In this document: piece by piece, positions 1 through 64,000 of the stretch
Layout of the letters: every line of letters begins with the position of its first letter
Position numbering within the stretch: the stretch's first letter is position 1
DNA from: Candidatus Omnitrophota bacterium
Lineage (GTDB): Bacteria; Omnitrophota; Gorgyraeia; Zapsychrales; Zapsychraceae
Assembly: GCA_050250375.1 (NCBI GenBank)
Contig: JBFWOS010000003.1
Coordinates: forward strand, 559,286 to 623,285
DNA length: 64,000 nucleotides
Direction of reading: 5' to 3'
Notes under the pieces: generated by a model
Seen by the model: the letters and a program-made list of their open reading frames with translations, nothing else
Told to the model about the DNA's origin: nothing
The model's database searches: none
Made by a program: the position numbers and the translations under genes

Positions 1-223
1 TGCCAACGAAAAAATAAAAAAACAGACTAAAGTTATTTAGAATTTAACTTCTGGTGATTGGGGAATTGGTAAGATTTTTTGGCTCTTATTGAGTTGAAAA
101 GAGTATACCTCAATTCCAAAAGAATGTCAAAATTAATTTTGAGCGTGAAAAATTGGGCGTTTTCTCCTCTGAATTTTCAGTAATACGGACAATATACTTT
201 CATTTGCATTAACAAAAAGAGCG

Positions 224-232
224 TGATATACT
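224..232 (+). promoter_or_regulatory. Candidate extended -10 promoter element (TGaTATACT) about 50 nt upstream of tRNA-Pro
   Basis: tgatatact at 224-232 fits the TGnTATAAT-like extended -10 pattern. The same TATACT hexamer with a TG extension recurs upstream of other genes in the window. No clear -35. Confidence 0.3.
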
Positions 233-281
233 ACACAAATTCTTGAACCGTAGAATTTCCATTTCAAGTCAATTTTGAGTT

Positions 282-358
282 CGGGGAGTGGCGCAGCTGG
301 CTAGCGTACGTGCTTTGGGAGCATGGGGTCCAGGGTTCGAATCCCTGCTCCCCGACCA
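282..358 (+). tRNA. tRNA-Pro (anticodon TGG), 77 nt including encoded CCA
   Basis: Hand-folded cloverleaf. Acceptor stem CGGGGAG/CTCCCCG. D-stem GCGC/GCGT. Anticodon stem CGTGC/GCATG with loop TTTGGGA (U33, anticodon UGG, G37). T-stem CAGGG/CCCTG with TTCGAAT loop. Discriminator A and 3' CCA are encoded. Confidence 0.85.
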
Positions 359-366
359 TTCTTGAA

Positions 367-411
367 GGGTCAGGCCTTTCTTAAAATAAAGAAAGATCTG
401 GCCCTTTTTTT
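367..411 (+). terminator. Rho-independent terminator-like hairpin plus T-run downstream of tRNA-Pro
   Basis: Imperfect stem GGGUCAG(367-373)/CUGGCCC(398-404) with inner pairing CCTTTCTT/AAGAAAG, followed by TTTTTTT at 405-411. Confidence 0.5.
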
Positions 412-439
412 ATTCCTTTTTGTCGAATAAACTTATATA

Positions 440-3400
440 ATGGTCGCAATGAAAAAGAAGATAACGTTCATCTTATTGGCACTCATGATGTTAGGCACTG
501 TTGCCTTCTTTTATGTCAACCATGTCCTGCTGCCCGGCCAGGTGAAAAGAACCATTGAAAAAAAGATCTCGGAATATACCCAACGGCTTGTGAGTATTGA
601 AAAGATCTCTTTTAAAATCACCAAAGGCATCAGCCTTGAAAATATCCTTATTAAAGAAACAGACGGGCAGAGGACATTCCTGCAGATTGATGAAATTTAT
701 TTTAATATCCTCCTCATCCCTTTTTTAAAGGACAAAACTGTCATCCTTCCAGCGTTAACGGTTAAAAAACCGGCCATACAGGTCATCCACTACGCGGATG
801 GATCATTTAACCTTTCGGATATAGCCACCAAGAAAGAAGCGAAAGCAGCGGATAAAAATTACAAAGTTTTTGTCACCAAGATTAAAGTATCGGATGGCAA
901 AGTGGACTATTTGAAGAAATCGCCGGACCAGGATTTTTCGGAAAGTTTCCGAAACTTAAATCTGGACCTGGCTATTTCGGCCAACAAACAGTTGTCTTAT
1001 CAAATCCGTACATACCTGCCGCTGGAACAATCCGATGTGTCGGCAAAAGGCCAATATTGGCTGGGAAGTCATAAAGTTGCGGCTCAATTGTCCTTAACGA
1101 ATGTCAACATTCTAAAATATTTGCGTCAATTTTATCCGCCGGAACAAATCCGCCTGAATGCCGGCCAGTTATCAAATGCCGAAGTCAATGTTCAATATAA
1201 TCAGGGGAAATTAAATTTCACCGGGGATGCTTATTTGACCAATGCCGACATTCAACTGAACCCTGATGACAAGTTATCCGGAAACATCCGTTTGCTGAAT
1301 GCCTCGGTCCTCATTGACCGTCCTCATATAACCGCTAAGGGGGAATTACGTATTCCGTTGACGAAGGTTGAGTTCGGCCTGGAAAATTCATATGAAGGGG
1401 ATATCCGGGCTATCGTGCAATCCATGACCTACACATTAAACGATCATCATTTTCGTCTGGACGGCAACATAAAAGCCGACAATTCGGAAATCATTTTAAA
1501 AAACAATAATAAATTCAGCGGTAACCTGACTTCACGTGATATGACTTTGAGTTACGAAGATCAAAAATTATCCATTGCAGGGGATTTTGACAGCACAAAT
1601 ACACATTTATATTTCTCGGAGAAACAACAGTATGACGGCCATGTGACCGCCAGAAATTTTTCGCTGGATCAGGCCAATGACCGGTTAACTGTAAAAAGCC
1701 TGCTCAAAAGCGAAAACAGCTATATCATCTTCGGTGAAAATAAGCTGTTGAACAGCAAGATATCGACGGACGATTTTTACCTGGAGCAATCCGGCGGGGT
1801 CTTAACGATGAAAAGTAATTTAAAGTTTGATGAGGCTGTTATTGCTTTCCAGCACGGCTACAAATTTCAGGGGGCTCCGGAATTAGACATTCAATATTCT
1901 CACTCATTTAATAATAACGGAAAACCGGAATTAAAAGGATTGCTCACGTTCAACAGCGGATTAATCACCGGCCTTCCCTACATAGAGACGGCCAGTAACA
2001 TTAACGGGGAACTGAAGATTTCCGACAACAGGATTTACACAAAATCAACCACCTTCAACGCAGAAAATACGAACCTAACCATTGCCGGACAAATCAGCGA
2101 TCTAACAAATATGGATCTTGATCTTCTCCTGTCCACCGAGAACATTGAACTCAAACGGGTCATGAAATTTTTTCCTGATTTTATCCGGAAACATAAAATT
2201 GAACTGGCCGGCTTATCGGCTGTCCAGATCTCCTTTCAGGGAAAATCAGCCGGCGTAAACAACGCGGAAATCAGCGCCGACGCGCAGCTCAAAGATTCAA
2301 CATTAATGGCCAGGAAACTGCCATCTCCTTTCAGGAACATAAACGGGTCCATCCATTACTCCAAAGACCGGTTCAAATGGTCCGATCTGAGCGGGGTCTA
2401 CCAGGACTTTCCTTTCAAAATTGACGGTGAACTTGTTAATTTTTCCAAACCGGTTATCCATACGTCTCTGCTCAGCACAAACCTGAACGCGCGTTCAAAA
2501 ATACAATTATATAATAACACTATCCGTTTTCCTGAATTGGACGCAAAATACTTCCATTCTGAATTTTCCGGATCAGCTGATATTTATCTATTTGAAAATT
2601 CAGCGCCGGACTTTCAGGTGACCGGCCGGGCGGTGGTGGCCGCAAACGATCTGCCGAATTTCTTTCCCGCACACAAAGACAAACTTGTTCCTTTAGAGAT
2701 GGATGGCACCATTGACACAAATGTATTCTTTAAAGGAAAACTGGATCAATGGGAAGACTGGAGCCTTTCCCTCGATGGAAAGACTCCGGCTTTAACCGTC
2801 CGCAAACATCCGTTAACCGGCGTAAAAATCACCTACCTGCAGCGTGATAAAAATATCAGCAAGTTAAATCTGGTTTCGGATCTGTACCAGGGCAAATTGA
2901 ATGTTGTTTCTTCCGTAAATCTCGAAAACAAACAACTCCCTTTTAAATTAACCGTTGATCTGTTCGGCATGGATCTCGCTGAATTGGCCCAGAAACAAAA
3001 ACTGAAATACGATAAGCTGGCCGGAAAAGGCACATTAAATCTAGAGGCGGACGGCAACTGGCTTGATCAGATGACCTGGAAAGGCAAAGGGAAATTTGAC
3101 GTTAAGGACGGATACCTCTGGCAGTTGAATATTATCCAGGGTCTTTCAAATGTCCTCCTAATCAAAGAATTTACCCATACGGTTTACACCACCAGCCGGG
3201 CTGATTTTAAAATCAAAGACAGGAAAATTTACTCAGAGAATCTGTACCTTGAGAGTTCTACCATGAAACTGAATTCAAAAGGCTGGGTTGATTTTGACCA
3301 GAAATTGGACATTGAGGTCTACCCGACATTAAGTGAGATAGCGATGATCCAGTCCGAATCCATCAAAAAAATAACCTCCGCTCTTCTTGCGCAGAATATC

Positions 3401-3538
3401 AGTTATATCAAAGTCACCGGGACCATCAAAGACCCTAAAATTGATGCGAAGACTTCACCCATTGATATCCTGAAAAATACGACCGGCGTGATCAAAGAAG
3501 GCATCGGGGGGATTGTGGACGGAATCTTAAGGCCTTAA
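440..3538 (+). CDS. AsmA/TamB-family outer-membrane biogenesis protein (1032 aa)
   Basis: N-terminal membrane anchor (ITFILLALMMLGTVAFFYV) followed by the typical AsmA N-terminal region. The long remainder is predicted beta-rich and repetitive with no catalytic motifs. It is the only long ORF in this span. Confidence 0.55.
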   Translation: MVAMKKKITFILLALMMLGTVAFFYVNHVLLPGQVKRTIEKKISEYTQRLVSIEKISFKITKGISLENILIKETDGQRTFLQIDEIYFNILLIPFLKDKTVILPALTVKKPAIQVIHYADGSFNLSDIATKKEAKAADKNYKVFVTKIKVSDGKVDYLKKSPDQDFSESFRNLNLDLAISANKQLSYQIRTYLPLEQSDVSAKGQYWLGSHKVAAQLSLTNVNILKYLRQFYPPEQIRLNAGQLSNAEVNVQYNQGKLNFTGDAYLTNADIQLNPDDKLSGNIRLLNASVLIDRPHITAKGELRIPLTKVEFGLENSYEGDIRAIVQSMTYTLNDHHFRLDGNIKADNSEIILKNNNKFSGNLTSRDMTLSYEDQKLSIAGDFDSTNTHLYFSEKQQYDGHVTARNFSLDQANDRLTVKSLLKSENSYIIFGENKLLNSKISTDDFYLEQSGGVLTMKSNLKFDEAVIAFQHGYKFQGAPELDIQYSHSFNNNGKPELKGLLTFNSGLITGLPYIETASNINGELKISDNRIYTKSTTFNAENTNLTIAGQISDLTNMDLDLLLSTENIELKRVMKFFPDFIRKHKIELAGLSAVQISFQGKSAGVNNAEISADAQLKDSTLMARKLPSPFRNINGSIHYSKDRFKWSDLSGVYQDFPFKIDGELVNFSKPVIHTSLLSTNLNARSKIQLYNNTIRFPELDAKYFHSEFSGSADIYLFENSAPDFQVTGRAVVAANDLPNFFPAHKDKLVPLEMDGTIDTNVFFKGKLDQWEDWSLSLDGKTPALTVRKHPLTGVKITYLQRDKNISKLNLVSDLYQGKLNVVSSVNLENKQLPFKLTVDLFGMDLAELAQKQKLKYDKLAGKGTLNLEADGNWLDQMTWKGKGKFDVKDGYLWQLNIIQGLSNVLLIKEFTHTVYTTSRADFKIKDRKIYSENLYLESSTMKLNSKGWVDFDQKLDIEVYPTLSEIAMIQSESIKKITSALLAQNISYIKVTGTIKDPKIDAKTSPIDILKNTTGVIKEGIGGIVDGILRP

Positions 3539-4134
3539 CGGTTTATATATTCTTTAAGTGTCTGCCGCAGAGCCTGCAGGGCATACGCCCGGTGGCTCAT
3601 CTTGGATTTGATGGAAGGATCGAGTTCACCGAATGTCTTGTCATATTTCGGGATCAAAAAATAAGGATCGTAACCGAAGCCATTGGTCCCGCGCGCATGG
3701 GCCGTGATCATCCCGGGACACTCCCCCTCGACAATATCAATCGTTTCTTCATCATCAACCAAGGCGATACAGCACCGGTAGCGGGCCGCCCTTTTCTCCG
3801 GCGGGACACCGTTCAGCGCTTCCATCAGCTTTCGGTTATTGTCGCCATCAGTGGCATTTTCTCCGGAAAACCTGGCCGAATAAATCCCCGGGGCATTGTT
3901 CAACGCCTCCACCTCCAGGCCGGAATCTTCCCCCATGGTTAACTGATTCGTATAGGCGGCGATCGTGACCGCCTTCTTCAGGGCATTTTCCCTGAACGTC
4001 GCACCGTCCTCGATAATTTCCGGAGCACCGGGATAGTCGGCCAACGATGTAATGATCACATTAATTCCCGTCAGTAATTCTTTGATCTCCCTGAGTTTTC
4101 CTTTATTTTTGGTTGCGACAACAAGTTCTTTCAT
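3535..4134 (-). CDS. rdgB: Non-canonical purine NTP pyrophosphatase RdgB/HAM1 (dITP/XTP pyrophosphatase)
   Basis: 199 aa. N-terminus ATKNKGKLREIKELL and ...FGYDPYFLIP... motifs are typical of the Ham1/RdgB family. Stop overlaps the rph start by 1 nt. Confidence 0.85.
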   Translation of the reverse strand: MKELVVATKNKGKLREIKELLTGINVIITSLADYPGAPEIIEDGATFRENALKKAVTIAAYTNQLTMGEDSGLEVEALNNAPGIYSARFSGENATDGDNNRKLMEALNGVPPEKRAARYRCCIALVDDEETIDIVEGECPGMITAHARGTNGFGYDPYFLIPKYDKTFGELDPSIKSKMSHRAYALQALRQTLKEYINR

Positions 4135-4862
4135 CAGATTTTCCCGATTGTTTTTTTCTGGATCATAATTAAATCTTCAATCCCTTTTTTCGCCAGGGCA
4201 AGCAGTTGCCCCAATTGTTCCTGGCTGAACGGGCTGCCTTCCGCCGTTCCCTGGACCTCAACAAATGCCCCGGCCCCGACCATGACCACATTCATGTCCA
4301 TCTGGGCCTTGGAGTCTTCCTGATAATTCAAATCAAGGATCAGCTTGTCATCAAAAATACCGACGCTGACAGCAGCCACTGAATCTTTTAACGGAATCTT
4401 TTCAATCAACCCGTCTTTTTTCATCTTCTTTAAGGCCAACGCAAGCGCGACATATCCGCCGGTAATTGCCGCCGTTCGTGTCCCGCCGTCCGCCTGGATA
4501 ACATCGCAGTCCACCATAACCGTACGTTCCCCCAGTTGTTTCATGTCCACCACCGCCCGCAGGCTGCGTCCGATTAAACGCTGGATTTCCAAGGTCCGGC
4601 CGGCCGTCAAAGACTTGTCCCGGCGGATCCGGGTATTGGTCGAACGCGGCAGCATCCCGTACTCAGCGGTCACCCAGCCCGACCCCGCGCCTTTTAAAAA
4701 CGGCGGAACTGTTTCCTCGACACTGGCTGTGCAGATCACCTTGGTCTGCCCGAATTCAATCAGACACGATCCTTCGGCATGACAGGTATAATCTTTGGTC
4801 ACTTTGATTTCTCTTAACTGATTATTTTTTCTTCCGTCAGCACGTGCCATGGTTGCTCCCAT
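4134..4862 (-). CDS. rph: Ribonuclease PH
   Basis: 242 aa. Near-colinear with E. coli RNase PH by eye: [75 protein letters not shown]. Confidence 0.9.
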
Positions 4863-4871
4863 TTTTTTCCG

Positions 4872-5276
4872 TTACTTTTTCTTTGATTTATATTCCGTTT
4901 CTACGGTTGTGCCGATCCCTCCGCGGGGGTTCATCACCACTTTGATCTTAAGCCAGCGCGGCTGGCAGGCCTTGATGAAATCATCCTGCAATTTATTAAC
5001 CAGATGTTCATGAAAAATCCCGACATCACGGTAAGCGACCAGATATAACTTAAACGATTTTAATTCGATGCAGGTCCGGCCGGGACTATAAGAAATGTGT
5101 ATCGTCGCAAAATCCGGAAGCCCTGTCTTGGGACAGATGCAGGTGAATTCAGGAATCTCGAGATCAACTTTATATTCACGGTCATGATATTTGTTTTCCC
5201 AAACTTCTATTTCAGGCATTTTCAGCGACCGGATATTTTCCTGCAGGTCTTCGTATGAGCTTTTCTTGCTTGGCAT
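4872..5276 (-). CDS. queF: NADPH-dependent 7-cyano-7-deazaguanine (preQ0) reductase QueF, small YkvM type
   Basis: 134 aa. Conserved Cys region EFTCICPKTGLPDFATIHISY and E..Y.D motif of the unimodular QueF/GTP-cyclohydrolase-I-like fold. Confidence 0.8.
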   Translation of the reverse strand: MPSKKSSYEDLQENIRSLKMPEIEVWENKYHDREYKVDLEIPEFTCICPKTGLPDFATIHISYSPGRTCIELKSFKLYLVAYRDVGIFHEHLVNKLQDDFIKACQPRWLKIKVVMNPRGGIGTTVETEYKSKKK

Positions 5277-5296
5277 ATGCTATATTCTCCCTAGTA

Positions 5297-6007
5297 TTAT
5301 CTGACTTTCATGATTTTGTGGATCTGCGGTAATATCCTGACATTGCTTAATTGCCGGGAACAAATCGTTTCATATTTCTGACAGAGATTCATAACCCCGT
5401 TACCGAGATCAAACGTATTCGGCTGCAGAATAAATAACATATCCGGATCCACTTCGTAGACCATGTCAACCGACTGCTTGATATCCGCTTCATCCGTCTG
5501 AAGACTGACGACCGTTTTCACAAACACCTCTTTTTTCCGCGCGATCGTTAAAAATTTCCGGTGTTCCTCCCAATACGGACGGCATTGTGTAGAACTGGGA
5601 AGTTTTAAATCCATTGAAACGACATCCAGACGGTCAATCACTTCGCTGAGCTCATCCGGCAAGACACCATTTGTTTCCAGATGGGCCGGCATGTTCGCTT
5701 CGTTCAACATCGGCAATAATTCCTTAATAAATTTATATTGCAACAGCGGCTCTCCCCCGGTTAATGAAACCGAATGGCTGCCCGGCCAATATTTTTGTAT
5801 TTCCGCGAACACCTCTCCAAGGGACATTTCTTTATAGTGTCTTGTTGTATCTCCGATGGAATGCGGAGTGTCGCACCAGACACAATGCATGTTGCATTCA
5901 AAGAACCGGACAAAGACCTGTTTAACCCCTGCGTATTTGCCTTCGCCCTGGATGGATTGAAAAAATTCAATTAGTCTGGCATTCATGTCATGTCCCAATA
6001 TTTTCAA
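5297..6007 (-). CDS. queE: 7-carboxy-7-deazaguanine synthase QueE (radical SAM)
   Basis: CxxxCxxC radical-SAM cluster (CNMHCVWCDT) and QSIQGEG N-terminal motif. The track start at 6007 is a TTG overlapping the queC stop; the first ATG (MNARLIEFF...) is at 5986. Confidence 0.85.
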   Translation of the reverse strand: MKILGHDMNARLIEFFQSIQGEGKYAGVKQVFVRFFECNMHCVWCDTPHSIGDTTRHYKEMSLGEVFAEIQKYWPGSHSVSLTGGEPLLQYKFIKELLPMLNEANMPAHLETNGVLPDELSEVIDRLDVVSMDLKLPSSTQCRPYWEEHRKFLTIARKKEVFVKTVVSLQTDEADIKQSVDMVYEVDPDMLFILQPNTFDLGNGVMNLCQKYETICSRQLSNVRILPQIHKIMKVR

Positions 6008-6663
6008 ATGGCCGGATCTTTATATCCGGCATCTTCAAACCCCTTGGCCCTGAGGACGCAACTGTCACAGGTCCCGCATGGTTTTTTCAGTCCTTTGTAA
6101 CAGGACCAGGTATGCTGGTACGGGACCTTAAGAGCCATCCCTTTTCGAATGATGCCGGCTTTGGTGAGCCTTATTAACGGGGCATAAATCCTGATCGAGT
6201 GCCCCTGCACCCCGGACTTCATGCCTTTTTGCGCGGCAGACTGATAGGCCTTCATAAAATCCGGACGGCAGTCGGGGTACCCTGAATAATCAATCGCATT
6301 GGCCCCGATAAAAACGGCTTCTGCTTTGATCGCCTCGGCATACGACATCGCGAAACTTAAAAAAATGATATTCCTGGCAGGTACATAGGTCGAAGGTATT
6401 TCCTTCGGGTTGATTTTCTTTCTGGACGGGAGTTTAATCGTTTTATCCAGTAATGAGGAACCCAGCCAGGGAAGACTGATGCGGACCACCTGGTATTCAC
6501 ACCGGATGGAACGGGCAATCTTCTTGGCATGGTCGATTTCCCGTTTGTGACGCTGGCCGTAATCAATGATCAAACCATAAGGCCGGAAATTCTTTTCCTT
6601 TGCCATATATAAAATCGTCGCTGAATCAAGGCCTCCGGATAATAAGACAATTGCTTTTTTCAT
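6004..6663 (-). CDS. queC: 7-cyano-7-deazaguanine synthase QueC
   Basis: PP-loop SGGLDS motif (KKAIVLLSGGLDSAT) and C-terminal Zn-binding cysteines (CGTCDSC). The likely true start is the ATG at 6663 (MKKAIVLL...), which forms an ATGA start/stop overlap with queD. The track ORF extends to 6702. Confidence 0.85.
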   Translation of the reverse strand: MKKAIVLLSGGLDSATILYMAKEKNFRPYGLIIDYGQRHKREIDHAKKIARSIRCEYQVVRISLPWLGSSLLDKTIKLPSRKKINPKEIPSTYVPARNIIFLSFAMSYAEAIKAEAVFIGANAIDYSGYPDCRPDFMKAYQSAAQKGMKSGVQGHSIRIYAPLIRLTKAGIIRKGMALKVPYQHTWSCYKGLKKPCGTCDSCVLRAKGFEDAGYKDPAI

Positions 6664-7025
6664 GACTCGTAATAAGATGCGCTCGCCATGTCTGATTCCC
6701 ATACCTGCACTTTAAATACTTTCAAAGAAGCCGCATCCGGACTGTAATTTTGATAAATATATTTTGCAATATTTTCTGCCGTCGGATTAATCGTCTTGAA
6801 ATATTCCAGATCATTAAGGCATTTATGATCTAAAACTTCAAGAAATTGTTTAAACTGCTTTTTTAATACGGCAAAATCCTCGACCATTCCCAATTCGTTC
6901 AAACGGTCAGATTTCATGAACACTTCCACTTTCCAGGTATGCCCGTGCATGTCCTTGCATTTCCCCGGATATCCCCTGAGAAAATGGGCTGAAGCAATGT
7001 CGCCTTTTAATGATAATTCGAACAT
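6660..7025 (-). CDS. queD: 6-carboxy-5,6,7,8-tetrahydropterin synthase QueD (6-pyruvoyl-tetrahydropterin synthase family)
   Basis: 121 aa. Zn-binding CxxxHGH motif (CKDMHGHTWKVEV) and size typical of QueD. Completes a queD-queC-queE-queF operon. Confidence 0.85.
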   Translation of the reverse strand: MFELSLKGDIASAHFLRGYPGKCKDMHGHTWKVEVFMKSDRLNELGMVEDFAVLKKQFKQFLEVLDHKCLNDLEYFKTINPTAENIAKYIYQNYSPDAASLKVFKVQVWESDMASASYYES

Positions 7026-7036
7026 AGTGTTACCTC

Positions 7037-7825
7037 TTAAATCTTGGTCGCCTTGATCTCTTTTCCCAGAAAATTTCTGGCGATCTTGCCGAATTGCTGC
7101 GGTTTATCGGAGACAATAAATTTATATTTGGGCGTCCCTTTTGTTTTAATCATGTTTCTTTCCGTTAATATCAACTTAACCCTTTCCGCGATTTCTTGGG
7201 CCGAATCGACCAGCAACACACCCTTCCCCACTGTATCCTGAATGACTTTTCTTAAAAGCGGATAGTGGGTACACCCTAAAATAAGTGTGTCCACCTTTGC
7301 CTTATTCAAACTGTTGAGATACGTCCGGGCAATGAGTTTCGTTGCCTCCTCATTGAACCATCCCTCCTCGACTAACGGAACAAACAGGGCGCAAGACTGG
7401 GAAACAACCTTCGCCTTGCGGTTAAATTTAAGGATATTCTTGGTGTATTGCCCGCTTTTGATGGTCGCCGATGTGGCAATGACCCCGATACGGTTATTCC
7501 TGGTCAGCCGGGCGGCTTTTTCAGCCCCGGGCCTGATCACACCGAGAATCGGAATCTCATAATTTCTTTTTAGGACCGGAATCGCATAACTCGATGAAGA
7601 GTTGCAGGCCACAACCACCATCTTGACATTCTTTTTGATCAGAATATCGGTATTCTCTTTGGAAAATGTAATGATTGATTCTTTTGATTTCGTTCCATAG
7701 GGTACCCGGGCCGTATCACCGAAGTAGACAATATTTTCGCAGGGCAGATGTTTCATCAACTCTTTAACGACGGTTAATCCACCCAACCCCGAATCAAACA
7801 CACCGATTGCAGAATTTCTGTCCAT
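7037..7825 (-). CDS. murI: Glutamate racemase MurI
   Basis: 262 aa. Motifs IGVFDSGLGGLTV, VVACNSSS and ILGCTHYPLL match glutamate racemase active-site regions. Confidence 0.85.
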   Translation of the reverse strand: MDRNSAIGVFDSGLGGLTVVKELMKHLPCENIVYFGDTARVPYGTKSKESIITFSKENTDILIKKNVKMVVVACNSSSSYAIPVLKRNYEIPILGVIRPGAEKAARLTRNNRIGVIATSATIKSGQYTKNILKFNRKAKVVSQSCALFVPLVEEGWFNEEATKLIARTYLNSLNKAKVDTLILGCTHYPLLRKVIQDTVGKGVLLVDSAQEIAERVKLILTERNMIKTKGTPKYKFIVSDKPQQFGKIARNFLGKEIKATKI

Positions 7826-7833
7826 GGAGCGGT

Positions 7834-8964
7834 TTACTTTCCTCTGGAATAATCCAATAAACTGTTGGCAATGCTTTTTGCGATCTTATCCCTGTAACTA
7901 TCGGATTTCAGAAGCCGTTCTTCCTTGGCATTCGAGACGAAGCCAACCTCAACCAGAACAGCCGGAATAAATGTGTTGCGTAACACATAAAACCCCGCCG
8001 TCTTGGTGCCGCGGTTGTTCGCCCTGAGTGTCCTTGATAAATTTTCCCCCATACTCCTGGCCAGCTTCAATGATTCACTCTGTTTATATTCATACATCAG
8101 GTCTTCAACAATAGACTCAATATTTTTATCTTTCGGGTTAGTCGCTAAGTGAGAAAGGAAAATCTTTTTATTAATCCTGCGATTTTCATCTTCTTTCTCA
8201 GCCTGGGTCAAATTCCGCAAAGCGAACACTTCAATCCCGCTGACGCTTCTTTTTGGGGATGAATTGGCGTGAATACTGATAAACGCGTCCGCTTTGGTCT
8301 TACTGGCAATTTCCGTGCGATCCTGGAGCGTGATAAAATTGTCATCATCGCGCGTCATATAAACCTTGATGCCCTGCCTTTCCAGAATCCGCTTGACCCG
8401 TTTCGAAATATCCAGGACGATATCTTTTTCCCTGGATTTATTTTGCCCCATGGCACCGGGGTCCTTCCCGCCATGACCCGCATCGATAATGACCTCCCTG
8501 ATTTTTTCTATCCTGTAGGAACCGGGCGTAACCGGCTTTCGTTTGTAATCAGTATCCGGCCTATCGGATCTGGCAATATCCTTGGGAGTGACCACGCCCG
8601 TGTTCAGAAGCACCAGTACTTTCTCGTGAAAATCTTTGGGGATGACAATCGCACCTTTTTTCAAACGGAGCGGCTTTCTTAAAACGATTTGTTTTTCCCC
8701 CAGCAAGACAAGGTCGCTGTCAATAAGTGCTGTCGCCGTCATGTCCCCTTTTCTCAAAGTGACAATCTGGGTGACCTGGTCCCAATCCCAAACAATATCA
8801 TAACGCCGGCAAGCGTCTTTGAGATAAACGTCATTCTTGGTATATTTGACATCGGGCTGCTGTCCGGGAGGAACTGTCGCGCATCCGGCGAACAAAATAC
8901 TTAACCCGGCGAACAACATTAATCGCATCTGACGTGGCATAATTTCTGACTTCCTATTTTTCAC
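7834..8964 (-). CDS. N-acetylmuramoyl-L-alanine amidase (Amidase_3, AmiC-like), lipoprotein
   Basis: 376 aa. Lipobox-type signal (LSILFAGC). Amidase_3 signature IIDAGHGGKDPGA...ISIHAN...E in the C-terminal half. Confidence 0.8.
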   Translation of the reverse strand: MKNRKSEIMPRQMRLMLFAGLSILFAGCATVPPGQQPDVKYTKNDVYLKDACRRYDIVWDWDQVTQIVTLRKGDMTATALIDSDLVLLGEKQIVLRKPLRLKKGAIVIPKDFHEKVLVLLNTGVVTPKDIARSDRPDTDYKRKPVTPGSYRIEKIREVIIDAGHGGKDPGAMGQNKSREKDIVLDISKRVKRILERQGIKVYMTRDDDNFITLQDRTEIASKTKADAFISIHANSSPKRSVSGIEVFALRNLTQAEKEDENRRINKKIFLSHLATNPKDKNIESIVEDLMYEYKQSESLKLARSMGENLSRTLRANNRGTKTAGFYVLRNTFIPAVLVEVGFVSNAKEERLLKSDSYRDKIAKSIANSLLDYSRGK

Positions 8965-10426
8965 TTATTGTTTTTGCAGTCACGAACACAATAATTTCTG
9001 TTTTGCGTATACTCCGTTTCTGATTTCTGAACGCAAATCCCAGGAAAGGGATTTCTTCAAAAGGAACATCACGAATCAACGGAATGTCGCTGATCAGAGG
9101 AATCCGACGTTCGGAGTTTACGGTAACGTTCTTAAATAACCCGCCGATTACGATCGTCGCCCCGTCTTTGACGAGAATGTTCATTGTTTTTTCCGCCAAT
9201 GAAAAAACCACCGGCTTAATATGGACCTCAATCTTGTCTTTACCGTACGCCAGCGGTTTTAAATAAAACCGCAGATCTTCTTCCTGGTCTTTGGTTTCAA
9301 GGTTTGATTTTTGCTCAGACATGTCGACGGCGTCCAAACCATTGACAGATATTATAACAGCTTCTTCTTTGGATGCTGTATCTTTCATGTCATCCAAAAC
9401 GGATATATCACCCACCGTCTCCAGGGCCGCCAGCAACACCTTGTAATCTTCGCTGCTGATTGTCCCGAGGCTGATCATTCCGTTCTTACCTTCAATGGAA
9501 TTTTTCATCCCCAGAAAATCAAGGCTTTTATAATCAGAAACAATGGCTTCCCAATCCACTCCCCGGGTGTGTTCATCATTCAGAATGATTTGCAGAATTC
9601 TCGTCTCAAATTTTACTTTTTTATCAGCCTGGTCATATTCTTCAATCTTCTGTTTGATTTCATTCAGTTTGGTGCGCGTATCGGTGATGGTTATGGTCTT
9701 TCTTTCCTGATTAACCGAGATTGCCCCCTTGCTTTCCGATAAAAGATTCTGAACAGCATCCGCCACTTCTCCCGGATCTTTATATTTAAGCGCAATCGTT
9801 AGGTTGTCAATCGGAACGTCCATTTTTTTAATATAGACATCCATGGCGGCCAATTGTTTAGGAAGATCGATCAGGACAAATGTCTGTGTCTGATCGTTAA
9901 ATATGATGCGGCCTGATTCGCTTTTCATTTCATGGAGCACTTCAATGATCTCATCCGCATCCGCGTGCAAAAGCGGGATCATTTTTGTTTGGACTTTTTG
10001 GGTAAACGGATAACCATACCGCTCCTCAAATCCTTTGGCCGTCAAAACGCGGATGATCCCGTTTTCTTCACTGTACGCCAAACCGTTCGTATCCAGGATG
10101 ATCCTCAAGGCATCATGGGCATAGACATCTTTCAAAAAGATCGTGACTTTGCCCTGGATATCCGGGCCGGTGATGACATTCAGTCTCCCTTTTTGAGCCA
10201 ATGTTTCCAGGACTTCATAGATATCTTCATTCTTGGCTTCAAGGATATCAATCTTTATATCTTCTAACTCCGTCCGGTTTTCGAATTCGGTCAAGGCATT
10301 ATTCACCGTGTTGTTCGTGGCCTCCACCTGCGCAGAAGCGTCACTCATATTTATACCTAATAGGCAGACAAAAAACACCGTCTGAATAAAATACCGCTTA
10401 TGATGATTTATTTTCTTCATGTTCAA
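8954..10426 (-). CDS. Secretin-family outer-membrane channel (T4P PilQ / T2SS GspD-like)
   Basis: 490 aa with signal peptide. N-terminal STN/N0-like region (NVITGPDIQGKVTIFLKDV..ALRIIL). C-terminal secretin domain (IPLISDIPLIRDVPF...TEIIVFVTAKTI). Confidence 0.65.
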   Translation of the reverse strand: MNMKKINHHKRYFIQTVFFVCLLGINMSDASAQVEATNNTVNNALTEFENRTELEDIKIDILEAKNEDIYEVLETLAQKGRLNVITGPDIQGKVTIFLKDVYAHDALRIILDTNGLAYSEENGIIRVLTAKGFEERYGYPFTQKVQTKMIPLLHADADEIIEVLHEMKSESGRIIFNDQTQTFVLIDLPKQLAAMDVYIKKMDVPIDNLTIALKYKDPGEVADAVQNLLSESKGAISVNQERKTITITDTRTKLNEIKQKIEEYDQADKKVKFETRILQIILNDEHTRGVDWEAIVSDYKSLDFLGMKNSIEGKNGMISLGTISSEDYKVLLAALETVGDISVLDDMKDTASKEEAVIISVNGLDAVDMSEQKSNLETKDQEEDLRFYLKPLAYGKDKIEVHIKPVVFSLAEKTMNILVKDGATIVIGGLFKNVTVNSERRIPLISDIPLIRDVPFEEIPFLGFAFRNQKRSIRKTEIIVFVTAKTISEK

Positions 10427-10640
10427 ATTTTTCCTGGATCTGTTTTAACGTTAGCTGCTGTTTTTGCAATCGTCTGATTTTTTTTAGCTGTGCACAGGTT
10501 GCATCATTAAAATACCGGATATTTGTTTCTTTGGACCGGCCGATTTCTTTCAACAGCCCCATACGCAAGTAATATTTGAGGGTATGGGTCGGGCATCCGC
10601 TGAGTTTGGATAAATCCTTGAGTAAATAGATTGTTTGCAT
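10398..10640 (-). CDS. Small MerR-family helix-turn-helix regulator
   Basis: 80 aa. N-terminal HTH resembling MerR/excisionase family (LLKDLSKLSGCPTHTLKYYLRMGLL). Lies directly upstream of the secretin gene on the same strand. Confidence 0.5.
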   Translation of the reverse strand: MQTIYLLKDLSKLSGCPTHTLKYYLRMGLLKEIGRSKETNIRYFNDATCAQLKKIRRLQKQQLTLKQIQEKFEHEENKSS

Positions 10641-10841
10641 AGAACAATGGGCTAGAATTTAATGAAAATCGTATCTGATCTTACGCCTTTATTACCCTAA
10701 ATGCTTCCAGTTATTATATTTAAATAAAGCTGAACTATCCGAGTGGGCAGTTGAGACTTATTCTTATATATTTAGTCCACCCTGTCAAGGTTTTTGTCCT
10801 GCGGCCCCTCAAGTATATTTTTTCTGGACGCTTAAAATATT

Positions 10842-10850
10842 ATCTGTTAT
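10842..10850 (+). promoter_or_regulatory. Candidate extended -10 element (TGtTATAAA) upstream of the 10893 gene
   Basis: tgttataaa sits 43 nt upstream of the ATG. A GAGG Shine-Dalgarno lies 8 nt before the ATG. Confidence 0.3.
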
Positions 10851-10892
10851 AAATGAATTAGTTTTATATAACCCGGTCAACCAGAGGTCTCC

Positions 10893-11282
10893 ATGTTAAT
10901 TGTCTTGTGGTTAATTCTTAGAATCCTGTTTTTTGCCGCTGCGGCCTTCCTTATATATTATTATTTCAAAAACCTGAATCATGACGGAGCTTTTGATACA
11001 TTCAAAAATGGAATAAAAACCGCCTTCAAGGACTGCGGGTTTAATGTCAAAACCAAAGACAGCGGTTATTCGATTGAACTATACAAATGGACCATCAATG
11101 AAAATGATGAGGTCTGTGAAGAAGCGCTGGACCGCGCGACCTGGCCGGCCATGGATATTGCCGACTGGATGAAAGAGGGCCTGCCCCGCTCAGCCGATGG
11201 GACTTCATTATGCGGACGCAATTGCCGGTGCAAACTGAACCGGTATAAGGTCAGACGATCACGGCAACCAAAATCCTTTTAA
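10893..11282 (+). CDS. Hypothetical small membrane protein
   Basis: 129 aa. N-terminal transmembrane helix (LIVLWLILRILFFAAAAFLIYYYF) and a Cys-rich tail (CGRNCRC). 9-nt gap to the downstream response regulator suggests an operon. Confidence 0.45.
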   Translation: MLIVLWLILRILFFAAAAFLIYYYFKNLNHDGAFDTFKNGIKTAFKDCGFNVKTKDSGYSIELYKWTINENDEVCEEALDRATWPAMDIADWMKEGLPRSADGTSLCGRNCRCKLNRYKVRRSRQPKSF

Positions 11283-11290
11283 CATTCCCT

Positions 11291-11701
11291 ATGCTGAATA
11301 TCCTCATAGCTGAAGATGATCCGGCTGATGCCCAGAAATTGGTTCAGGGCCTGTCCGGTGTGGCCGACTGTCATGTGACCAAAGACGGGACGGAAACAAT
11401 CGAACTTTATAAATCTTCCATCAAAGATAATTTACGGTTTGATTTTATTTTGCTGGATGTCCAGCTCCCCCGCATAAACGGTTTTGATATCTTAAAGACG
11501 ATCCGTAAGCTGGAAGAATCCCGTCAAGAAATCCCATCCAGAGAAACAAAGGTGATCATGATCACGACTTACAAAGACTCCCTGATGGAAAATTACAATA
11601 TGGGGTGGGATGATTTTATGTCAAAACCCGTCGATATCGCTATCCTAAAAACCCGCTTGAAAGAATTAAATCTGACCCGCAAAAAATCCGAACTTTCCTG
11701 A
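11291..11701 (+). CDS. Single-domain response regulator (CheY-like receiver)
   Basis: 136 aa. Receiver-domain landmarks: acidic pocket EDDPAD, phospho-acceptor Asp in ILLDVQLP, and T...K region. No output domain. Confidence 0.75.
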   Translation: MLNILIAEDDPADAQKLVQGLSGVADCHVTKDGTETIELYKSSIKDNLRFDFILLDVQLPRINGFDILKTIRKLEESRQEIPSRETKVIMITTYKDSLMENYNMGWDDFMSKPVDIAILKTRLKELNLTRKKSELS

Positions 11702-13059
11702 GGGGGTTCAATCAATTCCTGAAGATGTTCGATCCGGTCCTTCTGCATATCAATAATTTTCTGGTCCTGGCTCGTTTCGACAATCTTTTGACGGATGGCC
11801 AGGGCCTCATGATACTCTCCCAAAAGCTCAAGCACCTCCGCTTTGGTATCCAGATAAGCATCCGTATCCGGAGATAACTCAAGCGCGCGGTCAATGAGCC
11901 GCAAGGCCTCGTCGACTTTAATATTCTCCTGGGAATAAAGCCAGGCCAGGTCGTTATACGCCGCCGAAAAATCGGGTTTTTGGACGATACTTTTGAGCAA
12001 TAATTCTTCTTTCTGGGTGGTATCCAGAAAAGTATACTTTGCCTGGTATTCAAAATAGTAGGGATTATTCAGCGTTAAGATGACTACAGGAACAATCGTA
12101 ACCCCTATGTTATAAATATAATGCAGAACCAGCCCTGCTTGAGTTGTCCCGCTCCACGCCCGTAACAAAGTCAGGGTGAACGCCAATAAGGTAACCATCA
12201 GGATCGCTAACCAGTCCCCCCAATATTGCCCGATATGAAGCAGGGCAAATGATCCAGCGATGACATAGATAGCAAAGCGTTGCCCTTTCACTTTCTTAAA
12301 AATATGAAAAGAATAGCCCCGAAAGACGATTTCCTCAAATAACGGCGCGACAAACCAGGCCCAGGCGATAAAGATGATCAAAATCAACGGTGACCCGGCT
12401 GTTGAAATAACTTCGGCCATCGGGGTCGACGGATTGTTCTCTCCCCGGTTGATCACAATCAGCGATGAAAAGCCGACAAAAAATATCCCCAGGATGACCG
12501 GAACGAGAACGCTTTTGATTTTAGAAACGTCTTTCCGAAAACCGACATTTAACCAAAAACCTTCCGGTGAAAAATTGATGGCCGACCGGTAAATAAAGAC
12601 CAGTGATAAAATGGATAAAAAAATAATCGAGATCATCATCCGGCTGATCTCAGATAAATCCAGTGAAGCATATTTGAGCATGCCTTCGAAAATGATTTCA
12701 AATAACATAGAGCTGTAGAGGCTTAAGATTACAACCTTGAACCATTCAAACAGTGTGTACGCCTTCGTAACACTGTCCTGGCCGATTAAGAAATCCAGGG
12801 GCTGATCGCGGTCCGTGTATAAAAATACACTCCGTTTGGATAAATAAACCGGGACCAGACCGGCCAGAAAGAAATAGACCAGCAAATTAAAGGGCTTATT
12901 AAAAAAACCGGCCAGCAAAATTGCCCCGCAAAAAGAGACGACAGCAACGGCCATCGGTAACCGGAATACATTATAAAAATGTTCCGGGTTATAACGCCTC
13001 AAGAGTTGTGCGTCCCAAAAGATAATTACAAATAATAAGATACTGGAAAACACATCCAT
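11593..13059 (-). CDS. CPBP-family (CAAX protease-like) intramembrane metalloprotease fused to C-terminal TPR repeats
   Basis: Polytopic membrane protein with CPBP motifs EEIVFRGY and FALLHIGQY. The C-terminus has TPR-like repeats (AYNDLAWLYSQENIKVDEALRLIDRALELSPD). The preferred start is the ATG at 13059, with a GAGGAGG Shine-Dalgarno 12 nt upstream and 2 nt after the upstream gene's stop. The track ORF starts at 13131. Confidence 0.65.
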   Translation of the reverse strand: MDVFSSILLFVIIFWDAQLLRRYNPEHFYNVFRLPMAVAVVSFCGAILLAGFFNKPFNLLVYFFLAGLVPVYLSKRSVFLYTDRDQPLDFLIGQDSVTKAYTLFEWFKVVILSLYSSMLFEIIFEGMLKYASLDLSEISRMMISIIFLSILSLVFIYRSAINFSPEGFWLNVGFRKDVSKIKSVLVPVILGIFFVGFSSLIVINRGENNPSTPMAEVISTAGSPLILIIFIAWAWFVAPLFEEIVFRGYSFHIFKKVKGQRFAIYVIAGSFALLHIGQYWGDWLAILMVTLLAFTLTLLRAWSGTTQAGLVLHYIYNIGVTIVPVVILTLNNPYYFEYQAKYTFLDTTQKEELLLKSIVQKPDFSAAYNDLAWLYSQENIKVDEALRLIDRALELSPDTDAYLDTKAEVLELLGEYHEALAIRQKIVETSQDQKIIDMQKDRIEHLQELIEPPQESSDFLRVRFNSFKRVFRIAISTGFDIKSSHPIL

Positions 13060-13061
13060 CG

Positions 13062-14042
13062 CTAAGCCGCCCTCCTCAATTTGGCGATAAAAAAACCATT
13101 CATAAAATCGTCGGGGAGGATCCTGAGGCAATTAGAAACTTCCGGAGAAAAGGTCAACTCTCCCCAGCGCTCCACCGCCGGATATGTATCTACGCGTGTG
13201 AATTCAGCGGTCGATATTCTTTCGGCAAAAAAACGCCCCTTCTCTTTTCTCAGAAACCAGTCAACCACCTGTTCATTTTCTTCCGGGGCAAACGTACAGG
13301 TCGAGTAGACTAATAAACCTCCGGGTTTCAGCCAGCGCGCGGCGTTGAGCAAAATCCCTTTTTGTTTTTTCCGCATTTCCCTGATCTTGCGCAGACTCCA
13401 GTAAGCAAAAGATTTTTTGTCCGACGGATCAAAACGGCCTTCAGAACTGCACGGGGCGTCCACCAGAATTTTATCAAACGCCAGGCCCTGCGCCCTGTAT
13501 TTTCGCGCATCCATCAGTACCGTCTTAATATTTCCCGCCCCCTGCAACTGGATCACTGATTTAAGTTTAAACATCCGCTGCCTGACTCCTTCAATCGCCA
13601 GAATTTCTCCCGTGTTATTCATCATCTGGGAGATCTGGGTCGTTTTACTTCCCGGAGCGGCGCACGCATCGAGAATAATCTCTCCGGGCCGCGGGTTCAG
13701 GACTACCGGGACCAGCAGACTGGACAAGCCTTGACGATAAACCGCGCCTTCTTCCTCCAGATTTCTTAACTCGTTTAAATTGTCACCATTTTTGATGATA
13801 AAGGCATTTACGAACCACGGAACCTCTTCAATACTCAACCCCGATTGTGTAATCCTTGCGAGGATGACTTCTCTAGATTGACCGGTATTGACCCGGAACG
13901 TAATAAACTTTTCTGTCCCGAACGACCGAATGACTTTTTCATACAGACCGGCAGGAATGATCTGCTTTAATCGATCAATAAAATCTGACGGGAGCAATTT
14001 TTCTGTTTCGGTCGTTATTATTTCTTCCATTCTATTTTCCAA
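13062..14042 (-). CDS. RsmB/RsmF (NOL1/NOP2/Sun) family rRNA cytosine-C5 methyltransferase
   Basis: 326 aa. SAM-binding DACAAPGSKT and catalytic DAPCSSEG / TCT motifs are characteristic of the Sun/RsmB/RsmF family. Confidence 0.8.
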   Translation of the reverse strand: MENRMEEIITTETEKLLPSDFIDRLKQIIPAGLYEKVIRSFGTEKFITFRVNTGQSREVILARITQSGLSIEEVPWFVNAFIIKNGDNLNELRNLEEEGAVYRQGLSSLLVPVVLNPRPGEIILDACAAPGSKTTQISQMMNNTGEILAIEGVRQRMFKLKSVIQLQGAGNIKTVLMDARKYRAQGLAFDKILVDAPCSSEGRFDPSDKKSFAYWSLRKIREMRKKQKGILLNAARWLKPGGLLVYSTCTFAPEENEQVVDWFLRKEKGRFFAERISTAEFTRVDTYPAVERWGELTFSPEVSNCLRILPDDFMNGFFIAKLRRAA

Positions 14043-14180
14043 TCATTACTTTTACATAAGCCCGATGGTTAAGCCATAAAAAGACAAAATCTGCGTCTAT
14101 TCATAAGACCGTATTATAAATCCTTAACCAGGATTTCGTAACAGAAATATTACCATTGCTTTTGATAGATTGTTTTATAA

Positions 14181-14192
14181 CGTGCATATGCA
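14181..14192. promoter_or_regulatory. Perfect 12-bp palindrome GTGCATATGCAC in the intergenic region upstream of the rsmB/F-like gene
   Basis: Shares the GCATATGC core with a 14-bp palindrome upstream of mutS. Function unknown. Confidence 0.2.
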
Positions 14193-14213
14193 CATTAAAA
14201 ATTAAAAAATTTT

Positions 14214-14678
14214 TTAGATTTCCTGAATGGTCGCCACGGCTTCATTTAATTCTTTGCACATAAGCTCCATCCGTTCCTTTCCCAATTTCTGGGAGACTTT
14301 TTGCTGGAATTCCCTAAAAATATTAAAAGATTGATCACAAAGATCATTGCCTTTATCCGTAAGCAGGATCAGCCGGGAACGTTTGTCATCTCCGACCTTT
14401 ATTTTGATAAGCCCATCCCGTTCAAGCGGTTTCAGATTTCTGGTAATGGTGGTCCGGTCGGTGGCCATGGCCTGCGATAGTTGCGATACACTCATGGATC
14501 CAATCATCCGTAAAGACGTGAGGATGGAAATCTGGCTGGCTGTTAAACCGATACCCCTGAACATGTGGTCATAAATTTGGGTAATGGCCCGCGCCGCTTT
14601 CCTGAGGTTAAAACAGATGCAGGGACTTTCATTGGCAAATTGGTTGATTTTGACTTCTTTATCCGGTACCGGCCCCAT
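14214..14678 (-). CDS. MarR-family transcriptional regulator
   Basis: 154 aa. Winged-helix region (LTASQISILTSLRMIGSMSVSQLSQAMATDRTTITRNLKPLERDGLI) typical of MarR. Confidence 0.7.
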   Translation of the reverse strand: MGPVPDKEVKINQFANESPCICFNLRKAARAITQIYDHMFRGIGLTASQISILTSLRMIGSMSVSQLSQAMATDRTTITRNLKPLERDGLIKIKVGDDKRSRLILLTDKGNDLCDQSFNIFREFQQKVSQKLGKERMELMCKELNEAVATIQEI

Positions 14679-14783
14679 AAGGTGGCATCCTCCTCGATAA
14701 ATTGGAGTATATACACCTTAAATATCTTTGTCAATATGAAAAGTGAGGCCCCATCTCACACCCGCAGAGCCGAAGAGAAGGAG

Positions 14784-15224
14784 TTAAAACGGATCGTAGC
14801 CCATTTTCTGGCATACGCCGCCGCAAGGAAAGCAGGAAATGCGTCCATCACTGATCAGGATGATCTCATACTGGAAGCTCCCGTTCACCACTTTATGCAT
14901 GTGAGCTAAGGAATTCACGATATTGGCCCCGCAAATAATATTTTGCTGTTGGGGATAAATGATGAAATTTTGAAGGGTGGGGATAGTGATATCCAGCTGG
15001 GAAATGTTGGTCGCAAAAACACCATGGTCCAGTTGATATTCTTTTTCAGCCACCCAGATGGCCCGAAGGATTTGTTCGGCCTCCTGGTTTTCTCCGCGCC
15101 TGAGCTGCAGCGAATAATTAGGAACAAGCAACGATAACAAAACGCTTAAAATGATCACGACAGCGATGATCTCGTAAATACTAAATCCTTTGGTGTTCTC
15201 AAATTTATGAGTGGATAAATTCAT
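14784..15224 (-). CDS. Type IV pilin/pseudopilin-like protein with prepilin-type N-terminal cleavage/methylation signal
   Basis: Leader MNLSTHKFENTKG followed by FSIYEIIAVVIILSVLLSLLV. This gives Gly at -1, Phe at +1 and Glu at +5, the class III signal. The preferred start is the ATG at 15224, with a GAGGA Shine-Dalgarno 7 nt upstream. The track start is the TTG at 15239. Confidence 0.75.
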   Translation of the reverse strand: MNLSTHKFENTKGFSIYEIIAVVIILSVLLSLLVPNYSLQLRRGENQEAEQILRAIWVAEKEYQLDHGVFATNISQLDITIPTLQNFIIYPQQQNIICGANIVNSLAHMHKVVNGSFQYEIILISDGRISCFPCGGVCQKMGYDPF

Positions 15225-15252
15225 ATTGCGATTCCTCAAATTAATTATGAGT

Positions 15253-15264
15253 ATAACACACTCC
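15253..15264 (-). promoter_or_regulatory. Candidate extended -10 promoter (GTGTGTTATACT on the minus strand) for the prepilin-like gene
   Basis: The same 12-mer recurs upstream of the next minus-strand gene at 16659-16670. It lies about 29 nt upstream of the ATG at 15224. Confidence 0.4.
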
Positions 15265-15377
15265 CGAACGGGAGAAATATAATAGATAGAAAATTTGTGG
15301 GGAAACGATTAAAGGGTTCCCCAACGCCCGATAACCGGCGGACGCCGGGGAAAAAATTTCTTTATAAAATGCGGGGT

Positions 15378-16493
15378 TTATTCCGGACTGTCTTTTTTCC
15401 GAAGGGTATTAACCTCATGCACAACCTGATTGAGCAGCTGCTCCCGTTCTTCCAGAAGGCTGGAAATATGCCGGCGGGATACCTCCAGTTCCTCTTCCAG
15501 ACACGCCAATAAAATATCCTGTTCTTTTAGCCGGGAGGCCTTCACGATTAACTGGTCCTGGGTTTCATCCAGTTTATTCTCCAGAAACTTCATATAACTG
15601 TTTTCTTCACTAATATAAAAAGCCTGCCCGTCTCCCTTCCTCATAACCTGGGCGTAAACGTCATTGAGATGTTCCGTTACGTCGATCTGGCCGACCAGAT
15701 CTTTTTGAGTCTGGCCCAAATCAATCGCTGTATGGATCAGGTCATCTTTGACCGATTGGAGTTCTATCTCCCGCACGTCCAGATAATCGTCCAGAACCTG
15801 AATCAGTTTGTCCTGATAAGCAAACTGGTCATCATAATCGGCCTGCTCACCGTGTTCCGCCAGCCATAGATGAAAATCCTGTTCGTTCCTGGAACTAAGG
15901 TCAACGGCGGTCTGAAGGTCATGATATCCGCCCTGATCAAACGGACCGTAAATATGACCGGAATCAGGTTGTCCTCCGGGTCCAGACGATAAAGACGTCC
16001 TTTGTGTCCGTACCGGAAACTCATCGGCCCTTGCCTCTTCATCCATCGGTTCAACGATAATACGTTCCCGATAACCATAGTCATATAAATAACTGGCCTG
16101 GTCATGATCCTTCTCATACTGAATCCGCTCCAGACGAAACAGCATCCGGTTAAGTTCGGCATCAAGCCGGGCGACTTCCTGCTGATAGTCACCCAGGGCC
16201 TGGCTCGCCTGGTCAACGATCAGTTGTTTTTTTCTTGGAGAATCGGAAAAAGAATCTGCCGAAGCGCCTAACTGGTAAAGATAATAATGCGCATCTTCAT
16301 TATCCTGTTCAAGCAGAAGCGCCTTTCTGAACTGGCGAATAGCGCCCTCTTCATTCCCCTTATCCAGTTCTTTTACGCCTGATTGGACCAGGTATTGCGC
16401 CGCTCTGTTCTCGGCTTGAGCCGAACTATTGGCGGCGAAATACATCACAAAGAACACAAGCAGGCATCTGAAAATATTAGAATGAGATTTCAT
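15378..16493 (-). CDS. Hypothetical secreted protein with TPR-like and coiled-coil regions
   Basis: 371 aa. Signal peptide MKSHSNIFRCLLVFFVMYFAANSSAQA. One TPR-like unit (EGAIRQFRKALLLEQDNEDAHYYLYQLG). Acidic and coiled-coil-rich remainder. AGGAG Shine-Dalgarno 8 nt upstream of the ATG. Confidence 0.5.
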   Translation of the reverse strand: MKSHSNIFRCLLVFFVMYFAANSSAQAENRAAQYLVQSGVKELDKGNEEGAIRQFRKALLLEQDNEDAHYYLYQLGASADSFSDSPRKKQLIVDQASQALGDYQQEVARLDAELNRMLFRLERIQYEKDHDQASYLYDYGYRERIIVEPMDEEARADEFPVRTQRTSLSSGPGGQPDSGHIYGPFDQGGYHDLQTAVDLSSRNEQDFHLWLAEHGEQADYDDQFAYQDKLIQVLDDYLDVREIELQSVKDDLIHTAIDLGQTQKDLVGQIDVTEHLNDVYAQVMRKGDGQAFYISEENSYMKFLENKLDETQDQLIVKASRLKEQDILLACLEEELEVSRRHISSLLEEREQLLNQVVHEVNTLRKKDSPE

Positions 16494-16658
16494 GCTGTGA
16501 CTCCTTGTTCATAACAAAAACTGCCTGATCAGAAACATTGACTTTTTCGATGGCTGAAGAAAAATAATGATAAAAAATTAAGACCGAAAAATGATCCATC
16601 CACATTTTTATACCTCCTTGCGACCGGGTGTTTCTATGCTCCCATCGCATTGCTTTGA

Positions 16659-16670
16659 AAGTATAACACA
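16659..16670 (-). promoter_or_regulatory. Second copy of the GTGTGTTATACT extended -10-like element, about 166 nt upstream of the 15378..16493 gene
   Basis: Exact 12-mer match to 15253-15264 in the same orientation relative to a minus-strand gene. Confidence 0.35.
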
Positions 16671-16817
16671 CGGCCTTTGGGTGGCAAGATTGGCCGGACC
16701 ACTTTTTTTCGACGAGGAATTGTCAGGATAGTTTTCCACACCCCGTTGTTTCCCGGGCTGTCATAACTCGTTTATTTGAGCTTTCTTTGATCCCATTTTA
16801 AATCGTTCTTTATATTT

Positions 16818-16831
16818 TGAGCATATGCTCA
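16818..16831. promoter_or_regulatory. Perfect 14-bp palindrome TGAGCATATGCTCA about 100 nt upstream of mutS
   Basis: Candidate operator. Shares the GCATATGC core with the palindrome at 14181-14192. Confidence 0.2.
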
Positions 16832-16929
16832 TATGGAAAAATATTTTGAATCGCTGTCATTTTTCCTTTAAATGCTCCTCCGGGCCAGACTATTGCACGC
16901 GCAACTGATTTATGATATAAAACCATTCT

Positions 16930-19536
16930 ATGAATCAATCATCCCCGACCCTTGAACAGACGGCCAGCGGTTCAGCCTCAGAAACACCGATGCTGAAACA
17001 ATACCACGCGCTAAAATCCAAACATCAACACTGCATTTTATTTTTCCGGCTCGGTGATTTCTACGAAATGTTTTATGATGATGCCAAGACCGCGTCCAAG
17101 GTCCTTGATCTTGTCCTCACATCCCGCGGAAAATCCCCGTCGCAGAAAGTCCCGATGTGCGGAATCCCGCACCACGCGGCCCAAAACTATATCGCCCGGC
17201 TTATTAAGGAAGGATACAAAGTCGCTATCTGCGACCAAATGGAAGATCCGGCCCTGGCCAAAGGTATCGTTAAGCGTGATGTAACACGGATCATCACCAA
17301 GGGAACTTACCTGGATGAAAATGATAACCAAACCCGGTATATCCTGGCGCTCAGCCTTGACCATAAAACTGCGGGCATTTCTTTTATTGATCCGGCCAGC
17401 GGAACCATTCAGACAAATCAATTCCCGAACGACCGAAAAATTCTAACCGAGATCATCGCCAATCTTCCGGTATTTGAATGTGTTTTCCCTGAATCATTGA
17501 CTGATCACATCCAACCCTGGTTTGAACAGCCGGTTTTAAAATCTAAAAATATCGTCTTAAGTCCTTTTGATGACTGGTGTTTTAACCCGGATATGACCCG
17601 AAAATCCCTGCTCGATCATTTCCACGTGCACAATCTCGTCGGTTTCGGGATCGAAGAACGGTTGTCGTCTGTATCCAGCTGCGGGGCTTTATTGGAATAC
17701 CTCAAACAGATGAACAAACAACCCGTCCGGCATATCGACAAAATAACATTATATACAAATGAAGACTTTGTTTTCATTTCGCCGGCCGCTCACCGCGGTC
17801 TGGAGTTTGACAACCTGATCAGGACCATTGATTTCACGCAGACCGCTTTGGGCAAACGTAAATTCAAGGACTGGTATTATCATCCGCTCAAATCAAAAGA
17901 ACAGATTGAAGAACGCCAGCAGGCCGTGGCCTTATTGCTGAAGAACCAAACCGTCCGGCACGAATTGGACCCATTGTTAAACAAGATCCCGGACCTTGAA
18001 AAAAATATATCCCGGCTCAGCTGCGGATACACCCACCCGCGGGACCTGATGGCCATCCGCAACACACTGGCCTTATTGCCGCAGCTAAAGACAATCGTCG
18101 AACCGCTGTCCCGGGAAAACATTTATTTCCGCATGGATGATATTAAGGAATTAAGGGAACTTCTCGTCAACGCCGTCAAAGAACAAATCCCGTTGACCAA
18201 TTATGAAGGGCAGGTTTTTAACAAAGGTTATCACTCGGAACTGGATGAATTGCGCGGCCTGCAGGAAAACGGACGTGCCTGGCTTAAAAAATACCAGGAA
18301 ACGGAAATCCGGCGCTCGGGCATTAATTCCCTCAAAATCGGGTTTAATAAAGTCTTTGGTTATTATCTCGAGGTCACCAAGACCAATGTTAAAAATGTCC
18401 CTCAGGATTTTATCCGCAAGCAGACGCTGGCCAACGCCGAGCGTTATATCACCCCGGAATTAAAAGAGTATGAAGAAAAGATCCTGACGGCTCAGGATAA
18501 AATCGCCAGAATCGAACAGACGCTGATTACAGAGTTGCAGCAAAAAATCCTGGAACAGTCCCTGGCCCTGCATCAATTTTGCCAAAGCATCGCGCACATT
18601 GACTGTATTTTTTCCATGGCGCTGCTGGCCGAATCACCGAATTATATTCTCCCGGAGATTTCACACGATGCGGTGATCCGGATCACCGACGGCCGGCATC
18701 CGGTAGTTGAAAATACGACGGCTGAAACTTTTATCGCCAATGACACTCTGCTCGACAGCGATGACAATCAGCTGATTATCCTGACCGGGCCGAACATGGC
18801 AGGAAAATCCACATATATCCGCCAGACCGCACTCTTGGTGATTATGGCCCAGGCCGGCAGTTATATCCCGGCGCGGAATGCCCATATCGGAATCGTTGAC
18901 AAAATCTTTACCCGGATCGGCGCCCACGATGATATCAGCAAAGGCCAATCCACGTTTATGGTGGAAATGAACGAAACTGCCGACATCCTCAACAACATGA
19001 CGGACAAAAGCCTTGTCATCCTGGATGAGATCGGCCGCGGGACATCAACCTATGACGGGCTCTCGCTTGCCTGGGCGCTGGCCGAACACCTGCGGACCAC
19101 CAGCACCCGGACATTATTCGCCACGCATTTTCATGAACTGACCGCGCTCGCCGACGAATACTCTTGTGTAAAAAACTATAATGTCGCTGTCAAAGAATGG
19201 AAAGACGAAATCATCTTCCTGCACAAAATCGTCCCCGGCAGCAGTGATGACAGTTACGGGATATATGTCGCCAAGCTGGCCGGTATCCCGGAAAAAATCA
19301 TCACTCACGCCCGTCAGATTCTAACCCAGCTCGAATTGAATAAAGACCTGAAAGAAGATCTGAAAAGAAATTTCCGGCAAGAAAACCAGCTGAACCTGTT
19401 CTCCTCCGTCAAGGATCCCGCGATGGAAGACATCAAAACCACGCTTCAGCAAATTGATATCAACCGTTTGACCCCGGTCGAGGCGCTGAACCGCCTGGCT
19501 GAACTCAAACAAAAATTGGAAGAACGTCATGAATAA
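16930..19536 (+). CDS. mutS: DNA mismatch repair protein MutS
   Basis: 868 aa. N-terminal mismatch-binding region (PMLKQYHALK..FFRLGDFYEMFYDDA) aligns with E. coli MutS. Walker A GPNMAGKSTYIRQ. C-terminal HTH. The start may instead be the internal Met at 16990. Confidence 0.9.
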   Translation: MNQSSPTLEQTASGSASETPMLKQYHALKSKHQHCILFFRLGDFYEMFYDDAKTASKVLDLVLTSRGKSPSQKVPMCGIPHHAAQNYIARLIKEGYKVAICDQMEDPALAKGIVKRDVTRIITKGTYLDENDNQTRYILALSLDHKTAGISFIDPASGTIQTNQFPNDRKILTEIIANLPVFECVFPESLTDHIQPWFEQPVLKSKNIVLSPFDDWCFNPDMTRKSLLDHFHVHNLVGFGIEERLSSVSSCGALLEYLKQMNKQPVRHIDKITLYTNEDFVFISPAAHRGLEFDNLIRTIDFTQTALGKRKFKDWYYHPLKSKEQIEERQQAVALLLKNQTVRHELDPLLNKIPDLEKNISRLSCGYTHPRDLMAIRNTLALLPQLKTIVEPLSRENIYFRMDDIKELRELLVNAVKEQIPLTNYEGQVFNKGYHSELDELRGLQENGRAWLKKYQETEIRRSGINSLKIGFNKVFGYYLEVTKTNVKNVPQDFIRKQTLANAERYITPELKEYEEKILTAQDKIARIEQTLITELQQKILEQSLALHQFCQSIAHIDCIFSMALLAESPNYILPEISHDAVIRITDGRHPVVENTTAETFIANDTLLDSDDNQLIILTGPNMAGKSTYIRQTALLVIMAQAGSYIPARNAHIGIVDKIFTRIGAHDDISKGQSTFMVEMNETADILNNMTDKSLVILDEIGRGTSTYDGLSLAWALAEHLRTTSTRTLFATHFHELTALADEYSCVKNYNVAVKEWKDEIIFLHKIVPGSSDDSYGIYVAKLAGIPEKIITHARQILTQLELNKDLKEDLKRNFRQENQLNLFSSVKDPAMEDIKTTLQQIDINRLTPVEALNRLAELKQKLEERHE

Positions 19537-21310
19537 AGTCCGCGTACTGCCGGAAGAAATTATTGCCAAGATCGCCGCCGGGGAAGTGATTGACCGGCCC
19601 GCGTCCGTGATCAAGGAACTGATGGAAAATTCCATCGACTCAGGGGCGGACAGAATCGAACTGCAGGTCAAAGATGCCGGAAAATCCGCCATATTTATCA
19701 AGGATAACGGCTGCGGTATCAGCCATGAAGATCTGGAAACGATCTTTCACCGGCACGCGACCAGCAAAATCAAGACGCTCGATGACCTGTTTAATATCCA
19801 TTCTCTTGGTTTCCGCGGTGAGGCCTTGTACAGCATCGCGGCTGTCTCAGATATTATCCTGCAGAGCAAGACTGCCGACCAGCCGGAAGGCTGGCAGATC
19901 CACACGCGCGGCGGACAGAAACAAGCCCTCAAGCCCTGTGCCTTTAACGACCACGGCACGCATATTGAAATCAAAGAATTGTTCTTTAATACACCGGCCC
20001 GGAAGAAATTCCTGAAGACCGATGCAGGTGAGTTTCATCAAATCCTGGGCACGTTTATCCCATACACGCTTCTGCATCCGCAGATCCGTTTTAAACTGAC
20101 CCATCAGAACCGTGACGTCATCGATCTGGCGGCGATCAGCGACCTGAAGAGCCGTGTCGCCCATGTCCTGAACCTGAAAGAAGAACATCTGCTGGATTTG
20201 ACCGAAACATTTCCTGAACAAAATCTTGAGATGCGACTGATCCTGGGTGATATCAATATCAAACGATCCCGGCGTGACCTGCAATATGTCTTTGTGAACG
20301 GCCGGCCGGTGTTTAACAAAAATATCGCATATCATCTCAACCAGATCTACCGGCTCATCCTTCCTCCGGAGTCTTCGCCGTTTTTTATTCTCTATCTGAC
20401 ATTACCGGCGGCGGATATCGATGTGAATATCCACCCGACCAAACGGGAAGTGAAGATCAAAAATGAAAGGGAAATTTGTTCGCTCCTGCGCAAAATCGGC
20501 GAACAGGCTCTCATGTCGTCTTCCGGGATGAAACAGGTTTCCTTTCCGGCCAGACTGGCGACACCGGTTGAACAATCATTCCGGTTCACTGGCGGGCAGC
20601 CGGATGAAGGTTCAGGGCCACAGCCGCTATTTGAACCAAACACCGCAAATCCGTATGAAGCCGCAAATAAGGACTACGCTTACCCGCGGGCAAATGAACC
20701 GCGGGATTTCTATATCCCGTCCGGACGTTCATTAACAGAGGAAAATATCCAGAGCAAGCTTGAGGACGCGCGTTATATCGGGGCTTTCATGCTTAAATTC
20801 TTATTGTTTGAGTCGGGAAGAAACCTGCTGGTGGTGGATCAGCACGCGGCCGCAGAACGGATCACCTACGAAAAACTCATCCGCCATATGGAAAAAGGCG
20901 ATGTCGAAATACAGCCTCTGTTGAGTCCGGTCCTGGTGAGCGTCACTCCCCAGGAACTGGTTGTTTATGAAGAAATACAAGAGGAATTTAAAAAAGTAGG
21001 CCTGGAAAGTTCCCTTTTTGATCCGCAAACTATTGCCGTTCATACCCAGCCTTTGCTTTTAAGGGACGTAGAACAAACCGTGCGTTACCTTTTGGCCGGC
21101 GACAAGATCACCAACCGTGACCACGACCAAATCGCCCGCCGGGCCTGCCGCTCATCCATTATGTCCGGTGACAAACTCAAACCCGACCAGGCCGAATTCC
21201 TGCGTGAAGAACTCCTGCAATGCCTTGATCCATTTACCTGTCCGCATGGACGACCGACCGTCATTGAATTGACTGAATCATTTTTTGATCAGCAATTCTT
21301 AAGAACATAA
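19529..21310 (+). CDS. mutL: DNA mismatch repair protein MutL
   Basis: 593 aa. GHKL ATPase N-terminus (IAAGEVIDRPASVIKELMENSIDSGA, IKDNGCGI). 8-nt overlap with the mutS end. Confidence 0.9.
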   Translation: MNKVRVLPEEIIAKIAAGEVIDRPASVIKELMENSIDSGADRIELQVKDAGKSAIFIKDNGCGISHEDLETIFHRHATSKIKTLDDLFNIHSLGFRGEALYSIAAVSDIILQSKTADQPEGWQIHTRGGQKQALKPCAFNDHGTHIEIKELFFNTPARKKFLKTDAGEFHQILGTFIPYTLLHPQIRFKLTHQNRDVIDLAAISDLKSRVAHVLNLKEEHLLDLTETFPEQNLEMRLILGDINIKRSRRDLQYVFVNGRPVFNKNIAYHLNQIYRLILPPESSPFFILYLTLPAADIDVNIHPTKREVKIKNEREICSLLRKIGEQALMSSSGMKQVSFPARLATPVEQSFRFTGGQPDEGSGPQPLFEPNTANPYEAANKDYAYPRANEPRDFYIPSGRSLTEENIQSKLEDARYIGAFMLKFLLFESGRNLLVVDQHAAAERITYEKLIRHMEKGDVEIQPLLSPVLVSVTPQELVVYEEIQEEFKKVGLESSLFDPQTIAVHTQPLLLRDVEQTVRYLLAGDKITNRDHDQIARRACRSSIMSGDKLKPDQAEFLREELLQCLDPFTCPHGRPTVIELTESFFDQQFLRT

Positions 21311-21361
21311 ATGCTGCATTGATTAACGGGTGTCATCTCAAAATTCCAAGAATTTTCCATT

Positions 21362-24300
21362 CTAACGCCAGACGATTCTCAACTCACCGGCCGGAAAATT
21401 AAAAACAAGGACAGGTTCTCCGTTTTCATCAATAACAATCTCACTCTGCCCCAGGTGAATCCAGTCGAAAAACAAATTAGGGATGCGCATGAATCTGCGG
21501 TCATTTTCATCGAGATAACTTTCCTGATAAATCCGTTCTTCTTCCACCCAAACACCCGCTGGAATAAACCAGGCCGGCACTGGAGTGACCGGCTGCGGAA
21601 TAATAAAATGGTCCAACACCCGCAATTGTTCCATCAAAAGTTCTTCGTGACCGATAATGTTTAACGGAATGTTAATAGATTTCTCGATCGGGATGATTTT
21701 AAAATCGATATAAAGACGGCCCGGAACTTCTTCAACCGGTTCCGGCGGCAAATACTGGGCCAGGAATCTCAGACGTTCAAGGACAAATGGATAATCCGGC
21801 AGGCCGGTCAGAGGAACGTCAACAAATTTTTCGATCGGCGGCATCGTTTTATCAATCTTGACCACATCCGGATATCTTCTCAATGGTTCGGGTGGTAAAT
21901 ACTGTGCTAGCATCCGCATCCGATCTCTAATAAAATCGTAATCCGGTAATCCAATGAGCGGAATATCAACGGATTTTTCAATCAGTTCGACTTCTGCATC
22001 TATCTTAACCGGCAAAAGCATGGCATCCTCTTTACTTAAGACAACCCGATAAATTTCGTCCCCCAAGTGATCGGCCTTAAATTTTTTCCATTCCTGACGC
22101 TGGTCACGTCTAAACCGTTCCCGGATCTGCTGTATGTAACGGACATCCTGCTCTTTGATCTTTTGGGTATAGAACTCCCTCCACGCCGCGGTATTTTTAG
22201 ATGACGTATCATAAAGTTCAGGCAGACCCCGGGTCAAATACAATTCACGAGCCAGTTGCGCCTGTTCATCCTGTCCGTTTGTTCCATCTCCTAGATTTGA
22301 AGACGCTATAAAGACGGCACTGCGTCCAACCTGTTTTTTCGTCAAATCGCCGGGTTTACGTTCAAGATCGCTCAATGGAACATCCACTGATTTTTCAATC
22401 ACGTCCATGCTCTTGTCAATCCTGATGACATCCGGATATCTTCCAACGGGCTCCGGCGGTAAATACTGCGCCAACATTCTCATACGCTCCCGGATAAATT
22501 CATAATCCGGCAACGCGGTCAGCGGGATGTCAACCGATTTCTCAATAGGATCCATGCTCTTGTCAATCTTGACAACATCCGGGAATCTTCTCAATGGTTC
22601 CGGTGGGAAGAACTGTGCGAAAGCCTGCATTCGTTCTCTGATAAAATCATCAACCGGCAATCCGGTCAACGGGATATCAACAGTTTGTTCGATCCGTCCT
22701 ATCTCTTGATCAGCTCCGGTCTGATCAAACACAATCGCGTAGGCCGCATCCTCTATATGATCTTCTTTGAATTTCTGCCATTCGGGGCGAAGATCCCTCT
22801 TAAAACGTTCCCGTATTTGCCGGATAAACTGCATATCTCCTGACTTAATTTTTTCACTGTAATAATCCCGCCAGACCGCCATCTGCTTCGGCGTGGTTTT
22901 ATACATCTCGGGAAGCCCCCGCGTTAAATATAACTCACGAGCCAATTGTGCCTGACCCTCCGTTCCTTCGGAGTTGTCTCCCATCATGGACGAAGCCAAA
23001 AAGACCGCACTGCGCACGACCGGCCTCATCAATAAAGCACCCGGCTTACGTTCAATGTCACTTAAAAGAACATCGACTGACTTTTCGATCGGTTCAAGTA
23101 TTTTGTCGATCCTTATGACATCCGGATATCTTCCAACGGGCTCCGGCGGTAAATACTGCGCCAACATTCTCATACGCTCCCGGATAAATTCATAATCCGG
23201 CAACGCGGTCAGCGGGATGTCGAGCGACTTCTCGATCGGTTTCATGGTCTTGTCAATCCTAATCACATCCGGATATCTTCCCATGGGCTCCGGCGGTAAA
23301 TACTGAGCCAGCATTCTCATACGCTCCCGGACAAACTCATAATCCGGCAGTCCCGTCAACGGGATGTCGATGGATTTCTCAATCTTGACCAGATCTGTGT
23401 TGATCGACCCGGGATTAAATACAATTTCAAAAAATTTTTCGTTTAAATAGTCTTCTTTAAATTTCTGCCATTCCGGACGCAAATCCCGTTTAAAACGTTC
23501 ACGGATCTGCCGGATTATCTGGACGTCCCCGGCTTTAATCTTTTCGACATAATAATCCCGCCAGACCGCTGTCAGTTTCGGTGTACTTTCATATAACTCA
23601 GGAACACCCGTCGTCAAATACAGTTCGCGGGCCAACTGCGCCAGGTTTGATTGGCCAATGGTCTTGTCGCCGGCGCTGGATGAAGCAAAAAAGACCGCGC
23701 TGCGTACAACTGGCCTCTGCGCTAAATCTCCGGGCTTGCGTTCGATATCGCTTAATAAAACGTCAACGGATTTTTCGATCCGCTCCAGGCTCTTGTCAAC
23801 TTGAACCAGGTCCGGATATCGGCTGACTGGTTCCGGCGGCAAATATTGGGCCAGCATCCTCATACGCTCCAGGATAAATTCATAATCCGGCAGGGCTGTC
23901 AGCGGGATGTCGAGCGACTTCTCGATCGGTTTCATGGTCTTGTCAATCCTAATCACATCCGGATATCTTCCCATGGGCTCTGGCGGTAAATACTGAGCCA
24001 GCATTCTCATACGCTCCTGGACAAACTCATAATCCGGCAGGGCTGTCAGCGGGACGTCGATGAATTTTTCAATCCTGACTGTATCTTGAATGGCCTTCTC
24101 TTTATCAAAGACAGCCGCGTAACGCTCATCGTTCAAGCGGTCCTCTCCAAATTTCTTCCATTCAGGACGCGTGTCCCTTTTCAACCGTTCCCGCAATTGC
24201 CGGATAAACTCACGATCACCCGTCTTGACTCTTTCATCATAAAACTCACGCCACACTGCCTTTTGTTCCGGCATACTATCAAACATCTCCGGAATTCCCG

Positions 24301-27300
24301 AGGTTAAATAAAGTTCACTCGCCAAAATGGCCGGATGATCCGGCCCTTCGGACTTGTCCCCGACAATCGCTGATGTCAGAAGCAACGATCCGTGCGTGAC
24401 CGGCCTCCTCGAAGAATCACCCGGTTTGCGTTCAATGTCACTTAACGGGACTTGAATTGTCTTTTCAATCGGATATAAATTAATCTTGATGTACGGACGC
24501 TGCGGAACTTGTTGAACAGGTCCCGGAGGAAAATACCGGGCAAGCATCTTCATCCGCTTAACCACAAATTCGTAATCCGGCAACGCCGTCAACGGGATTC
24601 TAACAGGCGGTTTCACCGTTTCCATAACCCTTTCAATCCTGACGGGTGACGGCACCCTCGTAACCGGTTCGGGAGGCAGATATTGCGCCAGCAATCTTAA
24701 CCGGTCGAGGACAAACGCATTATCCGGAATGGCCGTCAGCGGGATCTCGATGTAATCTCTCGGCCGGATTACGACCGGGTCAATCCGCGGCATGGCTGGG
24801 ACGGAAAGGAATAATGGATCCGGGAGTTTCGTCGGTTTGTAATCTAAGGTGATCAGGGCAAACATCAAAGGAGGATGTATGATCGGTAGAATGCGGAACG
24901 GTTCAGAATTTATAATATTTACCCTGAATCGCAGAGGATCGCGCAGATACAAAATATTCGGAATTACTTTAAACATCTTTTGTCCATTCGAAACTATAAC
25001 GCCAAACGGTCCCCATTTTCTAGAAAATAAAGGTTCTGCGACTTGGCTGTATAACGGTGTTCCTCTCCATATAGATATATCATTGTCACCTGTTTTTTGC
25101 CCTAAACTTTCGGGTTTTCCGAACCTCGGATAAAGAATTTCCTTCCATAACTTCAACTTGACCGGTTCGTTTGCATCCGCGGTTCTCAGGAAAAACTCCG
25201 TTGATTTTCCGGCAGGCAATGTGACCTGTAAGTACCCGCCTAAGTCCAGTCCGCAGCCTTCCGGGTTCACACAAAAATCCCGGAGGTAATAAATAATCGG
25301 CCACCGCGGGAAGAACGGTTCACGGTCATCAAAGTATTCTTCGTAAAAGACCTGGTAACGCAAATCCCATCGTCGGTCTGCGCCGAATTTTTCAAACGCC
25401 AGACGGCGTTCATCAACCCTCCTCGTACTGATCCCGGCGATAAGCGTGTTATCCGTTTTGGCCAACATCGAAGAATCATCAGACGTACTTGCTTCTTTCA
25501 AGTCCTCAAAGACAACCCCATAATCCTTGTTCTCTTTCCGGTCTTCTTTAAACTGCTGCCATTCCGGACGCTGGTCTCGGATAAACCGTTCCCTGAGTTG
25601 CCGAATATATTCCTGGTCCTTGTTTTTTACCTTGCGGTCATAAAACTCCCGCCACGCCGCAATTTGATCAGGGCTGGTTTCATATTTTTCCGGGACACCT
25701 TTGGTCAGATCCAGTTCCTTCGCCAACAAGGCCTGGTCTCCTTCACCCTCGGCTCTGTCGCCTGTATTGGTTGAAGCAAAAAAGACAGCGCTTTGTTGAT
25801 TTTCTCCTTTGTAAATTCTTTCTGATTCAATAACCGCGTGAATGACAACCTTCTGGTAGTCACTCATCGCTTTTTTACTCAGGAGAATGTTATTTATATT
25901 CGCCCATAACGATTTAACAAGTTTATTCATGTATTCGACTAATAAATCCAGCAACGATTCAATAAACTCTGCCCCCTTGAAAAGGATATTCAAAGCACTT
26001 TCCTGATGATGACTTTGCTTCAAATCCGGTATCGTCAAAGGAACATCAATGGATTTTCCAATGATAAATTTATCTTCAGCCATCATCAGCGGACCGATAA
26101 TATCATCGACCGTTAACTCAGGAAGAGTCAGTCCCGTAAGCAAGAAATGTTCCGTCTGAACCGGTTGCAAATTAACATAAACGGAGTCGGCTAACCGTCG
26201 GGTAGCAGGCATCTTGAATGACTGCAGCTTGATACCGGCTAATTCAAAGACGATTTTATATTCCGGATGGTTGACCCGGTCAGACCTGAAGTGCTGCCAC
26301 TCTGGTCTAAGATCCGTTTCGAAACGCCGGGCAATCTGCCGTACATATTCGGCATCATTTGATTTTACTTTTTGATCGTAAAAATTCCTCCAAGCCGCTA
26401 TTTGTTCTTCACTGCTTTCAAACAATTCCGGTACACCTTTGGTCAGATCCAATTCTTTAGCCAACTGGGCCTTATCATCATTACCGGACGTACTGTCTCC
26501 TGTATTGGTCGATGCGAAGAAAACGGCGCTTTGGCGGACTGGACGTTCTTTCCGTTCCCGTATTTCTTCCACGGCTCTTGTGACAATTTCCTGACGGTGA
26601 ATCATCGCTTCTTTATTCAAAAGGACGTCTTTGATCTTGGCCCACATAGAATCAAAAAGTTCATTCAGATAATCAACCAGAATATCCAGCAATGATTCGA
26701 ACTGGGTCAACGCCTCAAAGGAAATATAAACTGCAAACTTCTGGGAATGAGTATCATCCAGATCTGGTATAACCAACGGGATGTCGATGCTCTTTCCAAT
26801 CATCAGTGTTTCCGGGATAACAAACTGACGATCCAGAAGTTCATCAACAGATAATCGAGGAATGCTTAACGGTTCATTCCATGGTGTTTCCACCCAAATC
26901 TGATCAACACTATCCGATATCGGTTGAACGACATATACATCGACAACAAATGATGAACGGAAAGTTGCTGAACCCGTTTCGATTCCAGGTCCGGATATTA
27001 TACGTCCGAACACGGATTTGTATTCCGGTTGGTTCATACGGTCTTTTCTGAACGATTGCCACTCTTCACGCTGGTCAGTTTCAAATCGTCGGGCGATTTG
27101 TTCAATGTACTTCAGATCGCCGGATTTAACCTTTTGATCATAGAAGTTTCTCCATGGGGCGCTCTTTTCAGGTGTCGATTCATAAATTTCCGGAACTCCC
27201 CTGGTCAGGTCGAGTTCCTTGGCCAATAAGGCCTTATCATCCGCCCCGGCAACACTGTCGCCGGTATTGGTCGATGCAAAGAATACCGCGCTGTATGTTT

Positions 27301-30300
27301 CCAGGGCATTCTGATTTTCCTGAATGAATTCGAGAGATTTGTCTCTTGATACGACCGGAAGCGCGACCAGTTTTGGATAGGTGTTTTCAACCAAGCCCGG
27401 ATCAGCCGTTTCTCTAATTTTCAGGTACAAGGCGTCAAACAATCTGGTCAAATATTCAATCAATAAATCCAATAACGATGTGTCTTTCGTCCAATGCTCG
27501 GCAAGGACATATTCGGCGGCCCTTTGCGAATGAGTTTGGTCCATATCAGGAATGACCAGCGGTACATCAATGGATTTACCAATAGTCAGCGTTTCTTTGA
27601 CAACATCCAGCCCGCCTAGTATTTCTTCAACGCTGATGACCGGCAAGGCTAATGAAACATACGCGGCTTCGCTTCCGTTGTTTCCGGATTCAATCGCATA
27701 GGCTGATGAAACCAGACGTTCAGCCGTTTTGATTTTTCTTGTTTCCGGTTGTTCTGACATTAATCCGAAGACAACGGCCCAGGCTGGATTATCTTGACGG
27801 TCTTGTTTGAATGCCTGCCATTCCGGCCGCTGATCCAGTTCAAAACGCTGGGCGATCTGCTGGACGTACCGCATGTCTTTTTCGGCCACTTTCTTGTCAT
27901 AGAAGGTTCTCCAGGCGGCATCGGTGTCAGTCAGTTCAGGAACACCGCGGGTCAAGACAAGCTGTTTGGCCAAAAGCGCCTGGTCATCTTGACCGGCACT
28001 GCTGTCGCCGGTATTGGTGGCCGCGTAAAAGACAGCACCGACCGGGTTGGCGTTTACAATAGTGTCTTGTTTTACAGTTTGTTCTACCTGAACATCCACA
28101 ACAGCCAGGTCATGAACGGCCGGCAAAGTTACACCGGTTAACACAGTCTCTATCGCACCGCTTATTTCCGCGCTTCTCTTGCCTTCTTCTATTTTCTGAT
28201 CGGATACGATCCAAAGCTCACCGAATAACCTTCTTAAATAATTGATCAGAATATCCAGCAGTGAATTATCTTCAAATAATTTACCGATGTTGATCGTAAC
28301 GATTATTTCTTCTTCCTGGGCTGCATCAACAACCGGCAACATGAACGGCACCGCCAAGGCCTTTTGAATGAGGGTTATGCTCGGTGATTTGTCTTCCGGC
28401 GGCAGAATCATGGCTTTGGCGGAATCAGCCAGAATATTGAGGATGATCTGCCGGATATCCCGTTCAGCCAGCATTGATTCGTCCTCGCCTTCCGCTTTCT
28501 CAGCCGTCAGGTTATGCCCGAAAGCTTTCGCCTGCGACGGATCAATTAAGTGCGCGATCAATTCATGCGGAAGTCCGGTCATGACTTCTTCGCTGTTGTC
28601 AACCGGAACAAAATCCAACCCTTCAAGACTGATGCCCAGGGCAGTTAAACTTTCAAATTGTTCCCGGGTACCAACGGCCAGATGGGCGCCGGATTTGATC
28701 ACCGGACCGACCAGTTCATGTTGGAAAATTTTATCTTGATCGAATAAACTGAACCGGGTCGCGACCAGCTTGACTTCACCGAGCCTCAAGTTGTCTTGTT
28801 CCACATCCACGAACCCTGCCCCGAACGGATGGAACAGACCTTGATGGACAATCCCGCCATCGGAGAACTGCGCGTGGAACGGATCGGCGCTGGCTTCAAC
28901 CTGCTTATCATGGTATTCGGCCTTTTCATTGATCATACCGAGAACCTTGAGCATCTTGCGCTGGATAACGATGTTCTGCGCGTCTGTCCTTCTGAATTTC
29001 TGGATTTCTTTGGACGGACCGCCGACCAGGTGAAGACCGATCAACTCGTGAAGCATGGCTTCGGCGCGTCTTTCATCGGTATATTTTTCACCGGACATCT
29101 CTTCCGGATTTCGTCCGATATCTAACAAGAATCCGTCGTTCAGATCGGACGCGCGGGTGATAATGACATTGTTGTGGTCTTCATCCGCGAACCCGGCCGG
29201 GAAGGCGTTCTTCATCAGGTGTTCGAAAATAATCCTTTGGGTGGCGCTCATCCCCTTGAACACATCCAGATCACCGATGCCTCTGAAGTCAAGATCAAAC
29301 CCGTTTTCAATCAGGACATCATTAATGTCTGCGATGATAACGGCCGCGTCGGATTTAGATCCATCTAGAGTTTTTACGGCTTGACGAATTTTTTCTACAC
29401 GTCCGATAAAGGCTTTTTCTTTGGCGCTTAATGTCTGCGGTTTCGGACTGCTGTTAGCGGCAAATACCCGTTGGAACATCCTTTGATCTTTTCTTCCGCT
29501 GAAGTCGTCCCCAAAATGCGCCGCGATCCTGGTGATAATCTGATCATAAACCTGCCGGTCAAATAATTGACGTTGTTCATCCTTGAATTGATCCAGCATG
29601 CCTATTGTTTCCTGGGCGCCCAATTCAACCAGCGCCAGCACATCGATGGAAGGATTGTTCGGGTCAAGCGCCCGGGCCATCATGTCTCTTAAGTCTTCCA
29701 TCAATGCCCGGAAAGCTCCGGTCATTTGTTCCGGTTTAATCAGGACTTCATCCAATCTCTTCACGATGATTTGCGCAGAACGATGATAGGATGAATATTG
29801 CGGGTCAGCCGGATTGATTTCACTGATCTTCAAAGCCGCGCCTAATAATTTCTGCATGTACAGGTTCCATTTTTGGAAATATCCGACAAACTTGTTGTCG
29901 TTGGCCCGTTTGTCGTCCAGTTCCAGCGCCCGGTCAAATCCCTGTTTGGTCACCCGTCTTGTTATGACTGTCGGTTTTTTCTTGTTTCCATTTTCTACTT
30001 GATCACGGATTATTTCCTGTTTCGTGAAGTAAACGGATTTATGGGCCTTTTCTGTGCCTTTAAGATCGACCTCGACAATTTCCGGGGTGCCGTTTTCTTT
30101 AATTTCGTAAACAGCCCGGCTGATTCTAAGTTTGCTGGTAAACGGCTGTTTGACATCCAGTTCAAACTGACGTTTCGCGTCGGCCCGGATGACACGGTTG
30201 TCATGGATCGCAAGGTCGTGGCCGATCAGGCTGAAACGGTGCATCAAATCTTTATATTCTTTTTCGGTATTGTCGAAGTACGGAACTTCCAAACCTTTTT

Positions 30301-33300
30301 CGTAACGTTTTCCTTCGATGGTTACCGTTTGAGCCAGAACTTGTTTTTCCAAAATGAGTTCGCCGGATGATTCTACTGTCTTGATCATCAATACAGGAAT
30401 GTAGACACGTTTGCTCTTTCCGCCTTCGGTATATTTGTAAACAAACCGCTGTTCATACTCGACCCGTCCGTTCTCAACAGCGATGATCTTGCGTTTGTAT
30501 TGGTCACTACCTTCATTCCGTTCAACAAAGGTGACTGCGTTCGACTGTTCATCTTGCTGAGCTCCGGTCATAAAGGCCGTATCTGTAACGATCATGTTGG
30601 TTTCATAAATCAATTTTTGTCCGTAACTCAGCTCTCCGCCGAAATTCAATTCAAGTGGTTTATCTTGATGATCCGCGGTGATGCTCATGGCGCTGGCGGC
30701 AACAACAACGGTCTGACCGTCAGCGTTTGTTTCAAAGGCCGTAGCCTGGTATGTTTCAAAACCGGTTCCGGCATCGATGGAAACATTGATTGCCGTCGTT
30801 CCGGTCCTGTTGAGGGCAATTATGATCCTGCGTTCGGTGTTTTCCGTGATCAGCTGATTGATTTTTTGGTTGACTTCCGACTGGGTGATGCGGCCGGCCT
30901 GGCTCTTGGCCGCAGAGACCATACTGTGGATTTGTGACCGGACTTCCAGAGTATCAAGGATTGTTTCAGCCAGGAACCGCTGACGGCTTACATCGCCTTC
31001 CGCGACAGCATGTTTAATATCGCGGCGCATCGTCAGGTTAACGTTCGGATCGTTCTCAACAATAATGATCAATTTGGCCCGATTAATATCCAGACGTTGT
31101 ATGCCGGAACCTTCTCTCAAATTTGAACGTGAGGTGAACTGGATAGCTTCCGCTGTTGCAGTTGATCCGATAAATACCGTGTTGGCTTTAGTCGGTGCTT
31201 CGCCCCGGATCTTAGCCAGGATGTTGGAACCGCCGGAGAGACCTAACTGAACGACGATGACTTCCAGGTTAGGATCTCTTTGGGCTTGCTCAACCAATCG
31301 TTTGGCCGCGGCTTCCTGCACCGGATCCGGCTGACCTTTCAATACGGCATCTTCTCCGACAATAACGATTAATTTCTCCCTGCCGAATGAGACTTTCTCG
31401 CCGTCCATCAGTTCAACGTCCCTGACCCTAAAGACATTGTCCGTCCCTTCAACCGGACTGGCGGTTCGGAGTAAACGTTCCCGTAATTTTCCAAATCCCA
31501 GTGCGTTCCAGATGGAAACGAGGATGACCCGGGCGCTGAGCGTGTTCAATTCAGGATCCGTTATCGTTTTCAACAAGACGTCAACCACCGGTTCGCCCGG
31601 CCGGTCATAGCTGGCCCTGGTCAAATCAAAGTTTAATTCCAGAACATCCGGCAGCCCGGATTCTTTACCGGCCCTGAATATCCTGGCGCCCTGCATTTCC
31701 GCAGACAGGCGCATAGATTCTGCGGTCGCCGTCATACCGATCGCACCGGCCACCAGACGATGGACATCCGCCGCCTTGACAGCGTGTTCAACCTTAGACA
31801 ACGCAGCCGTCATGTAATTATCCAGTTTCAGCCGTTCGATGGTGACGATGGCCCGGGCCAGATGGGCGTCTCCCGGGATAGTTCCCGGTTGAGCGAATTT
31901 GTTGACCGTCAACATATAAATACCCAGGTCACTGTCGGCATCCCGTCCGTAGACCGGGTTATCACGGGCATACATCGCCTCGACAAACGCATTCACTTGT
32001 TCCGTGATCTCTTTGCGGGTTTCCGGAAGCACTTCAATATTCTCTTCCCTTAATTTATTAATTTCACGCTGATATTCTTTGAAGAACCTGGCCAGCGGAG
32101 ATAACTGTTCACCCTCAAGCAGGTATTCGGAACGAAGGACCGGGCGTCCGTGCTGATCGACATCAAAGATCAATTCTTTCTGACCGTTGACTTCGCTTAA
32201 CATACGGTCGAGTATTTCATATTTGATCATATCCTGACGGGCCATCATTTCCAGTTCAAGCAGTCTCTGTTTCGCTTCGGCATTACCGGCCTGCGCCTGT
32301 TCTCTTAATTCCTGCAGTCTTCGTTGTCCCTTGATCAAATCAGCGGACCGTTCAAACGCGTCGCTTTCGTCGTTGATTTCAAAGACACGTTTGCCGGTTT
32401 CGCTGTTCAATAATTTGAGAGACACCAATTCTTTTGAATCTTTGAAGTCTCCGACGTTGATCCCTTCTTCAAGGTTAAATTTCCCTTCTTGTTTGACTCT
32501 TCGGATTCCGCCTTTTTCAACGATTTCACGCAGCAACGGATGGTTCATGAAATCACCAACCTTGGCTTCCGGTACGTTAAACAGGATGATCACTCTGCCG
32601 TTTGTTTTTCTGTACAACCAGCGGGCAATGGCTGCAGCCAGGTCAGATTTACCAATACCGGTATCGGCGGAAACGATATTAAATTCGCCTTTCTTGTCCA
32701 TAAACGCGCGGGCTGTTTCTATAAAGACCTTGGCCGCGTGGATCTGTTTGAGACGGCCTTCGGATAAGTCGTAACGGGTATTGTCACCTTTGCTGATAAT
32801 ATAGGCTTCCATATCGCGTTTGACTTCAGCCAGGAATTCGTATAATTCCAGGACTTCATTTTCAAACCGGCTTCGGTTTTGTTTGGCCGATAATTCTGCC
32901 GCCCGTTCTCCATCTTTAAACAGACGCTCGACTTCTTTTGATACTTCGATATAATGCAGGTTGATCTTTTCTGTTGATTTTGTCTCGGATGGTGTCTTTC
33001 TGACGGACGGTTCACTGGATCCCTGTTTATTATTTCGGCGGACAGATGGATCGACACGGTCCAAAATACGGCCCAGCCGGGATGATGACCGTTTAGCGGA
33101 CAGAGCCGAACGATCCTGATTATCTGAACCTCTTTGAACATCTTTCCGCCCGGAACGGACCACCCGTCTGAACACTCTCAATATCCATTCATACCACGGA
33201 TCTTCCGGCGGCTCCGGAGGACCGTTAGCCGGACCAGACAACAACGAGTCTTTAGCGTTAGCTTTTTTATTATCTGAACGGGAATTGGATGATGACCCGC

Positions 33301-36300
33301 CCTTGCCGCCAAACCCGAACAGGCCACCCATAGCCATCGCCATCATTGTGTGTGCATCACCGCTAGAATCTGTTCCACTGACTAACGCATATCCGAGAAC
33401 GACTGCCAGGATGATAAACGGCCCGAAGTGATCTCTGAAGACCACCCGTCCGATAAGATGGAACAACCGTTCAACTAGATAACCGACATACGCGGCCATG
33501 GCCGTCAAGAACCCGATCTTGTAAATGATTCTCCAGTCTGAGGTCACGTTGAAGTATTCAAAAATATCATCCCATGCCCCGTCAAAAATGATCTCTTTGA
33601 TTTCCGGAGAAACAGCTGCCCCAACAACCGCCGCCGTCAAAATAACGACAAACCAGACAAACCACCGCACCCACTGTTTGTAATCGCTGGCCGGGTTTCG
33701 GAAGATATTCTTCGGTCCTTCCACAAAGACCAGTGAATCATGGATCTTCTTGATGCGGATCGCGCGTTTGATCTTGCTGTATACGACCTTGACCGCGGCC
33801 AGACCGAGAAGACCAAGGACAACGGTTAATATGGAGACAGCACCTCTACCCTTAGTTCCCGATTCCCCAATCGTAACTTTAGTTTCTTTATAAGAACGGG
33901 TGCTGTCTCCAAGATCCTGAGGATCAAGTTGTGCAAGAACAGGGGCAATGCCATTAACTTCAGTCTCCGATTCCCCAATCGTAACTTTAGCTTCTCTTAA
34001 AGAACGGTCATTGCCCCTGTTGTTTATAGATTGGACAGCGTCATCACTTTCAGTCTCCGATTCCCCAATCGTAACTTCAGTTTCTGTTAATGAACGATGA
34101 ACGCTGTCCTCGATTGCTGTTTGGCCGCGGGCTTCATTCGTGGTCAGGATAACCAGCGCGAGAACGCCCAGGATAAACGGCATTAAATATCTCACGGCAC
34201 GCATGATGCGGTTTGCTGCCGGGACCGGTTTCGATTCCTTAATCATGATACCGGCGTCAACCAGAGATCGGGCGTGTTCAATCATGCCGCCGTTTCGTCT
34301 GGCGATAAAGTATTGTTTGATGTGTTCCAGCCCGCGTCCGGCGATATCATCAACGATGGCCGACATAAATCCGCTCCGGTTTCGGCTGCTGATGAAGTTG
34401 ACGACGCGTCTGGCGTTGACGAATGTCTCTTTATCCAGAAGGATCGCCGCGATACCCAGGGCGGCGGTTCCTTCAACCTTCATGCCGAAATGCTGCAGAA
34501 GGGCCATGGTGTAAATAGAATCCACATCCGCGACCCGGTAGGCGCCGTCGGCATATTCACGGAAGCGGTCAATCGCCGCCGGTTCAGGTGTGGCTGCGTT
34601 GCCGTCGGCCGGCATGTTGTTGGCGGCCGGGATTTGTTCCCTGATCGGAACGGCCGCGCCCTGCTGGATCGTGCGGAAACTCATGTCGACACGCGGTGTG
34701 GTGAACCCGTAGACATGCGCTTGCGGAATTCTGTTCTTGATTTGGAGTCCGGTTCCGGCAATCCATCCGGTTGATCCCATGGCCATGGTCACAACTAATT
34801 CACCTTCTTTTAGTTGTTCAATATTGATGGCCGGATCAGCGATGTAGCTTTGAACAACTTCTTCTCCGCCGGCGGCATAACCTGTACCAACCCATTCTTC
34901 AGCTGCTTTATCAAAATGACGGATCTGCATTTTGTGCCGCGGATCTTCATCCACCAGTTTCCAGACGACCTGTTCGGCTTCTTCATAACTTCCGTAATCG
35001 GCGTACAACCGTCCGCCGGCGTTTTTAATATTATTCTTTTTGTGTTCCAGGATATCGGTATCTGAATAAACGACTCCCTGCATGGTCTCAACCATTTCAA
35101 TAAATTGCGCCTGCGTTAAACCGCCCAGCGGCTCTCCGGTAAAGATGCCCGGATAATCCCGCTGCAATTCCAGGAACAGACGGACGAAATAAGCGTATCC
35201 GTTTTGCTGTAATTTTTCTTTGACCGCACGCACCGCGGTGACGGTGGCCAGGCCGTGGTTACCGGTAGAAACAGCAATGACTTCATACGGGATCTGTCCT
35301 TTGAGGACACGGACAAAGACTTCAACCGGCGCGCGGTTCTTGAATGATCCGGTACGGTATTGCCCCTGACCTTCGGCTTCGAAACCGTAAGATTCGTCTT
35401 TGAAGTCGATTCGGATCTCGCGGCCTTCTTCCCGTTCCAGAATGTCATTGACGAACCGGTTGATGCCTTCGATGGTTGTCAACGGCGTGGCTGACGGAAC
35501 AAGACCGAATTCACGCTGCAGCCGCAAGGCCGCGTGGACCTTTTCATCCGTAATGCCGCCGGCTTCTCTTCTGGCTTTAGCTTCGCGATGCGATAACGGC
35601 GTCAGAATAACCCGGTCAATACCGACCGGCAATCCTGTTGGGGTTGTTTGCGCGCGATGGATGCGACCTGACTTCTTCAATAACGCTTTAACGGAGAATA
35701 AAATTCTCTGGGCAGCAGCACGAACTCCAGTTCCCGATTCCCCAATCGTAACTTTAGCTTCATCTGTTAATGAACGGCTGCTGCCCATATCTGTTGTGTC
35801 GCGGTACGCGACAATAATCGGTGTTTCAAAATGTTGTAACGAAATTGTCTGCGGATAGCCTTGAATGGTTTCTCGCACTTCTACGGTGAACCCGAGGCTT
35901 CTTAGATGACTGATGAAATAATCTTGATATTCCGGTTTGTTTTCATCCTGATGAAGTCTGACAAACACGAGACTCTTAGACAATGGTCTGAAGTAACGAT
36001 CCAGATTCTCGACCAGGTCTTTGTTCGCGCTGCGGTTCGGCGCATTGATGCTCACAATATCAAATTGACGTCTGAACCGTTTATGTTCTGCGGCATCACT
36101 GATGCTGATATTTCTGTTTTCTGCGCGGCCTTTGCGGTCATGCTGACGTTTGTTTTGAATCAGATAAGAATGGTCAATGCCGGCGACTCGGGCGAATAAG
36201 CCTGTTTCTTTATTTTCCGCCACAATCCGGTCGGCGAATTCATTACGGGTACGGCCGGATCCCAGGTCAATCAACGATACCGGTTTTTGCGAACCAAAAT

Positions 36301-39300
36301 AATCCCGGATGATCGTATAGAATTCAGTTTCAGAGGCAGCGCGGTTGACTTCCGTTTCCGATTCCCCAATCGTAACTTTAGTTTTGTCTGTCGAAGATCG
36401 CGCGCTGCCTCTGATATCTTTCCATATGCGGATGAAAATCCATGTAAATGCGACGGCCGCCCCAATAATGATCAGGGCTAAGAACCTGGCCAGGAATGTT
36501 TCCACCGGACCGTCGTAAGACGAACCATACGCCGGAGCGGCCAGGCCTGCCGCTGCTGCAACCAACCCGGTTTTAACGAGAGTATTGGAGGCCATGCGTG
36601 TCACACCAGTTTCCGATTCCCCAATCGTAACTTTAGTTTCATCTGTTAATGAACGTACATGGCCTCCAAAATGAATTCGGGTGAAATGAACAGGGACGGC
36701 GTAATAACCTTCGGTTTCCGATTCCCCAATCGTAACTTTAGCTTCATTTGTTAAAGAAGTTACGCCGTCCCTATATTGGTCAAAGTGATTTAAGACAGTT
36801 CCCTGCGAATTGATCGGGGCAGCACGTGTCACATCAGTTTCCGATTCCCCAATCGTAACTTTATTCTTCTTCGCAAAAGAAACGGACACCGTTTCTTTTG
36901 CTTCGAAGGAATATTCCTGCCCTGCTCCGCCGTAGCGAAGACTGTTTAAGACAGGCTTCGCAGAGGCGAGCGAAGCAAAAATATTGGATTGATCCGCGCC
37001 GCGAAGCAGAATAGTTTCATCTGTTAATGAACGTGTGCCGTCCCGATATTGGTTGACCGCGGCCATGGTGCCGATGCTGATGACCGCGACCAGAGTTATA
37101 AATGCTGTCCGGCTGAAAACAGCGCGCTTGATCCATTGTTTGAATTGATAAAGCCGAGGATATGATTTTTTCTGATAAATGTTGATGTAAAGATCGATAT
37201 AGACTTCTTCGAACCTCTCCAGGCTGTCTTTAACGCTGTAGTGTTCCAGTCCGTATTCTTTTAACAATTCCAAAGTGATCGCCCGGGCGGATTCGGCCTG
37301 ATGGCCTTTCTGTTCATCTTCGTTGAATAGTTGTTTAAACAGTTCGAATGCCTTGGCCTGGTCTTCCATCGTGAAGATCTGACGGACAATCTTGCGCAAC
37401 AGGTTGTCGGCGGCTTCCTTGACGACCGGCTGGTTCTTTCGGGACATGTCGCGCTCGTACAGGTGGGTCAGCACATCGACGGATTTCTGATCGATCTGGC
37501 TGAGCCGGGCGAAGACTACTTCCCCGACAACGTTCGTCAACCCTTCGGCATCTTTTAATACCAGACGAACCACTTCATCTCTGATTTCATCATCGTAAGC
37601 CTTGAATTTGCGTTCAGATTCGTCTCTTCTTTGGTCAACCGCGATAATCGTTCCCAACAGCAGGATGATCCAGGCTGTATTGCGGTTATACGTTGTCAAC
37701 CCGCGCTGAATACTCAACAAATGTTCAAATGAATCTTCGATCAAATCTCTGGTGTCTCGATGTTCAATGTAATCCACATACAGCCACGGGATCAGTGAAC
37801 CGCCGGACATGGCCGCTTCTTTGTTATCCAGTGTCTGCAGAATTTCCCTGACGTCGGATCCTCGAATGACATAACTTTGATTTCTGGACACAAACCGTTC
37901 GATGGAATCTCTTGTTCTTAACAGGTAGACAAACACCGCTAACGAACCGTGCAGGGCGATTTCATCTTCCGGATGAAGGATGATTTCATCGATCTGCAGG
38001 ATGTTTTCCATGACCGTGCGGTCAAGCTGCTGCTCGAGGACATCCATAGCTTCCTGATATTCAGCTGTTTTTCCGATATAAAGCAGATGAATGATCAGGC
38101 CGCCGAGCGATTTCGCAAGGACTTGATGAAGCTGTTCGCTGTTTTGTTTGTAGGCACCGGCGATTCGGAACAGGTTATAGATCAATGTTCCATAGAATGG
38201 TTCTTCAGGAACCAGCATAACGCGCCAAATATCACGGTTTCCGGTGACCGGGTCCCTGGTGTCCAGAACACCCTCACGTAAGAACCGGGCGACGTCATCT
38301 TTAGTTGTATTCGGACTTTGCAGCAACAGCCGGTGGAACGGCGCGACTTCGAGGTTATGCTGCATAATAAATTCTTTGGTTTCATGAACACGGGCCAATA
38401 ATTCCGTTCCGCTGTCGTCGGTCATTTGCTTAAACATTTCAACCAGCTGTTCATCGGTATAAGCCAGATATTCAGCCGAAACAGGTCCGACAATCTGTTT
38501 AAACACGTCAATGAATGAATCCTTGTTTTCAGACTGTTGCGGATCGAGCCCAAGCAGGTTGAATAATTCTAAGCGTTCCTTCGAACTATAGGTGGCCACG
38601 TGGCTTCTGAATTCGAACAGCAATGATTCTCGGGCCTTTTGTTCATCCAGATAATCCTGGATCATCAGCGACCAGATACCGAATCGTACGGCCAGATAAA
38701 GCGTAACCTTCCAGCCGTCTTTTAACCGGACAGGGAAAGCGCCCTGACTTAGAGTATCCGATTCCCCAATCGTAACTTTAGTTTCTTCAAAAGAACGGGC
38801 GCTTTCCCTACCAGATTTATTCTCGAGTAATTTGTTTATGTTAATCACAATCATTGACTCACGGACATCAACGATATACTGACTTTGCGGTTCATTGACC
38901 AGTTTGACAAAATTATTTCTGCGGTTCGTGTTACCGAATAATTCATAGAACCGGGCGTACAGGAAGGCGTATGTATTGAGCGTATCCCGGGTGAATCTTA
39001 AAATCTTGGCTGATTCGATTCTGGATAGTTTTAAATGACCGATGTTTCCGGAATCAATGCCTGAATAACGCAGGCGGACCTGCTGGACGTCAAAATCATC
39101 GGCCAAATGATGAGTTTCAATCTTTGCCAGAAGCTCAGCGGCTTGTTTCTCAAATAAGCTGTCTTCTGTATGTGAACGGATCTCGGCGATAAATCGGGCC
39201 CGTATACCGTAATCCAGTTTCAGGACCTGCGTGGCCAGGGCTCTTGGCGTAATCAGCCAGCGGCGGATGCCTTTCAGGTCGCGTAGTGTTGATAACAGAT

Positions 39301-42300
39301 GAACAACCTCTACGTCAATCGCGTTATAGTTCCGTATATCGGTATATCGTGCAAAGAATTTGGTGATTCGTACAGCGGTATAAATCAATGCTGCGGCAGA
39401 AAGGACACCTGCCAGAACAGCTAACCAGAACCATGCGGTCGTTCCGGAAGCACCCATCAGGAACGGCGTTACGGCCAGGATGACGACAGCGCGCAAAATA
39501 CGGTCACGTCGTAAAGTTTTCGCCGCCGGAGGCGCGCGGGTTTCTTTCGTTGAGACCGTTTGGTTATGTTTCTTTCTGAGACTGAGGACCTGTTTGATCA
39601 ACACAACCGGAATGGTGACAATCACGGCTAACGCCGCCACGGCCAGCCACGGGCTGTGCTCAAATCCCGGTGTAGCGGACAACCCAAGAATCACGGCCAG
39701 GATGACGCTAAACGGTGATGTCATCAGTTTGGTTGACTCCGGCGCCTGCCAATCCCGGCTGGTGATCTTATCTTTGCGACGGATGGACATCAGTTTTTGT
39801 TCAAGGACATCCTGCAATTCTTTGCTTAAAGGTTTATCATCCTTAAGGAGAAGCAAGGTATCGTAAGAAACCTGTCCGATATCCGCATCCCCGATAACCT
39901 CTCCTGTCCCGGCGTGGACGTTGATGCCCAGTTGAGTAAGAACAGAACTCAATACATACAACCAACCAGAGAAGTTAACGGCGGAGATTTCAAGCAGTGT
40001 CCCTTCTTTGCCCTTGTATGTGGCCCCGGATAATTCGATCTTTGTCAGGATGTCCGTTTGCGGGACATTAAATGAGAGTTCAATATTCGCCTGACGTTCT
40101 TTAGTTTGTGTGGCGGTTTCACCCTCGGTGGCTGTTTCTCGTTTTTCTTGCAGGATATCTTCCGGCCGTACTTCTTCATTAATCATGCGTTCGATATCGC
40201 GTTTCATATCGGCCAATAAATCTTCCCAGGCCGTGCTGATGCCGGTGCGGTGTTCAACAAAGAAGTGGTCGATGACCAGACCGGAAGGTCCAAGTCCGAC
40301 TTTGTAGTTACGGCGGGCGAATCCATACGCCAGCAGCACGACAGAAATCTTGTTTAAAATACCCGGCCGGTCTTCATCCATCGGGTCAAACCGGATGAGG
40401 ATCTCTTCCGTCTTGCCTCTGACCGGCGAAGCACTGGACGGATTACTGACTGAAATGTTGATGCGGTCGTCGTGAGAACGGTCTTGCATGACCAAACGTC
40501 TGTCCTCTTCTACTTGTCTGGCCTGTGAGGCGCTCAGCGTTTGCACAACGTAATTCCTGTCACCGATGCGTTTCAGGTCAACATCGAAGACCGGATAGTA
40601 ATCTTTCAGACGCTGCGCGATACCCTGAGGCTGCAGAACGCTCATCTCGATCATGGTAAAGACCGTCAGCAGGGCCAGGCGGATCGGATCGTTTCCTATG
40701 ACTTCCTTGAAGAATTCGGCCATATCCGCCGGATTATCACCCTTACGGATGCGGGCGATCAATGCTTTTTGGTTTTCGATCAACCAGACGATCAGCCGTG
40801 TTTCGCGGCTGAACGGCAGCATGCCCATTCTGGCCAAAACGAAATACAATCGTCCGGAGTGGAACATTCCGTCAATACCGGCCACGATGTGGACCGGAAG
40901 GAACCGGCTCAGGCCGTTGATAATCCATTCCGGTGTGTGACCGTTGGTGTGCATCAACAGGGCCAGGCGCAAAGCCCGTCTCAGGTTATGACGGGTCAGA
41001 TAATCAATGCTTGGTTCCAGTTTGGCCTGCATGTCCGCAAAGACGGCCTGATCCATATCGTGGACCATTCTCGGTTCATGGAACATCAGCGCCTCACCGC
41101 GGACAAACGTTGCGACCGTGTAATGGTCTAACGTCAGATGATGCGGCGGATCAAGGTGACGGCGGTACATCAGTTCTCCGAAACCAAAAACAATCTTGGA
41201 CAGGATATTGTTGTTGGCCTTGTCCGCAAAATATCTTAATCTCCAGACGCCGGCGGTCAACGGCGCGTTGACTTTCATGTATTGGTGGACGAATCTGAAC
41301 CGCAGCAGCATCCATGTCCACCATCCGGCGGTTTCCATTTCGCGTTCGATTCGGTCGAAGATCCCGCCTCTTAACGCGGTCGGATAATTAACGGCAACGT
41401 TGGTCAATAAGTCGAACAATCGCGGCAGATAACTGCGGCGTTTCGGCTGTTGATAATCAATCGCCAGCGCGCGTTGGTTGTCGCGGTGCTGGAATCCGTC
41501 TTCCAGCATGAGATATGTTCCGGTTCTTCTGACAACCACAATGTCGTCCGGAAGGCTGGTGTCGATGGTTTCCGGTACGACCCTCAATTCATCGGCGCCT
41601 GACAGGATGAGCCTCAACCGTCTGAACGCGAACGTAAACAAGCGGTCTTGCGCCCTTCTTAAATCTTTCAGGAATTCCGGAATGATCTCTGCCGGTGTCC
41701 CGGTATAGCCCAGTTGGGCGGCGATCAGGGCGTATTGGTCAACCCTGACCCTGGTGCGGTTGGATTTGATGTTCATTTGCCCGACGACCGCGCGGACTTT
41801 CAGCAGCAGGATGTACGCGCGCCGGGCTTTTTCCAACAGGTCGCGGTCAAACACACCTTTATTCAACAGATAATTCCAAACCGCTGCATCCGGGATGAAT
41901 TCTTCAGAAGCCAAAGCATTGGTATCGGTGTGTTCGGCGATGAAGCCCGCCAATCCGATTGAATAGATTGTCTGCAGGTCTCTTAATGAACCGTTGCCTT
42001 CCTTCAGGTTAGGCTCTTTGGTATTCAAGCCTTCGCGGAAACCGTTCTTTTGGTATCGGATCTGCCATTCCAGACGTTTAAGCTTGGCAAAAACCAGCGG
42101 ATCAACATTGTAAGCCTGTTTCAGTCCGGCGAAGACTTCCATTCTCCAGCCGTTCCAGATTGAACGATCTCCGGCCACATAACGGGTCTCAAGGATAGAA
42201 CTCGCGATCTGGACCTGGGCGAGGTTTTCCGATTCCCAGCGGATGGTTGAAGCGTTCGGAACAAATTCAACCTGTTCATTGAATACTTCCGTAACCACCA

Positions 42301-45300
42301 TGCGGACGAACCGAAGTAATTTCAACTGGCGTTCAAATTCGGCCAATACGGCTTGTTTGTCCGCATCGGATTCATCGACAAACCGTTTGATCGCTTTAAA
42401 TTGATAATCAAAGTCATAAATGGCTTCGACCTTTTCCCGTTCCCCGGCCGGAACGAACTGCATGACTTTATCATGATTTTCTTCATACCCTTTCACTTCG
42501 ATTCTCAAGTCGAGGTCTGAACCCGGGACATATTCACGGCGGGCATAACTTCCGTGGGCCATGAAGGTCACATCCCCGTCATCGCCGAATCGTTCAACCG
42601 TATAACGGTTCAATTGAATGACGATATGGTCCAGCCGGCGGGTGGTCAGGTCAGTCTTAACCTGGATCGGCAGCCGCGCGTGGTCAACCCAGATATAGTT
42701 AAATTCATATTCCCATTGTTTCTTTAAAATCTGTGCTGTTTGTTTGATCGCCTCATTGTCATCGCCGATTGCACTTAAACGAATATCGAGCGTGGTTTTG
42801 ATTCTTTCCAACCGTTCGTTCAAACGCTCTTCCAATTCTTTGACCTGCGCGGCAACTTCTTCTTCGGTGAGATTAGACTGTTCGGATTCTTCGTCTTTCT
42901 TTTTACGGAACATGAACGGCCATAACATGGCGAGTACATACGGATTGTTGGTGGTGGAAGACATGACCGTTGACGGATCCGCGCCCATCAGATAAATGGT
43001 GACGATGGCCGCTAAGACAAACGCCATGATGATAAAACTGATAAAGCCGTTTTGTTTCAGCATTTTTGCCAACTTTTTAATGCGTGAATTTTGTTTTTTG
43101 TTGCTGCCTGCAAAGAAGTATTCATCCGTATCGATCTTTGCCTTGAGGTCGTTGTGTTCCTGTTTGGCCAGGTGGGCGATCACTAAACGGTAAATGATGA
43201 ACGACTGGATCAGATCATTCTTATCAAAGAAGTTTGTATTCAGAACGATTGTGTTTCGGTCAAAGTCGATGGCGAATAAATGTCCGTTTGAATAGATCGA
43301 TGAATCCGTCAAAATAAAGGTGATTTCGCGAGGCAGATCAAATTCCGGCGGTCCGCGCGTCATCAGATCCCCGATGACATCGTTGATTTTCGCCAGGAGG
43401 ATCTCTTCGCGTTGGCTGGCCGGTTCTGATGATGTTTTTTCGTAACGGTTTTCAACCAGCCTGACTTTAAATTCGACGCTCAGGTCTGCGACCACTTGAT
43501 CCATGGTTACGTCATCGGTTTTATGACCTTCTTCACCCTTAACGCCTCTCAGCCATTGTTTGACAAAGTCGAAGAACGATGTGAATACAATCACATTATG
43601 GTTGGCCTTTTCAATAATCTTGAATTCGAATCCAAACTTGTCCGCAAAGGCTTTATTTGTTTCAACAGGCGTGACCATGTCTTGCTGGCCGACAGTGACC
43701 AGGACTTTAATACCGTTTTGCCCGATATTTTCCGCCAAGGCAATTGATTCATCCGCGTCAATTTCCAGATGGCGGTATAACCACAATGTCTCAAATCGCT
43801 GACGGAAGCTGCGTTCAGCCACGTTGGCGTGTTCGATCAGTTTATTGTATAGGTATGAATTAACTCTTAGGAATTGGACCACTTTTCTGAATCCGAGTTC
43901 CCTGAAGAAGGCCTGCATACGGACCAGGGCTTTATTCGGCAGGATGTGAAGCATCATGACCCCCCATAAAATCGGACGGAACATGGAAATTTGTCTGTAC
44001 GGCAGTGACGCGAACACAACACTGTTGATATGGCTGATCGCATCGGAAAGAATGTTCTTGAACCGGAATGACTGCAGCGTGTAGCGGTTGGTCAAAAGCG
44101 CCAGCAGGATCCGTCCGCCGAACGAATGGGCCACGATATCCATTTTATGTGTCCTGACTGAACCGGTTGTTTCATAAACATTTAAATTCACTTGTTTAAG
44201 CAGGGATTTGATCTGCCGTTTCAGCCAGGAAGATTCCTCTTCTTCAACGATTTCAAATCCGTTTTGGGCAAAATGGTTGATGACCCAGGCCAGGAATACT
44301 GTTGACCGGGCGACAATGTGGTCAATCTCAAGAATATTTCTCAGGACAACTTTTTCCTGGATGGTTAATTCCTGACCGCCGATGCTTCCGGTTTCCAGCA
44401 GTCCGCGGATAATCTTGTCGGATCTCCAGTGCTGGATAATGACGATAGTGCGCTGCGGATACAGCCTCTTCAATTCTTCCATGTTAAACGTGAGCGTATC
44501 AACGACACCATGAAGGAACAGGATCGGGCTGCCGCCGGCCTTATGGACCTGGAAGGCGTACGGCACATCGATGGTGTTGTCTGAATATGAATTGTATTGT
44601 TCTTCCTGGGTTGGCACATCTTCCACATAAGTATCCGTATGATGCCGTCCGTTACCATTGCGTCTCAGTCGGGATAAGCGTGAACCGTTACCTTTATAAG
44701 CCTCGATGACTTTTGTCAGGGCTGCCCTGGCGCCGGCCGGTCCGTGTTCCGGCAAGACAATAACGTCTTGCGGCATGCCGGCGTAAATCTTCGGTCCGAC
44801 CATAACGCGGGTGGCTTTCGGCAGGGCCGCGAACATCGGATGATCCAGTTCGCTGTCTCCGATAACCAGAATGTCTTCTTCATTAATTCGAAGATGATCC
44901 AGCAGATCGCGTACCGCGCGTCCTTTATCGGCCCGGGATACGTGCAGAGCGACGGATGACACCAGAACGTTCAGGCTGCTGAACCTTTCGTCAGCGGCCA
45001 GACGGCGACGGATGCTATCGGCCAAATGTGTGCGGAATTCAACTGTTGTATTTTCCAGCCACAACTTCAGATCAAGGGTCTGTCCTTCGAACATGACACG
45101 GTCCAGAGGCATATCATCCGGCAGAGTTCTGAGCCGCTGTCTGGCCAGATTATATTCGTAGCCGATAATGCCCATAACTTCTTCGATTTCATCATCGGTA
45201 GAAGCCAGGATATCCAGATAAATCGGAATATCGTAATCGATCTGGCCTTGACGGTTGAACCGGTAACCAATTCCGCCGTTGGCGGTATACATATATTGCA

Positions 45301-48300
45301 GGGCCATGGCTTCGGTCGTCAATCGGTCGCTGAACCTGGCTTTGGCGCGGGTGATTGTTTTGCCGGTTACCGCGGCCACCTGAACGCCAAATTGACGAAG
45401 CTGTTCGACGATTTGCACCGATTCATTGTCAAACGCGGTCTGATCATCTTCCGCGTTTCCGTGAAGCAGGGAATCATCCAGGTCGGTAATGACCAGCTTG
45501 AATTTCTTCTTCAGGCGGCGGTCGATTTCGTCGGAAGCGGCCTTCGCTTTTTGGTACTTGGATAATTCAGCGCTGTAAAGCTGTCGCAACGTTTGTTCAA
45601 TGGCTTGTGCGTAATCCACGGATACCAGATAACGTAAGGTCGCCACGGAACGGATGATCTTGCCGTCAATGTTGGCCATAACGTTCACTTCGTATTCATC
45701 TGCGACATCAACCAGTCCGCCGATATCGATCAACACAACTTTATCATCAATGATGCCGTGATTAACGAATGAAGGATCCTGGTTAATATAACCGTATCTC
45801 CTCAGCTCTTCCTGCAGGGTGATCCATTTTTGGACAAATGTGTCGATTTCGTCAAACCGTTTTTCCTTGGCCAGCAACTGTAATTTTCGGGCAAGCGTCA
45901 TTTCAACTTGTTGTTCCGCGGTCGAAACAGTGACCTTCCACGGCCAGCCGCGGACCCGAATGGTCTGCTGTCTGAACTCGTATTCAGCCGGGATAATACC
46001 TGTATCAGCCAGATTATTTTCTATGGTCCGTTCCCGTTCAAAAATCTTGTAGGCGTCTTTTTCTTCCCGGTCGATCACTTTGGCCAGGCGTGGGATTAAT
46101 CTCAGGACTCTTGTTGGGGTGACGATCAGGATCATAAACGCGACCGCCCGAATGATTCTTCTCGCCACTTGTCTGACCTTCATGGATAACGAATCCGGAC
46201 TGAATGTGTTAGCATCCACAATAATCCTGTCGTCTGACAAGAGCATTCCCCTTAATCGGAAAATGACCCATTCGGTTAAGCGGATGGCGAGCTGTTCATT
46301 GAATGACCGGAATCGTTTGATGACATACGTGCCGTTGCCGTAAACCACTTTTTCCCAGCCGGCGCCGATTCGTTTCAACGGTTTTTTCTTGAGTTCTTCA
46401 ACATCTTCTTCCGGCAAGAAGATCAGCCCTGAGGCGGCTAATGTAAGTTCTCCTGAACCATTGTTTAACAATTGGTCGGCCAGCCCGGCCAGACCCAGGA
46501 TGATCATGGCCTTCGGCGTTCCGCGCAACTTGGCGATCAGGCTTACGATAAATAAATATATTCTTAAGTACGCCGGTGGTGCCCGTAATTGAACGACTGC
46601 GTCTCTTTCGCGGACATACTGAACTTCGTTCGCCGGCCCGTAGAGCATGAAGATTGCATCCATGCCGGTGTACCTTCCGTTTTCAATCACGCCGACATTC
46701 CACTTGACGGCCCCGTTGTGTTCATGGAATCCCTGGGCTGAGGCAGGACTATAGGTGGCCAGGTATTGTATGCCTTCCCGTTCGGTTTGGTCGCGTTGAG
46801 CGAGGACTAACCCTTTGGCCAGTCCTTTGACCGGTTTTCCGTTGATCAAATAATAATCTTTTCTTTCTTTCGAGACTGTCCTGGCATCCGGCGCCCCGAG
46901 GGCAAAATTGAACCGCGCGTTAGCCGGCACATCAACGCTTCCACTCAAGGTGAACTTATTGGTCAGGCGATTGACGGATTTGAACATGCCGGAACGGATT
47001 TTCTTTGTCTGGATATGTTTGATCATGCGCGGTGATAAATATTTATCCACACTCCAGATCAACGCGCCGATAAAGTTTCGTTTTGTTTCCTTATCGATAA
47101 TTTGGGCAACAACGATGCCCTTGTTGTTATTTCTGATTGCGCTGCGTAATTGTTTCATCGTGACGGTTTCTTGCGGGGTAGTCATCCACGCGTCGTTGTG
47201 AACCTGGGTTAACTCCGCAGCTTCCGCGGTATAAGCCCAGCGATAAATCACATAGGCATCTTCACGTTCGTCAATATTGAAGAAAATCAATTCTTTGGCC
47301 GGGATGCGTCTGGCATCGCCGAATTTTTGTTCGACAAACCGCTCTAACGCAACCGGGATCACATTTCGGCGGACATAAAGCATCGGCATTTCAGTTCCGG
47401 TCTTGAGATGTTCGACCCGGGCTCTGTTGTATTGCTGGATGACTTTATCCCATGATCCCTTAATAACCTTACGGTCGACAAACATTTTCGCCAGCAGTCC
47501 GGCCAGCGCACCGCCGATAAGCGTTATGAACAATTCAATGCCGTCAAAACTGTCTCTGGCCGTTTCGGTGACACCGGATATTTCTTGAGCTTGAGCTTCG
47601 CCACCCATAAATCCGAAGGCTGTCAATGCCGCCGCGGATATACCCACGATGAACAACAGAGTGGACAACGTGGTAAACCCGCCTTCTCCCCGGTCTTTCT
47701 TCGGCCCGTCGCGCGGTTGCTGCGGTTCATGCTGATCGGTGGCCGGGGCTTCGGCGTCTTTCCTGACCGCGTTGCCCTGATCGGTCACGCTTCCTGGATT
47801 GAGTTCTTCCTGGAGCCGGATGTACAAATGCAGATATTCATTGATACTGCGGGTCCAGTCGTTATTGATTGACATTCCGTTTTCAATTAACGTTCTCCAG
47901 ATAGACGGTGCAAACTTATATGTTCCCCAGGCGCGTTCGATCGCATGGTGTAATTGATTTTTATTTTCCCCTCGGGCGATCTCATTGCCTTCTCTGTCGA
48001 GCATCCTTGACAGCCCCTTGAACACAAACCCGTTTGGTTTTGATCCGCCTTCAAACACGGTATCCGCCAGGCCGCCGGTCAGACGGACGATCGGGATCAC
48101 TCCATAACGCAAGGCGAGCATTTGAGTCAGGCCGCTCGGTTCATAATCAGACGGAACAAGCAGGACATCGGCGGCTGAATAAATATGCTGGGCGATCTCG
48201 TCCACAAATCCCTGCAGATAAACGATGGATATATTAATATTTTTCTTGCGGGCGTCTTCGGCCAGCTGGGCAAACCGTTGTTCCAATTTTGAATCGCCTG

Positions 48301-51300
48301 AACCGCCGACGATAATATCGATATCCAGCGCTTTCATCCGGCCGGCGTACATATCATCCACCATATCGGCCAGGATATCGAGCTGCTTTTGTTCAACAAG
48401 GCGGGACACGACGCCCACCAGCAGACGATCGCTGCCAGGAGTCAGGTACCCGTGTTTGGTTACTTTATCTTTCGTGACTTCCTTCACGTCACGGCCTTCC
48501 GCGAGCATTTCCTGAAGATGCTGTTTGTTTTGTGCGCGGGCTTCAAGGACGGCATCAATACCCTGCTCGATGGAATAATTCTTGAAGAACACTTTGTTGG
48601 TTGACGGATCATTCAATCTGAAGTGAATACCGTTTAATATACCCTTGAACCGTTCGCCTAATGTCTTGAGCAATGTCAACCCGCTGAATAATGTGTCGAT
48701 GACTTCTTTCAGATAACCGCGGCTGACCGTATTCACGGCATTACCCAGGGCGCTGATCTTAGTGAATGTTTGCGGGACAATACCCATCATATTGATCCGG
48801 CTTCTGTGGACGACAAGCTCCCTGACGGCCGGAAACTCTTCTAATCCGAGTTCAGGATACAAGGCCTGCGGATAAGATCCCTGGTAACCGATGTTGTGGA
48901 TCGTAAACAGATTTCCGGTGCGTTCAAAATGTTCTTTATGGATCGTACGCATGTAGAGCGACACCAGGGCTGTATGGTGATCATGGGTGTGGACAATCGC
49001 CGGTTTCAACCCGATATGTTTCATTAACTCCAAAGAGCCCCGGGATAACAGGATTGATTCATAGAAGCCGGTGCGTTCGGTCTTATAGGCTGAATCAAAG
49101 AATTCCGTCGAGTCGGCATCCAGCATGTAGACCGTGATGCCTTCAACGGTCAATTTCTTAGCCGTCAGGACGACATTTTCGTTTTCCTTGAATGGTACTT
49201 CAAAGGCGAAACCTTCGACGTCTTCGGCCCCGGCATAAGCCGGATTTACGGCCAGTTGTTTGAAGTAAGGAATGATGACCACCAGATCGTGTCCGATTTC
49301 GGCCAGGGCTTTAGGCAGTTCGTACATAACATCTCCCTGTCCGCCCTTCTTGACCAGCGGCCCGAATTCCATGGCGACCAGAGCAACTGTGCCTTTGAAG
49401 TTTTGTTGAATGGTCACACGGCCGTTTCCGTAACTGACGTCTGCCCATTCGCGTGAACCGTCTTCGTTTTCAAGGACAAACGTGTATTCGAAATTACGTT
49501 CGACGATTACCTTAACGGTGTAGTGGGCGCGGGACTCGGTGTTTTCAATAAAGGTCACCGGATGGGTATAATCTTTCCATTCTCCGTCCATATTGGAATG
49601 AAGGATAACACGGCGGGTTCCCGTTTCATCTCTGCGGTTAGCGGCAACTTCCAGTGTAACTTCTTGCCCCACTTCAACCGTCCTGAAGGCATTCACAATC
49701 TGACCTCCGGTGGTTGACCTTAAGGCCGCGATGAATTCACGTGTCCCGCGGTACATGACAACACCCAGCGGCGGAACAGTAATTTCGATGGAGTCGGCAC
49801 GGCCGTTTGAGGCGACCGGCTGTGTATTGTGTTTGTCTCTGTCAACGACATCGCTGCCGCCGTACTTGACTGAATCACTGTTAAAGACCGGTTCCCAAAG
49901 GCCGGCAAACGGCACACCTACGCGGTAATCCTGATAAACAACCGGTGTAAAGTTGGCGACAACCAGAACGACTTCATTCGGGTTTTCACTCCTGCGGATA
50001 AAGCTGAGAACCCCGCGTTCCGCGTCGTCAAAGTTGATGGCTTCGAACCCTTCCCGGCTAAAATCAAAACGGTGCAGGTTGCGGTCGTTCTTGTAAAGCC
50101 GGTTGAGGTCGCGGACCAGGGTTTGAATGCCCTGGTGCAGCGGATACTCAAGCAGATGCCATTCGAGGTCACGGTCCGGATTCCATTCCGCGGTCTGGGC
50201 CAAATCAGCGCCCATAAACAATAACTTCTTGCCAGGTGTGGCGAACATCAGCGCGTACAACAGTCTCAAGTTGGCAAAACGCTGCCATTCATCGCCCGGC
50301 ATCTTGCCGATCAGCGAACCTTTACCATGGACGACTTCGTCATGGGCCAGGGCCAGCATGAACCGTTCCGTAAATGCGTACATGCTGTAGAACGTGATGT
50401 CGTTATGGTGGAATCGTCGGTGGATCGGTTGACGGCTGAAATACTTGAGCGTATCATTCATCCAGCCCATGGCCCACTTAATGTCAAATCCAAGGGCCTT
50501 ATCACCGGACTCTATCGGCGCGGTTACACCCGGCCAATCAGTTGATTCTTCGGCGATGGTTATGATTTCCGGATATACCTGATGAGCGGTGGTGTTGAGT
50601 TGACGGATGAATCGTACCGCCTCAAGGTTTTCATTTCCGCCGTAAATGTTCGGAATCCATTGTCCTGGTTGCCGGCCGTAATTCAGATACAGCATGGATG
50701 ATACGGCATCCACGCGGATACCATCGATGTGATATTCACGCATCCAGTACATGGCGTTGCTCAACAGGAAGCTGATCACTTCGTGACGGCCGTAATTAAA
50801 GATCAACGTACCCCAATCCGGATGGTCGCTTTGGATCGGCAATTCATGAGAATAGAGTTCTGTACCGTCGAAGCGGACCAGTCCGTGCAGGTCGCGCGGG
50901 AAGTGGGCCGGGACCCAGTCGAAGAAGACACCGAAGCCGGCCTGATGCAGCTGATCGATCAAATACTTCAGATCTTCCGGCGTCCCGTATCGTGATGTCG
51001 GCGAGAAGTAATTGCTGACTTGGTAACCCCAGGACGGATAATAACTGTGCTCATAAGGAGGCAAGAACTGGACGTGGGTAAATTCCGTTTCTTGTAAATG
51101 CTTGATCAGTTCAGGAGCGAGTTCGCGATAGGTTAACGGGGCCCTTTCGCCTTCTTCTGTCGTCTTGTTCCTGAACGACCCTAAATGGAGTTCAAAAACG
51201 CTGATCGGAGCTGAACTGGCGTTTGACTGAGCCCTTCGTTCCATCCACTTGCGGTCATGCCATCGGTATTTACCTGTATCCGAGACGATGGATGATGTCC

Positions 51301-54300
51301 GGTCCGCATTGTCGCCGGTCGGGAATTCGCTTGCGAAGGCATACGGATCGGCCTTGATCCTGACCACTTTGTCCCGCCCGATAATGCGGAATTTGTAAAG
51401 GGCGCCTTCGGTGACCCGCGGCACATATATCGACCAGACGCCGGTTGATGGATCAAATCTCATGCGGCCGCCTCTGTGCTTCCAGCCGTTGAAATCACCG
51501 ATGACAGAAACGGAGCGCGCATTCGGCGCCCAGACGGCGAAGTAGGTCCCGTAGACGGTATGTTCCGTCTTGACCAGGTGAGCGCCGAGCTTATCATAAA
51601 TCTGGCTATGCGCGCCTTGCTGAACGAATAACAGTTTATCGAGGTCTCCGAACTGCAGGCCTTGCATAATCTTTAGAACGCGGGCTGATTCTTCATCCAG
51701 CTGAATGTGACCTTGTTCGACGGCCGCAGATATTTCGCTGACGGCTTCCGGACGGCTGGCGTACGTCAGAAGGCTGTCCTGAATATAATTATTCAGATAA
51801 TGTTCTTCACGGGCGCTGTTTTGTTCATGCGTCAGATCAAATTCAGCCAGGGCGCCGACTTCATGGATCAAACTGGCCGCCATCTGATTGACGGTCAGGT
51901 ATCCGAGTTCTTCATATTCCGCCGCGTTGGACAGGACGATGTATTCCTCACCGTCATAAACGTAAACAGCAGCGAGGATTCCCGTCACCGGACCGGCGCG
52001 AAGGAGTCCGGCACGGGCCATGGTTCTCAGGCGCTGGGCCATGGCTTTATAACCGTTTGCGCGCAGGTATCGATGGGCGGCGATTACGGCCGGATGATTG
52101 ATGGCCACCATTTCCAGCCGTTTGATATCTTTATCTCGTGATTGTTCAGTGGCGGTTTTAAGGAATGCGAACGCCTCTGGTGTCAACGCTTCAGCCGTTA
52201 CTCTCCATGTCCAGTTGTTTTCAACCGTACCGGGTTTATTCATCCGGGCTTCTTCATCCAGGCCGAGAATATCTTGTAACGGAACGATGGCGAGACGTGA
52301 TTTTGAATCGACAGCCATCTGGACAAAACGTTCATGAATATCTTCTTCTATATTTTCTTCCGCGAGATGTTCCGTTATTTCACGTTTCTGTTCAGCAGTA
52401 GCTTCGCGGGTATACCAGCCTACGGTGGTATTATTATCATGAGTACCGGTGTAGACCACAGAATTTTCAACGTGATTGTCCGGATGGTAACGATGATCTC
52501 CTTCAAACCCGAACTGAAGAACGTTCATGCCTGACAATTCAAATTGTTTAAGCAGGACCGTCACGTCCTCTGTAATAATCCCCAGGTCTTCAGCGATGAA
52601 CGGCAGCGATGGGAATTGTTCGCTCAGATGGCTGAAAAAGTCGGCGCCCGGCCCAGGCACCCATTCGCCAGCCAGGGCGTTTTCGGCCTTGGCCGGGATG
52701 GACCAGTAGCCGGCAAATCCGCGGAAATGATCCAGGCGGACCAGGTCGAAATAATTCAACTGCTGCTGCAGACGCATGGTCCACCAGTCGTAGTTATTTT
52801 CCTTGAGCGCATCCCAAAGGTAAACCGGGTTGCCCCAAACCTGGCCAGTGGCACTGAAGGCATCTGCCGGCGCGCCGGCGACATGAAGCGGCTGGTTGTC
52901 TTTGCCCAGATCGAAATATTCTCGGTGGGCCCAGACATCGGCGCTGTCATGGCTGACATAGATCGGCGCGTCTCCGATAAACCGGACGCCTTTCTCAGCG
53001 GCGTACGCTTTCAAGGCCCGGAATTGTTTGTAGAGCATAAACTGCACAAACATAATCTCTTCAACAGCGGCCTTATGTTGTTCCCGGTAATTGGCCAGGA
53101 TCGTTTCGTTTCTGTCTCTTAATGAATCGGTCCATTCATACCAGGCTTGCCCGTTGTTATTTTCTTTCAGGACCATGAACAACGCGTAATCTTGTAACCA
53201 ATAATTATTGTTGAACATAAAGAGTTCAAATTCACTGTTGCCGTTCTTGGCCTTGAAGCGTTCATAGGCCAGTTTGAGCAGGCCTCCCTTGAAGGCAGCA
53301 ACGGTGTTGTAATCGACCTTGGTTTCATCCGTTGTTTCAAAGGCGGCCGCTTCTTCGGCGGTCAGCAATCCTTCGGCGACCAATTTCTCGATGCTGATCA
53401 TCAGAGGATTCAAGGCGAAGGCTGAATCGCTCAGGTACGGTGAATTTAATGTTGAAACCGCGGTCGGCGTCAACGGCAGCATCTGCCAGTAACGCTGCTT
53501 GGCTCCGGCGAGAAGATCGACAAACGCGTAAGCAGCCGGTCCGAAATCACCGATGCCGTGGCGTGAAGGCAATGAGGTTACGGACAGCAGGACCCCGCTT
53601 TCTCTCGGCTGGATGATCCGTTCGACTTCGAAACGGACTGATTGTTGATCCGGCATTTCTTCTCCCGACACCGGCCGCGCAGGATCTTTGGCGGCGACGG
53701 TTTCGAATGTTCTGACCAGATATTCGAACGGACGAAGCGTGATTGTTTCTTGAGCGGTAAACGCGCTTTGCTGGCCGTTCTCAACATTGGTCCACACGCC
53801 CTGGGCATTACTTTGGCCAGAATTCCACTCTTCCGCCCAGAGGTGAAGGGTGAATTGACGGGTTTCACCGGAATAGTTGGCGATGACCAGCGCCTGTTCC
53901 TGGGCGAGGCTGCGTTGATAGGCGATCACGCCCTTCGGCAAGTCTCCGGTATGAACCGCATTTGTGTCACCTTTGCGCCATAACGCTGATTTCGTTTTAT
54001 TTAACCAGGTATCATAAAATTCCTTCTGTTCTTGATCATACGGCTCGGCTTCATGGTTTTGGGTAACATAGGTTGCGTTCGGTTTTTCGTTTGAACGGCC
54101 GCGGCGCTGGCCGGCGTTGATCATCACCATACCCGGCATGGTCATCATCAGGACAGCGGCTGCTCTTTGTTGTTCACGGTTCAATATCCTGGCGACGCGC
54201 TCGGACGGATCATCATGGTTTTCCAAGAAATGGACGGTGCGCGTTAAATATTCATTTGATGTGCGTTGCCGGTTGGTCAGGTAATCTCTTAATTCTTCAA

Positions 54301-57300
54301 CCGGGAAACGCTGTTCGACCAGGATGTCGAACACATGTTTGTCGTAGGTAAAATGAATGCCCAATCGCTGCAATGCCCCTTCGTGCTGGGCATAACCTTC
54401 GCCGATCAGGATGGCGTTGTTGTATGCACCTAAGAATTCATGCAGGAATCCAGGGATAAATTCTTCTGTTAGGATCTCATTTCCGCCTAACGGTTGTAAA
54501 TCACGGTTGATATGTTCTTTTAACAGCAGATGCGCCATATCGATTCTGGCACCGCCGCCGTTGGTGATATCCAGGATGTATTGCATTTTCGCGGCCATCT
54601 GGGCTCTTAATGCCGGGTTCGACCAGTCTAACTGGGCGGTATCGATCCATGAACCGGAGAACCCTTCTTGTCCGTGCAGAATGGCTTTCGGCCCATTTGC
54701 TGTTTGGACCATAAAGTAACGATTCGTGTATTTCTTGACATCTTCGCGGTTCTTCAAATATTCACTCAGGGTCGTGACCGGTTCATTCAATTGAGCCGCG
54801 TCGCGTGAAATGAACCATTCCGGATGGGCGATGGTCCATGGTGAATCGGCGGCCATGTGGTTCGGAACAAAGTCGACGACCACTTTCAGGCCGGCGGCGT
54901 TGGCGCGTTTGACAAATTTGCGGAACGATCTCTCCGTACCAAATTCTTCGTCGATCGTGTAATCTTTAATGCTGTACGCTGACCCGACCCGTTTTGGATC
55001 CCACATCTTGTTGAAGTCTGTTGTAAATTGTCCTCTCTTCCAGATACCCATCATCCAGATCACATTAAATCCGTCGGCTCTCATCGTTCTGAGGGTTTTA
55101 TTGTCAATTTCATCGAACCGGCGGCCTTTTTCGCGGGTATGCCATAAGAATAAATGGGCGCCTTGTGTTCTGATTTCTTCATCGAGATCAGACCCTGGTT
55201 GCGTAGCGGCCGGGAATTCCCCGCTAACCTTTCGTTCAGCCAGTTCAAAAATTCTGCGGTTATAGTCTGCGTGGACTTTGGCCGCCGCGATAATCGCCTC
55301 TTCCTTGGCCAGCCAGGCGATTTGCGCATAATCCATATCCGGCAATTGCCGTCTCAATGTTTCCATCGCCCGTTGCAGTGTCTGCGCATAAACCTTATCG
55401 ATATCAACAGCCAGCTGGAATAAGATCATTTGTTGTTCGACAGATGGTACAACCCACTTTCTCAGGCTCGGCACATAAACCCGTTTGTGTTTGGCCACAA
55501 ACAAGTTTGGCGGTGTGCGTTTGAAATGAACGGTGCGTTCCGCTTCTTCATCGATCGGGGCGACATTGATCGCGTGGAATTTAACGGCGGTGTAATCGGC
55601 ATTGACCAATCCCGCGCTGTAGATGACAGATGGTGGTGCGTTGATCTGGTTGAGTTTACCGGATGCGGTCTGATCAACGATCACGTAGAGATTATGTTGA
55701 CGCTGCAATCCTGAGGCCGGCACCTTCGGCGTCACATCACCTTCAAGCGCGGCGGCCATAATACCAGCCTTCTTCTCGCCGTTGGCCATGAAGAATGTGT
55801 TGCGGGCTTCAAAGATATCGGCCAAGCCCATGGTATAGGCGTATGGAACCCGTCGGATGTCTGCGTAGTCACTGATGTTGGAATCAATCGTGCTTTGGGT
55901 CAAGCGGATTTGTCTTATTCTTGAGCTGAATTTATTATCGGCTGAAGGTTCATTGAAGGCCAAATGTCCGTTAGCACCGATGCCTAACATCACGATGTCC
56001 GCTCCGCCCATCTGTCTCAACGTTTGCGTATATCGTCTCAGATAAACCGGAAGAATGAAGGCTGTGTAGACCGGGCTTAAGATGTATTTGGTCACAATAT
56101 ACGGGATAGATTTATATTGGTACGGATCATATTTCACATAATCTGCGACCAGATGGATATTTTCTTGCGGGATCGCGACTCTGGAGAACAGGTTCTCGTT
56201 CAAGAAATAAGCGAATGACGCTTGGTGATCCCTGGTGAGACCTCTGTATTCATCCAGATGGAACGCGTTGATGCGTGACCATTCAATTCCTTCTATCCTG
56301 GCCAGTTCGTGCAGGAATTGTTTCATCGTGTTGCCGGTGGCAAAGATAATATTGATCGTTTCTTTAACCTTTAATAATTCTTTTATCTTGGCCGCGACTT
56401 GTCCGGCGGCGCCAGGGGCGAATTGGTCAGGAGCGTACACACTTACGTTATTCGTCTTCGCGGTTTGTTCTCCGGCCATTTGTTCTTTATCCGCATGGCG
56501 AACGGCTTTGAATGCGGCTTTGGCCAGCCAGACAAACGGACCGACGAAACCGATGAAGACCAGATACCATTTATTTCTTCTTAATTGGGCATCTTTAATG
56601 AAGAACCCTTTCTTGTTCACGGCCGATGAGTAGAAGATGTTGAAGAATTGAGTAGAAATACCGTCCAAAGCCACTGCAACCGCAGATAACGCTGGATGTT
56701 GAATCATTAAGCCGCGCAGGATCGAATAGAAGCGGGTCATCCAGAACGCTTCAAATTGTTTTTCGTGGGCCTTAAGCGCTTCTTCTCTTAATTGTTCAAC
56801 ATTGCCACGGATCAGTTCAACCAGCTTGCTATAACCAAACGATCTTAAGCGAACCATCGCCCCAATGCCGACAATCTTCAGGGCAGAGATGAAGGCTGTT
56901 TCTAAATCAGCTGGCTGGTCACCAAACAGACCCGGCATCACTTGGCCGGCCGCCCAGACAATGATAGTAATAGCCAAAGTACCAAGTGCGACGAAACGGG
57001 TTGTCATAAAGAAATTCCTGATTTTGAATGTCTTGAAGAAATTGACCGTGCGGGCTTCCACCATACTTCCAACGACATAGGTCAGGCCGAGGAAGGCGCT
57101 GATCGACAAGATCAGATATCCGAGCATCACACCTTTTGGCGCGATCACGGTGAAGTAGGCCAAACTCAAGAGGCCCATCGCGAGGCCTAACGGGAAGGCG
57201 AGCACGACTTGTTTCTTGATGATGCCGTGGCCACTGATCCACTGTCCGGTGAGGTCGGTGGCGGCCATAAAGATACCGAAGACGATGATATTGGCCACCG

Positions 57301-60300
57301 GAACGGCCACCACGCTGGTCAACAACGCGAACAGATATCCGTAGGTCAACAAGGCCAGGCCGGAGATCGCCGCCACGCTGATCAACGCCTTCACCAGGAC
57401 GCCGTTTCTCGGACGGGAAACTGGCCGTTCGTTCGTTGTTTTACGGACCGGCTCATCCGGCATCATGGCCAGCGGGGCCAATCCGTTCTCAATGACACCG
57501 GCGCGGCCGATGAACAGCGGTTCGATGAACCTGAATGAATCGGCCGGAACGATTTTGTTAACAGCCAGATGCTCCAGGAACAGCGCGGCGTTGAATACAT
57601 GCATGGTCGGTTCGCCGCTTAGATTGGATACTTGGTCGGCCGGGATCGCTTCGCGCATCTTCTCGATTTCCTGATCGGTATCGATAAATATGCGATGGCG
57701 CCGTCCGCGGGCGATCTCATAGGTGATCCAGGCCGGATCAGCCACGGCGCTGTAAACCTTAGGCTGTTTCAGGCCGTTCAATTCTTCTTTCTTAAGGATC
57801 AGGTAAGCGATATCAAATGAATAACGTAATAATTTTTGTTTGTCTTCGTTGCTAAAGCTTGACTTCAACACGTTTTGTTCGACCCTCTTGTTCAACCGTT
57901 TTAATTCTTTACGGTTAAGATCTCTGTCTTCCTTGATGAAGCTCAAAATTTGAGCCGGAACAACCCAGGCAAATCCGACTTCCGGAACAAAATTCCATTT
58001 AAACGCGGTCTTGACCGGAAGTTTGTAGGCAAAATGGTAGAACAACAGGATCGGTGAACGGATCAACCCGACCACAAACGATGAAACAAGATATGAAATA
58101 ACTGCGGCTGCCGCTGTAAAGAAGATGTTTCCGCCGGATAAGCTGAAATAGACGTAAGCCGTTGATGTTGAAACGCCCAGGATCTTGACCGTTTCGGTCA
58201 CGACTTTTGAGGCCAACAATGTATAGAACATGGCCCAGTAGCCGTTGATTTGTTTTTGGGTCAGACGGCCGCTCGCCAGGGCGCGGTGTGAAGCGAATAT
58301 CAGCAGTTTACGCAGGCTGTTGACTTTTACGGTCACGGACTTCTGGGCTGCCCGGCTGCCGGCGCGGGCCATCAGGAACATACCCCATACGGCCAGGAAC
58401 AGGACGAATTCAGCGATCCCCTGTCCGAATTTGTTTAAGGTGGAGGCAACGCCGCGAACTTCAGTTTCCGATTCCCCAATCGTTTTAACTTTAGTTTCAT
58501 GTGTTAATGAACGGGCGCTGCCTCCAACAGGTTGTATTTCTGAAATTATTTCTTGAGAGTCTACAGGGGTGATGCCGACAACTTCGGTTTCCGATTCCCC
58601 AATCGTTTTAACTTTAGTTTCATTTGTTAATGAACGGGCATCACCCCTGTTAGATTTTGTGGAGACAGCACCTTCAACTTTTGCTCCCGATTCCCCAATC
58701 GTAACTTTAGTTTCTGTTAATGAACGGGTGCTGTCTCCAATATGTTGTGTTCCTGTTTGAACTTCTGGTGAAATTACAGGGGTGATGCCGGCATCTTCAG
58801 TTTTCGATTCCCCAATCGTTTTAACTTTAGTTTCATTTGTTAATGAACGGGCATCACCCCTGTTAGATTTTGCGGAGACAGCACCCTGGTCTTCAGTTTC
58901 CGATTCCCCAATCGTAACTTTAGTTTCTGTGAACGAACGACGGGCGCTGTCTCCGACATGAGCTGCATCTCCTTGGAGATACATATCGGTCAATATTCTT
59001 AATTGGTCTGATGTTAATTGCGGATAGTTTGGTTCAATGTCGGCCTGAGGATTGACGCTGAGTCTTTCGGCCGTGAGAGCTTTTTGTCTGTCCTGGGCGG
59101 CGATTTGTGCGTTGATTTGTTCTGACACATCGCGGCCTTCTTCTTCCAGGCGGATCATATCGACGAAGAATGGAATCATGATGACTGGGTCATAGGCTTC
59201 CCAGCTGCCGTTGTTTTCACCGGTACGGCTGTATCTGAATCCGACATGGATATGGTCTTCAATCGGCCGGCCGTTTAAGCGGTCTGCGGCATTACCGGTG
59301 ACGCCTGAATGACCAACGACTTGGCCGAGTTCGACCTGTTCTTGCTGTTTGACATCGGATTTTGTTAAATGACTGAACTCGACGCGGATCCAGATACCGG
59401 CGACTTTGCGGTCAACAAAGACGACCAGCCCGTCTCTGCTTGTCTCGACTTTAAGGATTTGACCTTCCCAAGGCGTTCTGACCGGGGTATTGCGCGGCGT
59501 CAAGAAATCAACCCCACGATGATAATCGCTGTTTAATCTGAACGCGCCGAAATAATTGTACGGACGGATCAACCGTTTGATGACATCTTCAGGTTTTTCC
59601 ACCGCTTGAACGTCGGTTGCATCCATATTCGCCTGCTCAACGGTGTTAACTTGACCGACGGCCCGAAGGGAAAGAACGAGCAGAACGATAAACAACACGG
59701 CCGCGAGTATCACAGAGACCAGGCGTCTTGTCGGTGTTCCGGCTTTTCGGGCTGTTTGTTCCGCGGCGAACAGTTCAGTGACGGTGCGGTCAATCGGACG
59801 GTTATAGTCAAGCGCGCCAAGATTGATCACGATAAACAGTGTTTGATATTTTTTACCCTGATGTTCTTCGTCAATCGTAATGAATCGGTAAGCGTCCCGG
59901 CCTTCTTTGGCTAAAAGATCAAGCACTCTGGTCTGGAATTCCATGCCGCGGGAAGACACATTTCGATTAATGACGGTGTCGATCCCTTTGTTAAACAACC
60001 ACTGCAGCGTTATGCGGTAGGCTTCAACGGAATATTGTTCACGGATCAATTTTGATGAGCTGGTGGAAACGACGGCCGGTTTGCTCTTGCCCCTGAAGAA
60101 CACCCCGATATTCAAGTCGCCGGTTGTCTGGTTTTCACGATCACGTAAATCAAGCAGGATATGTGTCTCTTCCCGTGAGGTGCCGCGGACGTTGAGTCGG
60201 GCGATCTTGCCATCGAGGACGGTTCCGGCGAACATTTCTTCATAAACGGTGTCGGATTTTTGCTGATCGGTCAGGTCTAGATCGACCAATACGACCAGGC

Positions 60301-63300
60301 CGGTCAGTTCGTTCAGATAATTTTCAGAAACTTCAATACCGAACGTTCTGAATGCGTTTAATAATTCTGTCAGTTCTTTTTGGTTGGCGGCTGAAGTGAA
60401 ATAAGAAATACTTGTATTGTTCCGGACCGTCTCCTCATCCTTACCGAATTGTTGATGGCCAAACTCATGACGGAAGACATCCGCCAGCAATGTAATAAAT
60501 TCTTCAGTTGATTTTTTGCCGGCTGTGAATGGCGGCGCGCGTGCGAGGAAGGCGCGGTTGACCATCACGATACCGGCTGTTTCACTATATTCAGCCAGCC
60601 GCTGGGCCAGATCGGTAATTTCTACATGAGCAGCCTGAGCCAGCTTTCCGATCTTTCTTAAGGCTTCAGCCACGTACAATTGTTGATCGATTTCATCCGC
60701 AGTCCGGCCGGACGGGGTATGGCCGCGTAATTCAGCCGGATAATTATGAGATGGACGGTTTGTCATCGGATGGGTCAATATCCATTCCGCCATCAGCCGG
60801 CGGTATAAGGCGGCCGGGTTATCCGCCGCCTTCCTGCGGATTTCCGCGGCGGTCAGCCTGACCGCGTTCAAGACCCCGCGCTGATCGATCAGGCCCCGGA
60901 CATGTTCCAGGTTTTGCGCTGCCGGCAAGCCGAGGATATTCCATCCTTGCAAGAAGTTGCTGACAATCCCGCGGTGCCCGTACGGCGTCGCTTTCAGGTG
61001 GAATTGTTTGGCCGCGTAAGTCACGTCCAGCGAAAGAATTTCCTGTGTTTCCAGTTCGCCCAACCGGGCCATCTGGGCGGCCATATGTTCGATGGTGACG
61101 TACAGCCATTGGGCTTCCTTCGATAACGGGCCGTTGGTCAATTGATGGGACAACTGCCGGACCAGGCCGTTGAGCAGCTTGAAATTCATGGACGGCCATA
61201 TGACCGTACCATGATAGTTGTCTTCAAAGACTTCGTACAGGTCGGCTTCTTTCAGACCGTTACGGTTTTCCGCCGCCAGCGGAGCTTTGACCACACGTTC
61301 CGCAGCCGATACCGGTATGACGTTGGCCAAGACCGGCCCAAAGGTGGTGGCGTTGCCGCCCAAAGCCACCGGGGTCAAGATCACCCTCAGTCCCTGGCGG
61401 ATCTGCTCGAGCGTGTACCCTTCGGCGGTGGTCGTGCCGAAAGTCAGTTCGTCCGTATCCGGCAGGGTGATCTTTTGTCCACTGCGGTCCAAAGCGATAG
61501 CGACATATTCCAGCGTTTCATCGGCCAAAGCCTGATCCAGGAACCGTGACACGCCGGCCAGGAACCGTTCGACGCTGTTATTTTCGACGCGGATATTGGA
61601 ACCAATAATCTTTTGCGCGTCGGTGATCAGGGCTTTTACATACGACAGGTCGCCCATGCTTTGTTCGATTTCCCAGGCCATCCAGGCAAGAATATTCGTT
61701 TTCAATTGTTCTTTGGTACGGGTCACCTTAAACGGCTGGTCGGCCCCGTTCCAGACACCGATCAGCGTATCAAAGTCCACACCGACAAACACTTCAAACA
61801 CGCCGGCTTCCTGAAGACGGCGGATCGCCTTCAGGGCCATCGGCATTAACAGGATATTGATCAGGGCCGCATAGGCGCCGAACCCGAGAGAATTATCCGC
61901 GTCTCTCCATGTCATGCGCGGATCGTTGTCCCTGGCGCCGACCATCGTGCGGTATGTCAACGGCTGGGTGATGCCGCCGGCGATGGCATAAACATGACGG
62001 GAAACGTCTCTGAGAATTTCGCCGACCGTTCTGATTTCTTTTTGATGTCTTAGGAAGACCGGTTCGTTGTGGTCGAGAAGTTTATATCGCAACAACGTTT
62101 CGGCCAGGCTCAACAGCAGCAGTTCCGTATCCACCCGGTTGGCTTTAAACCGTTTCTCCGCGTGCGTCTTGCTGGCGAAACGGATATCGGTTTCGTGGGT
62201 CAACTGCCCTTCCCGGACCAGACCCAGCAGATGGATGAATTGCGAGCGCAGGACTTCCGGACGGACATAGCCGATCAATTCCCGCAGGATGATGACAGTA
62301 TCGCCGCCGAACGGCGTCAGATAATACGGTGAACCGGCCAGAATGGCGGCGTTCTTGGTGATCAGGTATTGACCGGTGTACAGTTGCATCATGAAGCGGT
62401 CATATCGGGCCGTACCGCGTAATTGTTCGGCGGCCTTAAGCACATCAGCAGTATAAAGTTCTTCCAGCGTGTAATGTTCCAGCGGCGTGTGGTTGCTGGC
62501 GATGTCCACCGTGAAGCGCACGGCCCGGCCGTCCGCTGGCCGGCTGATCACCAGACCGTTATTTTCGTTAACGGTGACGGTGGTGCCGGCGTTGAAGGCG
62601 ACCGTCAGGACATAATAGTGGGAGTCACCGTTGCCGTTGTCTTTGGCCGGCTGCAGGGCTCGCAGGACCACCCCTTGAGGCTGACGGATGATCTGCCATC
62701 CGCCGACCTTGATATCATGGCCGTTGCCGACATTTTCCTGAATATCGCGGTTGGCTTCCGGGTCATCCCCGGTGCGGCGGTTATAATTTCTGATTGAACG
62801 GCCGCTGCCGAACAGCATGTTGTCCAGAACCAGATCGCCTTGTGTTTCGACGGTCATGGTGTATCTCACCCCGCTGAATCCTTGCTGGCCGGCGCCGAAC
62901 GGTTGCCCCGGCTCGACGCTCATATAACGGATCGCCGGCACAGACGCTTTACCGTTGATCACCTGACTCATCTCGAAGGTAACCTTGGTGTTTCCGGTTG
63001 CCCGGGAAATATCGATGGCAGTGGTGTCGGCCAGATTGGTCCGCACCAGGTGGCTGAACAGGTTGCGGCCGGTGTCACGGGCCACCACATTCAGAATACC
63101 GCCCTGTTCTTTGACGACGACGGTATCTTGTTCATGATCGATGATGATACCGGCAACAGCTTTCGCGGACGCCAGACGGTTCAACGCCTGCATGTACTCC
63201 GTCTGAACGGTTACGCCGAATTTTCGATAAGCCTTCAGCAACTCGGCCAGTTCCCGACGGTTGACGGTTGATTGGAAGTACAGGATGCTGGTGTTCGCCT

Positions 63301-63976: not shown

Positions 63977-64000
63977 GGCTTCCCCTTCCTGGACGATTCT

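What the first reader, a model, noticed from the sequence alone, without database searches (positions are those of the whole stretch)
21362..63976. A single uninterrupted 42.6-kb reading frame (at least 14,204 aa) occupies two-thirds of the window
A stop-free frame of 14,204 codons is not expected by chance. The ORF is also dense with recognisable catalytic motifs all in the same frame, and it ends in a normal stop 52 nt from the convergent mutL. Giant genes of this size are rare in bacteria; reports of them that I can recall concern surface and predation functions. The domain content here is very different and has not been described to my knowledge.
Basis: seen in the sequence. Interest (0 to 1): 0.95.

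Follow-up and report, generated by a model that had tools for sequence, protein, structure and literature searches.

The report
Omnitrophota giant multi-enzyme membrane protein gene
The 42.6-kb stop-free frame is a real gene, one of the giant membrane-threaded multi-enzyme proteins already described in the tiny host-dependent Omnitrophota bacteria, and its main unreported feature is an almost complete lack of cysteine.

Summary
Window 21362..63976 (-) is one stop-free frame of 14,204 codons. About 695 stops are expected by chance. The frame is still open at the window edge.

It is not a new kind of gene. Flanking proteins are identical to NCBI proteins named 'Candidatus Omnitrophota bacterium'. 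Four related Omnitrophota MAGs carry collinear stop-free homologues. One is syntenic, followed by convergent mutL (84% identical) and a further convergent ORF in mutS's position.

Giant Omnitrophota ORFs with glycogen-synthase, glycosyltransferase and sugar-metabolism domains, many transmembrane helices and SecA-like domains are already described (Seymour 2023; West-Roberts 2023; Nielsen & Lui 2026).

Layout:
- two HExxH modules
- M23 peptidase
- transmembrane block
- NagB-like, GH13, MalQ, GlgB and GlgA run with intact catalytic motifs
- HAD, alpha/beta-hydrolase, GlnD-like and PLP modules
- SF2/SecA-like ATPase
- about 2,200 aa of orphan repeats

About 72% of the protein has no annotation.

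Not mentioned in the papers I searched:
- Only 2 Cys in 14,204 aa, against about 1.6% in cytoplasmic neighbours. Relatives share this.
- A 16-aa TKVTIGES motif 14 times, mostly beside transmembrane helices.
- Module gain and loss between orthologues.

Verdict: new member of a known kind, moderate interest.

The parts
21362..63976 (-). Giant ORF, 14,204 codons plus stop. The frame stays open to base 64000.
63173..63646 (-). HExxH (zincin-like) module, copy 1, aa 111-268 (LADILRHEFGHRQFG). No Pfam match.
   Evidence: 51% identical to copy 2 over 158 aa, E 1e-59
60296..60769 (-). HExxH module, copy 2, aa 1070-1227 (LADVFRHEFGHQQFG).
59666..59722 (-). First strong transmembrane helix, aa 1419-1437. 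K/R count is 4 before and 1 after, so predicted in-to-out.
59171..59566 (-). M23 peptidoglycan metallo-endopeptidase domain, aa about 1471-1602, with HRGVD and HIH motifs. Predicted periplasmic.
58424..59002 (-). First cluster (5 copies) of the [ST]RS[LF]T.E[TA]KV(K)TIGES[EG]TE motif, aa 1659-1851. At DNA level a 213-nt tandem repeat.
56510..58417 (-). Polytopic block of about 9 transmembrane helices, aa 1854-2489.
55646..56431 (-). Glucosamine-6-phosphate deaminase (NagB)-like domain, aa 2516-2777. Divergent and below NCBIfam cut-offs.
53723..55183 (-). GH13 alpha-amylase-family domain of unresolved specificity, aa about 2932-3418.
52142..53611 (-). 4-alpha-glucanotransferase MalQ (GH77), aa 3456-3945. 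Catalytic D/E/D motifs intact.
   Evidence: 566 bits; 636 bits against a cut-off of 477
49748..51631 (-). 1,4-alpha-glucan branching enzyme GlgB (CBM48 + GH13 + C-terminal domain), aa 4116-4743.
   Evidence: (889 bits against a cut-off of 741)
47816..49387 (-). Glycogen/starch synthase GlgA (GT5 + GT1), aa 4864-5387. KKGGQGDV and PSDYEPSGLTQ motifs present.
   Evidence: 315 bits against a cut-off of 328
47477..47659 (-). Transmembrane hairpin, aa 5440-5500.
44795..45505 (-). HAD-IIB (Cof / sugar-phosphatase-like) domain, aa about 6158-6394.
43589..44146 (-). Alpha/beta-hydrolase fold, aa 6611-6796.
41636..42595 (-). Nucleotidyltransferase plus GlnD-type uridylyltransferase-like region, aa 7128-7447.
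39371..39727 (-). Two transmembrane hairpins, aa 8084-8202.
36347..36868 (-). Second cluster of the TKVTIGES motif around transmembrane helix 9166-9184, aa 9037-9210.
34322..35356 (-). PLP-dependent (PALP) serine/threonine-dehydratase-like domain, aa about 9541-9885.
33371..34198 (-). Four transmembrane helices with three more motif copies, aa 9927-10202. Includes the layout KVTIGESGTKGRGA, then a transmembrane helix, then YSKIKRAIRIKK.
30947..32824 (-). SF2 / SecA-like two-lobe ATPase motor, aa 10385-11010. Motifs are ADTGIGKS, INDESD and GMTATAES.
21527..28339 (-). C-terminal orphan repeat array, aa about 11880-14150. It has 8 copies of a roughly 95-aa module (SAVFFASTNTGD...RPEWQKF) and at least 14 copies of a 49-aa IEKS.D.PLTALPDYEF motif. 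The last five units form a 690-nt super-repeat.
25253..25273 (-). The only two cysteines of the protein, C12902 and C12908 (CVNPEGC).
19529..21310 (+). Convergent mutL. Its position is conserved next to the syntenic orthologue in L006.

Best explanation
This is a genuine, conserved giant gene of a Candidatus Omnitrophota bacterium. It belongs to the already described population of very long, membrane-threaded, multi-enzyme Omnitrophota proteins: Archaeovorin-like in West-Roberts 2023, and class 1 'multi-enzyme metabolic cluster' in Nielsen & Lui 2026.

Shown here:
- One polypeptide of at least 14,204 aa carries about 24 hydrophobic helices, mostly in hairpins or blocks.
- These helices separate soluble modules in this order: two HExxH modules; an M23 peptidoglycan endopeptidase; an uninterrupted run of about 2,900 aa with NagB-like, GH13, MalQ, GlgB and GlgA domains whose catalytic motifs are intact; HAD, alpha/beta-hydrolase, GlnD-like NTase and PLP-dehydratase modules; an SF2/SecA-like ATPase; and about 2,200 aa of orphan repeats.
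- Relatives keep the order but gain and lose whole modules.

Inferred mechanism (about 45% as stated):
- The chain is inserted co-translationally into the inner membrane.
- The M23 loop and most TKVTIGES loops face the periplasm.
- The alpha-glucan module, which needs nucleotide-sugars and sugar-phosphates, and the ATPase sit on the cytoplasmic face.
- The protein therefore acts as a membrane-tethered scaffold. It couples envelope or host-contact functions to conversion of acquired sugars into branched alpha-glucan.
- The SecA-like motor helps thread the extracytoplasmic parts.
For: Reality of the ORF:
- No stop where about 695 are expected, with a uniform coding signature and native codon usage.

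Taxonomy:
- Eight flanking proteins are identical to NCBI proteins named Candidatus Omnitrophota bacterium on an 872-kb contig.
- All four genome loci that hold relatives are Omnitrophota MAGs.

Conservation:
- L004 and L005 are open over their whole 21.9 kb.
- L006 is collinear with the giant at about 54% identity. It ends at the same C-terminus and is followed by convergent mutL (84% identical) and a further convergent ORF in mutS's position.
- Metagenome fragments P0019 and P0018 span the MalQ-GlgB and GlgB-GlgA junctions. P0138 and P0144 cover further stretches.

Domains and motifs.

Transmembrane helices and the positive-inside pattern.

SF2/SecA-like fold.

Literature match.
Against: - Topology rests on a hydropathy and K/R count, not on a trained predictor, and some helices are ambiguous.
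- The near-absence of cysteine in every module is not what cytoplasmic enzymes of this organism look like. The giant has 2 in 14,204 aa, against about 1.6% in cytoplasmic neighbours. The depletion includes a position that is Cys in 90% of GlgB homologues. This fits an exported or extracytoplasmic protein better.
- The neighbouring 3,029-aa PEPCK / malate synthase / aldolase / isocitrate lyase fusion has an N-terminal signal-peptide-like sequence.
- Pfam SecA_DEAD itself is not matched.
- The in-window length is below West-Roberts' threshold of more than 30,000 aa.
- No expression or read-level data were available.
Confidence: 0.8

Rival explanations
1. Exported or extracytoplasmic giant. Most or all of the polypeptide, including the 'cytoplasmic-type' enzymes, works outside the producer's cytoplasm, either as a cell coat or delivered to the host cell. 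The SecA-like motor drives its own export. Cysteine is excluded because the chain must travel unfolded or fold without a disulfide system.
For: - The giant has 2 Cys in 14,204 aa. Homologue fragments and related loci are equally depleted: 2 Cys in 12,835 aa; 0 in 7,289; 1 in 5,851; 0 in 1,503; 1 in 2,522.
- Envelope proteins in the same window are also Cys-poor: AsmA-like 0 of 1,032 and secretin 1 of 490. Cytoplasmic neighbours have 1-2.6%.
- A Cys conserved in 90% of GlgB homologues is Leu here.
- The neighbouring fused enzyme protein starts with a signal-peptide-like sequence.
- West-Roberts and Nielsen & Lui also predict metabolic modules outside for many giants.
Against: - GlgA, NagB and the ATPase need ADP/UDP-glucose, GlcN6P and ATP, which are not expected outside a cell.
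- The ATPase module is just as Cys-free, so Cys-poverty does not discriminate sides within this protein.
- The positive-inside pattern puts the glucan module inside.
- No signal peptide is present at the in-window N-terminus.
- Another Omnitrophota fused GlgB fragment (P0134) has normal Cys content.
Confidence: 0.3
2. Polyprotein precursor. The giant chain is cut into separate enzymes or membrane pieces, by its own HExxH modules or by another protease. The repeated TKVTIGES motif next to transmembrane helices would serve as processing or sorting sites.
For: - Two paralogous HExxH modules lie near the N-terminus.
- There are 14 copies of a highly conserved 16-aa motif. Several sit in a motif / transmembrane helix / basic-cluster layout that recalls sorting signals. 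One copy is present in relative P0138.
- A CPBP/Rce1-like intramembrane protease gene lies at 11593-13131.
- West-Roberts raise cleavage by N-terminal peptidases.
Against: - No motif copy lies between the five alpha-glucan enzymes, so these would stay fused.
- The HExxH modules match no protease family.
- There is no experimental evidence of cleavage.
- The sorting-signal resemblance is recalled from memory and was not tested.
Confidence: 0.15
3. Assembly or annotation artefact. Separate genes were joined by mis-assembly, or the frame is kept open by errors.
For: - The short-read Logan contig breaks inside the 3' repeat array at about window 22454. Repeat copy number there could therefore be mis-assembled.
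- Only the last 348 aa (P0146) are independently recovered.
Against: - The probability of no stop by chance is about 1e-310, and the coding signature is uniform.
- Independent MAGs from other studies hold collinear open frames of 5,851 to more than 7,289 aa with the same C-terminus and the same mutL neighbour.
- Module junctions are spanned by fragments from other metagenomes.
Confidence: 0.03

Closest known systems
Archaeovorin-type giant proteins of Omnitrophota (West-Roberts et al. 2023, bioRxiv 10.1101/2023.11.21.568195; type sequence is the 39,678-aa protein of Velamenicoccus archaeovorus)
   Same: - Same phylum.
- Many transmembrane regions.
- GT5 glycogen-synthase and GT1 domains, glycoside hydrolases and a peptidase.
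- A divergent SecA/SF2-like ATPase without the SecA scaffold or wing.
- A domain-poor N-terminal region.
- A secretin gene within about 11 kb.
   Different: - 14.2 kAA in the window, against their cut-off of more than 30 kAA.
- No methyltransferase, NUDIX, HEAT or TPR domain was detected.
- Pfam SecA_DEAD is not matched.
- It carries a contiguous NagB-like / GH13 / MalQ / GlgB / GlgA run, HExxH modules in place of C39 or S8 peptidases, and an orphan C-terminal repeat array.
Class 1 'multi-enzyme metabolic cluster' long proteins (at least 10 kAA) of Omnitrophota (Nielsen & Lui 2026, bioRxiv 10.64898/2026.06.07.730766)
   Same: - At least 10 kAA.
- Many distinct Pfam families with none dominating.
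- The sugar-metabolism pair PF08323 + PF00534, plus a HAD hydrolase.
- Transmembrane-only architecture within the window.
- Close sequence relatives are rare. Only 8 were found among 1.84 billion representatives, in line with their 80% singletons.
   Different: GH77 and branching enzyme are not mentioned in that text. Nothing there concerns cysteine content, the TKVTIGES motif or module indels between syntenic orthologues.
Stand-alone bacterial glycogen enzymes GlgB, GlgA and MalQ (glg/mal operons)
   Same: Full-length domains with the canonical catalytic motifs. MalQ and GlgB pass NCBIfam equivalog or subfamily cut-offs. The closest GlgB homologues are about 50% identical.
   Different: - The three are fused in one frame inside a membrane protein.
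- No GlgC or GlgP was found.
- All cysteines are removed, including one that is conserved in 90% of homologues.
SecA preprotein translocase / SF2 helicase motors
   Different: No sequence-level match to SecA_DEAD. DinG and HrpB score as well as SecA. The model confidence is only moderate (pLDDT 66.8).

Membership tests
Omnitrophota giant proteins, Archaeovorin type (West-Roberts 2023) | Encoded in an Omnitrophota genome | tested here: met
   Flanking proteins are identical to NCBI 'Candidatus Omnitrophota bacterium' MAG proteins. All four related genome loci are Omnitrophota MAGs.
Omnitrophota giant proteins, Archaeovorin type (West-Roberts 2023) | Length above 30,000 aa (gene longer than 90 kb) | tested here: inconclusive
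   14,204 aa lie inside the window, with the frame open at the window edge. A conserved 'MTLP' N-terminus shared with L004 suggests the start may be at 63973. If so, the threshold is not met.
Omnitrophota giant proteins, Archaeovorin type (West-Roberts 2023) | Numerous transmembrane regions | tested here: met
   24 hydrophobic 19-mers with mean Kyte-Doolittle score of at least 1.6, clustered as hairpins or blocks. No trained predictor was available.
Omnitrophota giant proteins, Archaeovorin type (West-Roberts 2023) | Divergent SecA DEAD-like domain (present in most members) | tested here: inconclusive
Omnitrophota giant proteins, Archaeovorin type (West-Roberts 2023) | Domain set: glycosyltransferases, glycoside hydrolases, peptidases, methyltransferases, NUDIX | tested here: inconclusive
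   GT5/GT1, GH13/GH77 and M23 are present. No methyltransferase or NUDIX was found at E <= 1.
Class 1 multi-enzyme metabolic cluster, proteins of at least 10 kAA (Nielsen & Lui 2026) | At least 10,000 aa, with many distinct Pfam families tiling the chain and none dominant | tested here: met
   14,204 aa. Sixteen Pfam families score above their curated cut-offs and represent about 11 different domains, each present once.
Class 1 multi-enzyme metabolic cluster, proteins of at least 10 kAA (Nielsen & Lui 2026) | Sugar-metabolism module (PF08323 starch synthase, PF00534 GT1) | tested here: met
   PF08323 and PF00534 at aa 4864-5350. glgA scores 315 bits in NCBIfam.
NRPS/PKS megasynthases | Adenylation, condensation, ketosynthase, acyltransferase or carrier domains in repeated modules | tested here: not met
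   None of these families appears in Pfam scans of the whole protein.
Giant repetitive adhesins (RTX, Bap, cadherin or Ig-repeat surface proteins) | The chain is dominated by tandem Ig-like, cadherin or RTX repeats, with a secretion signal | tested here: not met
   No such Pfam family was found. Repeats are limited to the orphan C-terminal array and a short motif.
Canonical SecA | Preprotein cross-linking domain plus helical scaffold/wing, and a match to SecA_DEAD (PF07517) | tested here: not met
   No PF07517 match even at E <= 10. No PDB sequence match. Only general SF2-fold similarity.

The most novel reading that the evidence does not exclude
Near-total exclusion of cysteine is a conserved, selected property of this giant-protein lineage. 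The giant has 2 in 14,204 aa. Relatives 24-66% identical over the SF2-like region have similar counts. A Cys present in 90% of GlgB homologues is replaced.

On this reading the whole chain, including glycogen-type enzymes and an ATPase, transits or operates outside the producer's reducing cytoplasm. It would be a surface coat, or be delivered into the host cell where nucleotide-sugars and ATP exist. It would be self-exported by its SecA-like motor. It would be sorted or cut at the recurring TKVTIGES / transmembrane helix / basic-cluster sites.

That would make it a host-directed metabolic effector array rather than a housekeeping enzyme scaffold.
Probability: 0.25. Interest if true: 0.85.

Novelty: new member of a known kind. 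Interest (0 to 1): 0.45.

Why it matters
Giant Omnitrophota proteins are an acknowledged gap in knowledge. The published surveys cannot decide whether their metabolic modules sit inside or outside the cell, whether the chains are cleaved, or how they are inserted into the membrane.

This locus is a compact, well-conserved example. It has a syntenic orthologue, bona fide MalQ, GlgB and GlgA domains, and three simple sequence-level handles that can be tested across the published catalogues:
- cysteine exclusion
- a repeated motif beside transmembrane helices
- whole-module gain and loss between orthologues

It does not change what is known about which kinds of genes exist.

Tried and rejected
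- NRPS/PKS or adhesin identity was rejected, because Pfam shows none of their domains.
- An alternative genetic code cannot explain the frame. It is open under table 11 with all three stops counted, and neighbouring genes end normally.
- Selection against near-stop codons cannot explain the missing Cys. TGG, TAT/TAC and other one-step-from-stop codons are at normal levels: 167 TGG and 3.4% Tyr.
- Searches that failed or found nothing:
  - The whole protein or 5,000-aa pieces were too long or timed out.
  - aa 1-1400 found no homologue in the 5.8-billion-protein set, not even itself.
  - aa 1-1000 found nothing in GTDB genomes or JGI metagenome contigs.
  - PDB sequence searches of aa 5401-14204 found nothing.
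- Exact look-ups of mutL, mutS and the 371-aa TPR protein were not on record. The 5' end of the gene could therefore not be reached.
- My first self-BLAST missed internal repeats. A chunked BLAST found them.
- The AlphaFold model of the C-terminal repeat unit was unusable (pLDDT 48.9), so it was not fold-searched.
- A 7-sequence alignment was too divergent for the locus scan. A 3-sequence alignment worked.
- No terminator-like site lies between the giant's stop and mutL.
Full report
**1. Observation**

- The ORF listing reports one ORF at 21362..63976 on the minus strand, 14,204 aa from the first TTG.
- My translation finds no internal stop. The frame continues open for 8 more codons to base 64000, so the gene's 5' end is not bounded by the window.
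- From base composition about 695 stops are expected in this many codons, giving log10 P of about -310.
- The two other frames carry 32-80 stops per 1,000 codons.
- GC1>GC2 and the purine excess at codon position 1 hold in every 1,000-codon block.
- Codon usage correlates with the 13 flanking genes pooled for the comparison (r = 0.87).
- The stop lies 51 nt from the end of convergent mutL.

**2. Source organism**

- Window bases 1-14134 are 100% identical to a Logan contig from SRR27751815.
- Eight flanking proteins are exact matches to NCBI MAG proteins MGE0267850-865 / MGE3982433-448. All are named '[Candidatus Omnitrophota bacterium]' and sit on an 872,346-bp contig.
- The rest of the window holds ordinary housekeeping genes:
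  - tRNA-Pro
  - an AsmA-like/DUF748 protein
  - Ham1 and RNase PH
  - queCDEF
  - glutamate racemase
  - an Amidase_3
  - a secretin
  - a CPBP/Rce1-like protease with TPR
  - RsmB, MarR, mutS and mutL

**3. Anatomy**

Pfam on 1,000-aa pieces, NCBIfam and PDB sequence search give this order:

| aa range | Module |
|---|---|
| about 1471-1602 | M23 endopeptidase |
| 2516-2777 | NagB-like deaminase, divergent |
| about 2932-3418 | GH13 amylase-family domain |
| 3456-3945 | MalQ/GH77 (636 bits, cut-off 477) |
| 4116-4743 | GlgB (889 bits, cut-off 741) |
| 4864-5387 | GlgA (315 bits, cut-off 328) |
| about 6158-6394 | HAD-IIB phosphatase |
| 6611-6796 | alpha/beta-hydrolase |
| 7128-7447 | NTase + GlnD-like region |
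| about 9541-9885 | PLP-dependent dehydratase-like domain |

- Catalytic signatures of MalQ, GlgB, GlgA and M23 are intact.
- These domains cover only about a quarter of the chain. Relaxed Pfam scans of the remainder give nothing reliable.
- Reading the sequence directly shows two paralogous modules of about 158 aa with an HEFGH motif, at aa 111-268 and 1070-1227. They are 51% identical (E 1e-59).
- It also shows an SF2/SecA-like region at aa 10385-11010, with ADTGIGKS, INDESD and GMTATAES.
- The last roughly 2,200 aa are an orphan repeat array:
  - eight copies of a roughly 95-aa module
  - at least 14 copies of a 49-aa motif
  - the final five units form a 690-nt super-repeat
- A profile of this array finds only the giant's own truncated C-terminus on the Logan contig. 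That contig ends exactly at a repeat boundary.
- A hydropathy scan finds 24 candidate transmembrane helices in hairpins and blocks.
- By the positive-inside rule, the M23 loop and most motif loops face out, and the NagB-to-GlgA run faces in.

**4. Relatives**

- An exhaustive HMMER search of 1.84 billion representatives with the SF2-like region finds only 8 proteins, all fragments.
- A GlgB/GlgA query finds two fused fragments that span the same junctions:
  - P0019 covers MalQ-GlgB at 65.6% identity over 1,310 aa.
  - P0018 covers GlgB-GlgA.
- A GTDB scan finds four loci, all Omnitrophota MAGs from other studies.
- L004 and L005 are open over their entire 21.9 kb (7,289 aa).
- L006 is open for 5,851 aa. 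It is collinear with giant aa 2188-2516, 2779-4747, 9440-10074, 10169-12579 and 14026-14204, and it stops at the same C-terminus.
- L006 is followed by convergent mutL (84% identical to the window's) and a further convergent ORF (at least 794 aa) in mutS's position, which I did not compare.
- The gene is therefore a conserved, syntenic orthologue set. It evolves much faster than its neighbour (about 54% against 84% identity). It differs by whole modules:
  - L006 lacks giant aa 4747-9440.
  - L004 and L005, over the 21.9 kb fetched, show no match to the MalQ-GlgB-GlgA run.
  - P0138 joins giant aa 8202 directly to about 10156.
- L004 shares the giant's first 108 aa at 56% identity, and both begin 'xMTLP'.

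**5. Comparison with what is known**

- Seymour et al. 2023 report ORFs longer than 20 kb in many Omnitrophota genomes.
- West-Roberts et al. 2023 define 'Archaeovorins'. These have glycosyltransferases (GT5 glycogen-synthase-like, GT1), hydrolases, peptidases, glycolytic-enzyme domains, many transmembrane helices and divergent SecA DEAD domains. They note that the side of the membrane is uncertain.
- Nielsen & Lui 2026 catalogue 916 proteins of at least 10 kAA. [quoted passage not shown]
- The present gene fits this population.
- NRPS/PKS and repetitive-adhesin readings are excluded by the domain scans.

**6. Features not mentioned in the searched papers**

(a) Cysteine exclusion.
- The giant has 2 Cys in 14,204 aa, both in CVNPEGC at aa 12902-12908.
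- The ten cytoplasmic-type neighbours have 51 in 3,263 aa (1.56%). Four envelope-type neighbours have 5 in 2,269 aa (0.22%).
- P(2 or fewer Cys) is 3e-93 at the first rate and 1e-11 at the second.
- The depletion is shared by relatives:

| Relative | Cys | Length (aa) |
|---|---|---|
| Eight SF2-region homologues combined | 2 | 12,835 |
| L004/L005 | 0 | 7,289 |
| L006 | 1 | 5,851 |
| P0018 | 0 | 1,503 |
| P0019 | 1 | 2,522 |

- The neighbouring 3,029-aa fusion has 1 Cys in its first 2,126 aa, and that one lies inside its signal-peptide-like N-terminus.
- The 120 best hits to the GlgB/GlgA query (all but two are other GlgB proteins) have a median of 0.75% Cys.
- At a column that is Cys in 90% of them, the giant, P0018 and P0019 all have Leu.
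- The depletion is not universal in the phylum. The Omnitrophota fragment P0134 has 0.97% Cys.
- The word 'cysteine' does not occur in the four papers checked.

(b) A repeated motif.
- The motif [ST]RS[LF]T.E[TA]KV(K)TIGES[EG]TE occurs 14 times in clusters.
- Three clusters end directly before a transmembrane helix that is followed by a basic cluster.
- One copy is present in P0138.

(c) The module indels between orthologues described in section 4.

**7. Mechanism**

- Shown: a real, conserved, membrane-helix-rich chain with competent-looking alpha-glucan enzymes, a peptidoglycan peptidase and an SF2-type motor.
- Inferred, and my preferred reading (about 45%): an inner-membrane-anchored scaffold.
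  - The M23 and motif loops face the periplasm.
  - The glucan enzymes and ATPase face the cytoplasm, because their substrates (nucleotide-sugars, sugar-phosphates, ATP) are there and the K/R pattern agrees.
- The Cys exclusion and the signal-peptide-bearing neighbour keep a rival alive: an exported or host-directed chain (about 30%).
- A processed-polyprotein reading (about 15%) is compatible with either of the other two.
- Assembly artefact is very unlikely (about 3%), apart from repeat copy number at the 3' end.

**8. Verdict**

This is a solid observation and a genuine gene. It is a new, sequence-unique member of a known kind, not a new category. Interest is moderate. It comes from the testable handles the locus offers on the open question of where and how these giants work.

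Noticed in passing
L001 14222-20600 and beyond (about 6.5 kb to the left of window base 1, same contig): A second fused gene of 3,029 aa. It carries PEPCK, malate synthase, class I fructose-bisphosphate aldolase and isocitrate lyase domains behind a signal-peptide-like N-terminus (MISFNRKERGLTQRVISAFVAFSFVFTSVCPPQVAAQS). It has 1 Cys in the first 2,126 aa, inside that N-terminal segment.
   Followed up: partly
window 21362-63976 (whole ORF); only Cys codons at 25253-25273: Near-total absence of cysteine: 2 in 14,204 aa, against about 1.6% in cytoplasmic neighbours. Relatives 24-66% identical over the SF2-like region share this. A Cys conserved in 90% of GlgB homologues is Leu at aa 4343. The four giant-protein papers searched do not mention it.
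   Followed up: yes
window 58424-59002, 36347-36868, about 33850-34100, plus single copies at aa 8402 and 9410: Fourteen copies of a 16-aa motif, [ST]RS[LF]T.E[TA]KV(K)TIGES[EG]TE. Several sit directly before a transmembrane helix that is followed by a basic cluster. One copy is present in relative P0138. Function unknown.
   Followed up: partly
window 63173-63646 and 60296-60769: Two paralogous modules, 51% identical, that carry an HEFGH (HExxH) motif. No family match. They may be metallopeptidases.
   Followed up: partly
window 21720-24776: Five copies of a 690-nt (230-aa) super-repeat at 62-90% nucleotide identity. The short-read Logan contig ends at about 22454, exactly at a repeat boundary, so copy number here is the part of the assembly most open to error.
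   Followed up: partly
L006 32-17557 compared with window 21362-63976; L004 and L005: Syntenic orthologues differ by whole modules. L006 lacks giant aa 4747-9440. L004 and L005, over the 21.9 kb fetched, show no match to the MalQ-GlgB-GlgA run. P0138 skips aa 8202 to about 10156. Shared parts are about 54% identical, while neighbouring MutL is 84% identical.
   Followed up: partly
window 440-3538 (+): The AsmA-like/DUF748 protein of 1,032 aa has no cysteine. The secretin (8954-10426) has 1 in 490 aa. Envelope proteins of this organism are generally Cys-poor.
   Followed up: no
window 19529-19536: mutS (16930-19536) and mutL (19529-21310) overlap by 8 nt. No terminator-like hairpin lies in the 51-nt gap between mutL and the giant's stop.
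   Followed up: partly
window 49748-51631 (GlgB domain): Its best stand-alone homologues, at about 50% identity, are the roughly 1,150-aa 'modular' GlgB proteins of Candidatus Competibacter and Contendobacter (Gammaproteobacteria), not Omnitrophota proteins. Possible horizontal origin of the module.
   Followed up: no
window 5297-7475 region (from the L001 gene calls): A complete queuosine-precursor cluster (queD/PTPS, queC, queE, queF) lies between glutamate racemase and RNase PH.
   Followed up: no

Follow-up and report, generated by a model that had tools for sequence, protein, structure and literature searches.

The window analysed here is a stretch of 64,000 nucleotides, most of which is occupied on the minus strand by one giant open reading frame (21362-64000). 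The ORF list and the translation give its C-terminal 14,204 codons plus the stop; these 42.6 kb stay in frame 0 with a lone stop codon (21362-21364) and are open up to the window edge. The gene as called on NCBI assembly GCA_050181705.1 (contig JBFXCX010000002.1) has a product of 32,445 aa; the domain searches covered the 14,204 aa inside the window, the N-terminal 18,241 aa being outside it. Pfam matches were obtained between aa ~1490 and ~9870 of this part and comprise M23 peptidase, 6-phosphogluconolactonase-like, alpha-amylase, GH77, CBM48/GlgB, GT5, GT1, HAD, alpha/beta hydrolase, GlnD/NTase and PALP domains, while the last 4,212 aa gave no Pfam match. A crude Kyte-Doolittle scan (mean hydropathy of at least 1.8 over 19 residues) found 22 hydrophobic TM-like segments in the window part, the last at aa ~10184, and none in the ~4,000 residues past that point. 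Downstream of the giant gene lie MutL and MutS; the MutL gene (19529-21310, plus strand, identified by Pfam) is convergent with it and was used as a synteny anchor.

Two tandem arrays are encoded near the end of the giant gene, both on the minus strand. Array A (25496-28369; aa 11870-12827) was mapped by protein self-BLAST and HMMs and comprises four Z-X units, which recur every ~250-262 aa and are 66-68% identical to one another in DNA by self-BLAST. It is followed by a non-repeated spacer of 245 aa (24761-25495), which matched neither the module HMMs nor Pfam, and then by array B (21539-24760; aa 13073-14146), which encodes ~1,130 terminal residues of the giant ORF. By self-BLAST of DNA and protein, alignment and HMM map, array B consists of four copies of Y-Y-(Y-like leader)-X and a closing Y-Y-degenerate Y. 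The protein ends in a non-repeated tail of 67 aa (21365-21565; aa 14138-14204) with no match to the module HMMs. A tandem array had been placed here by the earlier note, and it is present, on the minus (coding) strand.

The super-repeat of array B (n = 4) is 230 aa (690 nt) long and is built as Y (49 aa), Y (49 aa), a short Y-like leader and X (~103 aa). The copies, delimited by alignments and the HMM module map, are B1 (24071-24760; aa 13073-13302), B2 (23381-24070; aa 13303-13532), B3 (22691-23380; aa 13533-13762) and B4 (21980-22690; aa 13763-13999). B1 is the most divergent (protein identity 45-48% to the other copies, DNA identity 62% to B2), B3 is a mosaic whose first Y is like that of B2 and whose second Y is like that of B4, and B4 is 237 aa long with a 7-aa insertion at its end. 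The terminal Y, Y and degenerate Y (21566-21979; aa 14000-14137) match the Y-HMM with iE of 8e-30, 1e-25 and 2.5e-5. The four X modules, each ~103 aa, lie at 24095-24403, 23408-23713, 22715-23023 and 22025-22333 (X-HMM iE 1e-41 to 1e-45), and module matches inside the array have E-values of 1e-24 to 1e-50 in the HMM map. The Y unit was first described as 36 aa and is 49 aa (147 nt, TRF period 147). Its motif IPLTALPDYEFIRERMRMLAQYLPPEP has 10 good copies, besides one that is degenerate and four truncated leaders; the earlier note counted at least nine. The super-repeat, first given a period of 700-710 nt, recurs every 690 nt (230 codons); B4 measures 711 nt, so the step from B4 to B5 is the sole one with a 711-nt period. 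All unit junctions are in the 690-nt register and the reading frame is unbroken.

Module X is common to both arrays, its partner in array A being the third module, Z, while Y is a proline-rich unit. All three module types open with one motif, I-[EG]-K-S-[IV]-D-[IV]-P-L. An alignment of 16 copies of X from two genomes has 20 invariant columns, with many W, Y, R, D, E and Q among the invariant residues, and the conserved motifs are GD, L.LT.G.PE, A.WR..Y and Q...R...D.R..W. X, Y and Z found no relative in Pfam or the PDB, in line with the earlier remark that the protein motif was unfamiliar, and with E-values of up to 10 allowed, no X copy among the 16 matched a Pfam family of the HEAT/ARM/TPR type. 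X and Y are modules that had previously gone unannotated.

The units of array B are far from identical. Between super-repeats the identity is 62-75% in DNA and 45-70% in protein; without gaps and at an offset of 690, the DNA identity is 69% for B4/B3, 75% for B3/B2 and 62% for B2/B1, and blastn of the array against itself gives 70.7% over 2,359 nt. Among the 10-by-10 comparisons of Y units the DNA identity runs from 52 to 94%, with just two pairs at 90% or above. Outside two short islands the NG86 dS between units is ~1 or more (1.1-3.3) or not computable, and ~40-50% of identical residues share a codon. Since synonymous sites between the units are saturated, array B is old. Its units are under purifying selection, with dN of 0.15-0.47 and dN/dS far below 1. 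The DNA identity of over 95% between units claimed at first is thus confined to the two islands, and the recent expansion drawn from it is contradicted by the codon sharing and the dS values.

The islands were delimited by exact-repeat search and mismatch map, with blastn in addition for the B3 copy of island 2. Island 1 (107 nt) has a B4 copy at 22425-22531 and a B3 copy at 23115-23221, which are 100% identical, and island 2 (143 nt) has a B3 copy at 23208-23350 and a B2 copy at 23898-24040, which are 98.6% identical and differ at 2 of 143 nt. Against a background of 65-78% identity, a perfect run of 107 nt has a probability of ~1e-12 per start position by an arithmetic estimate. The islands fall on the most conserved Y peptide, LPDYEFIRERMRMLAQYLPPEP. 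Inside them identical residues have the same codon in 16/17 to 18/18 cases, and dS is 0.15 (island 1) and 0.17 (island 2) versus saturated surroundings. These identical synonymous codons and the low dS support gene conversion, one of the options of the earlier note, for these two tracts only. On their sequence the islands look like short, recent gene-conversion tracts of ~110-190 nt between neighbouring units. A near-identical pair of ~190 nt had been noted around island 2: the wider stretch 23167-23360 is indeed 94.3% identical to its partner without gaps, the partner being 23857-24050 and thus starting at 23857, not at 23877.

Relatives of X, Y and Z were found only in three other Omnitrophota MAGs, in a syntenic giant gene with differing copy numbers, and all of them carry the label Candidatus Omnitrophota or Omnitrophica. 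Two of these MAGs, L003 and L004 (Candidatus Omnitrophota), were recovered by a Y-pattern search. The giant ORF is collinear with that of L003 (42% identity over ~1,700 aa), and MutL shares 67% identity with the L003 gene that occupies the corresponding place downstream of the giant ORF. The syntenic counterpart in L003 and L004 has one X, which lies between Y-Y-(partial Y) and a run of four Y units, versus four Y-Y-X units in the window; what has been amplified in these two genomes is an X-only unit of 133 aa. X modules number 10 in L003 and 9 in L004, and the difference is exactly one 399-nt X unit. The evidence for the copy-number variation anticipated earlier thus comes from comparison across species, both in this 399-nt unit and in four versus one X. 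Array B is apparently specific to the source lineage. In a tree of X modules wB1-4 and the tandem X units of L003 make up separate clusters, and wA1 is paired with L3_832 (71%); concerted evolution, as opposed to lineage-specific duplication, may account in part for the monophyly of wB1-4. An exhaustive HMMER search of 1.84 billion representatives recovered three fragments besides the gene's own, and these are partial 'hypothetical proteins' all from one Omnitrophica MAG. The 32,445-aa protein itself was not among the sequences retrieved from the protein libraries, and as very long proteins may be missing from them, the rarity of X and Y may be overstated.

The nearest known systems are the Archaeovorin or 'multi-enzyme metabolic cluster' giants of Omnitrophota, whose type protein is that of Velamenicoccus archaeovorus according to two preprints (West-Roberts et al. 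2023, bioRxiv 10.1101/2023.11.21.568195; 2026 preprint 10.64898/2026.06.07.730766). The protein in the window resembles them in its product of >30,000 aa, in having GT5 starch-synthase-like, GT1, glycoside hydrolase, peptidase and HAD domains on one polypeptide, in its many hydrophobic TM-like segments and long unannotated stretches, and in having all its relatives in Omnitrophota MAGs. For the bulk of long Omnitrophota genes the 2026 preprint (10.64898/2026.06.07.730766) reports repeats that have diverged in nucleotides while the protein architecture persists, and the repeats here have likewise diverged in DNA with the architecture kept. The differences are that X, Y and Z have no Pfam model and are not described in the accessible text of the 2023 or 2026 preprints, and that MutL and MutS lie downstream here versus the PilZ and solute-binding genes reported at most giant genes. 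Of the Archaeovorin features SecA-DEAD, C39/S8, NUDIX and methyltransferase, none was found in the part inside the window (14,204 aa, without the N-terminal 18,241 aa), and the dockerin or TSP3 repeats that define the Dockerin-type class had no Pfam match in the window part. Giant bacterial surface-protein arrays share with array B the in-frame tandem units, the copy-number differences and the local homogenisation, whereas contingency-type arrays differ, the units here being composite (Y-Y-X) and far more diverged (62-75% DNA, saturated dS). A near-identical, collapsible array of the contingency type was rejected as a candidate: identity exceeds 95% only in the 107-nt and 143-nt islands, and dS elsewhere is 1.1-3.3 or not computable.

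For X alone, AlphaFold2 (AF2) predicts an all-alpha fold of six helices with mean pLDDT 68.7 (71-89 over residues 40-103), and Foldseek returned nothing significant with this model. Model confidence is low for the first third of X and for most of Y. X would be an all-alpha bundle that is weakly alpha-solenoid-like. HEAT/ARM-type alpha-solenoid repeats are reported as the commonest domains in Archaeovorins; X differs from them in its unit of ~103 aa versus ~40 aa for HEAT, in its non-helical but conserved N-terminal third (AVFFASTNTGD) and in having neither a Pfam HEAT, ARM or TPR match nor a significant Foldseek match. The model of the whole super-repeat (230 aa, 9-row alignment) has no strands, but its mean pLDDT of 49 means low confidence; West-Roberts et al. 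2023 (Fig. 5) describe an antiparallel beta-helix tubule with external paired helices, predicted over the much longer span of ~1,000-1,500 aa.

Taking these results together, array B is probably the repeat tail at the C-terminus of a multi-enzyme giant protein that is membrane-associated and of the Omnitrophota kind. Each X would be a small all-alpha HEAT/ARM-like bundle and each Y one short amphipathic helix flanked by extended proline-rich segments, as predicted, and the two may combine into a scaffold that is elongated and semi-flexible, or into a platform for multivalent protein interaction, at the end of the ~4,000-residue TM-free tail. Unequal recombination between repeats would change the unit number, and the repeat number would set the scaffold length or the count of binding sites; the two tracts that abut in B3, of which B4 shares one and B2 the other, would lately have been homogenised by gene conversion over short distances. 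The likeliest role of array B is that of a structural or interaction scaffold, which we infer as the weakest step of this interpretation. It is also possible, though unlikely, that X, Y and Z are three undescribed families of a small Omnitrophota clade and that Y-Y-X serves as a multivalent docking or tether element at the free end, its number tuned separately in each lineage by unequal recombination. If so, the repeat number would set the reach or avidity of the contact apparatus of a predatory or episymbiotic cell. More speculatively, the shared motif that opens each module may be a site of processing, where cleavage would split the tail into its modules.

The invariant charged and aromatic residues of X could mark a ligand-binding or catalytic site instead of a scaffold. 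X might then bind carbohydrate or cell-envelope polymers as a repeated ligand-binding module, giving avidity for prey surfaces, with Y as spacer. This is consistent with the many W, Y, R, D, E and Q kept in 16 copies from two genomes, with the starch/glycogen-active domains on the same protein and with the prey adhesion and cell-wall processing proposed for giant proteins in the 2023 preprint (10.1101/2023.11.21.568195). We regard it as rather unlikely, as X shows no likeness to CBM or lectin families by sequence or fold. Carbohydrate-binding modules are mostly beta-rich, unlike the all-alpha model of X.

The islands could also be artefacts of assembly or polishing, in which reads mis-mapped to a neighbouring unit homogenised the consensus locally. 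Their shortness, their position in the best-conserved part of Y and their contact with each other in B3 would fit such an artefact. A Logan contig built at k = 31 (SRR27751815) is 100% identical to window positions 17529-22454 and ends at 22454, 30 nt into the 107-nt repeat; the next 31-mer (22425-22455) is the first that the two island-1 copies have in common. The contig breaks at the very point where a k = 31 graph has to branch, which is what reads carrying both contexts would produce, and the 107-nt repeat is therefore real; this independent support presumes that the contig was built from the reads of run SRR27751815 alone. Island 2, moreover, has real differences at 2 of 143 nt and not the perfect identity of a pasted sequence throughout. 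An artefact is very improbable.

Recent expansion of near-identical units, or the collapse of more copies in assembly, would make the true number higher and unstable. The islands with 98.6-100% identity, the break of the short-read assembly within array B, the giant gene shattered into 1.8-2.4 kb contigs in a related MAG and the differing copy numbers of related genomes all point in that direction. It is nevertheless very improbable: units that are just 62-75% identical with saturated synonymous sites are not of recent origin, and neighbouring units differ at ~30% of sites. The longest exact repeat in array B, 107 nt, is shorter than a typical read and can be resolved, and the rest is easily distinguished; the 690-nt junction register and the reading frame are intact, and the independent assembly is identical as far as the branch point. 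Collapsed assembly, which the earlier note had offered as one option, is not supported by these observations. Array B is an old array of only ~70% DNA identity, not a fresh expansion and very probably not a mis-assembled one.

That the identity of the islands comes from selection on the nucleotides (RNA structure or a translation-pausing element) and not from conversion is hardly credible: the islands do coincide with the most conserved peptide, but no plus-strand ORF of at least 100 aa lies within 21.4-24.8 kb, and other Y pairs with the same peptide (80-86% protein identity) reach no more than 78-85% DNA identity and have saturated dS, as in the second Y of B2 and B3 (dS 1.37) and of B2 and B4 (dS 1.19).

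The interval 21400-24750 lies inside one minus-strand ORF (21362..63976, 14,204 codons in the ORF listing), the translation of which runs without a stop up to the window edge at 64000, and no plus-strand ORF of at least 100 aa was found within 21.4-24.8 kb. In contig JBFXCX010000002.1 of GCA_050181705.1, which carries an exact match of the neighbouring MutL protein, the called gene product has 32,445 residues; the array thus forms the very C-terminal end of a giant protein, and residues are numbered here on its window part. This part has 22 hydrophobic segments, the last of which is near aa 10184, so the repeat arrays lie within a tail of ~4,000 residues having no TM segments.

The architecture was established by protein self-comparison, motif listing and an HMM map of the modules. 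Array B (aa 13073-14137, window 21566-24760, minus strand) is composed of four super-repeats, B1-B4, which are followed by two Y modules, a degenerate Y and a unique C-terminal tail of 67 aa. The super-repeats are 230 aa (690 nt) in length, the fourth being 237 aa, and each comprises, in this order, two Y modules of 49 aa, a Y-like leader of ~20 aa (IEKSVDVPLSDIERKPGD) and X (~103 aa). The consensus of Y is EKSVDIPLTALPDYEFIRERMRMLAQYLPPEPVGRYPDVIRIDKSMxPI, with ten invariant positions. An earlier note had described a 36-aa unit present at least 9 times with a period of 700-710 nt; the count holds, as 10 copies and one degenerate copy were found, but the unit is actually 49 aa (TRF period 147) and the measured super-repeat period is 690 nt. 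Array A (aa 11870-12827, window 25496-28369, minus strand) consists of four Z-X units with a period of 250-262 aa. Module X is common to both arrays, and the units of array A, having 66-68% DNA identity, are more diverged than those of array B. Z starts with IGKSIDVPLxIPD, and the motif I-[EG]-K-S-[IV]-D-[IV]-P-L opens every Y, every Z and the leader preceding each X of array B (aa 12132-14105); it is kept in an Omnitrophota relative (locus L003, aa 994-3814) and might be either a strand at module boundaries or a site of processing. The two arrays are separated by a unique spacer of 245 aa (window 24761-25495, aa 12828-13072, minus strand) in which no repeat and no Pfam match were found; a portion of it, beginning at aa ~13009, can be aligned weakly to L003 aa 2995-3198.

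The units of array B had been described as more than 95% identical in DNA, which is not borne out. Self-blastn of the array gave 70.7% identity over 2,359 nt at an offset of one unit and 68% at two units, and the ungapped identity at offset 690 was 69% for B4/B3, 75% for B3/B2 and 62% for B2/B1. Among the eleven Y units the pairwise DNA identity was 40-94%, with values of at least 90% in two pairs only. High identity is limited to two islands between neighbouring super-repeats, i.e. island 1 (22425-22531 and 23115-23221, 107 nt, 100%) and island 2 (23208-23350 and 23898-24040, 143 nt, 98.6%). The near-identical stretches of ~190 nt noticed before are real to the extent that 23167-23360 matches 23857-24050 at 94.3%, but they represent one of the two islands only.

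In the codon-aligned comparison the same codon was used at about 40-50% of identical residues outside the islands and at 16/17 to 18/18 inside them. Nei-Gojobori estimates were dS 1.15-2.4 and dN 0.15-0.47 for whole super-repeats, dS 1.1-3.3 (or not computable) and dN 0.22-0.44 for the X parts, and dS 0.15-0.17 and dN 0.01-0.02 for the two islands. The dS and dN between units indicate that these are old and under purifying selection, and hence that they encode something functional. Gene conversion, one of the processes proposed for the array, is supported for the two short tracts, which on their low dS appear to have been homogenised recently, but not for the remainder. B3 is a mosaic whose first Y matches B2 and whose second Y matches B4, the two tracts abut, and outside each of them similarity drops at once to about 65% on both sides; this pattern fits short-tract gene conversion. 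A recent expansion of the whole array is contradicted by the codon sharing and by the dS of 1.1-3.3 outside the islands. The birth of B3 from a single unequal B2-B4 crossover was considered and rejected in view of the fall in similarity directly beyond the short tracts on both sides.

The possibility of a collapsed assembly was weighed from the exact repeats and from an independent assembly. The Logan assembly of SRR27751815, a run that appears in a paper on landfill metagenomes (bioRxiv 10.1101/2024.05.30.596742), has a contig with 100% identity to window 17529-22454 that ends at 22454. The exact repeat of island 1 starts at 22425, so the contig stops 30 nt inside it; the first shared 31-mer is 22425-22455, and a k=31 unitig that enters from unique sequence therefore has to end at 22454. 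A break at this branch point means that both repeat contexts are present in the reads, which argues against a polishing artefact and shows why short-read graphs fragment in the array. With no exact repeat longer than 107 nt and a divergence of about 30% elsewhere between the units, it is unlikely that extra copies were collapsed, and the copy number as assembled is probably correct. The alarm over near-identical units, recent expansion and collapse is thus mostly without support and can be lowered, the array being old and resolvable.

The rarity of the modules was surveyed in protein and genome collections. Pfam gave no accepted match on the C-terminal 4,212 aa, and every X and super-repeat copy searched with E up to 10 gave scattered sub-threshold matches only (LEH, PLAC9, mL52), which were set aside as chance. 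The best match in PDB sequence profile searches with X and Y had an E of 0.18 and was likewise rejected. Exhaustive HMMER search of a super-repeat profile against 1.84 billion representative proteins returned five, namely a fragment of the gene itself, three real relatives and one spurious protein with MucBP-like repeats (E 4e-4). The real relatives (P0002-P0004) are partial "hypothetical proteins" from one Candidatus Omnitrophica MAG (locus tags K8I00_*), where the homologous region is left only as contigs of 1.8-2.4 kb. From a homologous-protein search with super-repeat B3 a 348-aa fragment of the gene itself was the sole return, and one with a 16-row X alignment returned nothing though P0002 and P0003 contain X, evidently due to the word prefilter. 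At no point did the protein libraries return the full 32,445-aa protein; they may therefore lack very long proteins and make the modules look rarer than they are. A genome scan with an X alignment made from the window alone was too specific and found no relative, and two metagenome scans (Y pattern and X pattern) gave no confirmed relative. In GTDB representative genomes the Y pattern was found at two loci, L003 (HK-STAS-OMNI-4) and L004 (HKST-UBA13), both in Candidatus Omnitrophota MAGs and both close to the C-terminal end of a giant ORF. This ORF is collinear with that of the window (aa 11212-12823 with L003 aa 2-1723, 42% identity) and is likewise followed by a convergent MutL (67% identity in L003), so the giant genes are syntenic orthologues. 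The ORF upstream of MutL in L003 is likely MutS.

Copy number differs among these relatives. The HMM map gave the module order Z X Z X X X X X X X Z X ... Y (Y') Y ... Y Y y X Y Y Y Y' for L003, which has one Y-flanked X against the four Y-Y-X units of the window, and a tandem X-only array with a period of 133 aa against the Z-X units. L003 and L004 share about 90-92% DNA identity and differ by a gap of exactly 399 nt, i.e. one X unit, placed in the tandem X-only array (L003 4085-5531, L004 4235-6080); the two L003 X units nearest to it have 87% DNA and 93% protein identity, and the difference is either real or due to collapse in one of the two MAGs. In a tree of the X modules built from distances, the four copies of array B form one cluster and the tandem copies of L003 another, while the array A copy wA1 pairs with the L003 copy L3_832 (71% identity) as one-to-one orthologue of the first L003 X. 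Clustering by lineage indicates that each lineage amplified different units after the split, possibly reinforced by concerted evolution. Copy-number change, which had been expected of the array, is thus seen across species, but within this genome the array appears stable and old. A 2026 preprint on Omnitrophota (10.64898/2026.06.07.730766) agrees in general terms with this conclusion as regards long genes.

AlphaFold2 (AF2) prediction of one super-repeat from nine paralogous rows was poor (mean pLDDT 49) and unfit for fold search; in it each Y has one short helix (EFVRERMRMLAQ), flanked by proline-rich segments without structure. X alone, from eleven rows, reached pLDDT 68.7 (71-89 over residues 40-103) with six helices, and its conserved N-terminal AVFFASTNTGD segment was left unmodelled. 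The best inference is that the tail may be an elongated scaffold or a multivalent interaction platform, in which pairs of Y would act as semi-flexible spacers between helical X modules and the number of repeats would set the length. X could instead be a ligand-binding module, a role with which its numerous invariant W, Y, R, D, E and Q residues (among them W51, R52, Y55, Q69, R73, D77, R79 and W82) would be compatible. Both the X and the Y arrays lend themselves to structure prediction and binding work. Among the domains of Archaeovorins, HEAT repeats are reported to be the most frequent (bioRxiv 10.1101/2023.11.21.568195).

The placement of the host organism in Omnitrophota is a probable one, drawn from its relatives only. 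The host protein shares with the Archaeovorin or multi-enzyme Omnitrophota giants the features that can be judged on the window part, i.e. size, GT5, GT1, GH and peptidase content and many TM-like segments, with no dockerin or TSP3 repeats; the N-terminal 18,241 residues, to which the SecA-DEAD, C39, NUDIX and methyltransferase criteria refer, lie outside the window. The unannotated repeat modules are a new element inside this known kind of protein. Current views are not overturned by the arrays, which add a concrete and well-delimited case to what is emerging on the giant proteins of Omnitrophota. The last ~2,300 residues of a 32,445-aa protein are taken up by three unannotated modules (X, Y, Z) that are under purifying selection and have been retained by the syntenic gene in related MAGs, with copy numbers differing between lineages and short-tract conversion visible between units. 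Profile models for the part of these proteins that lacks annotation could be started from the three modules.

Further observations were made in the surroundings. MutS (868 aa) and MutL (593 aa) occupy window 16930-21310 on the plus strand with an overlap of 8 nt; MutL is convergent with the giant gene, and in the 51-nt gap between them no terminator-like hairpin or promoter-like site was found. Over the whole window the GC skew is negative throughout 1-36 kb and near zero beyond, and GC content, about 0.41-0.46 where the small genes lie, increases to 0.50-0.56 in the direction of the giant gene's N-terminal end. At aa ~1490-9870 (minus strand) the protein has M23 peptidase, 6-phosphogluconolactonase-like, alpha-amylase, CBM48/GlgB-like, GT5 starch synthase and GT1 domains along with GH77 4-alpha-glucanotransferase (E 8e-169), HAD, alpha/beta hydrolase, GlnD/nucleotidyltransferase and PLP-dependent enzyme domains, which comes close to a complete glycogen and starch toolkit fused on one polypeptide. 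A segment of ~158 aa is present twice with 50% identity (aa 111-268 and 1070-1227, window ~63173-63646 and ~60296-60769, minus strand); both copies bear a HEFGH motif (HExxH, zinc-metalloprotease-like), and neither has a Pfam match. A short repeat (SLTxETKVTIGESETE, period about 36 aa) occurs at three widely spaced sites of the window part, aa 1659-1850, 9037-9215 and 9941-10048 (window ~58427-59002, ~36332-36868 and ~33833-34156, minus strand), all of which adjoin hydrophobic TM-like segments.

Follow-up and report, generated by a model that had tools for sequence, protein, structure and literature searches.

Why should a single bacterial gene carry many copies of one short sequence, with the same codons in each, and is it the encoded peptide or the nucleic acid itself that is maintained? 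The window analysed here, a stretch of 64,000 nt from a Candidatus Omnitrophota genome, contains an open reading frame of 14,204 codons (21362..63976, minus strand, 42.6 kb) for an Omnitrophota multi-enzyme giant membrane protein. Its domains comprise an M23 peptidase (aa 1485-1583), a 6-phosphogluconolactonase-like domain, alpha-amylase, MalQ, GlgB, GlgA, HAD, an alpha/beta hydrolase, a GlnD/E-type nucleotidyltransferase, a methyltransferase-like region and PALP, and about 27 transmembrane (TM) helices are predicted. The last 600 codons, compared with those of a relative, give a dN/dS of 0.083 at a dS of ~1.6, and the ORF is therefore truly coding. Members of the class of 'multi-enzyme metabolic clusters' have 10,000 aa or more, TM helices and many different Pfam families, PF08323/PF00534 among them, with secretion or pilus genes nearby, and come from Omnitrophota genomes (bioRxiv 10.64898/2026.06.07.730766). 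The giant gene fits this class with its 14,204 aa, Pfam hits, TM helices, the secretin and pilin genes found in the window, and its Omnitrophota origin. A gene for an Rce1-like membrane protease also lies near it, at 11593-13131.

The 26-mer TTCCGATTCCCCAATCGTAACTTTAG occurs 11 times at up to 2 mismatches, on a single strand, and not at all in shuffled sequences; 3 further copies carry a 3-nt (AAA) insertion, which brings the number of TIGES-encoding copies to 14. All of them lie on the minus strand, in one frame of this one ORF, at spacings from 90 nt to 20 kb and in three clusters, at aa 1688-1832 (5 copies), 8402-9410 (6) and 9969-10035 (3). The preliminary description had given the same number of copies and the same three clusters, and it was also right that every copy uses the same codons. 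A 21-nt core, AAA GTT ACG ATT GGG GAA TCG, is identical in 14/14 copies, even though its codons are non-preferred in the remainder of the ORF (GGG 14%, TCG 10%, ACG 25%, GTT 28%, ATT 33%), and the probability that one copy has exactly these codons is 10^-3.8. Four-fold sites vary in the flanks and never in the core. While stops are present in 4 of the 6 frames of the core, all 20 known copies, 14 in the window and 6 in a second species, are free of stops in the host frame, where they encode the peptide (G-D-S-A)RSLTxETKVTIGESETE(..G-A-V-S).

The repeated unit turns out to be larger than the roughly 45 nt initially assigned to it, and the DNA on either side, initially taken to be unrelated between copies, forms around each copy an inverted repeat with arms of 10-15 nt, 52-60 nt apart. 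With the arms included, the unit measures 80-90 nt: a structured nucleic-acid module that lies, in every copy, within the coding strand of the giant ORF and keeps its reading frame. It is an imperfect palindrome which folds into a three-way junction. The closing stem, P1, has 10-15 bp and varies in sequence among copies while its complementarity is kept; P2 is a small hairpin of 3-5 bp (GUUC-AUUAACA-GAA type), weak and ambiguous in register; P3 is an interrupted hairpin of invariant sequence with a GGGG cap, which runs from ACU/AGU through a 2x2 loop to AGUU/AACU and then, past a bulged R opposite GA, to CGAUU-GGGG-AAUCG. The semi-conserved ends of the peptide, G-D-S-A and G-A-V-S, are found there because the two P1 arms, bound by stem complementarity, are read as codons.

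Fold prediction, which the preliminary description had proposed, gives the same minimum-energy architecture in 13/14 copies, at -35 to -44 kcal/mol in 126-nt windows. I also folded eight exact elements alone, each against 200 shuffles. Seven of these, of 80-86 nt, reach -25.3 to -36.6 kcal/mol, and a 122-nt copy with an inserted hairpin reaches -58.2 kcal/mol. Seven of the eight have z values of -4.65 to -5.6 with 0/200 shuffles as stable; the eighth, from the second species (L019:236-315), has z -2.66 with 1/200, so that singly the elements span z -2.7 to -5.6.

The decisive feature is the covarying closing stem, which was missing from the initial account of the repeat. In an alignment of 16 copies from two genomes, P1 is 96% paired; in the sliding control, pairing falls from 93-95% in register to 26-47% when the partners are shifted by 1-3 columns. 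Changes on both sides are seen in 12 of the 13 pairs, and the number of double-change cells is 53, against 16.4 +/- 3.7 in shuffles (0/500). There are at least 12 distinct arm sequences, each of them self-complementary. Compensatory change beyond both the shuffled and the slid controls, as expected of a structured cis-RNA, is seen for P1 only; P3 offers no covariation evidence of its own because it never varies. Compensatory change in a DNA palindrome can also arise without selection, by hairpin-templated (quasi-palindrome) correction. The mean column entropy at codon positions 1, 2 and 3 is 0.84, 1.02 and 0.95 bits in P1 and 0.375, 0.288 and 0.315 bits in the core; it is thus flat, with no excess at third positions, which argues that the constraint is not at the level of the protein. 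Sense-strand G.U pairs outnumber A.C pairs by 7 to 1 in the well-defined helices; over all modelled pairs there are 13 G.U and 14 A.C, a balance that does not separate RNA from single-stranded DNA. That all copies point in the sense direction follows from maintenance of the ORF and is therefore no evidence for a role as RNA.

The elements, all on the minus strand, are numbered along the coding direction, with covariance-model scores in bits. In the first cluster, element 1 (58873..58955; 85.9 bits) has the P1 arms CGGAGACAGCGCCC / GGGTGCTGTCTCCG with one sense-strand G.U pair, and element 2 (58777..58862; 93.0 bits), with P1 ACAGGGGTGATGCC / GGCATCACCCCTGT, has the extra AAA codon and reads KVKTIGES. 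Element 3 (58660..58739; 91.9 bits) has P1 TGGAGACAGCACC / GGTGCTGTCTCCA. It is followed by element 4 (58564..58649; 93.4 bits), an AAA-insertion variant which shares the P1 of element 2 and lies within a 213-nt tandem duplication of 86% identity. Element 5 (58441..58526; 94.6 bits), the last AAA-insertion variant, has P1 TGGAGGCAGCGCC / GGCGTTGCCTCCA with one G.U and folds at -35.9 kcal/mol (z -5.6); a TM helix begins about 20 aa downstream of it.

The second cluster starts with an isolated copy, element 6 (38731..38810; z -4.9; 82.9 bits), with P1 AGGGAAAGCGCCC / GGGCGCTTTCCCT, whose P2 is altered to UUCUU-UUG-AAGAA with the hairpin retained. Element 7 (36815..37045) is split, and its parts score 43.3 and 13.2 bits: 36967-37045 holds the 5' arm with P2, and 36815-36891 holds P3 with the 3' arm. 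What had been read as a truncated relic near 37015 is the 5' half of this copy, separated from the other half by a 153-nt in-frame insertion at the P2/P3 junction, which is itself strongly folded, with hairpins of its own including a perfect 13-bp stem (36866-36908). With its insertion the element folds at -99.3 kcal/mol (z -6.4); its P1 is partly decayed, with 13/17 positions complementary in a hand alignment of the arms, and the minimum-energy fold retains only about 6 outer P1 pairs. Both the 213-nt tandem duplication and this decaying split copy resemble ordinary repeat dynamics. Element 8 (36691..36773; z -4.65; 92.6 bits) has P1 AGGGACGGCGTAA / TTACGCCGTCCCT, and element 9 (36586..36668; 91.8 bits), with P1 GGAGGCCATG / CATGGCCTCC, is followed by a hydrophobic segment. 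Element 10 (36331..36413; z -5.2; 88.3 bits), with P1 CAGAGGCAGCGCG / CGCGCTGCCTCTG, lies 18 aa past the TM helix at 9166-9184 and directly before the methyltransferase-like region, which element 11 (35707..35789; z -5.2; 90.6 bits), with P1 TGGGCAGCAGC / GCTGCTGCCCA, separates from the PALP domain.

The remaining three share the loop between the TM helices at 9927-9945 and 10047-10065. Element 12 (34030..34110; 68.2 bits) comes first, with P1 GGACAGCGTT / GACGCTGTCC, then element 13 (33940..34019; 91.9 bits) with AACAGGGGCAATG / CATTGCCCCTGTT, and finally element 14 (33832..33911; z -5.1; 91.0 bits), which has the arms TGGAGACAGCACC / GGTGCTGTCTCCA and whose 3' arm codes for the start of the TM helix at 10047-10065. 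Of about 6 independent sites, 4 lie near a TM helix, a share that does not reach significance.

The second species is represented by locus L019 in GCA_019912205.1 (Candidatus Omnitrophica/Omnitrophota MAG), with 6 copies that have the core GAAACTGAAGTTGCGATTGGGGAATCGGAAACTG and their own covarying P1 arms. Their peptide reads TEVAIGES; the two consensus changes, AAA/GAA (K to E) and ACG/GCG (T to A), each replace an amino acid and affect unpaired nucleotides, in the 2x2 loop and the bulge. The coding DNA beside the array is near-saturated at synonymous sites, and the 6-phosphogluconolactonase-like domain next to it has 93 residues identical between the window and L019, of which only 43 share a codon, so that between these two species the element is more conserved than its surroundings. 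With two genomes carrying the element, the comparison has little phylogenetic depth. In two L019 copies a 43-nt GC hairpin is inserted at the P3 internal loop; together with element 7 of the window, these show that optional in-frame hairpin insertions occupy loop or junction positions. The L019 array leads straight into the 6-phosphogluconolactonase-like domain, where the window has about 630 extra TM-rich residues.

Hence base pairing and particular nucleotides are what is constrained, not amino acids, as the preliminary description had suspected when it considered protein-level selection inadequate; it is very probably the fold and not the peptide that is maintained, the peptide being largely a by-product of the nucleic-acid element. 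As to what the element does, I favour, with the scales about level, an undescribed structured RNA element that acts in cis on the giant mRNA and is predicted to be translated; its role is one that I infer. The ribosome would have to read through the element, as the copies are stop-free in frame, and the element would act as RNA, in cis, on the 42.6-kb message. P1 may act as a clamp, holding the invariant P3 (and P2) available to a putative trans-acting factor, a protein or another RNA. The copies would occupy linkers and juxta-membrane segments, frequently as tandem arrays of 3-5, and could locally control the fate of the message, by slower elongation at module or TM boundaries and/or as marks for mRNA processing or protection. 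The segment-boundary, RNA-processing and pausing signals named in the preliminary description are conceivable in the same way. They may have multiplied by segmental duplication, tandem and in blocks, within the gene. This would make the element a candidate signal for the punctuation or control of giant genes.

Alternatively, RSLTxETKVTIGESETE could itself be selected, as a site in a polyprotein for protease cleavage, sorting or docking, with the nucleotide identity a side effect of recent duplication or gene conversion. Omnitrophota giant proteins are indeed suspected to be cut into pieces at cleavage points that are unknown (bioRxiv 10.1101/2023.11.21.568195), the copies lie between domains and beside TM helices, and both the M23 domain and the nearby Rce1-like protease gene are present. 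However, the flat variation over codon positions, the four-fold sites that vary in the flanks and never in the core, and peptide flanks already accounted for by stem complementarity all speak against it, and L019 alters the amino acids while it keeps the synonymous positions. Gene conversion within a genome, which had been offered as one source of the identity, can neither hold two species to one core nor explain compensatory changes in the stem, and I regard this explanation as highly improbable. Somewhat less improbable, though still unlikely, is a DNA-level hairpin or recombination site, a hotspot or recognition site for rearrangement at which in-frame direct repeats would let a gene lose, duplicate or exchange modules with its ORF intact, so that giant genes grow module by module. 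The copies are direct, in one frame and at module borders, with the methyltransferase-like region between elements 10 and 11 and the PALP region between 11 and 12; a block of two elements recurs as a copy 25 kb away, and the architecture of the two species differs exactly beside the array, by the TM-rich residues. Yet genes for a recombinase, an integrase or an HUH enzyme are absent from the neighbourhood, a role driven by homology requires a shared core only and not a covarying stem or an invariant loop, and the sense-strand G.U bias, weak as it is, points away from DNA.

The main rival, possible but clearly behind the cis-acting RNA, is a selfish repeat, palindromic and in frame, on the model of the Rickettsia palindromic element or another small palindromic repeat: hairpin-forming DNA that spreads by duplication or transposition, persists only in frame in tolerant linkers, and is kept perfectly palindromic by hairpin-templated repair instead of by function. 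The repeat is palindromic and in frame, its peptide is hydrophilic and S/T/E/G-rich and sits in linkers, and the stops in 4/6 frames mean that only in-frame sense copies could persist. The arrays expand by tandem and block duplication (the 213-nt duplication; aa 1704-1772 vs 9985-10048, 62% identity), element 7 is split and decaying, and elements of this kind are documented in Rickettsia (PMC10969869). However, a covariance-model search with filters off found exactly 14 strong matches in the window, all within the giant ORF, and none in the 21 kb outside it or in ~200 kb of other loci (L018, L029-L034, L001 and L004), 16 kb of a relative included. That the element might be a common repeat unrelated to the gene, the outcome named at the outset as fatal to a special role, could be set against those 21 kb of the window, which hold 0 copies. 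On inspection, the aligned copies show no conserved terminal inverted repeats or target-site duplications, the arms being different, and the window encodes no transposase or recombinase. Moreover, templated repair of the palindrome cannot account for unpaired loop and junction nucleotides (GGGG, AUUAACA, the GA bulge) that both species keep at synonymous sites. An arm spacing of 52-60 nt also seems long for hairpin-templated correction.

Several known classes were set aside. The hammerhead core CUGANGA/GAAA is absent, the junction being CUAAAGU in 13 of the 14 window copies. A CRISPR array does not agree with the irregular spacing, the position inside an ORF and the lack of cas genes in the window, and shufflon/invertase, attC and dif sites do not agree with a window without recombinase, sites that are all direct and a conserved centre instead of conserved ends. 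An intrinsic terminator is excluded, as no copy has a T run after its 3' arm. With Rfam 15, a gathering-score scan of the window finds tRNA-Pro alone. Like the hammerhead and twister-sister ribozymes, the element has ~80 nt and three helices at a junction, with a closing stem that varies, conserved nucleotides in junction and loops, and optional inserted stems, but it differs from self-cleaving ribozymes and other Rfam families in that a scan of 33700-38900, up to E 10, gives only weak chance matches.

REPs can shield the mRNA upstream of them against 3' exonucleases and can make ribosomes stall. The element resembles REP/BIME, ERIC and BOX (PMC10969869) as a repeated stable stem-loop present in transcripts, although those are untranslated and outside or at the ends of genes, whereas this one is intra-ORF, in frame, and a three-way junction with an invariant hairpin. 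It is also reminiscent, as a recurrent structured unit between the modules of a very long transcript, of other punctuation. In phage T7 RNase III sites and mitochondrial tRNA punctuation, structures between ORFs are cleaved to give translatable mRNAs, while cleavage at an intra-ORF element would give non-stop fragments, and P1, at 10-15 bp, is shorter than typical RNase III substrates. With the Rickettsia palindromic elements (PMC10969869), repeats of about 150 bp that are scattered through many unrelated genes and also between genes, it has in common that a short, multi-copy, hairpin-forming repeat is in frame in an ORF and is read as a conserved, tolerated peptide. In contrast to these, all known copies here belong to a single giant gene or to the corresponding gene of a second MAG, the stem varies with compensatory changes, invariance is found in the centre and not at the ends, and the two species share the core at synonymous sites too.

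Every copy of the element is located within a single open reading frame of 14,204 codons on the minus strand (21362-63976). The plus-strand 26-mer of the core occurs 11 times at no more than two mismatches, on one strand only, against zero occurrences in dinucleotide shuffles, and a looser search of both strands of the window returned no further copies. At the protein level, the giant protein contains 14 TIGES sites, in a first cluster at residues 1688, 1720, 1759, 1791 and 1832, a second at 8402, 9041, 9082, 9117, 9202 and 9410, and a third at 9969, 9999 and 10035. An extra AAA codon (resulting in KVKTIGES) is found in three of the 14 copies, and the codons AAA GTT ACG ATT GGG GAA TCG are unchanged in all 14. 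Elsewhere in the reading frame the core codons are minor choices (GGG 14%, TCG 10%, ACG 25%, GTT 28%, ATT 33%), and the chance of this codon set is 10^-3.8 for one copy and 10^-49 for thirteen more. The immediate flanks contain synonymous changes at conserved residues (Ser TCA/TCT/TCG, Val GTT/GTG/GTC, Gly GGT/GGC), whereas the core has none. The copy number, coordinates and synonymous invariance reported in the preliminary description are thus borne out by the 26-mer counts, the TIGES sites and the core codons.

The same description considered the DNA flanking the core to be unrelated between copies, which fails, as the flanks of every copy are complementary arms. In the repeat finder output, with 84-86 nt of context, the two ends of each copy are mutual reverse complements (for example TGGAGACAGCACC ... 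GGTGCTGTCTCCA, AGGGACGGCGTAA ... TTACGCCGTCCCT, TGGGCAGCAGC ... GCTGCTGCCCA and AGGGAAAGCGCCC ... GGGCGCTTTCCCT). The sequence of these arms varies from copy to copy, yet they are always complementary inside one copy, and the peptide flanks G-D-S-A ... G-A-V-S are these arms read as codons (GGA GAC AGC GCC vs. GGC GCT GTC TCC). The secondary-structure prediction that had been suggested for the surroundings of the element gives a stable shared fold: in 126-nt windows, 13 of the 14 copies adopt a common architecture at -35 to -44 kcal/mol. It is predicted to consist of a closing stem (P1), a small hairpin of the GUUC-AUUAACA-GAA type (P2) and a long interrupted hairpin (P3), the latter composed in order of ACU/AGU, a 2x2 loop AA/GA, AGUU/AACU, a bulged A opposite GA, and CGAUU-GGGG-AAUCG. 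Eight exact elements, including copies from L019 (a contig of a second metagenome-assembled genome), were also folded singly against 200 shuffles each; the seven elements of 80-86 nt reached -25.3 to -36.6 kcal/mol, and a 122-nt copy with an inserted hairpin -58.2 kcal/mol. For all but one of the eight, the z-score lay between -4.65 and -5.6 and none of 200 shuffles was equally stable; the weakest fold (L019:236-315, -25.3 kcal/mol) had a z-score of -2.66, with 1 of 200 shuffles. Folding the central 71 nt resulted in non-significant z-scores, so that the core alone appears unstructured. These predictions show a compact, strongly folded unit, which is in-frame and would be read through by the ribosome.

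A separate truncated relic had been proposed near 37015. Element sequence is indeed present at that position, but it belongs to element 7, of which it forms the 5' half with the 5' arm and P2; P3 and the 3' arm of that copy are found at 36815-36891. Between P2 and P3 the two halves are parted by 153 nt of inserted in-frame sequence, which itself folds strongly, and the whole 251-nt region folds at -99.3 kcal/mol (z -6.4). Inside this insertion lies a perfect 13-bp in-frame hairpin, GCAAAAGAAACGG-tgt-CCGTTTCTTTTGC (36866-36908, minus strand), and hence there is a second kind of in-frame hairpin in the giant gene.

In an alignment of 13 window copies with three from the second genome (16 in total), RNAalifold predicted a P1 of 13 bp, and in 12 of its 13 pairs both sides have changed with pairing kept. 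Counted on the fixed structure, P1 is 96% paired; the covariation score was 0.385 vs. 0.186, and 53 double-change cells were observed vs. 16.4 +/- 3.7 in shuffles (0/500). Sliding the partners by one to three columns reduced pairing from 93-95% to 26-47%. The exchanges are nearly all from G-C to A-U or from C-G to U-A, and P3, being invariant, is uninformative for covariation, barring a few changes from U-A to U.G. On the sense strand, seven G.U vs. one A.C were counted in the well-defined helices and 13 vs. 14 over all modelled pairs, which indicates the strand, and hence RNA over single-stranded DNA, only weakly. The mean column entropy at codon positions 1, 2 and 3 was 0.84, 1.02 and 0.95 bits in the P1 arms and 0.375, 0.288 and 0.315 bits in the core, so that the third-position excess expected under protein constraint is absent from both. 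Elsewhere the host reading frame behaves as normal coding sequence: its last 600 codons show a dN/dS of 0.083 (dS about 1.6) against L018, a contig of a relative (Logan SRR23004073) with 76-84% nucleotide identity.

A single motif protein, P0022, was found in another genome by an exhaustive HMMER search with residues 1201-2400 as the query. It is a partial '6-phosphogluconolactonase' (MBZ0167564.1) from the Candidatus Omnitrophica/Omnitrophota genome GCA_019912205.1, and its contig L019 (1,285 nt) holds six copies, the first of them truncated at the end of the contig. The encoded peptide reads SLTxTEVAIGESETG, and the nucleotides are GAAACTGAAGTTGCGATTGGGGAATCGGAAACTG. Compared with the window consensus, AAA has become GAA and ACG has become GCG, both nonsynonymous and at unpaired positions of the model, with every synonymous position retained. 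The P1 arms are again particular to each copy and complementary (e.g. GCAAGGACGGCGC/GCGCCGCCCTTGC and GGCGAGGGCAAC/GTTGCCCTCGCC), and one and the same 43-nt GC-rich hairpin, CCCGGCCCGCCACGCAGGCGACGCCTCCGTGCCGGGGCGGG, is inserted in-frame at the P3 internal loop of the copies at 104-225 and 560-701, where it encodes PARHAGDASVPGRA. The enzyme domain after this array is the same as that after the first array of the window (elements 1-5), with 95 of 155 aligned residues identical and the codon shared at 43 of 93 identical degenerate residues. As the nucleotides of the element are kept against this 43/93 in the adjoining domain, its conservation is above the neutral expectation. Recurrent gene conversion, which had been offered as an explanation, is a within-genome process and cannot account for this. 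The element is conserved between two Omnitrophota genomes, with its base pairing and particular unpaired nucleotides under constraint. The earlier claim that protein-level selection alone is insufficient holds, given the flat codon-position entropy, the fixed core codons and the nucleotides kept in the second species; what is selected or maintained is very probably the fold and not the peptide.

A covariance model (R1), run with filters off, recovered exactly 14 strong matches in the window (43-95 bits), all on the minus strand within the giant reading frame, in addition to the 5' half of element 7 and weak reverse-strand echoes of the palindrome. It found no match in the remaining 21 kb of the window, which hold the neighbouring genes, in the 16 kb of L018, which reaches only 600 codons into the giant gene and ends before any element position, in 12 kb of another giant-protein fragment (L029), in 78 kb around other large homologues, or in two unrelated loci. 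The contigs of the best representative-library matches (L029-L034) are thus free of the element. Protein searches with the first array and with residues 9201-10100 gave no motif match, and neither did an 18-unit profile, which missed even P0022 with its six copies, and these protein-search negatives are therefore weak. A degenerate K-V-T-I-G-E-S DNA pattern, too strict for the E-V-A variant, had no hit in GTDB genomes and JGI metagenomes, collections that do not include the source genome. A scan of the genome collection for close relatives with the MalQ segment retrieved nothing closer than enzymes of unrelated phyla at 32-48% identity, and exact look-ups of MutL and MutS yielded no contig. 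The element matched no Rfam family. The cross-species 19-mer AAGTTRCGATTGGGGAATC had eight metagenome matches and one viral match, all without P1, P2 and the remaining core, and these were regarded as chance. A match in mutL (ACGTTCATTAACAGAGGAAAA, 20725-20748, plus strand; RSLTEEN in frame), which has 15 nt in common with the P2 part, was also judged to be chance, because a relative has RSLLGEN at that conserved MutL position.

Proteins encoded next to the giant gene are identical to NCBI entries on an 872-kb contig of a Candidatus Omnitrophota MAG. The giant reading frame encodes many enzyme domains, about 27 transmembrane helices and a long C-terminal repeat region. Its domains are M23 peptidase, 6-phosphogluconolactonase-like, alpha-amylase, GlgB, GlgA, HAD, MalQ (Pfam E 7e-169), alpha/beta hydrolase, GlnD/E-type nucleotidyltransferase and PALP, and a further region resembles a SAM methyltransferase by eye (DLGSG motif), with no Pfam hit. 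In the 'multi-enzyme metabolic cluster' class of Omnitrophota giant proteins, secretion and pilus genes are the usual neighbours (bioRxiv 10.64898/2026.06.07.730766); the frame studied here matches this class in its fused enzymes and in the secretin and pilin genes present in the window. The first array ends 20 residues ahead of a transmembrane helix, element 10 lies 18 residues past one and immediately before the methyltransferase-like region, and element 11 separates this region from the PALP domain. Elements 12-14 occupy the loop between two transmembrane helices, the 3' arm of element 14 encoding the start of the second. With about six independent sites, this linker and membrane-adjacent placement is suggestive, though not significant. 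The copies multiply by duplication, as seen in a tandem unit of two elements (213 nt, 86% identity) and in a two-element block common to arrays 25 kb apart (62% amino-acid identity). An AlphaFold model of residues 9185-9435, with no alignment supplied, was uninformative (pLDDT 35).

The chances are about even that the element is a functional cis-acting RNA, within which pausing, processing and factor binding are unranked. As such, it would act on the giant message that contains it, with P1 as a generic clamp, the invariant P3 (GGGG loop, GA bulge) and the P2 loop as possible recognition surfaces, and the tandem arrays possibly providing multivalency; structures of this stability, five of them within 515 nt, would be expected to slow elongation and might also mark sites of processing or protection. 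A bolder version, which I consider improbable, is that these structured RNAs form a punctuation system of giant genes, conserved across Omnitrophota lineages, which segments the 42.6-kb message or its translation, either by self-cleavage or factor-guided transcript cleavage, or by programmed pausing or hand-off of the ribosome at the boundaries of modules and transmembrane segments. If true, this would answer whether giant transcripts and proteins work whole or in pieces.

Alternatively, the element may be a selfish in-frame palindromic repeat like the Rickettsia palindromic elements (PMC10969869), its palindrome being kept by hairpin-templated correction. Such repeats are the nearest known category, from which the element differs in its confinement to the giant gene, covarying stem, invariant centre and cross-species nucleotide conservation. 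This explanation is rather unlikely, though to be taken seriously: in the DNA searched there are zero copies outside the giant gene, the arms are variable, no target duplications were seen on inspection, the window encodes no transposase, and unpaired positions are conserved across species. Weaker than the selfish repeat are a DNA-level recombination site, which appears very improbable, and a peptide motif, which is hardly credible. A hammerhead core, a sigma-70 promoter and a frameshift slippery site were rejected by eye. Translational bypass was rejected since the copies are stop-free and hence read, a terminator for the absent U tract, a TadA-type editing hairpin as UACG lies outside any anticodon-like loop, and intron-like excision as the lengths of the elements are not divisible by three.

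Two papers on Omnitrophota giant genes make no mention of hairpins, palindromes or RNA elements, and no literature linking Omnitrophota with RNA motifs was found; there is a modest chance that the element is a signal of a new type, particular to giant genes. How genes of 10,000 to about 147,000 codons are transcribed and translated, and their products inserted into the membrane and possibly cut, is an open problem, and the describing authors state that the cleavage points of the proteins are unknown (bioRxiv 10.1101/2023.11.21.568195). The element offers a testable candidate signal, a compact covarying fold, in-frame at linker and juxta-membrane sites, whose nucleotides are kept in two species while the encoded amino acids drift. 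It likewise provides a clear example of coding sequence selected as structure, a dual constraint that is rarely so clean in bacteria. Should it be a selfish palindrome, the Rickettsia phenomenon would extend to a new phylum and suggest a route of modular giant-gene growth. The covariance model allows a direct survey of several hundred Omnitrophota genomes.

Some further features of the host gene and its surroundings were observed. Apparently complete housekeeping sugar and glycogen enzymes are combined in one frame of 14,204 residues with only two cysteines. In the Pfam-dark N-terminal part, a segment of about 130 residues is present twice, at 51% identity (residues 111-241 and 1070-1200, at about 63254-63646 and 60377-60769). 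The C-terminal sixth (21720-28300, minus strand; residues 11865-14135) consists of diverged tandem repeats with periods of 690 and 738-786 nt and 60-90% nucleotide identity; L018 stops within them, the repeats probably having interrupted its assembly. The methyltransferase-like region has a homologue in the 4,042-residue giant-protein fragment P0025 on L029 (JGI Ga0247389_10003168, 2-12130), whose recurrent linkers differ, being of the SSSP[AV] type and overlapping small GC hairpins; the covariance model has no match there. A fusion of an Rce1/CAAX-type membrane-embedded protease with TPR is encoded at 11593-13131 (minus strand), 8 kb from the giant gene; should the giant protein undergo cleavage, this protease might carry out the processing.

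Follow-up and report, generated by a model that had tools for sequence, protein, structure and literature searches.

A conserved in-frame RNA element recurs within giant genes of Omnitrophota bacteria, often ahead of a transmembrane helix

The window, the whole stretch of 64,000 nucleotides analyzed here, comes from an Omnitrophota bacterium and contains a giant ORF on the minus strand (21362..63976) that encodes 14,204 aa inside the window. Because the frame is open up to the window edge, the true start probably lies upstream of the window, and the true length of the protein exceeds 14,204 aa. The product is a multi-enzyme fusion with M23 peptidase, glucosamine-6-P isomerase/6PGL (aa 2516–2779), alpha-amylase, GH77, GlgB-like, GT5/GT1 starch synthase, HAD, alpha/beta hydrolase, GlnD-like NTase and PLP-enzyme modules and ∼24 predicted transmembrane (TM) helices. 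A sequence-only reading had drawn attention to repeated TIGESETE motifs between 33857 and 58500. These motif copies are real: TIGES is found 14 times in the giant ORF (window positions 33829–58958), at aa 1688, 1720, 1759, 1791, 1832, 8402, 9041, 9082, 9117, 9202, 9410, 9969, 9999, and 10035, and copies 5 and 14 are identical to those quoted in that reading, whose span ends just short of copies 1–4 (58561–58958). The 15-mer ACGATTGGGGAATCG has 14 exact matches, on the minus strand only, with every other match carrying at least 3 mismatches, and this 15-mer core is the same in 14/14 window copies, all third codon positions included.

Each TIGESETE is the translation of a structured element of about 86–95 nt (∼88 nt), in which a 13-bp outer stem encloses a ∼55-nt core with an inner hairpin, CGAUU-GGGG-AAUCG. 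The core, CGUUCAUUAACA(nAU)GAAACUAAAGUU(nnn)ACGAUUGGGGAAUCGGAAACUGAAG, is essentially invariant across 40 copies from five Omnitrophota genomes of one lineage, each copy lying within a stop-free giant ORF. In the pooled alignment of the 40 copies, core columns are 90–100% identical even at synonymous sites, across a divergence that has saturated 4-fold sites of the flanking orthologous coding sequence (34–37% identity). The outer stem varies in sequence from copy to copy with its complementarity always kept: compensatory double changes are found at 13/13 pairs, 94.7% of outer-stem cells are paired compared with 28–41% when the register is slid, and the covariation score was reached by 0 of 500 shuffles. 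Folding z-scores range from −4.4 to −5.6 and hairpin stabilities from −29 to −39 kcal/mol. The helices hold 24 G-U versus 6 A-C pairs, all 40 copies are sense to their ORF, and the element folds on the sense (mRNA) strand. No Rfam family matches it.

Residues after GES are free to vary (ETE, KTE, GAK, DTL, and GTG), and in 4 copies from L003 and L002, two of the related sequences, compensating indels shift the hairpin into another frame, where it is translated as NDWGIGN or NGWGIGK. The TIGESE peptide is therefore not required. The conserved entity is a nucleic acid, and the TIGESETE peptide is its in-frame translation, forming a loop or linker that is net-acidic and probably disordered. The ORF nevertheless passes every copy without stop or start signals, with indels always compensated for frame, which implies that read-through of the element is under selection.

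Copies stand as singletons or in tandem arrays of 3–7, and those in the window were numbered along the minus strand, on which all of them lie, and scored in covariance model (CM) bits. Array A comprises copy 1 (58870..58958; stem type GGAGACAGC; CM R1, 89.1 bits; minimum free energy −39.1 kcal/mol), copy 2 (58774..58865; stem type GGGGTGATGCC; a 3-nt insert before the hairpin; 97.7 bits), copy 3 (58657..58742; 94 bits), copy 4 (58561..58652; 96.7 bits), and copy 5 (58438..58529; 97.2 bits; z = −5.58). Copy 6 (38728..38813; 84.7 bits) is a singleton. Array B opens with copy 7, identified by CM scan (36815..37045), which is split by a ∼130-nt insertion with its own 20-bp hairpin (36866–36908) into a 5′ arm plus 5′ core (37045–37012) and a 3′ core plus 3′ arm (36863–36815), and continues with copies 8 (36688..36776; 95.6 bits) and 9 (36583..36671; 94.8 bits). 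Copies 10 (36328..36416; 96.2 bits) and 11 (35704..35792; 94.9 bits) are singletons, the latter in the linker ahead of the PLP-enzyme module. Array C comprises copies 12 (34027..34115; 76.6 bits), 13 (33937..34022; 92.7 bits), and 14 (33829..33914; 92.9 bits; z = −5.38). The earlier suggestion that the elements bracket enzyme modules held for the PLP enzyme, which matches PALP, but the methyltransferase-like module between copies 10 and 11 found no Pfam support.

We next compared the positions of the elements with TM helices (all encoded on the minus strand and called by Kyte-Doolittle window alone). Predicted in-to-out helices at aa 1413–1446 (59639..59740), 8952–8976 (37049..37123), and 9924–9949 (34130..34207) precede arrays A, B, and C, respectively; the first opens an extracytoplasmic loop that holds both the M23 peptidase and array A, whereas the other two lie directly upstream of their arrays, with copy 7 beginning directly after its helix. 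Out-to-in helices follow at aa 1850–1872 (58361..58429; then the basic flank RAGSRAAQK), 9156–9186 (36419..36511; then RIWKDIR), and 10043–10069 (33770..33850; then SKIKRAIRIKK). The 3′ arm of copy 5 extends into the codons before the first of these, and that of copy 14 (GGTGCTGTCTCC, encoding G-A-V-S) overlaps the start of the last. The motif, TM helix, and basic tail layout of the sequence-only reading is real at arrays A, B, and C, and it is present again in 4/4 related genomes. It is also non-random: a TM helix starts within 30 aa of the last copy at 10 of 13 arrays or singletons, compared with 6% of positions drawn at random from the window protein, the three exceptions being copies 6, 10, and 11. 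An array starts no more than 11 aa after a TM end in six cases.

By positive-inside analysis, the arrays lie in extracytoplasmic loops that are net-acidic, in the order in-to-out helix, loop, out-to-in helix, and basic flank, which supports the earlier idea that the helix after each cassette returns the chain through the membrane; copy 10, directly after TM 9156–9186, lies on the cytoplasmic side. A low-confidence AlphaFold model has a helix, a ∼80-aa coil, and a helix. Where TM helices flank it, the element takes up the first loop outside the cytoplasm that follows a long cytosolic stretch and directly adjoins the next, out-to-in helix. Counting a loop as first when at least 150 aa of non-membrane sequence precede it, we found elements in 7/17 first loops compared with 1/33 later loops (Fisher p = 0.0012). 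The other 10 of 17 first loops are without elements, as are most of the domain boundaries in the 14,204-aa protein. Further, 1.7% of positions in the elements, compared with 0.2% of those in the remaining ORF, qualify as SD-like windows (pairing with the anti-SD at ≤ −8 kcal/mol).

The reading that best accommodates these results is a new cis-acting mRNA element that becomes a passive disordered loop when translated and that delays or organizes translation before the second helix of a membrane hairpin ("TM2"). We put the probability of the identity at roughly 0.9 and that of the mechanism at roughly 0.4; a cis effect of the element on the giant mRNA, through a pause or a tether, is what we infer at this lower figure. 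Whenever a long cytosolic stretch gives way to a membrane hairpin, the ribosome would need to re-engage the translocon. One or more very stable structures in the codons of the first extracytoplasmic loop, ending at the first codons of the out-to-in helix, might then slow the ribosome, or hold the mRNA, immediately ahead of TM2 synthesis, and each copy would also lengthen the first loop by ∼30 aa. The invariant core could either adopt a compact tertiary structure that is hard to unwind or bind a putative factor. Such a mechanism would be the RNA-structure counterpart of the delay ahead of TM2 that is programmed in the mRNAs of E. coli membrane proteins.

Several observations run against a pause: copies 6, 10, and 11 lack a following helix, 10 of 17 first loops lack elements, a ∼55-nt invariant core is superfluous for a plain speed bump, and the TM hairpin at window aa 6972–7030 works without an element, whereas L004 carries one at the orthologous hairpin. 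Stems of 13 bp are routinely unwound by ribosomes, and later literature has contested the SD-like pausing reported from ribosome profiling. The first-loop enrichment could reflect tolerance instead, because the loops of isolated two-helix anchors are unconstrained.

A doubtful alternative takes the element to be a selfish palindromic repeat inserted in frame, comparable to Rickettsia palindromic elements (RPEs) and in-frame MITEs, with duplication, gene conversion, or transposition spreading it inside giant genes. Its fold and core would serve its own propagation, as lagging-strand-template ssDNA or as RNA, and copies would survive only where ∼30 more hydrophilic residues are harmless, such as linkers and the loops of two-helix anchors. 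Translated in-frame palindromic repeats are documented (PMC10969869), and the encoded peptide is, as described above, dispensable. Gain and loss of copies are apparent as well: L004 has a TM-array-TM cassette plus a loop element at sites where the window has none, and array A, orthologous in position in L003, has 5 copies in the window and 7 in L003. Copies 3 and 14, although far apart, are 87% identical over 84 nt, implying ectopic conversion or duplication, and the split in copy 7 also fits a mobile repeat. However, one gene per genome holds all copies in the scans made. There is none in the window's 21 kb of housekeeping genes or in 20 kb of neighboring genome, of which 6.4 kb belongs to a second long ORF, and a scan for the exact core across the GTDB set (one genome per species, 185,579 species) matched two genomes, on one contig each and within stop-free ORFs. 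Copies are invariably sense even though one antisense frame of the core, as read from the sequence, is also open, and an unfiltered CM scan found no decayed relics. Orthologous arrays are kept with their invariant core across saturated synonymous divergence; in array A of L003, the same two stem types alternate and the interspecies changes are compensated. Variable terminal arms around a fixed center are the reverse of MITE terminal inverted repeat architecture, and no transposase, RAYT, or integrase was found in the window.

It is improbable that the element is an mRNA punctuation signal, that is, an RNase III/E-type processing site or a 3′-exonuclease barrier, as REP or Correia elements are, which would divide or stabilize portions of a transcript whose synthesis and reading take tens of minutes. 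Classical RNase III substrates have stems longer than 13 bp, cuts at the elements would yield non-stop mRNAs from an ORF that selection keeps open through every copy, and neither promoter-like nor terminator-like signal rises above background. The first-loop/TM2 placement would also be left without explanation. What speaks for punctuation is the tandem arrangement of very stable hairpins at module boundaries, together with precedents in which Correia elements are cut by RNase III and ERIC elements influence decay (PMC10969869); whether giant transcripts become smaller ones by cutting is a question that West-Roberts et al. explicitly leave undecided.

Quite improbable, too, is a DNA-level recombination junction, in which the elements would act as portable sites, either of in-frame homology or site-specific, folded as sense-strand hairpins during replication, at which modules are inserted, deleted, or reshuffled with the frame intact. 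Blocks of homology between genomes do begin or end at arrays: the homology of L003 to the window starts exactly at array A, and the L004 block at aa 697–1543 has an array and a singleton at its two bounds. Module content and order differ, with the glucosamine-isomerase module missing from L003 at the window's site, and L005 and L006 have this module right behind an array. Direct repetition in a single frame is common to all copies, and the inner AGTTACGATT-GGGG-AATCGGAAACT is an imperfect inverted repeat, like recombinase core sites. However, shuffling may result from the presence of repeats and not be the function under selection, RNA fits the covariation and the G-U excess at least equally well, the absence of the element from most domain boundaries runs counter to such a role, and neither recombinase nor integrase was found nearby; the architecture is also opposite to that of integron attC.

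A peptide sorting or cleavage signal, as the sequence-only reading had proposed, is unlikely, and its specific form, a TIGESETE, helix, and basic tail cassette cut by a sortase-, exosortase-, or rhombosortase-like protease, is highly improbable: the tripartite layout recurs in five genomes, authors of giant-gene papers suspect proteolytic processing, and a CPBP/Rce1-like intramembrane protease is encoded at 11593–13131, but selection acts on nucleotides rather than residues, the flanks show RNA-stem covariation, the four other-frame copies carry a different peptide over the conserved hairpin, the motif is internal, three copies have no following helix, LPXTG, PEP-CTERM, PGF-CTERM, and GlyGly-CTERM models did not match it, and no sortase, exosortase, or rhombosortase was found in the 21 kb of window outside the giant gene. 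Cleavage near the motif may still occur, although nothing in the sequence requires it.

The cis-acting mRNA element that we favor resembles several known systems in part. It shares with the LPXTG, PEP-CTERM, PGF-CTERM, and GlyGly-CTERM signals the order of motif, hydrophobic helix, and basic cluster, but here the motif is internal, repeated, and conserved as nucleotides, with neither an HMM match nor a cognate enzyme in view. Like integron attC sites, it forms single-strand hairpins in which structure is kept over arm sequence, and its copies are direct repeats that bound modules; in attC sites, however, the R/L boxes at the base of the stem are conserved and the center varies, the reverse of the element, and such sites are not translated in frame and need the IntI integrase, of which none was seen in the window. 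REP/BIME, Correia, and ERIC sequences are likewise repeated stable stem-loops on mRNAs and possible nuclease targets or decay barriers, and REP elements stabilize transcripts. They lie outside genes or at gene ends, are found in either orientation, and have conserved arms, whereas the element is intragenic and translated with an invariant internal core.

In-frame RPEs and MITE-like repeats, of about 90–150 bp, are translated as an extra peptide segment that is tolerated in non-critical protein parts (PMC10969869), and the element is similarly a short palindromic repeat translated within an ORF. RPEs occur in many unrelated genes as well as in intergenic DNA; the element is restricted to a single giant gene in each genome, always sense, in tandem arrays tied to TM-helix boundaries, with variable compensated terminal arms around an invariant center, and is kept at orthologous sites across saturated synonymous divergence. 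In E. coli, Fluman et al. (2014) described programmed pauses at TM2 codons −5 to +1, specifically where the TM2 N terminus is extracellular, and long TM1–TM2 loops as an alternative way to delay TM2 (PMC4359368). The likeness lies in the site (upstream of an out-to-in TM2 in an N-in protein, or a lengthened first loop), in the SD-like enrichment, and in the proposed purpose of delaying TM2 until targeting is complete. The E. coli pauses are attributed to short SD-like hexamers, whereas here a conserved 88-nt folded module is present and we infer the pause. Overall, the elements hint at an undescribed mode of expression management for enormous genes, one in which, compared with the E. coli pauses, the proposed event would be internal and recurrent and would follow hundreds of cytosolic residues.

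The TIGESETE peptide motif recurs within a giant ORF on the minus strand (window 21362..63976), which encodes 14,204 aa inside the window and whose frame is open at the window edge. TIGES occurs 14 times in this ORF: five times in tandem in array A (aa 1688-1832), singly at aa 8402, three times in array B (aa 9041-9117), singly at aa 9202 and aa 9410, and three times in array C (aa 9969-10035). The sequence-only reading had quoted copies 5 and 14 exactly as the window translates them and had placed the whole set at 33857-58500; the copies do exist, but copies 1-4 lie slightly beyond that end. The codons under the motif, AAAGTT(AAA)ACGATTGGGGAATCGG, were the same in 14 of 14 copies, including every synonymous position, and exact matches to the 15-mer ACGATTGGGGAATCG number 14 in the window, all of them on the minus strand. 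The flanks vary between copies; within each copy, the 5' and 3' flanks are reverse complements of each other (for example, GGAGACAGC...GCTGTCTCC, GGTGATGCC...GGCATCACC, and GGGACGGCGTAA...TTACGCCGTCCC). Folding placed a long outer stem around the core in 13 copies, with MFE values of -29 to -39 kcal/mol and, for these 13 copies, z-scores of -4.4 to -5.6 compared with dinucleotide shuffles. RNAalifold on a MAFFT alignment of the window copies returned a 13-bp outer helix and an inner hairpin (CGAUU-GGGG-AAUCG), with compensatory double changes at 12 of the 13 outer pairs. Paired cells made up 96% of this alignment, compared with 28-48% when the 3' partners were slid, and 0 of 500 shuffles matched its covariation score. 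What lies embedded in the coding sequence is a structured element of ~88 nt, translated in frame as a palindromic repeat.

Copy 7 is split by an insertion of ~130 nt, with the 5' arm and half of the core at 37045-37012 and the 3' half at 36863-36815 (minus strand), and the insertion holds a hairpin of its own (36866-36908, minus strand; 20 bp, 85% complementary, 3-nt loop). Another copy with a large insertion, placed after the hairpin, is found at 101-228 of L005, a locus of a related genome. At 58502-58927, array A has grown by duplication of a 213-nt two-element unit, the two units being 86% identical. Within the invariant 5' core (e.g. window 58480-58510), UAA stops stand in both alternative sense frames (CAU-UAA and AAC-UAA), which leaves a single open sense frame; one antisense frame is open too, yet no antisense copies were seen (as read from the consensus).

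We searched for relatives of the element by several routes. An exact-core scan of the GTDB set, with one genome per species, matched two MAGs only, on a single contig in each; one is labelled Candidatus Omnitrophota, and the other, labelled "bacterium," was counted as Omnitrophota by homology to the giant gene. Both are species other than that of the window, with flanking coding DNA ~67% identical and protein 42-53% identical. The array peptide, used as the query of an exhaustive HMMER search, returned one true relative (P0001), which led to two further Omnitrophica MAG contigs; a second match, to an LRR protein with SIGESAF, was a false positive, and the same query found no match in a word-indexed protein database. 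The strict core pattern had 0 matches in a JGI metagenome scan, and a looser pattern had 30 single matches, which we regard as chance because screening with the covariance model kept only one, in locus L025. This match (2457-2524) is an unrelated intergenic REP-like palindrome that has the 15-mer CGATTGGGGAATCGG in common with the element by chance; the core alone is thus not diagnostic without the remainder of the model. A scan of viral contigs gave 0 matches. The covariance model, built from the window copies and then run on the five genomes, detected 40 copies, all 40 in the sense orientation and within wholly stop-free reading frames. In the pooled alignment of these copies, covariation extended to 13 of 13 outer pairs, and paired cells made up 94.7%, compared with 28-41% in slid controls.

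The core columns of the pooled alignment are 90-100% identical, whereas identity at the four-fold degenerate sites of the flanking orthologous blocks is no more than 34-37%, indicating synonymous saturation. The helices contain 24 G-U pairs versus 6 A-C mismatches, and the folding strand is therefore the sense strand. Conservation of the nucleotides can be told apart directly from conservation of the peptide because three copies in the related locus L003 and the copy in L002 keep the hairpin nucleotides in a different reading frame: an indel of 1 or 4 nt 5' of the hairpin is compensated 3' of it, and the peptide reads KVNDWGIGN or KVINGWGIGK rather than the usual KVTIGESE. The orthologous position of array A is occupied in L003, with seven copies compared with five in the window; the two stem types alternate as they do in the window, and stem differences between the species are compensated. 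An unfiltered scan of the window with the covariance model revealed no decayed relics, and the element is absent from ~40 kb of adjoining genome. We conclude that every copy is under purifying selection for its fold and core sequence. Overall, the element is conserved, folds on the sense strand, and, within the scans performed, is restricted to giant ORFs. For annotation, this serves as a warning that a repeated peptide motif, however sharply conserved, can be a by-product of selection on nucleic acid; synonymous sites and flank complementarity distinguish selection at that level from selection on the peptide.

By Pfam, the giant ORF is a multi-enzyme fusion that comprises an M23 peptidase, a glucosamine-6-P isomerase/6-phosphogluconolactonase, an alpha-amylase, a GH77 4-alpha-glucanotransferase, CBM48/GlgB-like and GT5/GT1 starch synthase domains, HAD and alpha/beta hydrolase domains, a GlnD-like nucleotidyltransferase, and a PLP-dependent enzyme; a Kyte-Doolittle scan adds ~24 TM helices. 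Of the modules proposed earlier from the sequence, the PLP-dependent enzyme is thus borne out, whereas the "methyltransferase-like" module lacks Pfam support. The C-terminal ~2,300 aa (window 21362-28300, minus strand) consist of ~10 tandem protein-level repeats, separate from the element, that recur every 690-760 nt (230-250 aa) and show nucleotide identity of 60-90%; they look like an ordinary domain array, and the repeat domain has no Pfam match. The remaining genes of the window are ordinary: MutS, MutL, RsmB/F, MarR, a pilin-like protein, a secretin, an amidase, a racemase, QueC/QueE-like proteins, RNase PH, Ham1, DUF748, and a CPBP/Rce1-like intramembrane protease with a TPR region. The last (11593-13131, minus strand) lies near the secretin and amidase, with ~8 kb between it and the 3' end of the giant gene, and is the sole protease-like processing candidate in the window; we saw no link between it and the motif. 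The window's genome is also found in the Logan assembly of SRR27751815, in which a second mega-ORF to the left of the window (14222-20600 of locus L037), >3,029 aa long and continuing past the end of the locus, joins PEPCK, malate synthase, aldolase, and isocitrate lyase in one protein. This organism thus possesses at least two multi-enzyme mega-ORFs; the first 6.4 kb of the second one are free of the element.

The position of the element relative to membrane helices is not random. At 10 of 13 arrays or singletons in the five genomes, the last copy is followed within 30 aa by the start of a TM helix, which often overlaps the 3' arm, compared with 6% of random positions in the window protein; the binomial probability is of the order of 1e-9, a significance that is overstated because the loci are partly non-independent. 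The sequence-only reading had described a succession of motif, hydrophobic helix, and basic cluster and held that a lack of TM helices after most copies would refute it; Kyte-Doolittle helices follow 10 of the 13 arrays, with basic flanks of 3-6 K+R, and the succession stands. Further, six arrays begin no more than 11 aa past the end of a TM helix. Around the loop that holds the element, the charges follow the positive-inside pattern, in that the N-flank of the in->out helix (TM1) and the C-flank of the out->in helix (TM2) are both basic and the loop between the helices is net acidic (3.4 K+R versus 4.7 D+E for each element peptide), which indicates that the arrays lie in extracytoplasmic loops. 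The loop of cassette A also holds the M23 peptidoglycan hydrolase domain, which fits such a placement. A single-sequence AlphaFold model of aa 9905-10135, of low confidence (mean pLDDT 52), gives a helix, an ~80-aa coil that corresponds to array C (pLDDT mostly <50), and then two helices. TM-flanked elements occupy 7 of 17 first loops that follow a non-membrane stretch of at least 150 aa, compared with 1 of 33 later loops (Fisher p = 0.0012). The exceptions are copies 6 and 11, which are in non-membrane linkers, and copy 10, which is cytoplasmic and directly past a TM helix.

Comparison of collinear regions revealed that the element comes and goes. Residues 697-1543 of the related locus L004 are collinear with window aa 6155-7008; 5' of this block, L004 has a cassette of TM helix, three-copy array, and TM helix where the window has a plain cytosolic linker, and 3' of it both have a TM hairpin, the loop of which is the element in L004 and 15 ordinary residues in the window. 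Homology between L003 and the window starts exactly at array A. The glucosamine-6-P isomerase/6PGL module (window aa 2516-2779, nt ~55640-56430) is missing at the collinear site in L003, and in L005 and L006 it follows an element array directly and lies ahead of the TM cluster that stands before it in the window, indicating that module order is fluid in these giant genes. Over 84 nt, copies 3 and 14 share 87% identity at a distance of 25 kb. Taken together with this identity, the differences among the genomes indicate that elements are gained and lost and coincide with rearrangement boundaries. Overall, the element is translated as a dispensable loop peptide located at TM-helix boundaries.

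We posit that the element may act on the mRNA, where it would delay or organize translation just before the out->in helix; we give this somewhat less than even odds. A ribosome that has completed cytosolic domains would need to re-engage the translocon, and the element would act at those points, each copy lengthening the first loop by ~30 aa and adding -30 to -39 kcal/mol of structure. SD-like windows are ~8-fold enriched in the elements. However, many first loops are without elements, which counts against a pause, and tolerance of unconstrained loops could yield the same first-loop placement. Because a simple speed bump needs no invariant core of ~55 nt, a partner or a tertiary fold must also be postulated. 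The fuller reading is that the element represents an undescribed class of translated structured-RNA module, dedicated to giant Omnitrophota genes, which is placed in frame in the first extracytoplasmic loop of every membrane hairpin and times the ribosome-mRNA complex or tethers it to the membrane, possibly with a bound factor. We put the probability of this, and of the element being a cis-acting module of a truly new kind with which giant membrane-threaded proteins are built, at roughly one in three. If it is true, then a single polypeptide of 14,000 to >100,000 aa would be threaded repeatedly into the membrane, and the peptide motif would be a mere shadow of the RNA.

Gain and loss, changes in copy number, and the split copy would also be expected of a selfish in-frame palindrome akin to the RPEs, from which translated in-frame palindromic repeats are known (PMC10969869). 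The element has this short translated palindrome in common with RPE and in-frame MITE-like repeats; however, those are found in many genes and between genes, in either orientation, whereas all 40 copies of the element lie in giant ORFs and in the sense orientation. Moreover, its restriction to one gene in the scans, the lack of decayed relics, and its deep orthologous conservation speak against a selfish origin, which we regard as rather unlikely. MITEs have conserved terminal inverted repeats, whereas the element has differing terminal arms and a fixed centre, and no direct duplications flank the stems, although divergence makes detection of target-site duplications weak. Punctuation for mRNA processing or stability appears improbable because the frame is strictly kept through every copy and start and stop signals are absent. 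A DNA-level recombination junction would fit the boundaries of the homology blocks, but most domain boundaries have no element and no recombinase is near, making this quite improbable. The proposal that TIGESETE is a peptide sorting or cleavage signal comparable with LPXTG, PEP-CTERM, or PGF-CTERM was not supported and is highly improbable: such signals sit at the extreme C terminus and are conserved as amino acids, whereas the motifs here lie at aa 1688-10035 of a >14,204-aa protein, with invariant synonymous sites and four copies in other hairpin frames; the three array cassettes and copy 6, scanned against NCBIfam (E<=10), gave spurious sub-threshold matches only and no sorting-signal HMM, GlyGly-CTERM included. 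Among the genes in the other 21 kb of the window and in L037, no sortase, exosortase, archaeosortase, or rhombosortase was seen, the CPBP/Rce1-like protease being the lone candidate.

We return to the translated RNA module and its relation to other known systems. At gathering score, Rfam found in the window only tRNA-Pro (282-355, plus strand; UGG anticodon as read, 59.9 bits), and array A, scanned permissively, had a single chance match on the opposite strand (E=1.7). In integron attC sites, which depend on an IntI integrase, the stem base carries conserved R''/R' and L''/L' boxes and the centre varies, whereas the element has a variable base and an invariant centre, and the window has no integrase. 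There are no sites at the elements that resemble intrinsic terminators (a GC-rich hairpin with a U-tract), counts being at shuffle level; a promoter reading was dropped for the same reason. Hammerhead, hairpin, and pistol ribozymes, K-turns, and C/D-boxes were rejected because their essential core nucleotides are absent and the Rfam models are silent, a -1 frameshift stimulator because no slippery heptamer lies 5' of the stems, and an internal translation start after the arrays because a conserved start codon or SD spacing is absent, as read from the sequence. A CRISPR-like array was ruled out because the variable segments pair with each other over a conserved core, and stems derived from inverted target-site duplication at insertion because the stem sequences of different copies, and of different genomes, are related and include G-U pairs and an occasional mismatch.

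Hairpins and RNA structure go unmentioned in both principal papers on the giant genes of Omnitrophota, which report lengths of up to 85,804 aa and 147,155 aa, and a full-text literature search for the motif found no match; one of the two states as an open question whether the transcript or protein acts whole or cut. A covarying RNA module that is placed non-randomly with respect to TM helices offers a first sequence-level handle on this question, and the element yields a covariance model for complete Omnitrophota genomes as well as precise sites for end-mapping, ribosome profiling, and mutagenesis. Its nearest functional precedent, with which it has both position and presumed purpose in common, is the programmed pre-TM2 pause. 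In E. coli, pauses are programmed at codons -5 to +1 of TM2 and are specific to a TM2 with its N terminus outside, and long first loops are an alternative means of delaying TM2 (Fluman et al. 2014, PMC4359368). Likewise, the element stands in the first loop, just upstream of the out->in TM2. If the pause or tether reading is true, mRNA-programmed control of membrane insertion would no longer be limited to short SD-like sequences but would include a folded RNA dedicated to it.

What the first reader, a model, noticed from the sequence alone, without database searches (positions are those of the whole stretch)
34260..36320. A SAM-methyltransferase-like domain and a fold-type-II PLP enzyme, each bracketed by TIGESETE elements
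The PLP domain has the diagnostic TGSFK(N)R lysine motif and two Gly-rich phosphate loops (AVSTGNHG, GSTGWIAGTG) of the TrpB/ThrC/CysK/IlvA superfamily. The upstream segment has a Rossmann motif I (LIDLGSGRT). Amino-acid metabolism or beta-replacement chemistry fused to carbohydrate enzymes has no obvious precedent. These may supply or modify a small-molecule cofactor or precursor for the assembly.
Basis: partly seen in the sequence, partly recalled or inferred. Interest (0 to 1): 0.5.

Follow-up and report, generated by a model that had tools for sequence, protein, structure and literature searches.

The report
Enzyme modules bracketed by translated RNA hairpins
Two real enzyme-type modules inside a bacterial protein of more than 32,000 residues are separated not by ordinary peptide linkers but by in-frame copies of a conserved, folded ~85-nucleotide element, found only in such giant genes, that may mark how these genes are built or expressed.

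Summary
Window 34260-36320 (minus strand) lies inside one giant ORF (14,204 aa in the window; 32,445 aa in the NCBI record), an Omnitrophota-type multi-enzyme membrane protein.

- **PLP module:** a genuine fold-type II PLP domain (Pfam PALP, 77 bits against a cutoff of 35). The Schiff-base Lys (K9546), the STGNHG loop, the Gly-rich phosphate loop and the Ser that contacts the pyridine nitrogen are all retained. It belongs to the serine racemase / threonine dehydratase clade, not to the beta-replacement enzymes. It is conserved in a second Omnitrophota giant protein, directly after GlgB.
- **Methyltransferase-like module:** no sequence-model hit. Its AlphaFold model (pLDDT 79) matches only class I SAM methyltransferases.
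- **"TIGESETE" brackets:** the main result. They are the translation of a ~80-95-nt three-way-junction nucleic-acid element.
  - 14 copies, one strand, one frame.
  - 22-nt core identical at synonymous sites.
  - 12 of 13 outer-stem pairs covary; G·U 14 against A·C 2.
  - Synonymous sites are constrained between species (p ~1e-7).
  - It matches no Rfam family and was found only in Omnitrophota giant ORFs.

Its function is unknown. My best guess is mRNA-level punctuation of the giant transcript.

The parts
21362..63976 (-). Window part (C-terminal 14,204 aa) of a giant ORF; the full gene product is 32,445 aa in the NCBI record. Multi-enzyme, multi-pass membrane protein (M23 peptidase, 6PGL/NagB-like, alpha-amylase, GH77, CBM48/GlgB, GT5 glycogen synthase, HAD, alpha/beta hydrolase, GlnD-like nucleotidyltransferase, methyltransferase-like module, PALP; 27 TM-like segments).
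35777..36349 (-). Methyltransferase-like module (aa 9210-9400). Predicted class I Rossmann methyltransferase fold. Motif I LIDLGSG (36248-36274), (D/E)A motif at ISDAA (36089-36103), invariant NAP motif (INAPN, 36035-36049).
   Evidence: AF2 model pLDDT 78.8, pTM 0.82. The top 50 Foldseek PDB hits are all SAM methyltransferases, E 2e-6 and above. Only 4 sequence homologues among 1.84e9 representatives. No Pfam, NCBIfam or PDB sequence hit.
34286..35593 (-). Fold-type II PLP module (aa ~9462-9897). Lys9546 (35339-35341), AVSTGNHG (35252-35275), GSTGWIAGTG (34748-34777), Ser9863 aligned with the pyridine-N1 Ser of serine racemase (34388-34390). Carries a ~45-aa insertion (35054-35188) shared with the L005 orthologue.
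36321..36418 (-). Structured element e9202 (translated ...KVTIGESETEV...), upstream bracket of the methyltransferase-like module.
   Evidence: CM 83.7 bits. 14-bp perfect outer stem TCAGAGGCAGCGCG/CGCGCTGCCTCTGA. MFE -35.8 kcal/mol, z -5.2.
35697..35794 (-). Structured element e9410, between the methyltransferase-like and PLP modules.
   Evidence: CM 86.5 bits. MFE -35.8 kcal/mol, z -5.0.
34025..34117 (-). Structured element e9969, first of a triple array after the PLP module and TM 9927-9945. Orthologous copy in L005.
33930..34024 (-). Structured element e9999. Its outer-stem arms ACAGGGGCAATG... are the same as in the L005 orthologue.
33822..33916 (-). Structured element e10035, immediately followed by TM 10047-10065.
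36576..36900 (-). Array of three elements (e9041 degenerate, e9082, e9117) upstream of TM 9166-9184.
38721..38815 (-). Solitary element e8402.
58431..58960 (-). Array of five elements (e1688-e1832) after the M23 peptidase module and before TM 1854-1872.
36425..36481 (-). TM helix aa 9166-9184. The positive residues after it place the methyltransferase-like + PLP loop in the cytoplasm (positive-inside rule; inference).
   Evidence: sequence
34142..34198 (-). TM helix aa 9927-9945 closing the loop. Positive residues precede it.
   Evidence: sequence

Best explanation
**Shown.**
- The region encodes two enzyme-fold modules of a giant (32,445-aa) Omnitrophota-type membrane protein.
- One is a divergent fold-type II PLP enzyme of the serine racemase / Ser-Thr (hydroxy-amino-acid) dehydratase clade, with all PLP-binding residues intact.
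- The other is an orphan domain with a class I SAM-methyltransferase fold and an invariant N-A-P motif at the position of motif IV.
- The 'TIGESETE' brackets are in-frame copies of a ~80-95-nt structured nucleic-acid element.
- The element has a 13-16-bp outer stem whose sequence differs between copies but always pairs, a small variable hairpin, and a sequence-invariant arm ACU-AA-AGUU-A-CGAUU-GGGG-AAUCG-GA-AACU-GA-AGU.
- It is selected at the nucleotide level and is translated through.

**Inferred.**
- Both modules sit in one cytoplasmic loop between TM helices 9166-9184 and 9927-9945. They act as membrane-tethered enzymes: the PLP module deaminates or racemises a Ser/Thr-like beta-hydroxy amino acid, and the methyltransferase-like module N-methylates an unknown substrate.
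- The element acts as RNA on the sense strand of the ~97-kb mRNA. It is a stable roadblock that every ribosome must melt.
- I propose it punctuates the transcript at module and TM boundaries, by local slowing of translation and/or protection or ordered processing of the very long mRNA.
- As a by-product, it offers identical in-phase sequence where modules can be duplicated, lost or swapped in frame.
For: **PLP module**
- Pfam PALP 77 bits against a cutoff of 35.
- A profile of the module hits serine racemases 6lut (2.8e-19) and 3l6b (1.9e-14), TdcB 2gn0 and Thr deaminase 1ve5.
- Lys, S-T-G-N-H-G, G-S-x-G and the N1 Ser are aligned and invariant across 5 sequences, including an orthologue at 49% identity.
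- The best NCBIfam models are all ammonia-lyases.

**Methyltransferase-like module**
- AF2 model pLDDT 78.8, pTM 0.82, with the beta1-alphaA-beta2...beta6-beta7 order.
- 173 PDB hits at E<=1e-3; the top 50 are all SAM methyltransferases.
- NAP is invariant in 5 homologues.

**Element**
- The 22-nt core is identical in all copies, including synonymous sites.
- 12 of 13 outer-stem pairs carry compensatory changes. 92% of cells pair, against ~44% when the partners are slid. 0 of 500 shuffles reach the observed covariation score.
- G·U 14 against A·C 2 in the outer stem.
- Covariance-model scores are 46-97 bits on the sense strand against 12-22 bits antisense. There are 14 copies, all inside the ORF, and none in the 21 kb of other genes.
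- MFE -28 to -37 kcal/mol, z -3.7 to -7.1.
- All internal indels are 3-nt blocks.
- Against the orthologous array in L005, amino-acid identity is the same as in the flanks (0.54 against 0.53). Third-position identity is 0.74 against 0.44 (p 6e-8), and identical codons among identical residues are 0.88 against 0.51 (p 3e-7). This still holds after dropping the copy that was found by the search pattern.
- The core is found only in Omnitrophota MAGs among 185,579 species genomes, always inside fully open 8-kb frames and in the same codon phase.
- No Rfam match.

**Topology**
- TM positions and flanking charges.
Against: **Function of the element**
- No tool here shows the RNA exists, folds or does anything. 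Function is inferred only.
- G·T is also the least destabilising DNA mismatch, so a strand-specific ssDNA hairpin is not excluded.
- A pause at e9410 would occur while the last ~35 residues of the methyltransferase-like domain are still in the ribosomal exit tunnel. Simple 'pause so the upstream domain folds' timing therefore fits arrays better than single copies.
- The elements are not at every module boundary (none between aa 1840 and 8400).
- They are absent next to the same modules in other genomes. L005 has none on the N side of its PLP module, and L008/L009 have none beside their methyltransferase-like homologues.

**PLP module**
- The AF2 model failed (pLDDT 38).
- No equivalog cutoff is reached.
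- The residue matching the racemase base Ser is Thr.
- Stand-alone homologues carry signal-peptide-like N-termini, which sits uneasily with a cytoplasmic location.

**Methyltransferase-like module**
- Motif I is G-x-G only, and SAM binding is untested.
Confidence: 0.55

Rival explanations
1. The elements act at the DNA level. They are in-frame palindromic repeats like Rickettsia palindromic elements (selfish MITE-like DNA tolerated only in the one open frame), or ssDNA hairpin/recombination junctions that drive cassette-like shuffling of modules in giant genes. The RNA fold is incidental.
For: - Only the observed frame of the element is stop-free; TAA occurs in both other frames (sequence).
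- The identical core of at least 22 nt, in the same codon phase, would make any recombination between copies frame-preserving.
- Module order differs between species, and breakpoints lie at the arrays. Homology to L005 starts right after e9410, and L003 joins the homologue of our aa 1-108 directly to the array.
- A 405-nt four-element unit is present about 5.5 times in L004 but about 1.5 times in the closely related L003.
- RPEs are a precedent for in-frame palindromic repeats (PMC10969869).
Against: - The arms are not a shared terminal repeat. They differ between copies and stay paired through AU<->GC transitions with G·U intermediates.
- Copies are positionally orthologous and under synonymous-site constraint between genomes with only ~53% protein identity, which indicates old and stable elements, not recently mobile ones.
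- There is one orientation only, and copies lie inside giant ORFs only. No copy occurs in the 21 kb of neighbouring genes, and all exact-core copies in the 2-Mb contig of L004 lie in one 8-kb stretch.
- No transposase or target-site duplication was seen.
- The copy-number difference between L003 and L004 could be assembly collapse.
Confidence: 0.22
2. The element is a transcript- or protein-processing site. The giant ORF is really a fused operon or polyprotein, cut at the elements (RNase III-type or self-cleaving RNA, or protease cleavage of the encoded RSLTETKVTIGESETE peptide) to release the methyltransferase-like and PLP modules as separate products.
For: - Whether giant transcripts or proteins are cleaved is an acknowledged open question, and no cleavage points are known (bioRxiv 10.1101/2023.11.21.568195).
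- The PLP module matches stand-alone proteins end to end.
- The outer stem stacked on the invariant arm would give ~25 bp of helix.
- The same protein carries an M23 peptidase module.
Against: - No ribozyme or other Rfam family matches, even at E<=1.
- The junction strands are too short for a hammerhead core (sequence).
- No Shine-Dalgarno plus start codon follows the elements, so cut mRNA pieces could not be translated.
- The peptide outside 'IGES' is poorly conserved, while the nucleotides pair.
- Amino-acid identity in the elements is no higher than in the flanks, which argues against a selected protease site.
- The elements are missing at most module boundaries.
Confidence: 0.13
3. The two modules are decayed pseudoenzymes that serve only as scaffold or spacer domains of the giant protein.
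For: - The methyltransferase-like segment has no detectable sequence similarity to any methyltransferase model.
- Motif I lacks the third Gly.
- One homologue (P0005) has lost motif I altogether.
- The PLP module scores far below every equivalog cutoff (51 bits against 413) and carries a 45-aa insertion.
- The phylum is reported to lack complete PLP synthesis.
Against: - All four PLP-contact motifs are invariant across giant-protein and stand-alone members at 30-49% identity.
- The NAP, (D/E)A and DxGxG positions are conserved in 4 of 5 methyltransferase-like homologues.
- Conservation of catalytic residues at this divergence is what purifying selection on activity predicts.
Confidence: 0.1

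Closest known systems
Serine racemase / catabolic threonine dehydratase clade of fold-type II PLP enzymes (PDB 6lut, 3l6b, 2gn0, 1ve5; NCBIfam EutB, threo-3-hydroxy-L-aspartate ammonia-lyase, IlvA, TdcB)
   Same: PALP fold signature. Schiff-base Lys in T-G-S-F-K-x-R, S-x-G-N-H-G loop, Gly-rich phosphate loop, and Ser at the pyridine N1 position.
   Different: Only ~30% identity even to its nearest stand-alone relatives, and far below every curated family cutoff. Thr replaces the Ser (racemase) or Ala (dehydratase) in the S-x-G-N-H-G loop. It carries a 45-aa insertion, an N-terminal extension shared with a small family of 460-470-aa proteins annotated 'threonine dehydratase' (Legionella geestiana), and it is embedded in a giant membrane protein.
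Class I SAM-dependent methyltransferases (nearest folds: calmodulin-lysine N-MTase 4pwy, BpumL 4kwc, MnmM 8h26, RsmG 3g8b, METTL21B 4qpn)
   Same: Predicted seven-strand Rossmann-like topology. DxGxG at the end of beta1, an acidic residue after beta2, a (D/E)A motif, and N-A-P where amino-methyltransferases have (D/N)PP(Y/F).
   Different: 8-17% identity, TM-score ~0.5. No HMM or profile match. Only four homologues in 1.84 billion representative proteins, all in very long proteins. Cofactor binding is unknown.
Omnitrophota giant proteins: 'Archaeovorins' (West-Roberts et al., bioRxiv 10.1101/2023.11.21.568195) and 'multi-enzyme metabolic cluster' giants (Nielsen & Lui, bioRxiv 10.64898/2026.06.07.730766)
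   Same: More than 30,000 aa, many TM helices, GT5 glycogen-synthase-like plus GT1, HAD and methyltransferase-type modules tiled along one ORF, with a type II secretion secretin nearby.
   Different: Neither paper mentions a PLP (PALP) module, inter-module motifs, hairpins or palindromes.
Rickettsia palindromic elements (RPEs): in-frame palindromic repeats in protein-coding genes
   Same: Short palindromic repeat, multi-copy, inserted in frame and translated into a conserved peptide, able to form an mRNA hairpin (PMC10969869).
   Different: RPE copies share their whole sequence and are scattered through unrelated genes and intergenic DNA. Here the stem arms differ and covary, the copies are confined to one gene type, strand and frame, they form arrays, and they are orthologously conserved with synonymous-site constraint.
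Translated cis-acting mRNA structures that slow or redirect ribosomes (e.g. the dnaX hairpin and the IS911 three-way-junction frameshift stimulators; my own knowledge, not tested here)
   Same: A stable stem or three-way junction inside an ORF that the ribosome must unwind.
   Different: No slippery heptamer lies upstream. There are many copies per mRNA, and both alternative frames hit TAA at once. No recoding is needed to explain the ORF.

Membership tests
Fold-type II PLP enzymes (Pfam PALP, PF00291) | HMM score above the gathering threshold | tested here: met
   77 bits, E 2e-21, against a cutoff of 35; two stretches
Fold-type II PLP enzymes (Pfam PALP, PF00291) | Schiff-base lysine in the S-x-K motif | tested here: met
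   K9546 in TGSFKNR aligns with the Lys of TGSFKMRG/TGSFKIRG in serine racemases; invariant in 5 family members
Fold-type II PLP enzymes (Pfam PALP, PF00291) | S-x-G-N-H loop (Asn to PLP O3') and Gly-rich phosphate loop | tested here: met
   AVSTGNHG is invariant. GSTG in ours aligns with GGGG of 6lut and with GSGG in relatives
Fold-type II PLP enzymes (Pfam PALP, PF00291) | Ser/Thr hydrogen-bonding to pyridine N1 | tested here: met
   By alignment only: FIS(9863)SRN aligns with IISGGN of 6lut. No usable 3D model
Fold-type II PLP enzymes (Pfam PALP, PF00291) | Binds PLP and is catalytically active | not testable with these tools
   Needs protein biochemistry
Named dehydratase equivalogs (IlvA, TdcB, EutB, threo-3-hydroxy-L-aspartate ammonia-lyase, BhcB) | NCBIfam curated whole-protein cutoff | tested here: not met
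   Best is EutB at 51 bits against 413; all others are lower
Serine racemase | Second Ser of S-S-G-N-H-G as si-face base | tested here: inconclusive
   Thr at that position (S-T-G-N-H-G) in all five family members. It has a hydroxyl, but its role is unknown
Beta-replacement enzymes (CysK/CysM, TrpB) | Sequence-model similarity | tested here: not met
   No CysK, CysM or TrpB model hits the window domain at E<=0.01. Only weak hits for the stand-alone relative P0002
Class I SAM-dependent methyltransferases | Match to a methyltransferase sequence model | tested here: not met
   No Pfam (E<=0.1), NCBIfam, PDB phmmer or profile hit
Class I SAM-dependent methyltransferases | Seven-strand Rossmann-like methyltransferase fold | tested here: met
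   On a predicted model only: pLDDT 78.8, pTM 0.82. The top 50 Foldseek PDB hits are all SAM methyltransferases, probability 1.00, TM ~0.5-0.56
Class I SAM-dependent methyltransferases | Motif I GxGxG and an acidic residue after beta2 | tested here: inconclusive
   D-L-G-S-G-R-T (G-x-G only). The GID acidic residue is present in 3 of 5 homologues
Class I SAM-dependent methyltransferases | Binds SAM and transfers methyl | not testable with these tools
   Needs biochemistry
RPE / MITE-type in-frame palindromic repeats | Copies share the same terminal inverted repeats | tested here: not met
   Outer-stem arms differ between copies, with compensatory changes at 12 of 13 pairs
RPE / MITE-type in-frame palindromic repeats | Dispersed in unrelated genes and intergenic DNA, in either orientation | tested here: not met
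   Within the data held: 14/14 window copies and 31/31 copies in L003-L005 lie inside giant ORFs, on the sense strand and in one frame. None occur in the 21 kb of other genes. Whole genomes were not scanned with the model
RPE / MITE-type in-frame palindromic repeats | In frame and translated | tested here: met
   The ORF stays open through all copies, and indels come in 3-nt blocks
Any Rfam family (ribozymes, riboswitches, leaders) | Covariance-model match | tested here: not met
   Only three sub-threshold chance hits over 33500-39200 at E<=1
Archaeovorin-type giant protein | >30,000 aa, many TM helices, GT5/GT1 modules | tested here: met
   32,445 aa; 27 TM-like segments in the window part; GT5 plus GT1
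Archaeovorin-type giant protein | Divergent SecA DEAD helicase domain | tested here: inconclusive
   Only weak P-loop hits (ResIII, DUF87; E ~0.06) at aa ~10,410-10,465

The most novel reading that the evidence does not exclude
The TIGESETE element is a new class of translated, structured RNA that is specific to Omnitrophota giant genes. It would be a three-way-junction 'punctuation mark' that programmes ribosome or RNA polymerase pausing, or site-specific handling of the ~100-kb transcript, at module and membrane-segment boundaries. That would make it part of the machinery allowing proteins of more than 30,000 residues to be made at all, and it would give the first defined module boundaries or processing points in these proteins.
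Probability: 0.3. Interest if true: 0.85.

Novelty: new variant of a known kind. Interest (0 to 1): 0.68.

Why it matters
- **An open question in the field.** Giant genes of Omnitrophota are a recognised puzzle. The literature asks whether the transcript or the protein is cut into pieces, and notes that no cleavage points or module boundaries are known. [quoted passage not shown]
- **What the element adds.** A conserved, covarying RNA-type structure sits in frame at module and TM boundaries and occurs only in these genes. That gives a concrete sequence feature to test by RNA-end mapping, ribosome profiling, structure probing and peptide mapping.
- **Dual coding.** The element is also a clear natural case where reading frame and nucleic-acid fold are both maintained.
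- **The two enzyme modules.** On their own they are less surprising. They extend the known catalogue of enzymes tiled into these proteins with a PLP dehydratase/racemase-type module, conserved next to glycogen enzymes in two genomes, and an orphan methyltransferase-fold family.

Tried and rejected
- **AF2 of the PLP module** with a 4-sequence alignment failed (pLDDT 38). No fold search was made for it; sequence and profile evidence was used instead.
- **A protein search with the five-element array** as query found nothing.
- **The metagenome scan** (L006) and the **viral scan** (L007) each returned one hit to the core string. Neither is an element by the covariance model, so both are treated as chance.
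- **Known RNA families** are rejected: no Rfam hit.
- **Hammerhead** is rejected because the junction strands (2, 0-1 and ~4 nt) cannot hold the conserved core.
- **Internal translation restart** is rejected. There is no in-frame ATG/GTG/TTG at a fixed distance from the GGGG loop, and that region is base-paired.
- **Programmed frameshift** is not supported because there is no slippery heptamer, although TAA lies in both other frames.
- **An obligatory link between the elements and these two modules** is rejected. Homologous methyltransferase-like modules in L008 and L009 and the N side of the L005 PLP module lack elements.
- **Other hairpin families** at the remaining module boundaries were looked for. 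No other perfect stems of 13 bp or more were listed in the window.

Full report
**Context.** The finding (window 34260-36320) lies inside one minus-strand ORF, 21362..63976, of 14,204 aa, which runs off the window end. The neighbouring MutL protein places the window on NCBI assembly GCA_050181705.1, contig JBFXCX010000002.1, where the gene is called with a 32,445-residue product.

Pfam on the window part finds these modules:
- an M23 peptidase
- a 6-phosphogluconolactonase/NagB-type domain
- alpha-amylase
- GH77 4-alpha-glucanotransferase
- CBM48/GlgB
- GT5+GT1 glycogen synthase
- HAD
- alpha/beta-hydrolase
- a GlnD-like nucleotidyltransferase
- PALP

A hydropathy scan finds 27 TM-like segments. 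The closest related DNA found is in Candidatus Omnitrophota MAGs. The architecture matches the 'Archaeovorin' and 'multi-enzyme metabolic cluster' giant proteins described for that phylum (bioRxiv 10.1101/2023.11.21.568195; 10.64898/2026.06.07.730766). Flanking genes are ordinary chromosomal ones: MutS, MutL, RsmB-like, a secretin, an amidase and a racemase.

**The PLP module.**
- Single-sequence search of the PDB gives serine racemases and TdcB.
- A 5-sequence profile raises this to 6lut 2.8e-19, human serine racemase 3l6b 1.9e-14, TdcB 2gn0 1.8e-11 and T. thermophilus threonine deaminase 1ve5 9e-11.
- In those alignments K9546 (TGSFKNR) matches the Schiff-base Lys and STGNHG matches SSGNHG.
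- GSTG matches the GGGG phosphate loop, and Ser9863 matches the Ser of the SGGN motif that contacts the pyridine N1. All are invariant in the family alignment.
- The best NCBIfam models are all ammonia-lyases (EutB, threo-3-hydroxy-L-aspartate ammonia-lyase, BhcB, IlvA, TdcB), but at 20-51 bits against cutoffs of 331-550. It is therefore a divergent member of that clade, not any named enzyme and not a CysK/TrpB-type beta-replacement enzyme.
- Its only close relatives in the 5.8-billion-protein search are three stand-alone proteins of 460-470 aa. One is annotated threonine dehydratase of Legionella geestiana. They align end to end and have signal-peptide-like N-termini.
- The AlphaFold model of this module was unusable (pLDDT 38).

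**The methyltransferase-like module.**
- No Pfam, NCBIfam or PDB sequence or profile match exists.
- An exhaustive HMMER scan of 1.84 billion representatives finds only four homologues, all parts of long proteins. They share DxGxG, a (D/E)A motif and an invariant N-A-P.
- AlphaFold with this small alignment gives pLDDT 78.8 and pTM 0.82, with the strand/helix order of a class I methyltransferase.
- Foldseek against the PDB returns 173 hits at E<=1e-3, and the top 50 are all SAM methyltransferases.
- The fold assignment is therefore supported on a predicted model. Cofactor binding and substrate remain unknown.
- The homologues sit in unrelated contexts: FkbM methyltransferase, HATPase and M50 peptidase neighbours. 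They share nothing else with this protein.

**Topology (inference).** TM 9166-9184 is followed by a Lys/Arg-rich stretch, and TM 9927-9945 is preceded by one. By the positive-inside rule, the loop carrying both modules is cytoplasmic. This agrees with the 'TM-anchored cytoplasmic domains' reading of the 2026 preprint.

**The PLP module is conserved in a second giant protein.** In L005 (Omnitrophota MAG Gw_Eff_bin_307) the order is as follows:
1. A GH77/GlgB block, 56% identical to our aa 3377-4747.
2. Two TM helices.
3. An orthologous PLP module (45-49% identity, with the same 45-aa insertion).
4. A TM helix.
5. Three elements.
6. A TM helix.
7. A block 58% identical to our aa 10169-10720.

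PLP chemistry fused to glycogen-type enzymes is therefore a conserved feature, not a one-off. Relative to L005, our gene has ~4,700 extra residues, including the methyltransferase-like module, between GlgB and PLP.

**The 'TIGESETE' brackets: what they are.**
- At the DNA level the 22-nt core AAAGTTACGATTGGGGAATCGG is identical in the copies, synonymous sites included. There are 11 matches with at most 1 mismatch, against 0 expected.
- Each copy is flanked by 10-16-nt arms that are complementary to each other but differ between copies.
- All fold into the same three-way junction. It has an outer stem, a small variable hairpin (UUCAU...AUGAA), and an invariant arm with two purine-rich internal loops and a CGAUU-GGGG-AAUCG hairpin.
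- MFE is -28 to -37 kcal/mol, with z-scores of -3.7 to -7.1 against dinucleotide shuffles.

**The 'TIGESETE' brackets: evidence for nucleic-acid-level selection.**
- On a 24-copy alignment from four genomes, 12 of 13 outer-stem pairs show changes on both sides.
- 92% of outer-stem cells pair, against ~44% when the partners are slid. 0 of 500 shuffles reach the observed covariation score.
- The changes are mostly AU<->GC transitions. G·U outnumbers A·C by 14 to 2, as expected for pairing on the sense strand.
- A covariance model finds exactly 14 copies in the window (46-97 bits), all on the sense strand inside the giant ORF. The antisense strand scores 12-22 bits, and there are no copies in the other 21 kb.
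- No Rfam family matches.
- All internal indels in the alignment are 3-nt blocks, and only the observed frame lacks stops. The element is therefore translated through.

**Distribution and selection.**
- The exact 19-nt core occurs in only three places among 185,579 species genomes. All three are Omnitrophota MAGs, all inside fully open 8-kb frames, and all in the same codon phase.
- The model counts 6, 22 and 3 copies there.
- The single hits in the metagenome and viral collections are not elements.
- The triple array after the PLP module is orthologous between this genome and L005.
- In that array, amino-acid identity equals the flanks (0.54 against 0.53). Third-codon-position identity is 0.74 against 0.44 (Fisher p 6e-8). 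Identical codons among identical residues are 0.88 against 0.51 (p 3e-7).
- The result holds when the one copy found through the search string is removed (0.76 against 0.44, p 2e-6).
- This is direct evidence for selection on the nucleotide sequence rather than on the peptide. It also shows that the copies are old and positionally stable.
- Caveat: the other genomes were found by searching for the core, so cross-species conservation of the core itself is partly by construction.

**What the elements do.** Function is not shown by any tool.
- I favour an RNA-level role on the ~97-kb mRNA (roadblock, pausing or punctuation, or protection or ordered handling of the transcript). The reasons are the strand specificity, the G·U pattern, the restriction to giant ORFs and the clustering beside TM helices and module ends.
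- Weaknesses: single copies are badly placed for 'let the upstream domain fold' timing. Most module boundaries have no element. The same modules lack elements in other genomes.
- The main rival is a DNA-level role or origin (an RPE-like in-frame palindrome, or an in-phase recombination junction). Module order differs between species with breakpoints at the arrays. A 405-nt four-element unit differs in copy number between L003 and L004, though assembly collapse could explain that.
- A processing-site role (RNA or peptide cleavage) speaks to an open question in the field. It lacks support: there is no known ribozyme core, no restart signals, and no extra peptide conservation.

**Literature.**
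- Neither giant-gene paper mentions hairpins, palindromes, linkers, motifs between modules, or PALP.
- No paper in the searched library links Omnitrophota with RNA structure or with relevant inverted repeats.
- RPEs are the nearest described in-frame palindromic repeats (PMC10969869).

**Verdict.** The claim of no precedent is not right. The two modules are new members of a known kind of giant multi-enzyme protein. The bracketing elements are the unexpected part. They are a translated, covarying, nucleotide-constrained structured element specific to Omnitrophota giant genes. They are not in Rfam, and I found no description of them in the searched literature.

Noticed in passing
window 21362-63976 compared with L003, L004, L005: Module order in the giant gene differs between Omnitrophota genomes. 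L005 joins GlgB almost directly to the PLP module, so about 4,700 aa of our gene are absent there. L003 has the 6PGL-type module before the multi-TM block, the reverse of our order. Several breakpoints lie at element arrays.
   Followed up: partly
L004 4564-6776 (minus strand) compared with L003 1999-2591: A 405-nt unit of four different elements is repeated about 5.5 times in L004 (22 elements in 2.2 kb) but only about 1.5 times in the closely related L003. This is either real copy-number variation or assembly collapse.
   Followed up: partly
window, every element (e.g. 35709-35787): Both alternative reading frames of the conserved core contain TAA (CAT-TAA-C and AAC-TAA-AG). Any frameshift inside an element would therefore terminate at once. 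No slippery site was seen.
   Followed up: partly
window 36866-36908: A separate 20-nt, 85% complementary hairpin abuts the degenerate element e9041, which lacks a proper 5' outer-stem arm (46.6 bits against 67-97 for the others).
   Followed up: no
P0001-P0003 (stand-alone relatives of the PLP module): These proteins of 460-470 aa, one from Legionella geestiana, start with a signal-peptide-like hydrophobic segment. That would place a PLP enzyme outside the cytoplasm, the opposite of the topology inferred for the giant-protein module.
   Followed up: no
window ~32600-32800 (aa ~10,410-10,465 of the ORF): Weak P-loop NTPase signals (ResIII, DUF87; E ~0.06; motif ADTGIGK) lie downstream of the element array. 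This may be the divergent SecA/DEAD-type module reported for Archaeovorins. The block is 58% identical in L005.
   Followed up: no
window 36900-38720 (aa 8402-9041) and 21362-33400 (aa ~10,200-14,204): Long stretches of the giant ORF have no Pfam domain at all.
   Followed up: no
window 7037-10426: An Asp/Glu racemase, an N-acetylmuramoyl-L-alanine amidase and a type II/III secretin lie about 11 kb from the 3' end of the giant gene. This fits the reported proximity of giant genes to type II secretion genes.
   Followed up: no
L009 (JAGOSC010000055.1) and L005 (JAGOSC010000003.1): The same MAG that carries the orthologous PLP module also carries a methyltransferase-like homologue (P0005). It lies on another contig that is one open 15.8-kb frame without elements.
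   Followed up: partly
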